Assembly (NCBI RefSeq): GCF_964204645.1
Contig: NC_134033.1
Location: 11,788,655 to 11,852,654, forward strand
Direction: 5' to 3'
Origin: Tubulanus polymorphus
Taxonomy: Eukaryota > Animalia > Nemertea
DNA length: 64,000 nt
The notes below the pieces were generated by a model, which saw nothing but the letters and a program-made list of their open reading frames with translations, was not told the DNA's origin and made no database searches. Positions 1-64,000 of the stretch are shown one piece after another; the first letter of the stretch is position 1; every line of letters begins with the position of its first letter. The position numbers and the translations under genes were made by a program.

Positions 1-3000
1 GTTGTTGTTGCAGGCTGCTTCGTTGTTTCAGTGGTCGGTGCTGGGCCTGCCGACGTTGTAACTGGTGGACTAGTCGTTGTCTCTTCGGGACTTGGAGGTG
101 ACGTTTTTGGTGTGGATTTCGTTGTCATTTGTCCACAAGTATTCGTCGCACTATCCCACGTCGCTTTCCCGTCGCATTTACACATTTTTGTCGTTTGGTC
201 AAACGTAGATCCAGAGACACATGATGTGCACTTGTTCGTCTTTTTATCGACGAACTTAGGTGCTTTACAAACGCAATTATTACTGACGAGTGTAAAGCCA
301 TTTTTGCAATCGCATTTATCCCCATTTTCAGTCGATGCTGAAGGACAAACACATTTACCACTTTTGTCTCGGAACTTGTCACCTTTACAAGAATTCGGTT
401 TACACGTTTTAGAGGCTTCGTCATATTGCTGTCCATTGGGACACGTTTCACATTTTCCATCCTTAACGTATTTCGGAGGATCACATTTGCAAACTTTATC
501 AACGGCGTTCATTTGGAAACCATTTTCGCACTTACAATCCTTCGATGGTTCATCGTATTTAGAATTTTGTGGACATTCGCACTTGTTATTTTTCTCTACC
601 ATTACACCCGAACATTCGCATTTCTGATTTTGTGAGTTATAAACCATCTTCGAGTCTTTACATTCACATTTACCATTTCGTTCAACCATACCCTTTTTAC
701 ACTTTGCAGTCGTTGTTGTTGCAGGCTGCTTCGTTGTTTCAGTGGTCGGTGCTGGGCCTGCCGACGTTGTAACTGGTGGACTAGTCGTTGTCTTTTCGGG
801 ACTTGGAGGTGACGTTTTTGGTGTGGATTTCGTTGTCATTTGTCCACAAGTATTCGTCGCACTATCCCACGTCGCTTTGCCGTCGCATTTACACATTTTT
901 GTCGTTTGGTCAAACGTAGATCCAGAGACACATGATGTGCACTTGTTCGTCTTTTTATCGACGAACTTAGGTGCTTTACAAACGCAATTTTTACTGACGA
1001 GTGTAAAGCCATTTTTGCAATCGCATTTATCCCCATTTTCAGTCGATGCTGAAGGACAAACACATTTACCACTTTTGTCTCGGAACTTGTCACCTTTACA
1101 AGAATTCGGTTTACACGTTTTAGAGGCTTCGTCATATTGCTGTCCATTGGGACACGTTTCACATTTTCCATCCTTAACGTATTTCGGAGGATCACATTTG
1201 CAAACTTTATCAACGGCGTTCATTTGGAAACCATTTTCGCACTTACAATCCTTCGATGGTTCATCGTATTTAGAATTTTGTGGACATTCGCACTTGTTAT
1301 TTTTCTCTACCATTACACCCGAACATTCGCATTTCTGATTTTGTGAGTTATAAACCATATTAGAGTCTTTACATTCACATTTACCATTTCGTTCAACCAT
1401 ACCCTTTTTACACTTTGCAGTCGTTGTTGTTGCAGGCTGCTTCGTTGTTTCAGTGGTCGGTGCTGGGCCTGCTGACGTTGTAACTGGTGGACTAGTCGTT
1501 GTCTTTTCGGGACTTGGAGGTGACGTTTTTGGTGTGGATTTCGTTGTCATTTGTCCACAAGTATTCGTCGCACTATCCCACGTCGCTTTCCCGTCGCATT
1601 TACACATTTTTGTCGTTTGGTCAAACGTAGATCCAGAGACACATGATGTGCACTTGTTCGTCTTTTTATCGACGAACTTAGGTGCTTTACAAACGCAATT
1701 TTTACTGACGAGTGTAAAGCCATTTTTGCAATCGCATTTATCCCCATTTTCAGTCGATGCTGAAGGACAAACACATTTACCACTTTTGTCTCGGAACTTG
1801 TCACCTTTACAAGAATTCGGTTTACACGTTTTAGAGGCTTCGTCATATTGCTGTCCATTGGGACACGTTTCACATTTTCCATCCTTAACGTATTTCGGAG
1901 GATCACATTTGCAAACTTTATCAACGGCGTTCATTTGGAAACCATTTTCGCACTTACAATACTTCGATGGTTCATCGTATTTAGAATTTTGTGGACATTC
2001 GCACTTGTTATTTTTCTCTACCATTACACCCGAACATTCGCATTTCTGATTTTGTGAGTTATAAACCATCTTCGAGTCTTTACATTCACATTTACCATTT
2101 CGTTCAACCATACCCTTTTTACACTTTGCAGTCGTTGTTGTTGCAGGCTGCTTCGTTGTTTCAGTGGTCGGTGCTGGGCCTGCCGACGTTGTAACTGGTG
2201 GACTAGTCGTTGTCTTTTCGGGACTTGGAGGTGACGTTTTTGGTGTGGATTTCGTTGTCATTTGTCCACAAGTATTCGTCGCACTATCCCACGTCGCTTT
2301 CCCGTCGCATTTACACATTTTTGTCGTTTGGTCAAACGTAGATCCAGAGACACATGATGTGCACTTGTTCGTCTTTTTATCGACGAACTTAGGTGCTTTA
2401 CAAACGCAATTTTTACTGACGAGTGTAAAGCCATTTTTGCAATCGCATTTATCCCCATTTTCAGTCGATGCTGAAGGACAAACACATTTACCGCTTTTGT
2501 CTCGGAACTTGTCACCTTTACAAGAATTCGGTTTACACGTTTTAGAGGCTTCGTCATATTGCTGTCCATTGGGACACGTTTCACATTTTCCATCCTTAAC
2601 GTATTTCGGAGGATCACATTTGCAAACTTTATCAACGGCGTTCATTTGGAAACCATTTTCGCACTTACAATCCTTCGATGGTTCATCGTATTTAGAATTT
2701 TGTGGACATTCGCACTTGTTATTTTTCTCTAACATTACACCCGAACATTCGCATTTCTGATTTTGTGAGTTATAAACCATCTTCGAGTCTTTACATTCAC
2801 ATTTACCATTTCGTTCAACCATACCCTTTTTACACTTTGCAGTCGTTGTTGTTGCAGGCTGCTTCGTTGTTTCAGTGGTCGGTGCTGGGCCTGCCGACGT
2901 TGTAACTGGTGGACTAGTCGTTGTCTTTTCGGGACTTGGAGGTGACGTTTTTGGTGTGGATTTCGTTGTCATTTGTCCACAAGTATTCGTCGCACTATCC

Positions 3001-6000
3001 CACGTCGCTTTCCCGTCGCATTTACACATTTTTGTCGTTTGGTCAAACGTAGATCCAGAGACACATGATGTGCACTTGTTCGTCTTTTTATCGACGAACT
3101 TAGGTGCTTTACAAACGCAATTTTTACTGACGAGTGTAAAGCCATTTTTGCAATCGCATTTATCCCCATTTTCAGTCGATGCTGAAGGACAAACACATTT
3201 ACCACTTTTGTCTCGGAACTTGTCACCTTTACAAGAATTCGGTTTACACGTTTTAGAGGCTTCGTCATATTGCTGTCCATTGGGACACGTTTCACATTTT
3301 CCATCCTTAACGTATTTCGGAGGATCACATTTGCAAACTTTATCAACGGCGTTCATTTGGAAACCATTTTCGCACTTACAATCCTTCGATGGTTCATCGT
3401 ATTTAGAATTTTGTGGACATTCGCACTTGTTATTTTTCTCTACCATTACACCCGAACATTCGCATTTCTGATTTTGTGAGTTATAAACCATATTCGAGTC
3501 TTTACATTCACATTTACCATTTCGTTCAACCATACCCTTTTTACACTTTGCAGTCGTTGTTGTTGCAGGCTGCTTCGTTGTTTCAGTGGTCGGTGCTGGG
3601 CCTGCCGACGTTGTAACTGGTGGACTAGTCGTTGTCTTTTCGGGACTTGGAGGTGACGTTTTTGGTGTGGATTTCGTTGTCATTTGTCCACAAGTATTCG
3701 TCGCACTATCCCACGTCGCTTTCCCGTCGCATTTACACATTTTTGTCGTTTGGTCAAACGTAGATCCAGAGACACATGATGTGCACTTGTTCGTCTTTTT
3801 ATCGACGAACTTAGGTGCTTTACAAACGCAATTTTTACTGACGAGTGTAAAGCCATTTTTGCAATCGCATTTATCCCCATTTTCAGTCGATGCTGAAGGA
3901 CAAACACATTTACCACTTTTGTCTCGGAACTTGTCACCTTTACAAGAATTCGGTTTACACGTTTTAGAGGCTTCGTCATATTGCTGTCCATTGGGACACG
4001 TTTCACATTTTCCATCCTTAACGTATTTCGGAGGATCACATTTGCAAACTTTATCAACGGCGTTCATTTGGAAACCATTTTCGCACTTACAATCCTTCGA
4101 TGGTTCATCGTAATTAGAATTTTGTGGACATTCGCACTTGTTATTTTTCTCTACCATTACACCCGAACATTCGCATTTCTGATTTTGTGAGTTATAAACC
4201 ATCTTCGAGTCTTTACATTCACATTTACCATTTCGTTCAACCATACCCTTTTTACACTTTGCAGTCGTTGTTGTTGCAGGCTGCTTCGTTGTTTCAGTGG
4301 TCGGTGCTGGGCCTGCCGACGTTGCAACTGGTGGACTAGTCGTTGTCTTTTCGGGACTTGGAGGTGACGTTTTTGGTGTGGATTTCGTTGTCATTTGTCC
4401 ACAAGTATTCGTCGCACTATCCCACGTCGCTTTCCCGTCGCATTTACACATTTTTGTCGTTTGGTCAAACGTAGATCCAGAGACACATGATGTGCACTTG
4501 TTCGTCTTTTTATCGACGAACTTAGGTGCTTTACAAACGCAATTTTTACTGACGAGTGTAAAGCCATTTTTGCAATCGCATTTATCCCCATTTTCAGTCG
4601 ATGCTGAAGGACAAACACATTTACCACTTTTGTCTCGGAACTTGTCACCTTTACAAGAATTCGGTTTACACGTTTTAGAGGCTTCGTCATATTGCTGTCC
4701 ATTGGGACACGTTTCACATTTTCCATCCTTAACGTATTTCGGAGGATCACATTTGCAAACTTTATCAACGGCGTTCATTTGGAAACCATTTTCGCACTTA
4801 CAATCCTTCGATGGTTCATCGTATTTAGAATTTTGTGGACATTCGCACTTGTTATTTTTCTCTACCATTACACCCGAACATTCGCATTTCTGATTTTGTG
4901 AGTTATAAACCATCTTCGAGTCTTTACATTCACATTTACCATTTCGCTCAACCATCCCCTTTTTACACTTTGCAGTCGATGTTGTTGCAGGCTGCTTCGT
5001 TGTTTCAGTGGTCGGTGCTGGGGTTGCCGACGTTGTTACTGGTGGAACTTTGGTTCGTCCCGGCGTTGTTTTCGATGATTTTGGTACACATTTCTCAGTT
5101 GGGGTGTCATAGATTTCTCCTGGTTTACAAGTAACTTTGCTACGTCCCGGTGTTGTTGTCGACGATTTTGGTACACATTTCTCAGTTGGGGTGTCATAGA
5201 TTTCTCCTGGTTTACAAGTAACTTTGGTTCGTCCCGGCGTTGTTTTCGACGATTTTGGTACACATTTTTCAGTAGGGGTGTCATAGATTTCTCCTGGTTT
5301 ACATGTAACTTTTTTGCGTCCTGGCGTTGTTTTCGATGATTTTGGTACACATTTCTCAGTTGGGGTGTTATAGATATCTCCTGGTTTACAAGTAACCTTT
5401 TTGCGCCCCGGCGTTGTTTTCGATGATTTTGGTACACATTTTTCAGTAGGGGTGTCGTAAATCTCTCCAGGTTTACAAGTAACTTTGGTTCGTCCAGGCG
5501 TTGTTTTCGACGATTTTGGTACACATTTCTCAGTTGGGGTATCATAGATTTCTCCTGGTTTACAAGTAACTTTGGTTCGTCCCAGTGTTGTTTTCGACGA
5601 TTTTGGAACACATTTCTCGGTGGGGGTGTCGTACATTTCTCCTGGTTTACAAGTAACTTTAGTTCGTCCGGGTGTTGTTCTCGATGATTTTGGTACACAT
5701 TTTTCAGTAGGGGTGTCATAGATTTCTCCTGGTTTACAAGTAGCTTTGCTACGTCCCGGTGTTGTTGTCGACGATTTCGGTACACACTTCTCAGTTGGGG
5801 TGTCATAGATTTCTCCTGGTTTACAAGTAACTTTTTTGCGTCCCGGCGTGGTTTTCGATGATTTTGGTACACATTTCTCAGTTGGGGTATCAAAGATTTC
5901 TCCTGGTTTACAAGTAACTTTGGTTCGTCCGGGTGTTGTTTTCGATGATTTTGGTACACATTTCTCAGTTGGGGTGTCGTAAATCTCTCCAGGTTTACAA

Positions 6001-9000
6001 GTAACTTTGGTTCGTCCCGGTGTTGTTTTCGATGATTTTGGTACACATTTCTCAGTTGGGGTGTCATAGATTTCTCCTGGTTTACAAGTAACTTTGCTAC
6101 GTCCCGGTGTTGTTTGCGACGATTTTGGTACACATTTCTCAGTTGGGGTGTCGTAAATCTCTCCAGGTTTACAAGTAACTTTGGTTCGTCCCGGTGTTGT
6201 TTTCGATGATTTTGGTACACATTTCTCAGTTGGGGTGTCATAGATTTCTCCTGGTTTACAAGTAACTTTGCTACGTCCCGGTGTTGTTTTCGACGATTTT
6301 GGTACACATTTCTCAGTTGGGGTGTCATAGATTTCTCCTGGTTTACAAGTAACTTTGGTTCGTCCCGGTGTTGTTTTCGATGATTTTGGTACACATTTCT
6401 CAGTTGGGGTGTCGTAGATTTCTCCAGGTTTACAAGTAACTTTGGTTCGTCCCGGTGTGGTTTTCGATGATTTTGGTACACATTTCTCAGTTGGGGTGTC
6501 ATAGATTTCTCCTGGTTTACAAGTAACTTTGGTTCGTCCCGGTGTTGTTTTCGATGATTTTGGTACACATTTCTCAGTTGGGGAGTCATAGATTTCTCCT
6601 GGTTTGCAAGTAACTTTGGTTCGTCTCGGTGTTGTTTTCGATGATTTTGGTACACATTTCTCAGTTGGGGTGTCATATATTTCTCCTGGTTTACAAGTAA
6701 CTTTGCTACGTCCCGGTGTTGTTTTCGACGATTTTGGTACACATTTCTCAGTTGGGGTGTCATAGATTTCTCCTGGTTTACAAGTAATTTTGGTTCGTCC
6801 CGGTGTTGTTTTCGATGATTTTGGTACACATTTCTCAGTTGGGGTGTTGTAGATTTCTCCAGGTTTACAAGTAACTTTGGTTCGTCCCGGTGTGGTTTTC
6901 GATGATTTTGGTACACATTTCTCAGTTGGGGAGTTATAGATTTCTCCTGGTTTACAAGTAACTTTGGTTCGTCCCGGTGTTGTTTTCGATGATTTTGGTA
7001 CACATTTCTCAGTTGGGGAGTCATAGATTTCTCCTGGTTTGCAAGTAACTTTGGTTCGTCCCGGTGTTGTTTTCGATGATTTTGGTACACATTTCTCAGT
7101 TGGGGTGTCATATATTTCTCCTGGTTTACAAGTAACTTTGCTACGTCCCGGTGTTGTTTTCGACGATTTTGGTACACATTTCTCAGTTGGGGTGTCATAG
7201 ATTTCTCCTGGTTTACAAGTAACTTTGGTTCGTCCCGGTGTTGTATTCGATGATTTTGGTACACATTTCTCAGTTGGGGTGTCATAGATTTCTCCTGGTT
7301 TACAAGTAACTTTGGTTCGTCCCGGTGTTGTATTCGATGATTTTGGTACACATTTCTCAGTTGGGGTGTCATAGATTTCTCCTGGTTTACAAGTAACTTT
7401 GGTTCGTCCCGGTGTTGTTTTCGATGATTTTGGTACACATTTCTCAGTTGGGGTGTCGTAGATTTCTCCTGGTTTACAAGTAACTTTGGTTCGTCCCGGT
7501 GTTGTTTTCGATGATTTTGGTACACATTTCTCAGTTGGGGTGTCGTAGATTTCTCCAGGTTTACAAGTAACTTTGGTTCGTCCCGGTGTTGTTGTCAATG
7601 ATTTTGGTACACATTTCTCAGTTGGGGTGTCATAGATTTCTCCTGATTTGCAAGTAACTTTGGTTCGTCCCGGTGTTGTTTTCGATGATTTTGGTACACA
7701 TTTCTCAGTTGGGGAGTCATAGATTTCTCCTGGTTTGCAAGTAACTTTGGTTCGTCCCGGTGTTGTTTTCGATGATTTTGGTACACATTTCTCAGTTGGG
7801 GTGTCATAGATTTCTCCTGGTTTACAAGTAACTTTGCTACGTCCCGGTGTTGTTTTCGACGATTTTGGTACACATTTCTCAGTTGGGGTGTCATAGATTT
7901 CTCCTGGTTTACAAGTAACTTTGGTTCGTCCCGGTGTTGTTTTCGATGATTTTGGTACACATTTCTCAGTTGGGGTGTCATAGATTTCTCCTGGTTTACA
8001 AGTAACTTTGGTTCGTCCCGGTGTTGTATTCGATGATTTTGGTACACATTTCTCAGTTGGGGTGTCATAGATTTCTCCTGGTTTACAAGTAACTTTGGTT
8101 CGTCCCGGTGTTGTTTTCGATGATTTTGGTACACATTTCTCAGTTGGGGTGTCATAGATTTCTCCTGGTTTACAAGTAACTTTGGTTCGTCCCGGTGTTG
8201 TTTTCGATGATTTTGGTACACATTTCTCAGTTGGGGTGTCGTAGATTTCTCCAGGTTTACAAGTAACTTTGGTTCGTCCCGGTGTTGTTGTCGATGATTT
8301 TGGTACACATTTCTCAGTTGGGGTGTCGTAGATTTCTCCAGGTTTACAAGTAACTTTGGTTCGTCCCGGTGTTGTTGGCATAACTCTGATTGGTGTTGTA
8401 CCTCCTTTTGGTGTTGTGACGCTTCCTTTTGGTGTTGAACCTCCTTTTGGTGTTGTTACGCTTCCTTTTGGTGTTGTGCCTCGTTTTGGTGTTGTTACGC
8501 TTCCCTTCGGTGTTGTGCCTACTTTTGGTGTTGTGCCTCCTTTCGGTGTGGTACCTCCTTTTGGTGATGTAACACTTCCTTTTGGTGTTGTACCTCCTTT
8601 TGGTGTTGTAATGCTTGCTTTTGGTGTTGTAATACTTCCTTTTGGTGTTGTAACGCTTCCTTTTGGTGTTGTACCTCCTTTTGGTGTTGTAATGCTTCCT
8701 TTTGGTGTCGTGCCTCCTTTTGGTGTTGTGCCTCCTTTAGGTGTTGTGGTGTTTCCTTTGAGAGTTGTGCCTCCTTTTGGTGTTGTGACGCTTCCTTTTG
8801 GTGTTGTGCCTCCTTTTGGTGTTGTGACGCTTCCTTTTGGTGTTGTGCCTCCTTTAGGTGTTGTGGTGTTTCCTTTGAGAGTTGTGCCTCCTTTTGGTGT
8901 TGTGACGCTTCCTTTTGGTGTTGTGCCTCCTTTTGGTGTTGTACCTCCTTGTGGTGTTGTGACGCTTCCTTTTGGTGTTGTGCCTCCTTTTGGTGTTGTG

Positions 9001-10171
9001 ACCTTTCCTTTTGGTGTTGTGCCTCCTTTTGGTGTTGTGGTGTTTCCTTTTGGTGTTGTGACGCTTCCTTTTGGTGTTGTGCCTCCTTTTGGTGTTGTGG
9101 TGTTTCCTTTGTGAGTTGTGCCTCCTTTTGGTGTTGTGACGCTTCCTTTTGGTGTTGTACCTCCTTTTGGTGTTGTAACGCTTCCTTTTGGTGTTGTGCC
9201 TCCTTTTGGTGTTGTGGTGTTTCCTTTGGGTGTTGTGCCTCCTTTAAGTGTTGTGCCTCCTTTTGGTGTTGTGGTGTTTCCTTTTGGTGTTGTGACGCTT
9301 CCTTTTGGTGTTGTGCCTCCTTTTGGTGTTGTGGTGTTTCCTTTGTGAGTAGTGCCTCCTTTTGGTGTTGTGACGCTTGCTTTTGGTGTTGTACCTCCTT
9401 TTGGTGTTGTAACGCTTCCTTTTGGTGTTGTGCCTCCTTTTGGTGTTGTGGTGTTTCCTTTGGGTGTTGTGCCTCCTTTTGGTGTTGTGCCTCCTTTTGG
9501 TGTTGTGGTGTTTCCTTTGGGTGTTGTGCCTCCTTTTGGTGTTGTGCCTCCTTTTGGTGTTGTGGTGTTTCCTTTTGGTGTTGTGACGCTTCCTTTTGGT
9601 GTTGTGCCTCCTCTTGGTGTTGTGGTGTTTCCTTTGGGAGTTGTGCCTCCTTTTGGTGTTGTGACGCTTCCTTTTGGTGTTGTGCCTCCTTTTGGTGTAG
9701 TAGTGTTTCCTTTGGGTGTCGTAGCATTTCCTTTCGGTGTTGTTGTTACTCCTTTAGGTGTTGTAGTATTTCCATTGGGTGTTGTGCCTCCTTTTGGTGT
9801 TGTAGTATTTCCTGTTGGTGTCGTTGTTCCAACGCACTTTTTCTTATCCGGTGATTCCATTGTACCATTTGGACAGGTGCATATGTTTTTTTTTTGGTCC
9901 CAGGATTTTCCACCGTCGCATTTTTTCTCGCATGATTTTGATTGATTGTTTTCCGTGTAACCTTCTTTACACACACATTTGCTATTTTTCACGACTCGAT
10001 TTTCGGATTCTTTGCATGTAGCGTTTGGTTGCTTGCACTCGCCATTGACTCGACTTTCACCTTCTTTGCAAACCGGTTTGCATGTTCCATTTACTTTCTC
10101 AGTCCCATTGGTGCATACCGATTGACAGGTGCCATTTCTAAGTACTTTACCATCGGTACAATTAACCTGCC
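1..10171 (-). CDS. Single giant coding exon (>=10,171 nt, ~3,390 aa) of the mucin-like gene
   Basis: Acceptor cttctag|GG CAG GTT AAT TGT at 10171. Codons start at positions 2 mod 3 both at 10169 and at position 11 (...TKQPATT). The repeat units I translated have no stop. The ORF track lists no terminated ORF in this frame despite internal Met codons. Confidence 0.88.
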
Positions 10172-13100
10172 CTAGAAGTTTATCCAGATGTGACATTTTA
10201 GACAAGCGAAACCTGTAGTAATGATTATCGATGTTAAATCAGGGGGCTGTTTCACATCTCTTGGTGTAATATAACTCGTTATACATATTAAGGGTTGATC
10301 ACTTGAAAATGAACTAATTCCAACACACTTGTCGGATCTCGCAACACTGTGGAAATTGGTCAGACCCTGTTTATTGAATGATTGTAGGGATGGAATGGCA
10401 TAATCAAATAACTAGAAGGTCCGATGGATATATATCATACCATAGCTCAATTTGTACACGACATATCAAAACTGCTCACTATCGATTTCGCGGGAATTTC
10501 GAAACTCATCATAAGATAGGTTAGTAAAGTTACTGAAAATTGCTTTAAAAATAGCCTACCTCCACAATTCCCGGTGGCCTCGTTAAATTTCTGATCTGAC
10601 TTTTCACAAGCGGCTGAAGTTATAAAGGGGCTTTTAAAAACATGTTTGACTGTTACGAAGTGTTTTTGAGTATTTCGATTTCTCAGTATGCTAAGTTCTT
10701 ACCAAGACAGTGGTCCCCAACTTTGATTAAGGGCGGTGGACACTTATCTGAAATTAAAGCATTGACAAGCATTGTTTATGTCACTATTACTCATCAGGAC
10801 TGAACTTAAGATGGCGATGCTGATATATGATGTCAGTGACAGAAAATATTTGAAATTCAAACGACTCACCCATTTGGCATTCACCATTTGTTGGCTTAGA
10901 ACCGACGGGACACGTTGGATTAGGAGGTGGATAGGCTGAAATTACGTGACACTGGATCGTTAAAGGACCTTCTTATTTAGAAAGCATTTATGGCAGTGAA
11001 ATCCAAACTAGGGACCAAAATGAGAATAGAGGAAAAGATTTATTTCTGAAACTCACTGATGCATTTTTTTGTGGTAATGTCCCATTTCTCTCCAGACAAA
11101 CATGGTGGGCAAGTCAGCACTGTAACAATTCAAGCATGGAATTGCTAGCAACGCATAAGTATTGTATGAAAAATGTAGATGTTCAACCGCGTGTGTAGTT
11201 ACCAATTGTAAATACTTACGGATACAAAGATTGCACTCTTTCGACCATCCCTCCGGGCACTTGTCAGCTACGGATGACAAACATTGTATGAAAAGAGGTA
11301 CGAAAATATCAATAGGTATGTACAGTAAAATGAGGGCTCGTCAGTCAAGATGGCCATGGCGTGCATCAGGTTTCCTCTCATACTCATTTAAAGTCTATTC
11401 ATTTTTCCCTCAAATCTAATGGACCCCAAATGAAATTGTATCATATGTGAACCAAACAGGATTGACATGAGTTGTATCCAGGAAGAAAGCCACTAAATAT
11501 TTGGATGGATATATGAAAGCTGTGGGTACTGGAGTGTGTAATGGGTAGTGTAGTGTGATCTGTGTGCATTTTGGTGGCCAGCACACAGATCACATCGTTC
11601 ATTGGGGTTTAGTCCAGGACTCGCGAGATTTTCAACAACACGGAAGTAACGTGTAATAAATGATGACTTGAATTGCATGACTACCTACCACCCCTCATTA
11701 TTGTTGGAAAACTAAACGTTCCGCACTGACTAAAAATTAGTAATAATAATCAATAACATTTTAGAAATGGCCAGAATTTTAACTTAGGTTCTATCTCATT
11801 TTTATTTTACAATTGCGATTGCTATAATTTTTTTTAAACGGCCGTTAAGGCTTCATGTTTCGTCTGCAATTCACTGCAAATAGTTACGCAACTACGCACA
11901 TTTCAGTGTTTTTGGCAGCTGTACACTCAATCGGCACCGTTCGTGACTAGCTTCACTGCGGAATTATCATTAATTAACATCGCCATATCACATCATCAAC
12001 TTATATTGTGCCTTAAAACCCTAACAGCCGAAATAATTGAAATACACACACGATTTCTATCATTGAAAATTGAGAGAATGGCCGTGTTTGTGTTCTGCTG
12101 CTTCGCGTAAATCCCGCAGGGTGGCGCCACCGCGCGGAGTGGGGCCGATACGTCTACGACACATGATTTGTTTATTTGTTTATGTAGAAGGAGCTTAAAA
12201 AAACTTGTTGAAAGTTTATTGAAATATAACTCGATTTTGATCGAGGTGTACTGGTGGGATACTACTGAGGGCTACAATAGCTGGAAATATTTCGAATATT
12301 AAGTCGGCTACTCACCCTTGCACGAGGAACCAGACTTTTTAAAGCCAACGGGACAGGTATGGACTGCAAAAAGAGAACAGATGAAATATACGAAACGAAT
12401 ACGTAGAAAACGTAAATCTATTTACATATTTAACATGTTTTTGACTGACCGATGTTAACTTACACATGTAAAGCTGTCGCTTTTCGTTACAGACCTTGGT
12501 GAAACCCTTCGACATTGTGTAATCTACATTGAGTAAATGGAAAATGTTAGGGTTTTCAGCAGAGATAACTTAATTAACGCATATTGTTTTGGAATGAAGT
12601 TGATCCACTACTGAATATTTCGTTTTTTTTGTCGTTATCTACCTGACACCGTTCGAATGAGAAAGTATTTCACGTAGTTAAGGACGTCGGGTTTTTCGGG
12701 AGTGTACCAATATCCGGAGTAGGTCAACTGCCAAAGAAACGTTACATCAGCCGAAGCCGCTACTCCTAGTGCGAACAAGGCCACTCCTTTATCCATGAGC
12801 TTTTGCGCCTCTAGATATTAGTTACAAATGAAAAAGAGGAAAAATTCAGTACCATTTAATTCTAGGAGTTGTATGGACAATGAGTTGTGGGAGGAAAGAA
12901 AATCTCTGCTTTAGTGGTGTTATTCTGTAACTGAGGATAAACAGTGTTCGATATTTTCGATATTTTCCAAATCAATGTAATCAGTTACATACCTGCCACG
13001 CTATTTTGTGTATTCTGCGACTTGCCGCAACTCAGCATCATAATGAAACGGTCGTTCTTGTTCCCGGTGAACACTGTATTAGTTCGCACCAAAGCCTGCG

Positions 13101-16100
13101 TGATGTCCGGGCTACCGTCAGACGATTTGATGCCTTTTATGATTTTAAGGAATTCGTCGATTTTGTCGAAGACTTTCAGATCTTTTGCGATTACTGTTTC
13201 TTTACCGTAGGTGATGATACCGACCTGATTAGGAAATGAAATTTTGTGAGTTGTTATAATGTAATTTTAAAGATTAATCATGATCTAAAAACAGGTAACT
13301 CGGCAACTCGACATGAGCAACAACGATAGCGATCACGATAAACCTAGAACCCAGTGCCACAGACAGGTATATCCTAGAGGGGACCAAAATCATGTTTATA
13401 AGTTTTTAGATTGGCCACTGCATCACATGGATCGGTTTTAAATTGAAACCTCGACTGTGTAGCTAACCACTGATGTATCGACAAGTAAGTTCATTTTTAC
13501 CTTGACTTTTCCAGTTGGTAATGCGGAAATAAAGAGCTTCGTGAACGTCTTGTATATCTCCAACTCGGACTGCCCGAGGCAGCTTGATGTGTCGAGCAAA
13601 AACATGATCTCACCGGTTAAAGACGCTGTCGAAATGAAGATGAAAAAGAATGCCGAATAATTAATGGTGCGCTATAGTTTCTCTAACTTATGACATAGCT
13701 ATACAGCGTTCCGAAACATTGGAATATGTGACGAAAATACTTCATGACTAGCGCAAGAGTGTAATATGAATCGGTATACTGTCGCCTTGAATACGTACAT
13801 TTGCCAGTTATCGGTGATGCGACGCACGCCCCTGCCGAACCGGTAAATCCGCACGGACATTGGCCATTAGCTGAAACGATTGGAAAAATCATTCGATAAT
13901 ACATTGTGCCAGAAGGATTCCATTCCTGCGTGGCCCACGTCTTATAGTGGTCATGGTATTATTGTGTACAAGAAGCTACTAAAGTTGAGTATGTTTAAAA
14001 TGTGCCAATGTATTTTTAGTAATAGTCCATTCAATTTAAATCAACGATTCAAACATTATATTTCGTGATTCAATATTATGTAAAAGAAGAACTGCTTTTT
14101 TGCCACTTTTTGAAGGCACAGTTTTGCTCTTTGAACAATATCGAAGAACTCGTAGAAATAAAACCCAAACTCACGGTAGCAAAGGCCATCGGATCCTTTT
14201 TTAGTTCCGGTTGGACATTTTATATCGGCTGTAAACGAACGAGTTATTTAAACATCATTTATAATATGTACAGAAATCTACACCACTAGTGACTATCACA
14301 AATCTCAATTAATTACTATACAATATATATTACAAGGTTACGGGTAGTGTAAATAAGTAATTTTTCAGAACAGATCCCACTAATTTAAAAACTGAGCTTG
14401 TGTTTTTCGAATGGTTAATGTAACTGTTTTAGTTCTTTTTTACTTACGACTTCCACAGGTTCCGTTTGGCCCGGTTTTATTACAAGCTGAAATAAGAATG
14501 AATGCAATGAATTACATAAACAATCGAGTTGGAGTTAACTCTTAAGTTATAATCTATTCATTTTCATTGCATTTTTAGTACTTACGCTTGCATTTTTGAT
14601 CGATTGCTATTTTGCCAGGAGGACATTCTACAATCGAAAATATAAAGTGTACATAATGATATACGACAACATTTCCGACATTGAAAAATCAATACTAATA
14701 TATATTTGATATTGATATTGAATTTATATCAGTTTACTTACTGTCGAATTCACATTTTCCTGTTGCGTTATTTTGTTTGTAGCCCTCCTCACACTTCGGC
14801 TTTTCTAGAAATAAAATCACAAAGTTCTTCATATAACATCGTTTGTTTTCCAGCCTGCTACGTCGAGGTAGATTATGCTATCTTCATATACAAACCACAT
14901 TTGTCTTTCTTTATGCAGGAGTCGTTGCTGAGAACGTATCCCTTCTTACAGAAACATCCTTCAACCGATGGTTTGTCGCAATTAGTGGTGCCCCCTGGTG
15001 ATTCACAGGTTTCCGGGCAACCGGTACCATTTGAGTAATACTCAGTATTCGGTTTACTACAATTCATCGCTTAAAAAATAACGGTTATTTGAAATTACAT
15101 TAGACGAAGACTAGCCTGGATATTTGAGATACGATGTAAGAAAATGAGCATGGTTCATTCTGTTCATATCCATGGCTCGAAATACATAGACTGTCCACCC
15201 GAGAAATATCGGGCCGTGTAATAAACCCATGACGGAAGTGCGGCTAGGGTTTGTGTTGGCGTGAACTTCTGCAGGAAGCAACCAAACCCTGGCAAGCGAG
15301 GATGATATGTACAGTGACTTGTCTATGAAGACGAGGTACAGGTTAAATCACGGATAACTTACGACAAAAGTCAGTTTTTCGCCAAGGTTCCTTCGGCGCT
15401 TTACTCTTCTCCTCGCAATATTTGAAAAAGTCGGCTATCATATTACAATGTGAATTGGTGGTGTTGCCGGCACATCCGTCTACCACGCAGTTAGACAGAT
15501 ATTCGTCGGCTTTCTTCTGATCGACGCCGATGCAGTCTTTGAAAATACCACCTTTGTCCGTTATGAGGCCGCAGAATTGTTTCGACTTCAATTTGGTTTC
15601 CTTCGCCGGGTCACATTTCGGTGTTGTTGTCTTGTTTGTGCACTGTCTGTTATTCCAAATTTTAAAAAAAGACAATAGATCATAAATACAGCGTGTTGAG
15701 AGAGATCCACGTCATACGAACTGCTATCATTACTCAATATATCTCATAAATGTCGCAAAAATTCATGTTGATATATTTGGTGGAATTTGGATAATCTTTT
15801 TCGTTTTATCATCGATTTCGATAGCGAAACAGAAACACATATATAGTCATCACTTAATACTGCTTTGTTTTTCTTTTCGGTTCGAGACCACATATAATGT
15901 CCCGGACGAATTTTGGTCGTCCATTCTGCATCGTACGTATTGTAGTGTTCTATTTTTGATGTTCGTAATAAAATTTCGATGGTTGAAAAACACGCCGGAC
16001 ACAAAGCGCCGAATGTTCACCAAATAAGGTTTTTCAGCAAATTGACAAAGCTGGACGAAGATTGAAAGATAGTTTTTACTGACCCCGATGAAGCCGGTGC

Positions 16101-19100
16101 CCCGGAATCGTCCGGAACCAACCACTCTTCGAAGAATTTGTCAACGTCAGTCTCGACGTTTGTTTTCACTTGTACGCCATCTTTGTGATAATAACCGTGT
16201 TTACCACAGTCACCGCAAACTCCTACAGATGTATTGAATATATCATGAATTCTAGATCAGTTACAATATTTCATTAAAACGATACTAAGATATTGAGTGA
16301 GAATAATATCAATGACCCGGTCGCTATAAGGACAATCTATGTGTTTCTACATATTGCTCATACAGAAGCCGGACGTATGTCCGCGTATATAAGTTGTCCT
16401 AAAGAAAAACTCAAAACATGCGGACCCAGTGGGTACCCAAAAACATGGCGCCTGAAAACTGTATAAAGGCTTATTCATTTCCCTTGGCCGTTTCCAGGCG
16501 TGAAAGCTTTTCGCCGCGTTAACTTACCGTTAGTTTTTGTTTTCCACGTTCCCGAATCGGTGAAAACGAAACCCATTGAAATTCCGTCGAACTGTAAGCT
16601 GACTCCGCACGAGCTCATCGCGTCAACGTTTATGAATTCACCGACTTTAGATATGAATACATCAGGACTGAAGCTGTAATCCGGCACCTTAACGGCTTTA
16701 CCATCGACCTTTTTAAATGGGCAAAACAGAAAGAATTCAGTGATTAATCGGTGGAAAATGTATTCGGAACGGATTATCAAATTATATCGTTAGAGTTGAA
16801 TGGAAACTACATAGCTGAGGTGATATTTCAGTTCTTAAGTACCGGAGTTATTCTGCAAGTGTATGAACATACGAACCTCAACAGTTCCGCCTTGCTTCAG
16901 ACGAATCTTGAAGTTTTTTATCTTGAAATCGAACATCCTAACCCAGGATACGTCTTTAGCGTTGTTTCTATGTTCGGTTTTAACTTCTATCGTAAATTTG
17001 CAGTCTTGTGTCTGATCGACGGACGCGGAGAATACGTATTTACAAACTCCCTGAAATTCGAGCACGTCGCCGCGGAAGTTGAAAAAATGCGGGTCTCCGG
17101 ATGTTCGGCATTTACAATAGCCTTAAAAGAAAGAAATACCGAGATGTACGTAGGTTTCGGATTGGGAATAAATCAGAAACGATAAATGAGTTGCTGCAAC
17201 TTTGGAAGTTGAGCGCCAACGTGAAAAATTCGATATGCCATCAAAACAAGTATGAATTCATAATGGCCTAAAGAAAGCATGAGTCGTAGTAAGCACAGCT
17301 GACGTTACACCTGACGAGTATCTCTAGTGTGAGATCGAAACGTCTTGTCTTTTTTATTAACTTTTGATAAAATAGATGCTCGATTTTAAAAAACTGTGCT
17401 TAATGGGTTTCTATCTTTTTATCTGTTCTTCACGTTTGAGTGCACGGGTATTCTACTAGGCGTGGGTCTGGATGCACGATCTCAGATGCAAAAGCTTAAA
17501 TGTCTAAACTTTTTGAATCAATTTTCGAATATGAATCACCAAACTTCAGAAAAGCTCAAATGAAAGCCATTTGGATCTCAGTCCTCGTGGACTTTATGAG
17601 GTCCATGGGTTCATCGGGGTCGAGGTCGTAGTAGATGCGTCAGGTGAGTTTCGATCAAAAAGAATTTGTGTCAGACACATATTTAGCTTGGGAACATCGC
17701 GGGATCGATGAGTTCTTAGATCGAGAATTATCGATCGTAAACGTACTTGCTGTGCTGTTACACTCGGCCCACGAATGAGTCCAGCCTGTCTTGCGCGTAA
17801 ATTTTCGGCCCGTTTCTCGATTTGCCGTCGACAAATGACAGATTTTGCTACCCGAATCGTAGTTGATCGCCTCGCACCTGATCTCCGTGTTCGTCAGACA
17901 TTGGATCATACAAGACGCGGCCGTATTCACGTTTGAGATGGATTTATCGCTGGATTTGGAATTTTCCCAACCGACCATGTCTTTCATAATCAATGTGTCA
18001 CCTATAACGAAGAAAAGAAACTGAACACGTTTATTCAATTTTAGTCCATGAACCGGCTGCACTGCTGGAGGGTTTCACTATACGTAATAAACTTATTTTG
18101 AACTATTCAGAGTGAAATTCAACTCACAGCAGTGGAACTGGGTTTCGGATTAAATGAATCGGAATATAGGACCAGATAATTGAATAAGGGAATGAAAGCC
18201 GAGATATCTGGTATTCTCCCATAATTAAACTTCACATTACTTGGTGCCTTTGTGTTTTTAGGGATTGCGTGGATTCAAGTATACGTCACGTGTCACCCAT
18301 ACAAAAATGAATTCGAATGTCGAATGGTTAAAAACAATGATCTTACAGTAACAGCCTTTCCCGATTCCAATCTGTCCGCTCGAGCATTTTGCGCGACCTG
18401 AAATAAGTGAATTAAACTTATTCAAAGGCGGCAGCAACAATTCATGGTGATGTCTCGAACTCTACGTAGCTAGTTGAAATTGAGATGCTGCGGATCCTTC
18501 AATGCGTCCTGGAGCCAGTTTCACAGAATTTTCTTATATACTCTGAATAGATTTCAACTGAGCGAGTTAAGAAAATAAATGGAACCGAGTCGAATATTGT
18601 TCGTAAAACTGGCTTTCTGACGTAGATCGAGAAAGTATTTCGAAAGAAATAGGAAAATACGTCGCCGTGGAGTTAGTTATACGTAGAATAAAGCTCCGTG
18701 TCTGCCTCCCTATTAAGAGTCTGACATTCAAAATAACTACAAAGTTTGTTATTGTTTGAACGCGTAATACATGTACGTAATGATTCTGGCCATAATGATC
18801 TAGCGTACATATGTAAGCTTATATCGGGGATTTTGGTCCAACTGCAGGTCGCCTTTCCGCAATGTGGAACTAGTGTAATTAAACAATAGGGTTATGGTTA
18901 AGTTAGATTAGGTACGTAACCATTAAGCACGACACACACGATTTATATTCATATGTCCCTACTTCGTGAGCGTTTGGGCTCCAAAGACTAAAACTGCAGT
19001 TGCTCATCAACAAAACTCCGTCTTGCAAGATTACGAATTTAACAATCATTTTCGCCTCTTACCTTTTCCGATTATAGTTGTAATAGAGGTGAGTACGTTC

Positions 19101-22100
19101 TGGTAGTCGCTTCCGGTAACCTTGAAGGTCATGCCAGCGTCGGTTATTTCGGCGAGTGTACCGGCACTGGAGGTCATGGCCACCGTTATCACCGTCGTGC
19201 CTTTCGTCCACAGTTTCATCGCTGAAGTTAACATTCGATCGCTGGATGCCGTTTTACCGGCGCCGATTACGATTACCATTCGAGCCGTGTCGATACCGCG
19301 AGCGCCATTACCTGCAGAGATCAATATACCATTCTTAGAATATACGATCAATGAAACTTGGATGTCATTCTGTTTATACTTTATGATTATAGATTGATTA
19401 AATTCATCAAACAAGACACACGGTTATCATAACGTCGAGTAAATTTTGAAGAACGTTATTGCGTTGCGCATTGGCATCATTTAGTTATGGATGGTAGTTT
19501 GAATATCGATAGCATCTGTGGATGTTATTCTGAGAGTTATGAAATCTATCTTAGTCAAATTTGCACAGAATTCATCAGTGTAGTTGTAACTTCATAATTT
19601 TGCATATCTTACCGTTGAAATATGTCGATACTAGCCAATCAAAAGCCGAATACAGATTTGAAGCTGTACTCTTCTGTTGCATCTCTTTTATTTTACCTTT
19701 CACGCATGCGTTGTCGGTACACGCGCTCAGGAAGGCACGATTATCCACTTTATCGGAATAACCGACTACACCTGAAAAACAAATACATGTGTTGACATAA
19801 TTTGACTGAAACTAATGGTATACCCTTTTTCGGGGTACTTTTTCTTTTAGATTGATCTTTTGTAGCTTGTGCCTGAAAGTTGCATAAAGTGAATTAAAAA
19901 TTTTTGAATCTCCATACTCCTTGGTGTCTGTCCTCTACGTCACTCGCTCTGCGTCGATACTTATCGTTTGTTTGTGCCCCTAATGAACCGCTAAATCGAC
20001 AATACATACTTACCGACCTGGATACCGGTTTTCGAGATTTTGAAAAGTTCCGTCAACGATTCGGCAAAAGCTTGAGCTTTGGTGAATTCGGCACTTGTCA
20101 GTTCCTTGGATTGATCGATCATCACGGCAATATCCCAATTTCCTGACGTTTGAGTTGGGCCGACTAGAAATATGAATATTTGGAGAAAAGGCCTGAGTCG
20201 TTGCGAACATAATTAAGCGTGACTTCTCCTAGGACATCAGGGATTCGACTATCTAACTAGGCCTTAAAGTCGGATAAAGACGGATAGACTTGGGTGGAAA
20301 GAGCAGATTTTTGGCGGCCTCTCCTGTGAGATATTTTAGATATTCGAATTTGAATGCATTTCAAGAGCATCAGGAGCAGTTTCTAGGTAATGAACGGTAA
20401 TCGATGGCCCACATAACTTTTTGATAAGTGAACGTTTCAGCCCCACTGGTGATCAAAATCAAAATCAAACGATTGAATTGATCAAATTCGTTTTCGACAT
20501 TTTTCGTACCTACGCATCCTTTTCCGACCGTATACTGCTTACCGCCCGTGCATTGACACTGGAAATTACCGTCCGTATTTTTACACGTTGCCGTGCCGCA
20601 CGGGTTGCCCTCCAAACACTCGTTTATATCTAAATATAGGAGAAAATCGTGGAATTAGAATCGCAGGAATAATGAATTTAAATGGTTTTATCACCTGGGG
20701 CCAGTTGCACAGGCATAGCCTGCATTTAGAACCAGGGGCAGTTGCTCAAAAGTTGGTGAGTTAACATAGTGACAATTGAAAGTTCATTGTTACTATCGTT
20801 GGGGTATTTATCCGGCGGTTATCTTTATCCAACTTTGGAACGAGTGGCTGGTGTTTTATGGTTTGATTTTATCTAGACTTACAGAAGGAAACAATGGTTA
20901 ATGAAATAGCGAATGGGAATATAGTTAAGATATCAAAATTGAGTTGATTAGTCCATGGATCTAAAACCAACGAAAAAGATCGAAAATTCGGATTTCTAGA
21001 AATAGGTTTTAGCAATAGGGCCTACGATATTCTAAATTTTTCGGCTCGTTATTGTGGGACTACGGTGGTTTATTTCAGGTGGAAAATAATCAAACTGAAG
21101 ATGATACATCAGACAAATCTATACGCTTATAAAAGTATGTACCTGAACATTGTCCACCTTTTGATTGGTAACCCGCTTTACACGCAGTATCTAAATTAAA
21201 GAAACATAATTCGAATATATAATTTGATGTGGCATGATCAAATGAATACTTTTTAATTACTCAAACGGTTTTCATCGTACTGATGAAGTTCGATTATCTT
21301 CTTATTGTCAAGCTAGGACAATTCGGAAAAGATCGTGTAGAATCAGTCAGTCCCGAAATTGCACCGTATGCCAGACCGGTCTTATAATATATCTATTTCG
21401 CCATATATGTATGCAGTATAAATGATATACAAATGATGATAAGTTACATACGTACACCGATGGATGCTTGGAAAGCCAATAAAAGCTTTGCCCCGTACAA
21501 AATCCAAGCACCCTTCGCTATCGGTTGCAGTCAAAATATCAACATAGTGAGTTTGACTACTTTTTACTTCGAGTCGATGAAAAAAACAAGTGTCAATAAT
21601 TTGATTATAATGTGATATTAACTGAAATGTTTTCGGTACCTGCAGCCGCTTGAGCGGCGACGAATACGCCTACGCTATGGAAATCACTGATGACCTTGAC
21701 ATTGATGATCGACGTCACTTGTTTGGACAACATCGCCCGGAAATCTCCATCCGGGCCGTTAGTCATAACGATACGTACCAATATCTGTGAAGGGGAAACG
21801 ATTTTCGATGAGAGAACTTTTCTATCATGTGCCTTATTTCATTTTGGCAATGCGGATTACTATTGAATACCGTTATAGACTTTGACACGGTGTCATGAAC
21901 CGTATTGTTTTTATTGAGCTCATTTATTGAGCTGATTTCATTCGCATTAGAAACGTACCCCCTTCGATATCAATTCCACCAAAGTCTGTCCAACTTTATT
22001 CTTATCCTCCGATTTCGGGCCGGATATAAGAATCAACTGTTTCATCGACTGTTTCGAGCTGATTGTTGATTCGTTGAACATCTGAATGGCTTTCTTCAGA

Positions 22101-24005
22101 CCGTCGTTGGCCGCCTCACCCGATGACGATCTGGTGACGCTTTTGACTTTTCCCTGAGCGCAAGCTGCATCTTTACAATTCGTCCATCCACCACTGACGC
22201 TTCCTTGGGCATAGCTTATGACACCTGCGCGTAAGCATAGCCAAAATTATCAAAAATATATCACGAGTTACTAAATAACGGATTCCGTCCCAGTTTGAAA
22301 TAGTCTTTGGTTAGGTTTTGTCTCGTAAGCTACTTAAGGTTAACCAGTAACCAATAGATAAATGACATTGTGGCAATTCCATATTGTGAACATGGTAATT
22401 ATATGGATCAGTTCCACAGTAAGCTTGCAGTTAGGTCTGAGTTATTTTTTTCAAAATACTCAACCCTAGAGTCATATTCCAACCCAGAACTGTGGAATTT
22501 GGGTGATGTCGGTATAGTGAAACCAGTGAGATACTAACTCTTTGTTCAGTGAGTTCATGGATTAAATTAAGCCAACGTCGTGTTTTGAGGTTGATCGGAG
22601 GATCTTGCTGGTATACCTATAACCAGCATGGTTGATGAAGTTCTGACGAATAAGTCCATCAAAAATTGATGTTGTCTACCAGAAATATTAATCTAGAACG
22701 GTTTACTCAAATTTTACATGTTCAGTTTACCTAAGTTAAGTTTAGCACCGTCAGGTTTCATGGAAGAGACGATATCTTCCGTGATCGATTTCATCTTATC
22801 GAACTCGTCGGTCGTTCCGAGGCCGGTAGATTTATCAATAGCGACAATGACGTCCGTATTCTTCGATGGAGCTTTCGAATAGAAAGAAAATCGTATCTCA
22901 TCGCTCGAATAAAATTTTACTTTTTAATTTGGCGAAATGAGAATTAAACGAGAAGGTCATCGGTCCAACTATATATTTGTTGATTTCCAGTTGGGGAAGG
23001 TGGGGATATATTTAATTGAGTTATCGATTCTACAAACTGAAATTGTCTGAAACACAAGGCAAGGAATATACAGTGAGGGGTATTATCATTTCTATTTTCA
23101 GGATCTAAATCATGATTCTCTTTGCAAAAATGTCACTATATTAATGTAAGGCAATCGGTATAATGTGTTCAACTAACCGGCGACTGTAGGCGCAGTCAAT
23201 CCAACCAGTTTCCCAGCTTCGACTTTCACGCAATCACCGTTAATGTATCCTGCAATACAATCCATTATTATCATAATCATCATGTTTAAGTATTTTAGTT
23301 ATCTATCGTACAAGGTCGTTTACTCGTTGGCGTATTTCGACGAAACTGGCCCATGAGTCGATCAGATTATTAGCGAAGATCAAACAGCGCTGTGGAGCAA
23401 TGTGGCCGAGTGGGTAGAGCGTTCGACTCTGGGAAGCCAAGTCCAATATTCGAACCCCGTACATTACCGTAGTGGCCTCGGGCAAGACACTTATCCTCAT
23501 TGCCTCTCTCTACCCAGAGGTAAATGTATATCATTATCAAATGTTAATCTTTATTATCATTTGTACGGTCTCTTTAGCAGTTATTCATTATCATTTTCCA
23601 ATTACCGCATGAGCTATCACTGCCGCCTCCTTTAACAGTTGTTGATGCAGCAGCAGCAGCAGCTTTAGTAGTTGTTGCAGCAGCTCCAGCTCCACCTGAT
23701 GCTTTAGTTGTCGGCCCGGCTCCACCTGATGCTTTAGTTGTCGGCCCCGCTCCACCTGATGCTTTCGTTGTCGGCCCGGCTCCACCTGATGCTTTCGTTG
23801 TCGGACCGGCCCCACCTGATTTTTTCGTTGTCGGTCCGGCTCCACCTGATGCTTTAGTTGTCGGCCCGGCTCCACCTGATGCTTTAGTTGTCGGCCCGGC
23901 TCCACCACCGCCGCCGTTTCCCATCATCCCGCTACCATCGACTGTCTTTAGCTGCCAGACAACCACGACAACGATGACCCCAACCAGGATCCATCGGATC
24001 CGCAT
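1..24005 (-). CDS. Giant secreted mucin/adhesive-like protein (SP, 3x VWA, EGF-Ca, PAN, VWD-C8-TIL, Cys-hairpin and Thr/Lys/Pro repeats); 3' end outside window
   Basis: Hand-spliced exons with consistent phases: 24005-23606, 23249-23178, 22871-22731, 22224-21959, 21784-21640, 21190-21143, 20629-20510, 20163-20014, 19771-19613, 19311-19063, 18397-18347, 18001-17762, 17121-16877, 16708-16528, 16222-16084, 15646-15363, 15069-14896, 14804-14742, 14627-14586, 14486-14448, 14228-14175, 13870-13799, 13625-13501, 13224-12993, 12810-12643, 12523-12464, 12363-12316, 11267-11220, 11119-11057, 10935-10870, 10613-10560, 10171-<1. The first 31 exons sum to 4198 nt (phase 1), matching the last acceptor. Hydrophobic N-terminus MRIRWILVGVIVVVVVWQ. 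Motifs: DINEC..C..TDGNFQCQC (EGF-Ca), CRTSGDPH and GVCGDC (VWD), CPETC/CFCKKGY (TIL). Confidence 0.88.
2..4985 (-). repeat. Coding tandem repeat, 711 bp (237 aa) x 7, continuing beyond the window
   Basis: Near-identical units with period 711. Each has a 26-Cys block (CKKGMVERNGKCECKDSK...CDGKATWDSATNTC) plus a PTS linker (TTKSTPKTSPPSPEKTTTSPPVTTSAGPAPTTETTKQPATTTT). Confidence 0.97.
5048..8374 (-). repeat. Coding tandem repeat, 87 bp (29 aa TKVTCKPGEIYDTPTEKCVPKSSKTTPGR) x ~38
   Basis: Period 87 read directly; translated in the giant-exon frame. Confidence 0.96.
8390..9830 (-). repeat. Coding short repeats, 18/21 bp (PKGGTT, PKGSVTT, PKGNTTT)
   Basis: tttggtgttgtgcctcc-type units; about 480 aa of P/K/G/T, mucin-like, with many NTT sequons. 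Confidence 0.95.
12643..13625 (-). other. Third VWA domain (3 exons)
   Basis: EIMFLLDTSSC...KVKVGIITYG...RFIMMLSCGKS...LMDKGVALFALGV. Confidence 0.8.
14896..17121 (-). other. VWD-C8-TIL assembly (5 exons), GDPH at 17087-17098
   Basis: CKCRTSGDPHFFNF, FQGVCKY, GVCGDC; C8 segment FCGLI..IFKDC..CVVDGC..WRKTDFC; TIL Cys pattern. Confidence 0.88.
17307..17348 (+). ncRNA. Minimal type I hammerhead ribozyme motif (Penelope-type), copy 1
   Basis: acac CTGACGA gtatctc tagtgt gagatc GAAACGTC ttgt: core CUGANGA and GAAA, helix II, palindromic ACGU, GUC triplet; helix I has one mismatch. Confidence 0.55.
17762..18001 (-). other. PAN/apple domain exon
   Basis: SCMIQCL...CEAINYDSGSKICHLS pattern. Confidence 0.8.
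19063..22871 (-). other. VWA1 (22871-21640), EGF-Ca (20629-20510), VWA2 (20163-19063)
   Basis: DVIVAIDKST...LGVISYA; DINECLEGNPC; DIAVMIDQSKE...VGVVGYSD...ARMVIVIGAGK. Confidence 0.8.
23395..23527 (+). mobile_element. tRNA-derived SINE remnant (CORE-like body)
   Basis: A-box-like TGGCCGAGTGG, B-box-like ATTCGAACCC, then GTGGCCTCGGGCAAGACACTT resembling the CORE-SINE motif. Confidence 0.65.
23688..23907 (-). repeat. Coding 30-bp repeat (GGAGPTTKAS) x ~7 after the signal peptide
   Basis: Seen directly in ORF 23574..24005. Confidence 0.95.
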
Positions 24006-25054
24006 CGTCCTGAGAAAATGCAGTATACAATATTATTTACCTAAGGAAAATCTAGTTAGGACGAGAATGAAGAAAGTTTAGCACAAATTTAATCTTTTAT
24101 CACGCATTATGTAGTAAGTTATATAGATATAGATTCGTTTAGGCGTTGTCAATAAAATCATGGAATGTATCTTCACTTCTGGTTGAAAAACGGGGACACT
24201 GCAAAATGAAATTCGCCTCAATAGTTCATTACAGTGAGGACATATCATCCGATCTCAAGACTAGACCGGAAAAATGAAGTATGCACATGAGGAATGTATT
24301 CATCTATGAAAAGAAGAAAAGTTTACTCAATATTTTAGACGCCCTTGGAATTATTATGGAGAACATCTATTTTTATTTTTCTAAGGATGCGAAATGATAT
24401 ATGTGTTTTTAATCTATGTTAAACGATATTCAGCGGCATCCAGTAATTGCCACTTGAACCTAATTGGATGAAATTCCGATGAATACAAATGAATTTGCTA
24501 ATGGGCAGCCGAACGAAAATTGATTCGAAAAAACCAATATATACATATCACTATGGACGAATTTTATTTGGATAGGTTAGAAAATGTATATATCTCTTAG
24601 ACAAGTGAAAGTTATGTGTCCAAAAATTATTTCAGTGTTTCTTTTCTCAAAATTTCTGTATTTACAATTACGCCGTTCGATTCCTGATTTTAAGAATAAC
24701 TAGCTTTTAGATTTGAGCTTTTTCTAAACTCTTTGGAACATATTCAACTTCCGAAAGTCTGACGATAGACAGATAGAAAAATCTTTTTTTATTGTTCTTA
24801 GCTTTTTTCGTCCAATTTTGAATATGTATGCAAAAGATATGTTAACGGAAACTAAGAGAGTGAAAAATACTTCAAAAAGATATCGAAACATCTGTGTGCC
24901 GTTTAAACAACAGAAATGTCCATCTATACCTCGCGAATGAATACCGATTAAAAATGTAGGCTTACAGAAAAATTCAATCAAACAATGAGATTAAAATCCG
25001 CCACGAATAAATATATTTCTTCGTTAAAATTCCCTATCGGAGGACGAAGCTTAC

Positions 25055-25124
25055 CGTTGTATCTGGTAGGTTGTAATCCTTCGTTATTTCTTCGTCTATG
25101 AATCGAATGATGATATTTTTATAA
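25055..25124 (-). promoter_or_regulatory. Candidate TATA box (~25116-25123) and short non-coding first exon of the mucin-like gene
   Basis: The ATG exon begins at an acceptor (24009), so an upstream exon is needed. Minus-strand TATAAAAA is followed by a good donor CG|GTAAGC at 25055. Confidence 0.4.
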
Positions 25125-26318
25125 TAGTCCACAAAACTTGTTCTATGAATTAATCTATCCCAGTACAACATGATTGGAATGGCTCAAACTCACAACCGGG
25201 CGCTTGTCCCTGTGACGTTCGATTTTTAATTGGCCCTCGACCAGCTGGTGGTTGTGACGGCCGATTCCGATTCCTCCGTACCAATTAGTATCTATAGCCG
25301 ATCCTTTTTTTCTAGAAAATTGATTTACATTGTTCTGGTGAATTCTAATCCCGGATAGGTAACAAAGGTACACACGAACAAATCTGGCAACTCACAGATG
25401 GAGCGCCGATGAATCTTCTGACCAAGATCTTTTTTCAAAAAAATTATGAAATTGTGAGCATGTATTTCATTCCTAATTTCAACCAGGAAAGTGCTCCGAA
25501 TGCACCTAAGTGCACATAATTTTTCAGACCGTCGGACTTCATTTTGATTTGATATGCCGAATCTTTATGATTTATATATATATATATACCATAACAGAGC
25601 CAATATCTATAGAAGTGAACTGATTACAAATGTCATTGCAAATCACAAAAGCTGACCCGGCCGATTGGCAGAAACAGGGCATCATTCCATTTTAGTCTAT
25701 AGTTCGGAATTTGAAAGAAGATAGTACCTACTTACTACTTACTATAATCGACATCATGACCCGTGAAATACATGAACATGTCGGTCGGGTAATGCACCAC
25801 GCTTGAAATTGAGATACGAAGATTGTCCTGTATAGTATTGTAAGAAATCAAACGGAAATCATCCACATTCGTGTCTCGACCAACCATCTTCTCAATGGTC
25901 TGATATGGTTGCACAAACACGACGATACATTCAATATGAAGCGGAATTTTTTTAGGGTGTAACCGAATTCTTACAGTCTGAATGAGAATTCATTCTGATC
26001 TTATACATACCATGTCAACCGAAGAGAAATGCCGGCTATAAATACTGGATGCGTGGAAGGTTGAGCTTTATTAGGCCTACTTTGGTTAAGAGCATTGGAT
26101 GAAAAAAATGCGGTGTCGTTCTTCGATGATGCATATCAAGTTACTTATAGCATTTGTGGCATTGTTCCTTGTAGTCCATGGCTATCCTGTACCAGATGGT
26201 GAGCAGGCTGTAAGGTCATCGCAATGTCTTCATACAAATTCGTAAGAACGGCCGCCGACTTGTACTGGGTTTCTATCATAATTAATCATCGCTTTATTAA
26301 CCCATTTAAGAGTCTTTC

Positions 26319-26572
26319 GTCGCGGAGTCCGGTGAAGGAGAGAAACGTAGCGCTGAGTTTGGAGTCGCGGAGTCCGGTGACGGTCAGAAACGTAGCGCTG
26401 AGTTTGGAGTCGCGGAGTCCGGTGACGGGGAGAAACGTAGCGCTGAGTTCGGAGTCGCGGAGTCCGGTGACGGTCAAAAACGTAGCTCTGAGTTTGGAGT
26501 CGCGGAGTCCGGTGACGGTCAAAAACGTAGCGCTGAGTTTGGAGTCGCGGAGTCCGGTGACGGGGAGAAACG
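26319..26572. repeat. GC/CpG-rich 45-bp tandem repeat, ~5.5 copies
   Basis: Unit GAGTCGCGGAGTCCGGTGACGGTCAGAAACGTAGCGCTGAGTTTG. Confidence 0.93.
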
Positions 26573-27544
26573 CATGCTATGAGCCTCGAGTGTTTGGTGA
26601 CCGAATGAAACGATAAAGCGCAGAGGTAAAGTATTGCTATTCAACACCGCCTCATTCGAATCAATCTCAATGTTATTTCGTGTGTATTTTCATATTTCGT
26701 CCGTTTTCAGTCGCAAGCCACGCGTTAAATCCCTATGAAGCCCTAGTCGGGCTGGCGCAGAGAGGTTATCTGTACCGCATAACTGGTGTCAAGATGATTT
26801 CTACCATTATTTTCATAAATTTATAATCGATGCTGCCCATTTTGATAATAAAACAATTCAGTTTTGAACACTTTGTTCTCACGATGTTTGGACATAGCTT
26901 GCTATCTGTATAGCGTTCGCCCGGAGGACAAATACTTGTCGACGAACTTCATGTTGTGGAAAGCATTCTCCATTTGGCACGTCCATAGCTATCGCTCTCA
27001 CTTCGGATAAGATTTGTTTGGCTGGTGTAGAGTCTGATAGTATTTTACTAGTTATGTTATGTGACGTGAAGGTCTTTAAAACGTGGCAAGATAGATGATT
27101 TCGCTTGGCACGTTAGTGTCCGGAATTCAGTTGTTCTATCCACACGATGCTTGTCCGCCAACAATGATTCGGTGCTATATTTTTGCAGGGGGAGTTGTAG
27201 CTAGAAGTTGTGGCTTAGATCAAGAATAATCTTGGTTCACAGCCATAGCATAGTCATTGTGTTATGGATTTTACGACTGTAACCGGTCCACACGTCTGCG
27301 CTATACGATTTTCTCGTTCTCTATTCCCGAATGGAGTGGTGTGAATACAGAATACACGTATATTGTAGATCAAATTGTCCTTTTCCTAAGTTTTCCTTGT
27401 TCGATGCCAGCCTTTACGATTACGAGAGGGAAACCTTTGAATCGTGTAAATCAATTCCTCGAAAAGCACAACACGGTAAATCATTGATTTCTACTGAACT
27501 GAAACTTTATTTAGCAAAGAAATGGACGGAAAATCAAATTTCGA

Positions 27545-33102
<5,558 letters not shown>

Positions 33103-33219
33103 ACTCGTTACGTAGTTACAGCACCCGAATTATTGAACGATAATTTCCACACGACCACCGTCCGGGTCAAACACCACTCTACAGAAAACTTGTGCTGAGA
33201 TCCATTCTACGGGCCAGTA

Positions 33220-33225
33220 TTTATA
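33220..33225 (-). promoter_or_regulatory. TATA box of the astacin gene
   Basis: CTATAAAT ~120 bp upstream of the ATG, with an Inr-like TCAG ~25 nt downstream. Confidence 0.5.
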
Positions 33226-34032
33226 GCTGCCCGAAAATGCATCCGGTGACCGGATCTACATGCTTCGTGTAACCTCAATCGACGGTTTAAAATCGATTTG
33301 AAGCCATAGCTTTGAATCTTAACAAAGTAGGATTTCGAATCTGTAACGGATTAGTTCTCGCTGAATGCGAAATTCACCGCATTGAGTCTATCGCAATATC
33401 AAAGAGGCGCATACTCACTTAAAAATGATGATAGATTCAAACAGCATTAGAATAAGACCCGATGATGATTTATTTATGAAAAAAAAGTTATTAGAGCATG
33501 TCATTTTTCAGGCTGGACTTAAAAAGGTCAAACTTCATTTGAGGCCAATATTGTAGGAGAAAAAAAAAACAAAACTTTAATCCAAAATGCTTGTTGTGAA
33601 ATAGCTTTCTTGTCCATCTAAAGGCTAAAAATGATAACTTGTTTCTGCTATGAAAGATAAATCGCCGTCCTTCAAAATATATTCCGATACTAAAAGATTT
33701 TTGCAGTGTAAGAAATAATTGTGGGTTTTTCCGCTAATGCGCGCGTGTGCGCGTGCGCTTGTCGATTGAACTGTCCCACTTGAACTTATTTCATCCATGC
33801 TACTAGCTTTAAGTATAGTATCACTGCGAAATTTCTTTGCACTTCACTTCCATATGTTAAATTAATTTGATTAAATATATGCACTTGTATTTAATGACAA
33901 AGTTGGAGACAAGAAACTTTACACCAACCCGTATCGTAATTAAACTGGCTATAATTGGCCTACACTGAATTTCGAACCACACAGTTTTCTTTATATCAAA
34001 ACAAAATATTTTCTGTATGAATTTAGCAAATA

Positions 34033-34585
34033 AGGTTGATTTCGGCAGAACTTGATATGTGCTGAAGGGCAGGTGATATCTGAAGTCAATCTGCAGCAGT
34101 TGAACTGGCCTCTCAGGGCAGGTTGATATCTGCAGAATGAAAGTGGCCTCTCAGGGCAGGTGATATCTGAAGTAAAACTGCAGCAGTTGAACTGGCCTCT
34201 CAGGGCAGGTGATCTGCAGAACTCAAACTGCAGCAGTTGAACTGGCCTCTCAGGGCAGGTTGATATATGCAGAGTGAAATTGGCCTCTCGGGGCAGGTGA
34301 CCTGGCCTCTCAGGGCAGGTGATATCAGAACTCAAACAGCAGCATTTAAACTGGCCTCTCAGGGCAGGTTGATTTCTGCAGAATGAAAGTGGCCTCTCAG
34401 CGCAGGTGATATCAGAACTCAAAGAGCAGCAGTTAAACTGGCCTCTCAGGGCAGGTTGATATCAGAAGTCAAACTGCAGCAGTTAAACTGGCCTCTCAGG
34501 GCAGGTGATATCTGCAGAATGAAACTGCCCTCTCAGGGCAGGTTGATTTCTGCAGAATGAAACTGATGGCCTCTCAGAGCAGGTT
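34033..34585. repeat. Satellite array (GGCCTCTCAGGGCAGG core, ~35-45 bp variable units), copy 1
   Basis: Repeated core separated by two alternating linker types. Confidence 0.93.
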
Positions 34586-34876
34586 ATGGTAGGACAACCT
34601 TTGGCAAACCCACCATCGACTCATCTCGCACTGGCATTTTTCTCTTTATGCTGTTGTTTCCTGCCAACTGGTATCGTTGCCGTTATTAAAGCCAATGGTG
34701 TGAGCGATGCGATCAGAACAGGAGACCTCCAATATGCCCTGAGACAATCGAAATCGGCAAGGATGTTGTCATTGATAGGCATCGGGATTGGATGTGCATC
34801 ATGGGGGATTGGTCTGATACTTATAATTCTAGTATTTGCAGTTGGTATTGGTTCTTTCGGTTATAGATTTGGATAG
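34586..34876 (+). CDS. CD225/dispanin (PRRT1/IFITM-like) protein A; N-terminus missing or on an unidentified upstream exon
   Basis: PPSTHLALAFFSLCCCFLPTGIVAVIKA...GDLQYALRQSKSAR plus a second hydrophobic segment; the satellite abuts the ATG. Confidence 0.75.
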   Translation: MVGQPLANPPSTHLALAFFSLCCCFLPTGIVAVIKANGVSDAIRTGDLQYALRQSKSARMLSLIGIGIGCASWGIGLILIILVFAVGIGSFGYRFG

Positions 34877-34904
34877 TGACATCAAGAACATATACGAGAA
34901 TTTA

Positions 34905-35123
34905 GGCTAAAAAAATTGATACCTTATTTCTCCGCTCTGCTGAGCTTAAATGTTGACCCGGCCGGCCGCCTATCTACCCTATACATTACTTTTTTTTAAA
35001 TCGTGATCAATTTTACCATAACAGACCCGGCCGCTATAGAAATGAACTGTTTACAAATTTTATCAAATTTTACAAAAATGACCCGGCCGCTGCGGAGAAA
35101 CAAGGTATCATTTTTGTTTAGCC
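34905..35123. mobile_element. MITE, PIF/Harbinger-like
   Basis: TIRs GGCTAAAAAAATTGATACCTT / AAGGTATCATTTTTGTTTAGCC with TTA on both sides; related fragments near 25570-25698 and 43090-43195. Confidence 0.75.
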
Positions 35124-36157
35124 TTAGCTGATCATCTCACATACTGTGATTTTAAATCATTGGCTTGTTGGTGAAAATCAAATGACCTAATAAGAACATG
35201 ATGTCAATATTAATGTAATGAATGCAAAAAGGTGTTTTGTTGAAGAGATCCTACTATTTAAGGGTCGTTTTTAAATGGTTGTTTGTTGCTGTTCATATTT
35301 ACTTATAACACATCGATAAAGATATCCATGGGTGTATATTGCAAATTATTGGTAGTCCTTGTTCGTTACTTTTTTTCGATCGCCTCGAGAATGATAAGTT
35401 ACAGAATCAGTTTTTTTAACTAACGTTATGCATCAAAATGGCGCATCAATTTCTTTCATGTTTATTCTATTTTTGACGACCTTTTCTATTGATTTCGTAT
35501 ATGAGGATAGAAAAAGATTGGTGTATTTTCGTATCAGAAATCTTAACTAATTTATTCACCAATTGTTTTCACTATTCACTTCAAAAATTAAACGAGAAAA
35601 CAATTGAAAGATACAAATCAATCAATATCAGTATTTGTGTATCTCCTCAAAATAGAACATATCGTGTGTAGTACTTCTACTGAGGTGCAACGTTGTTGCT
35701 AGGGCGTTCACTGCAATCTATTGACGCAGGTTCATAAATAGTTAAACAGTTGTCTATATTCTACCTCGTATAACGCATATGGTAAGTTGACATGGGAATA
35801 ACAATATCAGACGGCTTATCTTGTGAAATGTATCAATGAGTGGGAACAAAATGTCTTCTTCTTAAATAAATAATTCTTCAACGAACGCTGAAAAGAGATT
35901 TTTGATGGTGTGTCCGCTGGGGCTCAAGGTATTATACATGTATAGCGGTTGTCGATGAGAAGTCTAAGCAATACACTTTTTTAGCTTTTTGTCGTATCTA
36001 AACAATAACCCATTACCTGAGATTTACCGTTAGATTTGAAAATCGATGTTGATGGTTTCACCTACGTATTTGTCAGTAAGTTTTTACTCGTGTAAAACAA
36101 GCTGTATTTCAACAACGATGATTATTTGGTAAAATATTTGTGTTTTGATACAGGAAA

Positions 36158-36801
36158 ATGTCGGGATCCGAAAAACGAGATGAAAATACTGAACAAAAAC
36201 AAAATCTTCAAGGATACAGCACGCCATCCGATTTTGGTATTTACGTTTTTCCAAGATATAGCCATTTAGTGGTGTGAAATATTTTTCAATTTCGTAGTGA
36301 AATGCTACGTTCGTTCTATTCAGAATAAGGAGTTTCTTTTTCTCAGGTTACGGTGGTGCACAGTGGGGTGTCGCTGCAACAGCGCAGAATCCTGCTCAAA
36401 TGAATAACCTATACCCAATGCAACAGCCTGTGATGATGATGGCACCAGGACAGCGACCAGGTCAGCCTATGATGGCCTATCCTCCTGGGCAGCCGATAGC
36501 CGGGCAGCCTATCATGGTAGGCCAACAGCCGTTCATGATAATGCAACATCCAGCTAACGCTCCCTCTAACCATATGACTTACGCGATCATATCCGCTATA
36601 CTGTGTTTTTGGCCAACCGGAATCGTGGCCGTGCTTAAGGCGATTAGTGTAAGCAAAAATTTTTGTATAGGAAACATGGAACAAGCTGAACAAGCATCGA
36701 AAACTACAAAAAAATGGTGTGATATCACCCTTGGCATTGGTATATGTTGTCACTTTGCAACAATCACAGCCTTATTACTTTGGCACTTCGTTTTCGCGTG
36801 A
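36158..36801 (+). CDS. CD225/dispanin protein B (177 aa, Pro/Gln-rich N-terminus)
   Basis: join(36158..36236,36347..36801), phase 1; PSNHMTYAIISAILCFWPTGIVAVLKA...GNMEQAEQASK. Probable non-coding exon with a donor near 35781. Confidence 0.85.
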
Positions 36802-37546
36802 ATGTTATACGAACGTTCTACCGTCAAATCTAGCTATGATTGGTTGGCCGAGTTTCTACGTAAACATGCGGCAGAAGCCATTGAAAAAATGCAAAGTGCC
36901 AATGATACAATGACGGCGTGGCCTCAGAATATCAAATTGAACTGATAACTGAAAAAAAATTATACGTATATATAACCTGCAATTATGTTGTTCATTTACA
37001 TTAAAAGCTTTTTGTGGATATATATTTAGAAACTTTTCATGTTGATTGCATCCCTGTCATATAGACAGATTAAACATTAGAACAATATCAAATCATTAAA
37101 TACTGGTACTGCAGTTTATCGTGTGACAATGATAGTAATTTTTCAATGTGATATTGATGAATGATAATGATTTTGGATTCCTATTATGATATTCTATACA
37201 ATATTTCAGAAAATACACTTTCACTGTTGAATTACACAAAGTAACCGTCGATTTCTATTTCTAATATATACAGTTGAGATGGGTTAAGACACGACAAGTT
37301 ATTTCAGGAAAATGCTGAGAGATTTTCACTTTGAAAAGTAACGTGTTAATTTTGAGTGAAGAATGTACGGTGAAATATTGCTCCAATAATTGCTGCACCA
37401 AACCCACATACATCTATTTCACCCTTCGGAATCGTGATTATTGCTGAAGAAGGAATTTATATTCATATCTTTCGAGTTATTTTTGGACTGTAACCAACAC
37501 CCGTGGTCCAGGGAACAAACTGACAAGGCAGCCCGATTTGGTAATA

Positions 37547-37720
37547 CAGTAAACTTTGCCTAACTCGGGACAAAGTGGGACTTAAAAATTCCGAGTTCAG
37601 CGAAAGTCTGAGTTAAAGATCAGAAAGTACGTTAGGAAGTCGGAAAATCATTTAGTTTTTGACCGTTTTAGTTAAAACTCCGATCAGAGTTGGCCATGTC
37701 TGAGAATGCAAGATTTACCG
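37547..37720. mobile_element. Tc1/mariner-type MITE
   Basis: TA-CAGTAAACTTTGC ... GCAAGATTTACCG-TA imperfect TIRs. Confidence 0.55.
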
Positions 37721-38122
37721 TATTACGACATCTCAATTACATTTTATTTCATTCTTGCGGAGGCTTGTTCGCAATGTAAACACATATTGATCCACAGCTA
37801 GATTTTCGTAGTATTTGAAAATGTTTCGTAGTATTTAGAAATGTTCTTAATGTTGTTTCCGTATGCGTGGGGGTTACGTTAAAGCCGTCAGACAAGAACG
37901 TACTAGTAGTAAGAATTACGAAAGTTCTTGTTTGATGCTTTCATCTACCAACGCAAACCATAAATCAGTCTATAAACAACAATTCTTTCTCGGTTCTTCT
38001 GCTGTGAGATCTGGCAAACATTCAGAAAATCTTTATATAAAACTTTTAAATAGTTGGAACCATATTTGGTTGGGTCGGAACAATGGAGTGTATTTATAAT
38101 GAGGCTCGTGAAGGGATCACGC

Positions 38123-39053
38123 TGATACTTGATGATATTCCCGGCTACTTTCCGTAAAAGGAAAAACCGGAAGTTTAGGAAGATGTGGGTTGTTTTGCTT
38201 ATCCTGTATTAAAATAGAATGAGTTATATTGTAGATAAAATAATTAGTATAAGTATTTCAAATAATTTAAGAATTGATAATCAATCACAATGTATTCCGA
38301 ATCGTAGTTAATTATAATAATTAAAAAAGAAACAATGAATTTGTACTGTAATTAGAAAAGAAAACAAAGTTTTGAAAAGATATTTAATTTGAGTAATCTA
38401 GATGTTGTTTAAGAACAAATTGTTAATAATCGCTAATGTTTTAGAAAAATTAATTTGTGTTAAATGTTAAAACTAGCTGTCTGAAGTTTCTGTTGTCTGT
38501 ATGCGCTCGTTGGTAATTCACAGACAATAGCTGCTCTCTCAACAACGACTAGCAAGGAGTGAGTAAATCACAACGCGTCATGACAGGAGGGTTGGAAGAA
38601 AAAGTTTATATCAGCAAATCAGTTTCTAAAAAACCTTTAGATCAGCAAATCAGTAGGGCTAAATTTTCCGTAACTGAAAACGGTCATGACAGTTGGGTAG
38701 CTGCTCCTTGCCAAAAAGCGGAAGACCCTGCGTGGGAGAATCGGAATTCTGAGAATGCCGGTTCTTTCTACAAAAGGGGGCCGCTATCGAGAGAGAGGAG
38801 AGAATCTGTACCTTAGTAAGACGAGTGTTAACAGCAGGACAGGAGAAGCTTCGGAACGATAGGGATTCATATACAATAGGGATTAGGAAAATCATTCTTT
38901 GTTCAAGGTAAATAAAATATATTATCTTCAATATTATCATCCGGTATTTCAATTTATTCATTCGGATTTGTGCACGGACACGTTCTCTCGCCAGGGCCTT
39001 ACTCAAGTATTTTATAGATATGGATTAAAGAGAGGATTGTGACCGGTGTATCA
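38123..39053 (+). mobile_element. 5' LTR of a Ty3/gypsy element (~931 bp)
   Basis: Ends in GTATCA one base before the PBS. The start is assigned to the matching inverted TGATAC at 38123 (less certain). AATAAA near 38911. Confidence 0.65.
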
Positions 39054-39054
39054 C

Positions 39055-39068
39055 TGGTGCCGAAACCC
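39055..39068 (+). promoter_or_regulatory. Primer binding site complementary to the tRNA-Phe 3' end
   Basis: TGGTGCCGAAACCC is the reverse complement of ...GGGUUUCGGCACCA of metazoan tRNA-Phe(GAA); 14-nt match. Confidence 0.8.
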
Positions 39069-39644
39069 ATACTGTTTAGTTCAGTTGTGCCGGAAACTTT
39101 TGCATTAGTAATTAATTGATGTTCAAATGGTACACATTTTTATATGCTCACATTGTGGTGCGAAGAACGCATTTTCTAAGAAGCGCCGCGCTACAACCAG
39201 CCCGACATTCGAAAAGCTATTGTGGGAGTCGAACCCACCTCAAACGAAACCATTTGAAATTCCGGTGGAGTTTCGGGAACCATTGTGGGATTCGAACCCA
39301 CTGCCAACTCCGGTCGTCCCTGTTGAGACATTGCGGGATTCGAACCCGCGAAGTGCACGACCATTTGAGATTCCGGAGGAACATCGAGAGCCGTCGTGGG
39401 ATTCGAACCCACCACTGCACGCTCATGTGTAATACCGGAGGAGTGTCGGGGACCTCTGTGGGATTCTAACCCACTCGCCATGCAGGTTGACACCGATGGG
39501 GCTGCACTACAGCCATTGAGGGGTTCGAACCTTGTGAATTGCCAAAACCGTCCAGCCAGGATGGGGAATCGAACCTACATCTGTTTTTTGGGTTGGAAAT
39601 TTTTAAAATGTTATTTTAGATTAGTATTCGTTTAAAGATATACA

Positions 39645-40259
39645 ATGTCGACTGGAGAGGAGACGACGTACGGCGCGGGTGGCTCACGGGAACGATCCGC
39701 TGTAAGCAACGACACTGTTCTGCAGGCCCTCTCTGGCCTTCGCGAACAGGTGGACACAGCCACGGCGTTCATGAATTTCTCTTTGCTCCCTAAATTTACG
39801 GGACGAGACGACCAGTGCGTCACTGATTGGTTCAAAGGATTTGACCGTTTGGCCGATCTAAGGGGTTGGAACGATGACGCTAAAAAGAAACAGTTGTATT
39901 GGTTTTTGGCTGGCCCGGCCCTAATCTTATTTAATGACCTCCGCATTGATCAGGGAACCGATGCGGCCGGTGGCAAAGTTGTCACTCCCTGGGAAAATAT
40001 TGCCCGTGCGTTTTGCGCGCAATTTAGCCCCACCTCGTGGGCTTTGGTCAAGGAGTCGGCTTTGACGACGATGCGACAGGGGGAGACACAACCGGTCGAT
40101 AGGTTTGCGGAAGAGATTGATCGTGTGGCCTCGAGTTTGAAATTTTCGGACCACCAGAAAAAAATGTTACTAATTAACAACTCTCGCCCTGACATCTCTG
40201 TCTACCTGTTGTCACAGCGTCCGACGACATTTAGGGATGCATGGGAGGTTGCGGAGTAG
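39645..40259 (+). pseudogene. gag: Ty3/gypsy gag (capsid), 3'-truncated; no pol or 3' LTR
   Basis: LPKFTG..VTDWF..F......GW..L...L.GPA; MHR-like RQGETQPVDRF; RPTTFRDAWEVAE, then a stop and the satellite. Confidence 0.8.
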
Positions 40260-40266
40260 TGAGTAT

Positions 40267-41366
40267 TGAAGGGCAGGTGATATCAGACGTCAAACTGCAG
40301 CAGTTGAACTGGCCTCTCAGGGCAGGTTGATATCTGCAGAATGAAAGTGATGGCCTCTCAGGGCAGGTGATATCTGAATTCAAACTGCAGCAGTTGAACT
40401 GGCCTCTCAGGGCAGGTGATCTGCAGAACTCAATCTGCAGCAGTTAAACTGGCCTCTCAGGGCAGGTTGATATATGCAAAGTGAAATAGGCCTCTCAGGG
40501 CAGGTGATATCAGACGTCAAACTGCAGCAGTTGAACTGGCCTCTCAGGGCAGGTGATCTGCAGAATGAAAGTGGCCTCTCAGGGCAGGTGATATCTGAAG
40601 TCAAACTGCAGCAGTTGAACTGGCCTCTCAGGGCAGGTTGATATCTGCAGAATGAAAGTGGCCTCTCAGGGCAGGTGATATCAGACGTCAAACTGCAGCA
40701 GTTGAACTGGCCTCTCAGGGCAGGTTGATATATGCAGAGTGAAATTGGCCTCTCAGGGCAGGTGATATCAGACGTCAAACTGCAGCAATTGAACTGGCCT
40801 CTCAGGGCAGGTTGATATCTGCAGAATGAAGGTGGCCTCTCAGGGCAGGTGATATCTGAAGTCAAACTGCAGTAGTTAAACTGGCCTCTCAGGGCAGGTT
40901 AATATCTGCAGAATGAAAGTGGCCTCTCAGGGCAGGTGATATCTGAAGTCAAACTGCAGCAGTTGAACTGGCCTCTCAGGGCAGATTGATATATGCAGAG
41001 TGAAATTGGCCTCTCAGGGCAGGTGATATCTGAAGTCAAACTGCAGCAGTTGAACTGGCCTCTCAGAGCAGCATAATGAAAGTGGCCTCTCAGGGCAGGT
41101 TGATATCTGCAGAATGAAAGTGGCCTCTCAGGGCAGGTTGATATCGGAAATCAATCTGCAGCTGTTGAACTGGCCTCTCAGGGCAGGTTGGTATCCGCAG
41201 AATGAAAGTGGCCTCTCAGGGCAGGTTGATATCAGAAGTCATTCTACAGCAGTTGAACTGGCCTCTCAGGGCAGGTGATCTGCAGAACTCAAACTGCAGC
41301 AGTTTAACTGGCCTCTCAAGGCAGGTTGATTTCTGCAGAATGAAACTGGCCTCTCAGGGCAGGTTG
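40267..41366. repeat. Satellite array (GGCCTCTCAGGGCAGG core), copy 2; small inverted remnant at 42085-42145
   Basis: Same units and orientation as 34033-34585. Confidence 0.93.
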
Positions 41367-42367
41367 ACGACAGTAGACTACGTATATAATTGCACCCGCA
41401 GGGCTGATCAGATTAGATTCAATTGCGTATGCCTTTTGCACGTGCAACTATAATTATGCCATTAATTATGATATATTTATGACTATAATTATGTCATTAG
41501 ATAAAGTATAAAACTGATTAAAGTTGGCCCACGCTCAGGTAATTAACCTAACGAAAAAATAATATGACATATGATCAACCAACCCTTACCCCGGAGAAGA
41601 AAAATATGATCAGCAGAATTACAATAGAGCTTCTGCAGGGAGGAGAAACCCCCGAAAAATTCACTGTTGAATTAGAATATACAGCGTATTGAAACGCACT
41701 AATATTAGTGGACGACACAAATTGTCTATGTAGGCCTATAGGATATTTGAATAATTAAATTAATGCTTTGAAATTTATATAATCACCATAACTTTCCGTC
41801 GGTTAACTTCATAACTTTTTAAAAATACATTTCTTATTATGAATGAATTTTAATTGAAATATAACTTTCGTTTTATTTGTTACATTGTAACATTCCTTAT
41901 TATGAATGAATTTTAACTGAAATATTACTTTCGTTTTATTTGTTAGGTGTCGATATATCAATGCGTTAATTTATTTCATTTTGATCCATTTAATTTCATG
42001 GTACTCGACAAGGTCGGTGAGGTAATTCGCCGTTTCATCAGAATTATAGCTGAGTTTTCCATTTATACTGCTTAATTGCGCCAATGGCCTCTCAGGGCAG
42101 GTTCCTGCCCTGAGAAGCCATGTGGCTTCTCTCAGGGCAGGTCTGCAGATTCTTAAGAATGACCCTTCTCGTAGGATCGAAAACTAAGACATCTTTTACT
42201 TGATGTCCCGTTCAACACACAACATACACACTACATACTTGACGGTACAAACACTGCTGCGTGAAAACGGGAAAACCCGAAATTATTTTTACAGCAAAGA
42301 TATTTTTAGACATAGGAAAATATTTCTGATGGAAATATTTTTACTCACAAAAAATATCTTGAAGGTA

Positions 42368-42769
42368 CGGAAGCCCCTAGGTGACATACGAGATAACTTT
42401 TTCACAATTTCGACTTATTAAGTCGAATTTCGACATAATAAGTCGAATTTCGACATAATAAGTCGAATTTCGTGTTAATTAAGTCGAATTTCGACATGAA
42501 AATAAAACTCGAAATTCGACTTGATTAACACGAAATTCGACTTATTATCTCGAAATTCGACTTAATAAGTCGAATTTCGACATAATAAGTCGAATTTCGA
42601 CTTAATAAGTCGAATTTCGACATAATAAGTCGAATTTCGTGTTAATCAAGTCGAATTTCGAGTTTTATTTTCATGTCGAATTTCGACTTATTAAGTCGAA
42701 TTTCGACATAATAAGTCGAATTTCGAAATTATGAAAAAAATTATCTCATATGTCACCTAGGGGCTTCCG
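42368..42769. mobile_element. MITE with TA TSD and internal 20-bp palindromic tandem repeats
   Basis: TIR CGGAAGCCCCTAGGTGACAT / ATGTCACCTAGGGGCTTCCG flanked by TA; internal (AAGTCGAATTTCGACATAAT)n. Confidence 0.88.
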
Positions 42770-42772
42770 TAT

Positions 42773-43030
42773 TACAGCGATTTATTTTTCACAGCGAAAG
42801 TATTTTCATTCGCGAATATTTTTCGATGAAAATTTATTTTTCATGACGAAATTATTTTAACTCATTTCGATGGAAAATTATTTTTCATGACGAAATTATT
42901 TTAACTCACGAAATATTTTTCGATGGAAAAATATTTTCACTCACGAAATATTTTTCACTCACAAAATATTTTTCGATGGAAAATTATTTTTCATGACAAA
43001 ATTATTTTTTGTCTGGAAATATTTTGATGG
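42773..43030. repeat. Degenerate ~19-bp AT-rich tandem repeat, also at 42280-42360 (interrupted by the MITE)
   Basis: Recurring AAATATTTTTCGATGG / AAATTATTTTTCATGACG. Confidence 0.7.
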
Positions 43031-43559
43031 CCCTTATCAGCCACCATAACTATCTATACAGTACATAAAATCACGATCGTGCTAACCACCGACCCGGCTG
43101 CTATAGAAATGGACTGATTACAACAAATCTTATTGGAATTCACATAAGTGACCCGGCCGCCAGTGCGTAGAAACAAGGTACCGGCATCAGTTTTTTGCAT
43201 AATTTTCAAAAATTTTCCGCGCGCGCAGCCTACCATTTGCGAGAGTATATCACAACACGTTTCACTTTCAAGATGAAAGTTTTACTTTCAGGAAAATCGA
43301 TTCAATGTTAACTCGAGAGTTGTTTTTTTTAGCAAAATAGCCTATATTTTGTTTGTAAGATGTATTACTAAGACGTTAATGAATTCATAAAGTTATCGCT
43401 GATTGAAATGTCCGTTAACGTATCGCTGCCTCATTTCGTGTCCATCACGAAGACCGTCATCTGCCCCGGGGTAATGTTCCTCCTAATCTGGTCGCTCTTC
43501 AAATCACACAAAGTTGTGAAGTAGCATAGAAGCCGCAATCACCGAACAGCATTTTTGAT

Positions 43560-43810
43560 CAGAAGTAGGATTCGCTAATTTCATCCGTAGCTGGGAAATT
43601 TCATCTCTTGGAAATGTGATCAGTTCATTGAGATGGTAGCTGATCGCGCTGTTGCTGATTTGAGATCTTCTCGCAGCATATCCACTAGTTCCAATACGGC
43701 GAATCTCGGCATTCTTAACCGCTTCATTATTTTAAGTCGTCATATACCTCAAATGCGAAAAATGCGTTCCCTCCGAAGATTTCGATATAACTCCCTTTCA
43801 CGTAGCAAAA
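43560..43810 (-). pseudogene. Harbinger/HARBI1-like transposase N-terminal relic
   Basis: LRRERIFR / FEVYDD / KIMKRLRMPRFAVLELVDMLREDLKSATARSATI with frameshifts, resembling HARBI1-family N-termini (recognised by eye). Confidence 0.55.
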
Positions 43811-43908
43811 TTGTTGAAAATCGTTTTTCAAAGCGGTTATAAGCCCTATCCCGGTGATAAATCGCTATCCAAGTGATGAATATTTTTATCACTGGGAAAG
43901 TGATTCAG

Positions 43909-44132
43909 CAGGCCAACACTAGGATTACTGCGTTTATTCACAGGCCAACACTAGGGTTACTGCGTTTATTCAGCAGGCCAATACTAAGATTACTGTGTTT
44001 ATTAAACAGGCCAACACTAGGATTACTGCGTTTATTAAACAGGCCAACACTAAGGTTACTACGTTTATTCACAGGCCAACACAAGGGTAACTGCGTTTAT
44101 TAAACAGGCCAACACTAGGGTAACTGCGTTTA
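43909..44132. repeat. 32-33-bp tandem repeat x ~7
   Basis: CAGGCCAACACTAGGATTACTGCGTTTATTAAA. Confidence 0.92.
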
Positions 44133-44524
44133 TATTTCCAAGTATTCATGGATGCTTTGACCGTCTGAGCATTCTTCCAAAGAATTTTCAAGAAGTTATA
44201 CTTTGGCACCAAGCGATTTCTGAAAAGTTAGAATTTTCTTTAAACCCTTCAATTCGATTGATGATGATTTGTTTAAAATTGATGTTACATTGAATGATTC
44301 ATTCTGTACAAATTCACTGCTTTTGCATTCACCCGCGGTTCCCAGATATTTCTATTCACTTTCAATTACGGACGTGGACGTGGACAAAAACCTCCGATTG
44401 GATGAATAAAAACTTTAAACCGTAATTCATTGAACGACAATCATCACTTAATATTTTATCATCACGATTTATTCAAAACAGAATTTTTACACGATATTTT
44501 CATTTTTCATTTCTACTTTTCATC

Positions 44525-44754
44525 CTCCCCCGACAGGGATTCGAACCTGATAGGATCGAAACTGCCTAGTTTGTTAGTAACCTAATTGTTGGCGGTAAGC
44601 CTTTATTATCGGATGGGCTTTGGCTTGTGAAAATATCCGATCGTGATAGTAAACTACCGAGAGGTTTAGCAACTAGGAGACTCCCATGGTACATACACAG
44701 TGCCGTGTCTAAGTGAAGCGATATGCTATGAGGTTCGAATCCCTGCTGAGAGAG
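44525..44754. mobile_element. Inverted-repeat element with B-box-like ends
   Basis: CTCCCCCGACAGGGATTCGAACCTGATAG ... CTATGAGGTTCGAATCCCTGCTGAGAGAG. Confidence 0.6.
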
Positions 44755-45108
44755 AATGTACTCGTTCAAATATAAAACAGATCTACAAATTATATACAAA
44801 CACGTTACCATTTATACACATGTACATGTACATCCAAACGATCTTTGTAACAATATTCAAGTTTACTGTCGATGAAGACATGAAGGTTGAGGACTAAGTC
44901 TACAATATACGGTACTCCTTTCCAGATCTTGCCATGCTGGTTATCAAGAAGTGACAACTCGATGACCAGGCCCCATACGGGAGCATCCGAATTTATCAAA
45001 AACGTTTGATATTTTTCCGGCACGGTTATGGTTATCGAACAAAAAACTGAGCGGGTCATCGTTAGTGCAGCCATCCGAAAAGGAAAATATCTTCAGATGA
45101 TTGTTACG

Positions 45109-45247
45109 CAGTAGAACTCAATCCGGATGATTAAGGACTGCACCCGGATTTCTATGAATTAAGTAAAATCCCAATTAAGGATAATAGTTTACACGGTTCC
45201 GGTTTAAATGGACCAAATAATTAATCTGAAATAAGCGAGTTCTACTG
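45109..45247. mobile_element. Short Tc1/mariner-type MITE
   Basis: CAGTAGAACTC ... GAGTTCTACTG-TA. Confidence 0.55.
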
Positions 45248-45447
45248 TACAAAGTTAAATAAATAAATAAAACAAAAGCAATTTTCATATGAATACAATA
45301 ACTACATATTCCCACACGCTTCTTTGCTATTTTACTGGCCAAAATGCAGTTTATAATACAAACGAGTTCATATATCAGTAAATGCCAATCATTTCATTAC
45401 AATAATAATGAGGGGGGAGGAAGGAAGGGGGGTGTAATATGGATGAT

Positions 45448-45634
45448 CTAATATTGAGGAGGTGGTTGTTGATATTGTCCGTATTGAGGTGGAGGACCTT
45501 GTTGAGGTTGACCGGGACCGCTACCACTACTGAATTGTCGCAATTTAGCTACAAGCGCTGCTGTCTGCTGCTGTTGTTTGGTTTGTTGCTGCATCTGCGG
45601 ATTCATCATTCCCTGTTGTTGTTGCTGTTGTTGC

Positions 45635-45686
<52 letters not shown>

Positions 45687-48600
45687 CGAGAAACATCTGC
45701 TGTTGTTGCTGTTTGCGAAGTTGCTGTAAACGTTGTTGCTGCGTCATCGGCATGTTCTGCATGTAACCTTGATTTGGATGTTGACCTTGCGGCGGACCAG
45801 CCGGACCACCATTGCCGCCTCCAGGGGGCGCCCCACCCGGTCCGACCTGGTTATACCCGGACATGCCCATTCCGTTGACATTAGGAGCCTGCATACCTTG
45901 ACCCATAGTCATTCTGAAATTACAAAATGTACGTTTATTTTAGCCCAATAAGTAGAAGCTCACTCAAATTCCAGAAGTCAACTTTGATAGGCTTAATCTC
46001 AAACCATTTAGGTAAATGAATCATTTATATTAAGGAAATTTTAGTTATAACTCTCGACCTACCCTCCAGGTTGGTAGCCAGATCTCGGCGGACCACCTTG
46101 CTGCATATAATTCTGATTACCAGCTGCCATACCGGGCGCCATCATCGGTTGTTGACCTTGGTACGATTGGTTAAAATTCGGCGAGATCATGCCCTGCGAT
46201 TGGTCTATCATGTTGTTAGGTGGTCCTTGCATCGAGTTGAATCCAGGATAGCCTTGATTCATTCCTGCAAATGCAACAATGCAGACAGGACTTAGAAAAT
46301 ATGAAGAGAAATGGTCAAAGCCTGTTGTTGCAACACCATCGATCCGCTTTAATGTCATTGCTCAATGAACATCAATATTCCTGAGAACGAATAATTTGAA
46401 TAAAATTCCATGAAAATAGTACAGCCAACTCCCGATATGCCACCCTATTTGCCGCCATCCCCGCCTACCACCAGGTTTTCTCAATGTACATCCCAATACA
46501 AATACATAGTAAAACACCCCCAATATAGCGCCATACTCTCTATACCGCCAAAATCGCTCTGCACCGATGTGGGCGGTATCAGGGGTTGACTGTATTCTCT
46601 ATCATACTGCCAAACTTAAAACATTGAATATATCTTGGTATACACGGCAGGACAAAGTAATTCAGTTAATAATCGAGGAAGCATGAAGTAATGTACAGAT
46701 TTTCCACATTACTTCCAGGAATACCGGTATTTAGAACTGTACCTTGTTGCATGTGCTGAGGTGGCATTGGTTGTTGACCAGGCATCGGTTGGCCGTACAT
46801 TCCCGGGTTGTCAGCCATTCGTGTCTGCATATTTTGTTGATGCTGAGCACGTAGCTGTTGTCGAATCAACTGTTGTCGCTGTTTATGCTGCATCATCTGC
46901 AAATTCTACCATATACACACGAATATAAGATTACACCTGGTACAATGGACGGAATTGATTTTTTTGGTGAGTTGAGCAACTGCATTTTCTATGACTTTCT
47001 TTAAGCTTTTTGATTCCCAGTCAGGGTGGCGCCACTTCCCCCAATTTACAAATTCTCTTTTTATGAATCACGTATTGATGAAGAAACGCTTGGTTAGCAA
47101 CATATCCAAATTCCCCATGTTTTCCCTGTTTTGTTCTATATTCTTCTGATTCCTTGAGCTTTCCAGGTTTGTGGCCACCCTGCCAGTTCCCAATACCTCG
47201 AGATCATACACTGCCAACTAAACTACTTGTCCCAACTAACCGAGCTGAGTTTTGACATAAATTAACCATCTAAGATTACAAACCTGTAACGATTGTTGAG
47301 GGTTTGCCATCATCGGGGGTTGCCTGGCACGCAACATACCCTGCAATGCTTGTTTCGATTGAGACATCCCACCTCCAAAACGAGGGCCACCTGCAAATCA
47401 TAAAATTCAAACGAAAATATTAACGCAGAAAAAATGAAACATCTGTGCAAAAAATCTGGCAAGTTTAGCCCCGTTCCAAAAACCGTGGAACCTCGTTAAA
47501 ACAATTATTAGTTATAACATTTCTTTTCTTTTTTTTACAAGAATTGTTCCTAGAAGGTCTTTTCAAATACGACTGACTATTGCTCATAATTCATTACTGA
47601 ATATAACAAACCATCGTTTATGACAAACACGGTTTTCCGGTCCACTGACTTCGTTTTAACAAGGTTCCACTCTAACAACGTACACAGTAAAGGCAAATTG
47701 TCCAATTTGTGGACACAATTTAAAACAAGTAAGCAGATCAAGGATTATCTTACTAAGAGAAGACAGGGATCCATTAGGCACCAGTTCTAACGACCAGGGT
47801 AAGCACACCCGATTGCAACTACTGATAATATATAATAGATCCATGGTCCACTACCGCAAATGGCAGACACAGAATACAATGGGTACATTATACACCGTAT
47901 TGCGGTGTAGAAAACACAGTGAAAGGGTTAAAATCAAGTAAAAAGATTTCGACTTAGTTGCTATTGACCCAATAGAAACTTCATCAGCTGAAAACAAGAT
48001 GAATTGTGTGATAGACAATACATACACACACAACTGGCAGACAGTTAGTTATACGGTTAGTTTTATAACTAGGGGTCCAGGGACACCATGCCCACTTGGG
48101 AAGTGGTTTCAAATGCTCAACAATCTAACAATTTCAACATTCAACGCCCCCTGGTGACCATTTACAAAAACCAATGACCTTGAAACTCACCACAATCATA
48201 GAACATGTCAGCAGCTACGATTTTGTAAGTGATTGTGATAACAAAATATGCCTCGTTACCAATTTAATAGGAAAATACTAAGTTATTCTACTATTCAACG
48301 CCTCCTGGAGACCATATTCAAAACCCAATGACCTCGAAACTCACCGCAATCATAGAACATGTCATGAACTACAACTTTGCAATTGATCATGGTAACAAAA
48401 TATGCCTAGGTACCAATATAATAAGGAAATACTAAGTTATTCTACTATTCAACGCCCCCTGGTGACCATATAGAAAAACTTATGTCCTTAAAACTCGCAA
48501 CAATCATAGATGATGTCATGTGCTACAACTTTCCAATTGATTGTAGTTACAAAATATGCATAGGTACGAATATAATAAAGAAATGCTAAGATATTGTATT

Positions 48601-51600
48601 ATTCAACACCCCCTGGTGGCCATATACGAAATCCAATTACCTTGAAACTCACCACAATCATAGAATACGTTATGAGCTACAACTTTCTAATCGATTGTGG
48701 TAGCAAAATATGCTAAGGTATCAATATAATGTGGAAAAACTTTTTCCCACTTACGAATGAGTACTGGTGACACCAAGATGGCCGCCAATTGCGTCATAAT
48801 TGGCTGATGAAAAATACATGTCTCAGGTATAAAACATCCCTTTCCAAAGAATACCCATCAAAAATTGTAATGAGAAATGGCAAACCAGTAGGAAGCTACA
48901 GGACTCAGAATTCGGGCCAAAATTAACATTTTTGGGCACTAAGAAGGTCATAGGACGGCCATCTTGAGTCCGACCGACCCAATTTTTGTTATGTTGATGG
49001 GCCCTGGGGGGATTCACATATATCCGAAAGATCAAGGTAATTGATCAAAGCGTCTTCAAAATTTCCCTCAAAAAGTTCAAAAATGTGTAAAAAGTGCTGA
49101 TTTTGGCGAACAACAATGGCTGCCAGTCGGCCATCTTGATTCTGACAGGGCCAGTTTTTGGGCTGAAGATGTGTCTAGGGTAGATACATGTGTAACCCAA
49201 ATATCAAGACATTACCTTGAAGCGTCTTCAAAACTTCCCAAAATAACTGGATTCCGTCTACGGACGGACGGACGGACGACGGACGAAAAGTGAACGCAAT
49301 AGCCCGCTGGGACTAAAGTCCCAAGTGGGATAAAAACTAGAGGAATATCCCGTCGTAAAGCCTTCAAACACGTACAATCGGACACAGAGAAAGAAACAAT
49401 CGAGTTATTGTTAAAAAGATCACCAGTACACAACCCCAACAACCAACACCGCATTATCACTCGCCTTGGAAATTTCACAATTTATCAAAGAAACTTTGAG
49501 CGTTTCAAATTAAGTGTAAACCCCACCCAATATTTTGCCTATGGTTTGCTTTTATGCAGATATGAATCTACAGCCTGGCACCATCTTTTCAGATATCAAA
49601 ATGTACTAATGATATAACTTGCAGGGGCCAATTGCTCGAAAGTTGGTTAGAGTTAACCAGGGGGGGATAGTTGTCAGAGGGATGGGTCCAGGCTGCAAAT
49701 TGATACTTGTGTACGCCTTGCAATTACCTTCCCCCCGGGAAGGAATTACTTCAATACTTACATTATCAATTAACCAAAAAATATGGCTGCCTGAATTTCC
49801 CCTAATGACATCATAATATTACTTAAACATCAAATAATTTTTTATACTGCAGTACCAGTGTCGACAGAGGACAATTGAACAAAGGCAGCCAGAGCTACGC
49901 TAGCTTTGGTTTTTGAAAATTTGAATTTTCGTGAAATTTCCGACCAGGCAAGAAGACAGAGAAAACAAAGTATCGAGAGATTTGTATTATGAAAACGGAT
50001 GAAATACTTTGAGTCGACGACATCGGCGGTGGCAGCGGCAACGATTGTTTAATATCTGGAACGATGTTTATATTGGTTTTCCTCGAACGTTCGCTAGAGG
50101 GCGTTGTTTCTGTTGAAATAAAGAATGTCGGGATAACATGCCGAAAGCGCGTACGCGTTTAACCGATAAGATACATAATGACACGTCGGAGTCCGACGAA
50201 GAACAATGAAGATAACTAAAAACATGATCATATACTTCATGGAATATTATACAGATAATATGTAATGAAGCGCAAAGCAATTCGACTAGAAAGTTCTCAG
50301 CAACTGTTTTATGAATATCAAATCATGCGGCCATAGGGATCATTCAATTAGTATGTAGGCGTAAATCTGCTGATTTTAAACTCCCCTGCCTTACACATTT
50401 ACAATTTTAGCAAATACCCACTATACCCTGTACGTACATACTAATTAAATGATCCCTATGTGTGCTTCATGACCCGGTTACATAGTGTTTGATTCTAAGG
50501 TTAAATCAGTTTATTTCCAACAGCTATAAAACTGCATCCAGTTCGACGGTTAAATTGAGTTCAAGCTGAATATGAAGAACCGTGCGTAAAAACTGGATTA
50601 CATACCTTTTGCAGTGGTCCAGTCGGCATTCAGTTATCCAAACTGACAAACTAAACATTTATCAGCTGGTATCACTGCCAAAGGCGTATTACCTCAACAA
50701 GCTTATCAGTAGTATTAGTATATTTATTTTTCATAACTCATACATACAATGTCACATTTGGACAGGTTTTAAGTGCACTATATGGTTATGATTATCAGTG
50801 CTTACGCGGTATCAATTTGGGGCCCATATCCACCCACAGACATTCAATACATATCACAATTCTTCCAATTTTTGATCACGCAGGCTTCACTCGTATTCAA
50901 GACTTCAGCCCAAACATTTTCGATGGTGTATAAACACCTGACATAACGTTTTATCAGCGCACAGAACGTGATGCATCCAGATTTCACTGAACAACAGCGG
51001 ATGTCTGATAGGAAGTGGTTATGAGTTACTGATTGATACCGGTATGCAACGAAATGGGGAAAGCAAGCAACAGGAATGAATGAAAAAACTTTTCAAGTGA
51101 TATCTACGTGCATAGATAGTAGAAAGGAATGCTGTATATTGAACAAAAGTCATAGGAAACTAAAGCCAGAAGAGTTTACGGTGAAGTTCAAGTCAAAGAA
51201 AGTGTAAAAAGCAGTGCTGTTAGAATAACTGTAATATGTAATATTTTGGTGCGTAGGATTGAGACGCAAACTCACTTTGACGTTTTTTTCCGCGGGTACT
51301 GGTCGTAGGCGGCAGCACGGGCATAGGGTTGGGATCGCCATCTGAAAGGCCAGTCAGTCATCATGCATGCGATACATTTGGCGTGAGGTATGAGACAAAA
51401 TATTTCTCGAAACAATTCACACGAACGGAGACATCATTCCTAACAGATCCGTAGTCATAGATAGCCAGTTCTAGCCCCTTTATATATACACTAGACTCCG
51501 CTGGCATTACCTCTCGTGGGACCGATAAATTCTCAACAAGGTACACGAAAGAACGATAACCACACTCAATCGTGGTGAACGGATAATAAGATAAAAACCC

Positions 51601-54600
51601 ACTATTTACAGATTAAAAGAATATTTAAAACTAGAATGTATTTATTCAATCTAAAATATGTATAAGACATGACGTTTCGATCTAATAGCAACCTGACGAT
51701 GATCTCTAGGGTGAGATCGAAACGTCGTGTCTTATACATATTTTAGATTGAACAAATAAATTCTTGTTTTTAAATTCTTTTAATCTGTAAATAGTAGGTT
51801 TTTATCTTATTAAGGTACACGAATTCCAGGGCAGTCAGAACAGGATTGTTATTACGTTGAAATGGGGTGAGAAGATTCATTAAATATGATGCGACTCTGG
51901 GGCAAACGGAGTCTACTGTATGAATAGATAGATTTCCTCCGAATAAATGCGTTCAACACATAACAGGGATTCATGAAGTTCAAAATCCTTGTTACGTGCA
52001 CGGTAATGTGTGGGATTACAGCCATCTAGTCTGAAAACACTCGTATTTCTCATGTTTCAATCTAGGACCATACTTAACTATTCGAAATGAAATGCTCACT
52101 ACGGATCTGCGCGCACAAACAACCTGACCGAGAACCTGACACAGACAGGTTAGGAATTCGATGAAAAGGTTTTTTTTATGAATTAACTTTCGAGAAGCGT
52201 GATCATTATACAGGGTACCCGTGTATACATAAATATTCGTTCATTCCAAGATCATAAGATAAGCAGGATTATGAATTGATGTAGCGCGTGCGAGGGCGGT
52301 CAATTCCATTACAATTTTTAAATTTCAAATTTGCGAAAGATTTTAACGGTTTTTCTGATATTCGTTAATAAATGACCACTCTAAAACGTAGCGAAATTTT
52401 CAGGGAACTGAGATTCTTATAAACGACGGTAGGACTCTTATCGAAACGGAACACATCGAAAAATATGAACAAAACATGAACTAGCGCTCTATTCGACATC
52501 GGCGACAATCTAACACGCAGGAAAAAACAGATCGCAACGAAAAATAATTTCACACCATGCGTTTATGAAAACATGGCTCGGATTACGCGCAACAGTAAAC
52601 CACGCGTAAGTCAGAAACGGAGGAAAATGTCGGTCCAGTTTTTTCTGATCATCAAATATACACGTATCTGAGTCGGCAGTCAGAAACTCGTCTTGAGTCA
52701 TAGTTTTTTATGGTCTGAATAAGCAGAAATGTATTAAATCTATTCATCGAATCAGACTGACTAAAATCTTGTTATGATGTAAGTAGGCCTCAGCCCTGCA
52801 GTCGATACATGGGAAAGGTTGATAAATCGTACTAAGATTTGAGCTGTGTCTAAGTCATAGATTGGCAGCTTTCTCATAGTCAGAGTTTCTCGAGATCGTA
52901 GAATATCATCCAGTTGCAAAACATCCGACTTACACATGGTTTACAGCAGCTCCGAGACCGAGCTTTGCGGTGTAACAAATTCGCACGTAGATACTCACCA
53001 GGGGGCAGATGTTGCTGGGGGTAATAGCCGGGAGGTTGTTGTTGTGGGCCAGTCGGGTACCAGTTCTGCGGTGGGCCTTGTTGGTACATGCCGGCATTTT
53101 GATCGTACGCGGCCATACCTCCTCTCATCGGCGGTTGCATGTAAGAAGTGTTGTAGGCCGGAGGATTCCTTGTTTGGCGCCGGCGTCGAGCGGGTTTCGC
53201 TTTTTTGTTGTTCGTCTCTTGTTTCAGTGATTCGGTGATGTCGATCACTTTCTCTTCCTGAAATACGACAAAACAAAATCATTCTTCATTGATGAGCACT
53301 CCGCAAAGAGATTAAGTACTGTAGCGTCACCTACGCGTTCAAACACCATATGAAACGATACATTCATATATATGCGCGGCAATGTGTAAAGCAGAGCGTG
53401 TGGTGTGTATACACTACTACATGCTTTAACGAACGCTGATTAACTCTATAAACATCTGTCTCATTAATGAATTATGCTTCTACTCATACGTACATGTTTT
53501 TCTGGAGGCGGCTCGAGATCTTCCGGAGGCAATGGAGGTGGCTCAGTGTAGTAAGTTTCGGGTTTCTTCAAATCGTGGGTATGATACATCAACAATCTAA
53601 AATACAGTTTTAACAGATTTACAACCAGTATGACCGGCTAATGAGGCTGTATGACAAGCAAATGAGGCTGTATGACAGGTAAAAGAGGCTGTATGACAGG
53701 TAAATGAGGCTGAGAATCCTGTTACTATTCACAGTATAACATTACATAAATGTACATAGCAGAATACCGGTATTATGTTTACTCTGGATTTTCATTTCCA
53801 AATAAATTTCATCGCTCTCAAATGATCCTATTGTCATAACTATTAAACAATCTTGGATCAGTTGCGTATTCAAGGCCTAGAATTAAGGCTAGATCTAAAA
53901 CCATCTTTGTTCTCTCACCAACTTAAGACGAGTCCCAAGATTTAGGACCACTTTCTGATTGAAATCATGACTGGCCCCAGATCTCTCTTGTTTTGTTCTA
54001 ACTTACCGATGCTGCTCTTGATATTTCAACGGTTTACGTTCCATTCTAACAGCGCCGAACCACGCCAGGGGTATCGTACCGGCGCTCTTCACACCCTCCA
54101 GTATATCCCACGCGGACACCTTGTTTTTCTGTTGCACCTGCAGGCCGAGTTTCTTAGTGAAGCTGAACACATTGTTTTTTAGTTTTTTCGAGTTTTTGTC
54201 TGGCTCGCATTGGAATATTTCGCAATGTCGTTTCGGAATAGGCAACAGCGTGCGAATGACGTCGATGCCTTCGGAATGTTTATCTCCGAGCTCTTTCTGG
54301 AAATTCAGAAAAAAAGGAAAAATATCAGATGAAAACAACAGTTTTAAGTTTATGTTCTATCATCCTCACTTGCCAGGGCTTGATTGCTTCCTGGCACCCT
54401 GTCTGCCCAAGAAATCTTGGATGGTGTACCAAAGCGGGTACATACGTACTTTTAGTTTTTTAATCAAATGCATGAACGTTTTTCGATTTTCTTCGCCTTT
54501 CTCTGGATCGGTACTGACCAACGTTCCGTGTACTAATACCGACAACATGTCGAACACAGTCGTAAATAACTCACTGAAAACACACAAATAAACATGTTTA

Positions 54601-57600
54601 ACATTACTGCTGATACAATCCACCCGGTTTCATTGACCAGGACCAGTTGTAAAATCAATGTTTATAATCAAGACCAGTCTATGCTCATTCTCGTGTTCAA
54701 TAGCCAATGGTTTTATTGTTTTATTGTCTGACAACCTAAGACTAGTCTAAGATGATTTTGATTCTATTTCCATAGCAAATCTTACAACTTTAAAAACCAG
54801 TCTTATATGATTTAAGATTACTTTGATTTTAGGGCAGTGTAAATGGTCCCAGGGCCCAATTGCATAGTCGAGACTCAAGTCCCAGTCATCAGGGCTGGGT
54901 TTCATAGATGTGGAAGAAAAATAGTCTCTGGGAACATTTTGAAATATGTTAGTTATTACCATGGTTTCTCATTGTAACTACGGCGGTTGTCACCCGGATT
55001 GAGGATCTACCCCGAGGGATAACTTTGATACTCAGTCTACGAAACTTGGCCCCGGTCTTAAATCTAAGTCATGACTGGGCAACTGGACAATCAATTTAGT
55101 TGTACCGCGATTCAACCCTGACTACTTACAAGTTAGACTGCGTGTCGATGACGCCGTAACTGACTAACTGTATTAGTAACATACACCAATCAATAGTATT
55201 AGACGTCGTACGTTGTATCGTATCAAACATGCCTCCAACCAGACTCAGTCTCATCTGTAACGCGTCCTGCATTATCTTCAACAACGAATAGTCTTCTTGG
55301 TAGACGGGTATTTCCTACGAGAGAACGGAAATTGAATACTAGATCATTCATAGGTCAAATTTTGTTTGAAAAAAAAAGTTTCAAATTTATTTCAACTTCG
55401 ACGGTTAGAACTTACGATCAGTCGAAATTCATTTTGGTTCTATAGATTATCTATTAACTTAATGCCAGCAAAAGTGATTTGAGCTCATTTTTAATCTAAG
55501 CCATAACTGTGCAATCTGGGCCAGGGCCCACGAGGCCAATTGCACAGTTACAGCATACACTTAACCCCATCTTGATTTCATTCCGTATAAACAAACCTCT
55601 TTAGCGTTCTGAATGAATTTCTCTAACTGGTTAAGGAGAGACCTCAACAGCGCTTCGCGTTCTTCGTCTTGTCCTTTTAAACAGTTTAAAACCAGCGACA
55701 AAAACGGCTGATGTCCGAGCAGTGATGTGCTGAAAATTAATAAGGTAATGGGTGAAATAAATTTTTTAGAAACATCCATTGAAAGGTCCATGAAGAAGTT
55801 AAAACAGTAATGGAACCTGCCCTAAAACTTTTATGATTCAATACAGCATAGATTGCCTAGGATAAAACTTAAAATGTTCCTCCTCCATTTCATACCCATC
55901 ACTCAGACAGCCGAAGTAAACTCGGCTTGCCTCAGATCTTGTTGGATTGATAAGTCTCCTCTGAGGCAAGCAGAGTCTACTTGAATAACCCTAAGCGACA
56001 GATCATTAAGTAAGTACACACCTTTTTAATAGGTTCCTCTCTTTTTCCGTTTTACTTTTCGCCGACCAAAATTCGTTGCCGCTTTCGAGGACTTTCGCGG
56101 CAGATTTGAGAACTTTGCCCTGAACGGAGGTGGGCATTTTAGCTATCAACGGAGCCAACAACCAAACACTGATGTCATTATCCGGCCGACTGTAAACAAA
56201 ATTTATCAAATTCAAATGAATTATGCGTAAATTCAATATGGATTTCACTGGAGCGCATGTTATCGATACAAGCGTGTAATGTTCAAGGCCTGTTTTAAGC
56301 CGGGTTATGGATCGCCGATGCCTTTTTCTACAATGCGCGTGTCACAAAGAAATGAATATCGAAAGCACTGAAGCATCTCTACGAACCCGTCTGCATAAAT
56401 ATGGCTGCCTCCATTATAACCCACTATTACATCACTGACTCTCTCCCCTTGAGCCTGCTGATAATACCTTGGGTAGTCTTCAGCAGGTCGAGGAATCGAA
56501 CAAAATTGAGCTAATTTGATCTGATTGTGAATGAAATCACTTTGATGATGTCATTGCGGGATGAATATGAAGGCAGACATCTTTTCTGTGAGTAGAAAAA
56601 GTGTCAACAACATCGAACATAAATTCTTTTGAATGACGACATAAAATGCAAAGACAAACGCTGGCAGGTATCAGCGTGGAGCTTCTTGGAACCAGTCCCC
56701 CTTTCAGACATTCAATATTTTAGTGTGCAGTGTCGATTACCGATAAACGCCTAATGTCTAATATCTTAGCTACAAACACCAGACATTAGACATTTGATCA
56801 GCATACTTTCACACACCCGACGCAAAGAACTGAACTGGTGTGAAGCCTGTTCGATCAACAATAACAGGAAAATTCGTCATGAAATATCGAATGGTGGTTC
56901 CAGGGGTGGTCACAGGAAGCAGATTGATACGTGTGATGACCCCTTAAAGGTTTTGGGAGTATCTTTACGTCCAATAAGTTTTTTCTCACAGAGTTTTGGA
57001 CGCAAATACTGTATACGTTCATGTCAACACCTAATAACTGAGCAATTCAAACGTAACTGCTAGTCCTCACTGTAATTTTGTTTGCCTGACATCTAACAGA
57101 TGTCACTAGTCTTTAATTCAAAATGACTTGAACCTGGGAAGCTACGGGGAAGGCTGAAAATTTACAAATCGTAAATGTTTTGTGCAATTAACTTGTAATC
57201 GAGGGAAAATGAACTCGGAAACAAATGAAACCTTTAAGGGGTCAATGATTATCGATAAATCATAGTATTCGAACGAAATCAAAAGAAAGAAAAAATGATA
57301 AGGAGAGATATTCACCTTAAACATTTTACTTTTTCGTTGAAGTGTACGTACATTGAAGGTTGCGGGCTACCCGGATCGCCGGAATAGAGTCCGGGGTTTT
57401 TAGTTTCTGTCTGCTGTTGGAATACCTGAATCGTACATTTGGCGAGGTTCTCCAGCAGCGAACTGAACTCCGACGACGGAGCTTGTTTAAACATTAACTG
57501 TAACTCGAGAAACGACACTCTCAACGACCATTGATCTAAATACTGAAATACAATCATTTTCTGTCTTAACTATTTACGTTATATTAGATGGACATTGAAC

Positions 57601-60600
57601 ATTAAAAGACCTGGGAACAGTTTTTCTAAAGCTAGTTAGAGTTAACCAGTGGATAGTTGACATAATGACAATTAAAGATACATCATTACTGGTATTTATC
57701 TGTAGGGATCGTCTTTAACCCTTTCAGTGCGTCTACACCGCAGTGCGGTGTATAAATCAGTGATGGATGTTGCTAGTACACCGCACTGCGATGCATTGAT
57801 GTCATTAGTAATTATCTCCCTTGAAAAATGGCAACACCTGTCAAACATAGTGAAATACTAATAACTAACGATACACTGCACTGTGGTGTAGACGCACTAT
57901 AGTGCTATTCCCGTTATTCAACACACTAGGGTGGAACTTTTAAAAATTTTCAAATTATCTTCCGCACTATAGGGTATTAATAAGTCAGCACTGAAAGCGT
58001 TAACCAACCTTTGAGCAACTGACCGCTTAAGTTTTGACGGATTACCGAGTAGTGAACATCAAAACATCAAATAATTCATAGTTTTTCTACGTATATCATG
58101 GGCCAATAGATATTGAACATTGAAAGGCCCTAAGTTTTTATGGTTGTCTACAATATCGCACATTCAAGACATTATCTTCAAAGTCCAAATTTCTACAACT
58201 CTTCAAGTTTCTACATCCAAATATTGAAAATAAATTCAAACCTTCAGAATTCTCGTAATTTGACGTTTCTGTTCATCATCGTCGTCGTCCATGTCGAATA
58301 CGATACCGCCGGGTATCCCGTTCGGATAGCAGATCATCTCGAGCAGTTTCTGAGCCTGTTTATGGGTGAGCGTGTTGTCTAGGAGACACTCCGACGTCAA
58401 CAGAGCTTCGGGAATCTTCAGGAACCGTTCGCGAACCCAGTCCTGACCGCAAATCGCTTTCAACGTGTGCTTCGCGTAGTCGCTTAAACCGGCGCTTTCG
58501 ATGCCAGACTTCAACTTCGACGCCCTGCGACGACAAAGAGATCATTTGAATGTTTTAAAAAGATCCTCCCGGGCCCAGTTTCGTGAAAAAATGTTCAAGT
58601 TCAAATTTTTATCTTTATTGAAAATATGAAGTACTCAATACAAGTTGAATTCTTTTTCAGGAAAATTTCATTGAACTATGAAAGAAAATGTTTAATTAAT
58701 CAGCAATCAATGGTAAGATGTTCAGTAACATCTGAAACATTTCTGTGCACATCGAAAAATCAGTATGTGTCGCGACAAAGAAATTCAAGGAATAGTAGGC
58801 ATTCATTAAGGGGTCAACGATAAAGCGCAGCTCACCCTAAATCGTCGTCTAGGCTGCTGAGTAGCGTGTTGATGATGTCACCGCTTTTATCGTTCATGGA
58901 CGACAGGCCCATCTCGTTACCGCTATCACTACTACAGCACGAATCGCCTGCAATAGACATCCGTCGACACTTAACTGCAACGAAAGAAAATTCCGGCGGC
59001 AAAGGCGCCGAACAACGGTTGGACATTACAGGTGGACAGAAGAATATAGAGCCAGGTACACGAGAGAGAGAACTGACAGCAGTCGATAGATATAGGTGCA
59101 GACGACAGCTTCATACGAGAAATATATGTTCTAGAAAAATATATAAATATCGTGATAATATACGTACAATTTAGACCGCTCAAGTAGGATCTAGATTTTT
59201 TTGATTTTAACGCTTTATTTCGTTCAAAAAATCCCTTAACCCTTTCAGTGCTGACTAATTAATACCCTATCGTGCTGGAAATAATTTGAACATTTTTAGA
59301 AATTCCACCCTAGTGTGTTGAATAACCGGAATACCACTGTAATACGTCTACACCGCGGCGCAGTGTATCGTTAGTTACTAATATTTCACTTTGTTTGACA
59401 GGTGCTGCCATTTTTCAAGAGAGATAATTATTAATTACTAATAACATCAATACACTGCATTACAATGTTCTAGCAAAATCCATCACCGATTTGTACACCG
59501 CACTGCGGTGTAGACGCACTGAAAGGGTTAAAGGTTTTGGGTTTATGTTTACGTCCAATACGGCCTCGTTTTTCCCATCGGATCCGACTTAAGCGGGTAC
59601 GTGTATCTATATATCTATAGTCTTAAGAGTCTCACAGCTTCAGTCTAGTCAAAGGGATTTATCACTGGGTCCAGTTTCTTGAACACACTTACACTCGCTT
59701 AGGTTTTAATTTCTGTAGATATAGGCAAATATGAAGTAACTGATTAAGGACCCAACCGCACATTTGTGTTTCTTTCCAAGAAACTGGACCCTGGCGATCA
59801 GTTATTTTCAAGATGATTTTCATAGTATATGAATAACAAAATGCTTAAACTAACTAGATGTATACATGTAAATATAGATACTAGGTATGGAACCTTCTGG
59901 TGTTTTAACTATTCACAGCTACCAATCTGCAGCCTTCAGACTGGATTTAAGTGTGAAGTTTTGAAAGTGTGCAGATTAAATCTCTTAACTCTGATAACTG
60001 TAGTTCATTCGATAAGTAGCTTCTCTTCAATCAAAACTATCCCGGATGAGGTTGTCATGTACGCATGTAATGCCCAGACGATTTAATATTAGAAGAATGG
60101 TGATAAGTATCAAATGTCTGAAGGGGTACCGTGTCCAGGCTGCAGATTGATGATACCCGCACGAGTGGCTCCCTACACGAGTCTGTGAATACATGAAAAT
60201 CTATGTACCCAGTAGGCAAACAAGCCTTCCAGCATACATAGAGAGAATACTAAGATCTTTACGTACTTAACACCATGATCGCTTTGAGAATTGCGAGAAG
60301 AGGACCGACGCAAATACTGTCGTGAGCGGCTGCCAATAGGTGGCGATCACACGATGCTTTGATTTGGCAGACGTTTTTCACGGCGCTCGGGTACAGCGAC
60401 GTCGGTTCCGATTGGTCGGTTTTGAAGAGTCGCAACAATAGATGGCAGGTCAATCGCGCTCCTTGTTCGGCATCAGGGTCGATTCCAGCTGAAATCAGAA
60501 TTGAAATCGATCGGGAACCTACAAGGCTATAACAGTCGAGGATTCCACTGATGGCAATCAAGGATCCACCCAGATTGCTAGTAATTACATCCTCAAAGAA

Positions 60601-63600
60601 TTCAAACATGTCATACTTACGTCCGGTTGAATAAGCGGCTAGTAACGATGGTAACGCGACGTGTTTGACTAGATCTTCCAGCGAAAAACAATGTCTCGCT
60701 ATGAGTACAGCGGTGAACACAGCCAGAGAATCATGTATCGACAAATCACCGACCTACGTACGAAATAAAAACAGCACCATTATTCCGATGATGCGTGAAT
60801 AATGATTTGCCAATCTTGATTTTTCTTTCTTCGTTATCAAAGAAATCTATTAACAAACTATGTACATCATTTTACATATGCTTATGAAGGCCATAGAACT
60901 ATAGGCAAATGAGAAGAAGGCCGACTCCTCCTTAAAAAACTTGTGTTGTGTTGCAGTGAGCCAAGGAGTCGGCCATCCCTTCGCTGAGTTTTCCCAGATT
61001 TTTCTGATCCCAAGATTTCTGGATTTTCCAGATCAGTGGCCAACCCAGGAAGCAATTCTTATCATTGATTGAGTATATTGTCCTTAATTTTGAGTATCTA
61101 GCGGGTTATCGCGATTGAACTTACATCAACTTGCGTCAATACGTCGATGAATCCACAGCTATGTTTCGAGGAACAGCACAACGATTTCAAAATACCCAAC
61201 CATTCGTAACTCAACGAGTTGCAACACGCCGTCAGTTCGGCGCACAATATCGATATTTCATTCAACCTGAAAGTATTTCGCAAAACAATTACTTTTGACG
61301 ATACAATCGAACTGTAAATTACACGACAATCTCTATTCTCCAACTAGAAAAATATCTCTCACCTTTCGACGCTGGGTCCGTTGCATATATTCAGTAAGGC
61401 GTTACAAACGAAGCTGTATCGATGCGCGTGATTGTCGTTCAGCTGTTTGACGAGCTGAGGGTCGGGCTTCGTTTTCGGATTGCCGATCAAATCGAGTAGA
61501 TAACTCGGATCCCACAGTAAGTTCGACGCAGACGGCTGAATACTGCTGTATAACGTTTGTTTCACTTTCACCGACGCGCCGCCGAATATATCGGAGTACT
61601 TCGTCTGAAACGAGATGACGCTTTACTTAGACCAGATTACACCTGATAGATTTCACCGGGGCCCGGTTTCACAAAAAAGTTAAACTCAAATTTTTGGTGT
61701 AATTGCTATTGGTTACTTCATATTTTCAATGAGGACAACAATTCAAACCTAACCGTTTTTGGCTTAAACTTTTTCGTGAAACCGGTCCCAGACACCAGAA
61801 ATGAGTTAGACCTGAGCTCAGATGGCGTACGTACCTTCAGATAGTTACATGACGTGTATAAATCGTACAGGTACGCGAGGATACATCTTTCAGCAGACGT
61901 ACAATCAGACGGATTACCGACGTGTTTAACCACTCCTATCAACCTACGTATTAATGATAAATTACTAATATGACAAGACTGTACGTGCATACAAATGGGT
62001 ATGAGATATGCGTCATGAGCTTCATGAGTTCGAGGATGGTACCCTGTCGAGTAGAAACAGAGCTGATGCCAAAACCAGATTTCTGATCACATCCAAGCGG
62101 TCATTATCAGGTTAAAGACCAGCACCTAATGGTCACTAACGGATCGACAACATCATGGTAGTCATAATCCAGTCAGACCACATCATTATAGCCAACATCT
62201 AATTATCAGTCAAGTGAGTACACCTAAGCAGTCACCATTAGGTCAGTGACCACATCCTAGTGGTCATCATTAAGTGAAGGACTATATCTTAGTGTAGAAG
62301 AATCAAGGATCATTCTTTTCCCGCCAAGAATCAATCTTCAGTGCTCCACCAAGAGCATTTCAGTGTGGATGACACAATAATGAAATACCGGTAATGAATG
62401 AACTAACCGAGTTAAAATGCTGAACAAGTTAACTCCAATCACTACCAATCGAAGGCAGTTTTTACTTACCCTTCAAAAGCTTGCGCTGTGAGTTCCTGCG
62501 TGACGAGTAGATACGCGTGATACTTGCGTAAAACAGCCACGATACACAAACACAACGACGTCGTATAACTGCCGGATAAACTAGAATCCTTTACGACTAA
62601 CTGAACTTCCACTGCGCTCATCTCTTTCAATATCTAAAACAATCGCAATAACAAATTTGTATTGAATTTCTGAAAATACTGAGCAAGAACCAATAACTAC
62701 ATATTAGTGACTTCAAGAACCTAAGCTGGCAGCTGCTACCAGTAGGACGAGAAGATTCGTAAAGTAGCTGTGTTAACTGGGTATAGAATTAATACCGTAA
62801 CGAGATGGATAGTACTATAGGCCCCAATAAGTTAATTATTTATTTGACGCACAAGCTTTTGCTACTAATGTATAGAAGCTTCATCAGGTGAAAGCTTCTA
62901 TACATTAGTAGCCAAAGCTTGAGCTATAGGGGCCTATAGTACTACTCATCTTGTTATTTAGTAGAAGAACGTAAACTTGAATATGAAAATGGCACTTAAC
63001 GCATGTTTTATTCTAACATATTTAAAGAGAATGTCTCGATTGCTTGCTTTAACTAAACATCGACTTCATAGTTTAGCAGTATATCGTGATTAACCTTATC
63101 ATCATAGACGGTGACTTACCGAGATGGTGAATTCTATCAGTCCATTGATATTCAATGCGTACTCGATCAAATCGAACAAGTACGATATGTTCTCGACTAA
63201 CGGCAGATAGATGGAGCCGCCGGTCGTGAAGCTGTTGATCACCTCGACGACGGAGCTCGCGCACGAACTCGTCACGACGTACATGTCGAAGTACGACAAC
63301 TTCTGGAACTTGTTGAACGTACTTTCGAACGTCATCGACGACGAATCCGAGTCTTTATCGCGTTCTTTCTCTTTTTTCTTTTTCATTTTGCCGACGTCTC
63401 CGCTCGTCACGTCGATGCTGTTCTTCTTGCTGAACAGTTTCATGATCTCTTTCGTGATCGTCTTGTTGCGTTTGCGCGATTCCTCGCGCGCCTTGCCGAA
63501 CCCGTACAGTATGACCATACGCGTGTTCGCCTCGTGTATGTATTCGTCCGTCTGCTGTATCGGGAAGTGCGTCACGTACTGCAGGTGGCGCTGCGTGCAC

Positions 63601-63703
63601 TTCTGGTCACGCGTCGGCGGCTGCATGCAAGCCGCGTTGATGTTGCCGCCGATCATACCGCTTTGAAGAAGATCTTTTTCCGACTTAACCGATTTCACGG
63701 ACG
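45448..63703 (-). CDS. MED12: Mediator of RNA polymerase II transcription subunit 12 (kohtalo-like), 3' part; 5' exons lie beyond the window
   Basis: Exons approx. 63703-63120, 62633-62470, 61943-61835, 61604-61363, 61266-61125, 60753-60621, 60488-60267, 58947-58836, 58524-58242, 57542-57352, 56189-56022, 55729-55597, 55314-55130, 54573-54450, 54296-54007, 53596-53494, 53257-52999, 47390-47284, 46896-46743, 46264-46063, 45913-45448. MED12 motifs: [47 protein letters not shown]-like, [14 protein letters not shown], then PQL and polyQ tail. Confidence 0.95.
45613..45684 (-). repeat. PolyQ (Q24), mixed CAG/CAA, in the MED12 OPA domain
   Basis: 24 consecutive Gln codons. Confidence 0.95.
46422..46592. 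mobile_element. Tc1/mariner-type MITE in a MED12 intron
   Basis: TA-CAGCCAACTCCCGATA ... TATCAGGGGTTGACTG-TA. Confidence 0.6.
47022..47182. mobile_element. hAT-like MITE with 5-bp TSD
   Basis: CCAGT-CAGGGTGGC ... GCCACCCTG-CCAGT. Confidence 0.65.
48068..49336 (+). mobile_element. HINE/DINE-1-like (non-autonomous Helentron-type) element
   Basis: Subterminal IR CCCACTTGGGA (48091-48101) / TCCCAAGTGGG (49319-49329); four ~153-154-bp internal tandem units; (GACG)n at 49261-49286; terminal stem-loop followed by an A-run. Confidence 0.7.
51489..51918. mobile_element. TA-flanked MITE containing a nested Penelope-like foldback insertion (51550-51811)
   Basis: Outer TIRs CACTAGACTCCG / CGGAGTCTACTG; 12-bp direct repeat AAGGTACACGAA at 51538 and 51812; ~100-bp inverted arms 51584-51683 / 51714-51812. 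Confidence 0.7.
51689..51730 (+). ncRNA. Minimal type I hammerhead ribozyme motif (Penelope-type), copy 2
   Basis: caac CTGACGA t gatctc tagggt gagatc GAAACGTC gtgt. Confidence 0.6.
53628..53712. repeat. ~20-bp tandem repeat x 4
   Basis: ATGAGGCTGTATGACAGGTAA. Confidence 0.8.
57719..57999 (+). mobile_element. piggyBac-like MITE, copy 1 (nested in another MITE)
   Basis: TTAA-CCCTTTCAGTGC ... GCACTGAAAGCG-TTAA. Confidence 0.85.
59240..59527 (-). mobile_element. piggyBac-like MITE, copy 2 (opposite orientation)
   Basis: TTAA-CCCTTTCAGTGC ... GCACTGAAAGGG-TTAA; the interior is the reverse complement of copy 1. A third end fragment lies near 47890-47931. Confidence 0.85.
61656..61791. mobile_element. 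Representative of an abundant short foldback MITE family (CTGGGGCCAGTT-type ends)
   Basis: GGGCCCGGTTTCACAAAAAAG ... CTTTTTCGTGAAACCGGTCCC; relatives near 18510-18617, 20695-20850, 49620, 54850-55090, 57611-58024, 59664-59794. Confidence 0.65.
62798..62956. repeat. Two-tier inverted repeat (long hairpin) in a MED12 intron
   Basis: Outer arms TAGTACTATAGGCCCC / GGGGCCTATAGTACTA; inner arms AAGCTTTTGCTACTAATGTATAGAAGCTT / AAGCTTCTATACATTAGTAGCCAAAGCTT. Confidence 0.8.
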
Positions 63704-64000
63704 CTGAAACAACGACATTTAAATAGTAATTTTTGATTTGTCTGGTTAAGATCCTGGACGGGTGAAGCCTGGATGATCACTTTTACAAAGTCTGCTAATA
63801 AGATGTCTGTCTTCAAATACAAATATGTAAGGTGAAGTCTTGAATGTAGGTGAAGCCTGGAGAATCAAAATGATCAACTATTGAAGGGGTCTAGGGGAAG
63901 GATCAAGTTCAGACAGCAGATTGTGACCTTCAGCTTGTATCTCTATCGCGACATCCAAACTCTGCAAGAAATCATCTATCAGACCAGGTAGGACTACCCA

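Follow-up and report, generated by a model that had tools for sequence, protein, structure and literature searches.

A predicted ribbon-worm gene for a giant, secreted, cationic repeat protein, a candidate scaffold of mucus, tube or glue

The locus described here lies in a window of 64,000 nt of the Tubulanus polymorphus genome, the whole stretch of DNA that was analysed, to which 60 kb of left flank was added; negative positions are left of the window. The locus probably holds one minus-strand gene of about 58 kb, running from window position 24005 down to about -33831, that would encode a cationic glycoprotein of about 13,500 residues, secreted and free of a membrane anchor. Most of the coding sequence is in one giant exon. 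Ahead of it is a head region with the start codon at 24005, a predicted signal peptide and about 23 small exons, and about 45 exons with intact domains and consistent phases flank the giant exon when both sides are counted. The start, signal peptide, head domains and repeat blocks named in an earlier, sequence-only reading of the window were all recovered on the minus strand where they had been placed. The length in that reading, at least 4,800 residues, was too short by a factor of about three, and its layout of a globular head and a repeat tail had to be revised, since a second, paralogous globular region follows the giant exon. Exon boundaries were set with a simple splice-site score and inspection by hand, and several are weak, above all those of E2 and E21/E22 and some in the tail between the C8 and the last VWA exons. 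Searches against Pfam and solved structures were run exon by exon, on exon-sized pieces that were not joined. All parts of the gene listed below are on the minus strand.

Exon 1 (23606..24005), identified by reading the sequence, contains the ATG, the signal peptide, seven copies of GGAGPTTKAS and an Ala-rich stretch, and its donor (TGCG/GTAATT) leaves phase 1. Between the ATG at 24005 and the preceding in-frame stop there is no other Met. The signal peptide predicted earlier is supported by the start of the protein, MRIR followed by 13 hydrophobic residues as judged by eye. Because this hydrophobic core is only 13 residues long, the segment was read as a signal peptide and not as a membrane span. 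A non-coding exon may lie upstream, as an acceptor-like site is present 5 nt before the ATG. A TSP_1 match at window positions 27548-28129 belongs to the upstream gene and is not part of the giant gene.

Pfam matches, taken exon by exon, gave the head the order VWA, EGF_CA, VWA, PAN, VWD, C8, TIL, VWA, which is the order first proposed. VWA domain 1 (21640..22871) occupies three exons at about 22871-22731, 22224-21959 and 21784-21640; it was placed by a Pfam VWA match on the middle exon together with splice sites and phases, and its MIDAS motif is incomplete (DKSTG). A calcium-binding EGF exon of phase 1-1 follows (20510..20629; Pfam EGF_CA, E 2.9e-6), for which the donor that retains the sixth cysteine was picked. 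VWA domain 2 (19063..20163) also has three exons, with all junctions in phase 1 and a Pfam VWA match on the first (E 4.3e-5), and is followed by a PAN/apple exon of phase 1-1 (17747..18001; Pfam PAN_1, E 3.4e-10). The VWD domain is spread over three exons (16084..17121; Pfam VWD, E 1.3e-9) and has a GDPH motif at 17087-17098; among solved structures, the VWD domains of FCGBP are closest to it, with GDPH in register. FCGBP was also the best solved match of the C8 exon (15363..15646; Pfam C8, E 1.3e-9), whose acceptor was derived by hand in phase 2, in agreement with the donor at 16084.

The TIL exon (14896..15069, phase 1-1; Pfam TIL, E 1.3e-10) is followed by three micro-exons of 63, 54 and 72 nt (13799..14804, phase 1-1), recognised by their translations and splice sites. 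Each encodes one cysteine-bounded hairpin, and no Pfam family matched them. VWA domain 3 (12643..13625) has three exons, supported by Pfam VWA matches on two of them and by splice sites. Translations and candidate sites point to two or three more two-cysteine micro-exons before the giant exon (10560..11267, the last at 10613-10560); the first two have weak junction scores and their boundaries are provisional. A complete DxSxS MIDAS motif was found in none of the seven VWA domains in the head and tail translations, and metal-dependent binding is therefore unlikely.

The giant exon is about 32,544 nt long, with phase 1 at both ends and no N in the assembly, and its left end is at L006:7628 in the fetched left flank. 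Its presence had been recognised from the window, but its size, then given as more than 10 kb, comes to about 32.5 kb with the left flank. To our knowledge, this is longer than the longest human exons. The open frame has 10,875 codons, from window position 10238 to -22386. Stops in this exon had been named as evidence that would count against the gene, and the exon as assembled contains none. Within the window alone, the stop-free stretch (10238..3) has 3,412 codons and holds three blocks. These are the blocks rich in Lys, Thr and Cys that had been described as a block copolymer, and the peptide CKPGEIYDTPTEK, also named at that time, is present in the exon. A fourth repeat type, of 274 aa in 6 copies, is left of the window. 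The product of the giant exon has a computed mass of 1.16 MDa and a computed net charge of +647. The exon is built entirely from beta-hairpins of 10-13 residues, each bounded by cysteines, and from Thr/Pro/Lys linkers. Their proportions take four forms: linker alone, one hairpin in 29 residues, 13 hairpins in 237 residues and 15 hairpins in 274 residues.

The exon starts at an acceptor in phase 1 (cttctag/GG) with about 120 residues of EGF-like cysteine hairpins (9804..10171), for which only sub-threshold Pfam matches to EB and FXa_inhibition were found. Next is a basic PTS block of 472 residues in TTPKG-type units of 5-7 residues (8388..9803), defined by composition and by Tandem Repeats Finder, which reported periods of 39 and 60 nt. 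The block is 33.5% Thr, 22% Gly, 14.8% Lys and 14.4% Pro, with no acidic residues and a computed pI of 12, and it matched no Pfam family. The third segment (5046..8387) is an array in which a unit of 29 residues (87 nt) recurs 38 times (38.3 copies with 93% matches by Tandem Repeats Finder). Each unit is one two-cysteine hairpin (CKPGEIYDTPTEKC) with a Thr/Pro/Lys linker, and in the whole genome the unit is confined to the giant exon. The 122 bits of a CBM_14 match to this array add up from partial matches to positions 27-49 of the 53 in the profile. CBM_14 was rejected because no stretch passes by itself and because the domain has six cysteines, the unit only two. Matches to Ribosomal_S24e and TNFR_nem are likewise sums of tiny repeated partial matches of which no stretch passes, and were set aside as repeat artefacts.

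The remainder of the window (1..5045) holds the first 7.1 copies of a 237-residue (711-nt) unit, and the array continues left of the window. Each unit consists of a 192-residue core with 13 hairpins and 26 cysteines and a 45-residue PTS linker. Of the 37 copies in the whole array, 29 are near-identical, one is at 75%, six are variants of 274 residues and one is divergent. The 26 cysteines are all kept in every repeat type, even in copies as low as 39-41% identity, and dN/dS between repeat types is 0.13-0.38, with dS up to about 1.4. Because of these values and the 32.6-kb open frame, chance is excluded. The 711-nt units differ by 0-10 nt, and units 12-19 and 20-27 are base-for-base identical. 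The copy number may be wrong, as this exact 8-unit duplication may be real or an effect of assembly.

The protein had been suggested to be perhaps a lineage-specific secretion, and genome-wide its repeat modules proved private to this locus. Searched as a profile against 1.84 billion representative proteins, the core reached 71 bits at best and had no close relative; the top matches (protist-style CxC repeat proteins, EGF and DUF5874) were judged generic and not homologous. Two versions of the core matched no Pfam family at E<=10, and a third had a sub-threshold cEGF match only. An AlphaFold2 model of the 192-residue core (mean pLDDT 82) shows 24 short strands in a rod of hairpins. Foldseek against the PDB returned nothing for it at E<=0.001, the wide VIA-align search gave a best Z of 2.2, and a search of the ESM Atlas by shape gave TM values of <=0.34. 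By features, the Atlas placed the core at 0.92 to an unnamed DUF5874/CBM_14 cluster, with low recognition. The only conclusion from the model is that the fold would belong to the generic EGF, furin-like or TNFR-like class of cysteine hairpins. For the last 375 residues encoded by the giant exon, which are unique, no homologous protein was found, a result with no bearing on expression.

The giant exon can be left through a donor (AAAG/GTATGT) that sits 12 nt ahead of its stop codon (TAA). A 94-nt intron without a polyadenylation signal leads to an acceptor (ttctag/TT) that is in frame, with phase 1 on both sides, and runs straight into the beta-1 strand of a VWA domain. From here, Pfam matches in the left flank give the tail the order VWA-EGF-VWA-EGF-VWA-PAN-VWD-C8-VWA. 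Comparison of the two ends shows the predicted tail to be an ancient duplicate of the head region: the two align collinearly at 21-40% identity (chain E 4.5e-25), are mutually best paralogues, and share intron phases 0, 1 and 2 through VWD into C8. The head PAN exon has the tail PAN exon as its best paralogue genome-wide (31% identity, E 3e-8). The tail also has phase 1-1 micro-exons that encode one cysteine-bounded hairpin each. Its VWD lacks GDPH, and its last exon is Ser-rich, then Lys-rich, and has no cysteines. No VWC or CTCK (cystine knot) domain was found in the tail exons scanned with Pfam, though further small exons may exist. A downstream transmembrane anchor had also been named as evidence against a secreted protein, and no in-frame hydrophobic span of 19 residues was found over the 14 kb that follow the giant exon. 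The single strong hydrophobic window in the tail arises where 25 codons of an AGC-rich stretch are read out of frame.

The TAA so close behind the proposed donor could instead end a first gene at the close of the 10,875-codon frame, with the tail as a separate tandem paralogue. An architecture in the tail that mirrors the head is what a tandem duplicate would show, and the junction of head and tail is known from genomic sequence alone. This division is nevertheless unlikely. The first tail exon, which begins in mid-VWA, has an open frame that lies no more than 25 nt from the stop, and the tail has no Met, signal peptide or promoter space of its own, nor is there a polyadenylation signal for the first gene. 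The donor and acceptor fit the consensus and their phases match, and a cysteine-rich extracellular protein that lacked a signal peptide would fail to fold. We consider a relic or assembly artefact still less likely; the tandem array would then have stayed open through recent amplification without being expressed as protein, or its copy number would be inflated. The near-identity of the 711-nt units, the exactly duplicated 8-unit block and a public protein collection without any product of the gene would all agree with this. Against it, four repeat types and unique segments share one frame across 32.6 kb, every cysteine is kept in diverged copies at dN/dS 0.13-0.38 and dS to about 1.4, and the approximately 45 flanking exons have intact domains and consistent phases.

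The remaining alternative, which we regard as very improbable, is orthology to a described family, whether the gel-forming mucins (MUC2/5AC/5B type), FCGBP, zonadhesin or the membrane mucins. The predicted protein does share with gel-forming mucins (MUC2/5AC/5B/6/19 type) the VWD-C8-TIL unit and a PTS domain between cysteine-rich globular ends, and among solved structures its VWD and C8 exons score best against FCGBP, MUC5AC, MUC5B, MUC2 and VWF. The PTS sequence, present as the 472-residue block and as linkers in every repeat, is unusually and strongly basic. At their N-terminus, mucins carry three or four VWD assemblies (D1-D2-D'-D3), whereas here there is one assembly per end, VWD-C8-TIL in the head and VWD-C8 in the tail. 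VWC, CTCK, CysD, SEA and MAM domains and a transmembrane segment were all not found in the exons scanned, and VWA and PAN domains are foreign to mucins, FCGBP and zonadhesin. FCGBP is similar in its type of VWD and in GDPH, but it has many tandem VWD-C8-TIL units compared to two units here, and no PTS or repeat rods. In contrast to FCGBP, gel-forming mucins and VWF, most of the mass of the giant protein would be a disulfide hairpin rod and not PTS. Membrane-tethered mucins differ by their SEA domain, unmatched in the scanned exons, and by their anchor, for which no in-frame hydrophobic span follows the giant exon. Full-length orthology to a described mucin, zonadhesin or FCGBP would have spoken against a novel protein, and the Pfam and solved-structure searches on exon-sized pieces gave no pointer to it. 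The predicted protein is not a canonical gel-forming mucin, and its predicted domain order matches no named family.

With its repeats rich in cysteine hairpins, Lys and Thr and its mucin-type cross-linking domains at both ends, the predicted secreted product of the single gene is a good candidate for a mucus, tube or glue scaffold. The hairpin cores would fold into disulfide-stapled rods, and the Thr-rich linkers would be O-glycosylated. The VWD-C8-TIL, VWA and PAN domains at both ends could link the molecules to one another at their ends, and also to other proteins of the matrix, with the end-to-end joining resembling that of the D assemblies in mucins, VWF and FCGBP. Autocleavage at GDPH in such VWD domains has been described (PMC8267560, PMC10880436); here we infer GDPH cleavage, the disulfide pattern and polymerisation alike. 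The large net positive charge may bind anionic glycans and surfaces, and the product would then be a micrometre-scale cohesive, adhesive polymer in epidermal mucus, tube lining or glue. A wider proposal is possible, if doubtful. Under it, the protein would be a bipolar polymerising fibre, convergent with Mlig-ap2 of flatworms, and the first scaffold of the mucus, tube or glue of ribbon worms to be known at the molecular level. Its megadalton rod would have arisen from a two-cysteine hairpin amplified inside one exon. In-frame skipping of the giant exon, both of whose ends are in phase 1, could also yield a short head-to-tail cross-linker.

The Balbiani-ring proteins of Chironomus have very long repeat exons, with units that pair a cysteine-containing part with a charged, Pro-rich part. 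Like the protein predicted here, they are about a megadalton in size and are used outside the body, the giant secretory proteins (sp-I) forming a tube silk of about 1 MDa (PMC2113727). They differ in having no VWD, VWA or PAN ends and no sequence relation to it. A link to the CxC repeats of Chironomus BR3, raised in the sequence-only reading, was not upheld, as CXCXC (PF03128) was unmatched by the core even at E<=10. The sea star footprint protein Sfp1 is described, in the lines that one source gives to it, as a large secreted cohesive protein with VWD, C8, calcium-binding EGF and about 5% cysteine (PMC6410801). These three domains, in a large secreted protein, are common to both. The same lines list galactose-binding lectin domains, none of which was found here, and mention no comparable giant repeat array (PMC6410801).

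The closest analogue of the predicted protein is the flatworm glue protein Mlig-ap2, which we compared by its published description. This surface-binding adhesive of Macrostomum lignano has 14,794 residues with VWD and TIL domains, is O-glycosylated, is required for adhesion and has 46 central repeats of 255 and 221 residues (PMC6410801). The predicted protein is in the same size class (about 13,500 residues), shares VWD and TIL, and has tens of central repeats (37 of 237-274 residues, compared to 46 of about 220-255). Both are cysteine-rich and lineage-specific, with O-glycan sites and no database homologues. The N-terminal LDL-receptor domain and C-terminal TSP1 repeats of Mlig-ap2 were not found in the scanned exons of the giant gene, whereas VWA, PAN, EGF_CA, duplicated globular ends, the basic PTS block and the 29-residue block are features of the giant gene. 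Mlig-ap2 is supported by in situ, proteomic and RNAi data (PMC6410801), and the giant gene is known from its sequence.

If expressed, the protein would rank with the longest secreted proteins predicted for any animal. It would also add a second, independent case to that of Mlig-ap2, the glue or mucus protein in each reaching about 14,000 residues and combining VWD ends with repeats of about 240 residues. In the literature on ribbon-worm mucus that was searched, we found toxin work and no description of a structural mucus or tube protein. The clear building rule, one hairpin and one linker in varied ratios, is relevant to bio-inspired wet adhesives.

The locus is also a concrete example of a gene missed by standard ORF tracks, and gene predictors probably miss or truncate such genes. 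As the sequence-only reading had noticed, the listed ORFs are off-frame: a 198-aa ORF on the plus strand and a 125-aa ORF on the minus strand recur every 711 nt, and the real frame is missing from the list because it runs off the window.

A six-frame scan gave 3,412 codons without a stop on the minus strand, from window position 10238 to 3 and continuing past the window edge. Because it crosses this edge, the frame is missing from the ORF listing, which shows just a 198-aa plus-strand and a 125-aa minus-strand ORF with a period of 711 nt. The sequence-only reading had rightly called these off-frame ghosts of a giant exon, and its three repeat blocks are present in the translation of the minus-strand frame. 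With 60 kb of left flank added (negative positions), one frame runs uninterrupted from 10238 to -22386; none of the stops that would have spoken against it occurs across its 10,875 codons, and the assembly has no N there. A separate genome search (268 Mb, 77 contigs, as for all genome-wide searches here) returned the identical frame. Between the best-scoring minus-strand acceptor (cttctag/GG, first base 10171) and the best minus-strand donor (L006:7628, in a piece of the left flank), the giant exon measures 32,544 nt (10,848 codons) and is phase 1 at either end. The exon had thus been recognized as real and open, but its size had been understated at >10 kb.

Globular exons flank the giant exon on both sides. 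In the upstream head, Pfam placed VWA, EGF_CA, VWA, PAN_1, VWD, C8, TIL and VWA in stop-free minus-strand pieces, the order originally proposed. A signal-peptide-like segment, also as proposed, starts with an ATG at 24005 and is followed by seven copies of GGAGPTTKAS. The 11 kb past the giant exon hold a tail on the same strand (EGF_CA, VWA, EGF_CA, VWA, PAN_1, VWD and VWA by Pfam), with a C8 exon identified solely via similarity to the head C8 exon. The tail exons are mostly phase 1, and the last codes for a Ser-rich and then a Lys-rich stretch and reaches its stop codon near window -33831. A consensus donor (AAAG/GTATGT) lies 12 nt ahead of the giant-frame stop and an acceptor (ttctag/TT) 94 nt beyond that donor; both are phase 1, and past this junction the frame directly enters the beta-1 strand of a VWA domain. 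The tail lacks a start codon and a signal peptide, leaves no space for a promoter and is not preceded by a polyadenylation signal. Therefore, we take the head, the giant exon and the tail to be a single predicted gene of ~58 kb and ~13,500 codons (~1,270 in the head, 10,848 in the giant exon and ~1,400-1,500 in the tail), several small-exon boundaries being uncertain. The claim of a giant secreted repeat protein holds, but the product would be far longer than the suggested minimum of 4,800 aa and would have a second globular region. Since the giant exon (window 10171 to L006:7628) is phase 1-1, as are nearly all neighbouring exons, skipping these 32.5 kb would join head to tail in frame and, as predicted from the phases, give a protein of ~2,700 residues.

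By tblastx, head and tail align collinearly with 21-40% identity (chain E 4.5e-25). The tail PAN exon is the top genome-wide match of the head PAN exon, and the intron phases from VWD into C8 (0, 1, 2) are identical in both. The solved structures nearest to the VWD and C8 exons are those of FCGBP, followed by MUC5AC, MUC5B, MUC2 and VWF. The head VWD has a GDPH in register with that of the FCGBP VWD domains, where it self-cleaves (PMC8267560, PMC10880436); the tail VWD is without it. In the translations read, a complete DxSxS motif is absent from every VWA domain. The giant-gene exons examined yielded no SEA, VWC or CTCK and no hydrophobic span in frame, and thus no sign of the downstream transmembrane anchor that would argue against secretion.

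The giant-exon product has a computed mass of 1.16 MDa and a net charge of +647; Cys makes up 10% of it, Thr 13.5% and Lys 14.8%. It begins with ~120 residues of EGF-like hairpins. The second block, TTPKG-type units over 472 residues, is 33.5% Thr and 14.8% Lys, lacks acidic residues and has a pI of 12; the third repeats a 29-residue unit 38 times, each copy contributing a single two-cysteine hairpin. The fourth block repeats a 237-residue unit, with 29 copies near-identical and one at 75%; the fifth has six 274-residue variants, in which two single hairpins are added to the same core; the sixth is a single copy at 39-41% identity within ~340 unique residues. The core (192 residues, 26 cysteines) is made of 13 successive C-x(10-13)-C units with spacers of 1-4 residues. 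This hairpin type is also encoded singly, one per phase 1-1 micro-exon, in head and tail, and so the entire giant exon can be viewed as two elements, a hairpin and a Thr/Pro/Lys linker, combined in varying ratios. Genome-wide, both repeat families are confined to the giant exon.

All 26 core cysteines are invariant, even in copies at 39-41% identity, and dN/dS across repeat types is 0.13-0.38, with dS reaching ~1.4. The near-identical 711-nt units differ by 0-10 nt, and units 12-19 match units 20-27 at every base (L004-L005, window about -1,400 to -12,800), an exact higher-order duplication of 5.7 kb. The likeness of the units suggests that they were amplified very recently or that it stems from the assembly; the exact duplication would come either from an unequal crossover of very recent date or, again, from the assembly. 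Due to these identities, copy number is provisional, as assembled.

AlphaFold2, using an alignment of five repeat versions, modelled the core as a hairpin rod with 24 short strands (mean pLDDT 82). No solved or predicted structure matched it (Foldseek E>0.02; VIA Z<=2.2; Atlas TM<=0.34), and its weak structural neighbours are all EGF, furin-like or TNFR-type cysteine repeats. No relative above 71 bits was found among 1.84 billion representative proteins, and no Pfam family at E<=10. The suggested kinship with BR3/CXCXC repeats was dropped, the membership test having failed. Membership tests, based on searches with separate exons, also failed for gel-forming mucins, FCGBP, membrane mucins and CBM_14.

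The nearest described system is the flatworm adhesive Mlig-ap2, a protein of 14,794 residues that is O-glycosylated and required for attachment and that combines VWD and TIL domains with 46 repeats, 255 and 221 residues long (PMC6410801). Mlig-ap2 has LDLa and TSP1, both missing from the predicted ribbon-worm protein, whereas the latter has VWA and PAN, both missing from Mlig-ap2. The public protein collection holds no protein from this gene, and in the literature searched no structural mucus or tube protein of ribbon worms was found described, mucus work there being on toxins. The predicted protein is of a known kind, that of giant, repetitive secreted proteins with VWD domains for adhesion or mucus. 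The structural reading of the gene is supported, and the candidate glue, tube or mucus role is plausible. Most likely, the putative protein would enter the ER via its signal peptide, its hairpin cores would form disulfide-stapled rods and its Thr/Pro/Lys linkers would be O-glycosylated. At either end, D-type, VWA and PAN modules could connect molecules with one another and with further matrix proteins, while the strong positive charge could bind acidic glycans and surfaces, giving mucus, tube lining or glue a polymer that is both cohesive and sticky.

An interspersed element of ~680 bp (window 11476-12155) sits in the intron that separates the last VWA exon from the micro-exon after it. More than 40 copies of the element, 97-99% identical, are spread over many contigs, a pattern suggesting that it is mobile and very young; its ends showed no clear terminal inverted repeats. 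Downstream neighbours in flank pieces L008-L009 (minus strand; window about -36,100 to -39,000, -43,000 to -47,000 and -55,000 to -59,000) were named from translations read by eye, without a family scan. One is a CUB and trypsin-like protease gene that encodes a signal peptide of its own and a linker rich in Thr and Pro; two others are near-identical tandem genes with VWD(GDPH)-C8-TIL-EGF exons, one bearing a long TA-type microsatellite, in-frame as (YI)n. A partial second protease copy lies between the tandem genes. Upstream, a minus-strand gene (window 27545-31150) has TSP_1 (Pfam E 7e-10) and, by eye, two MAM-like exons; it is separate from the giant gene, whose start and signal peptide are its own. 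Between them, a short tandem repeat of 39-nt units (window 26224-26640), open on both strands, is probably a non-coding satellite. The plus strand has a CD225/interferon-induced transmembrane-type ORF (window 36301-36798, E 4.6e-18) and a retrotransposon gag ORF (window 39636-40256).
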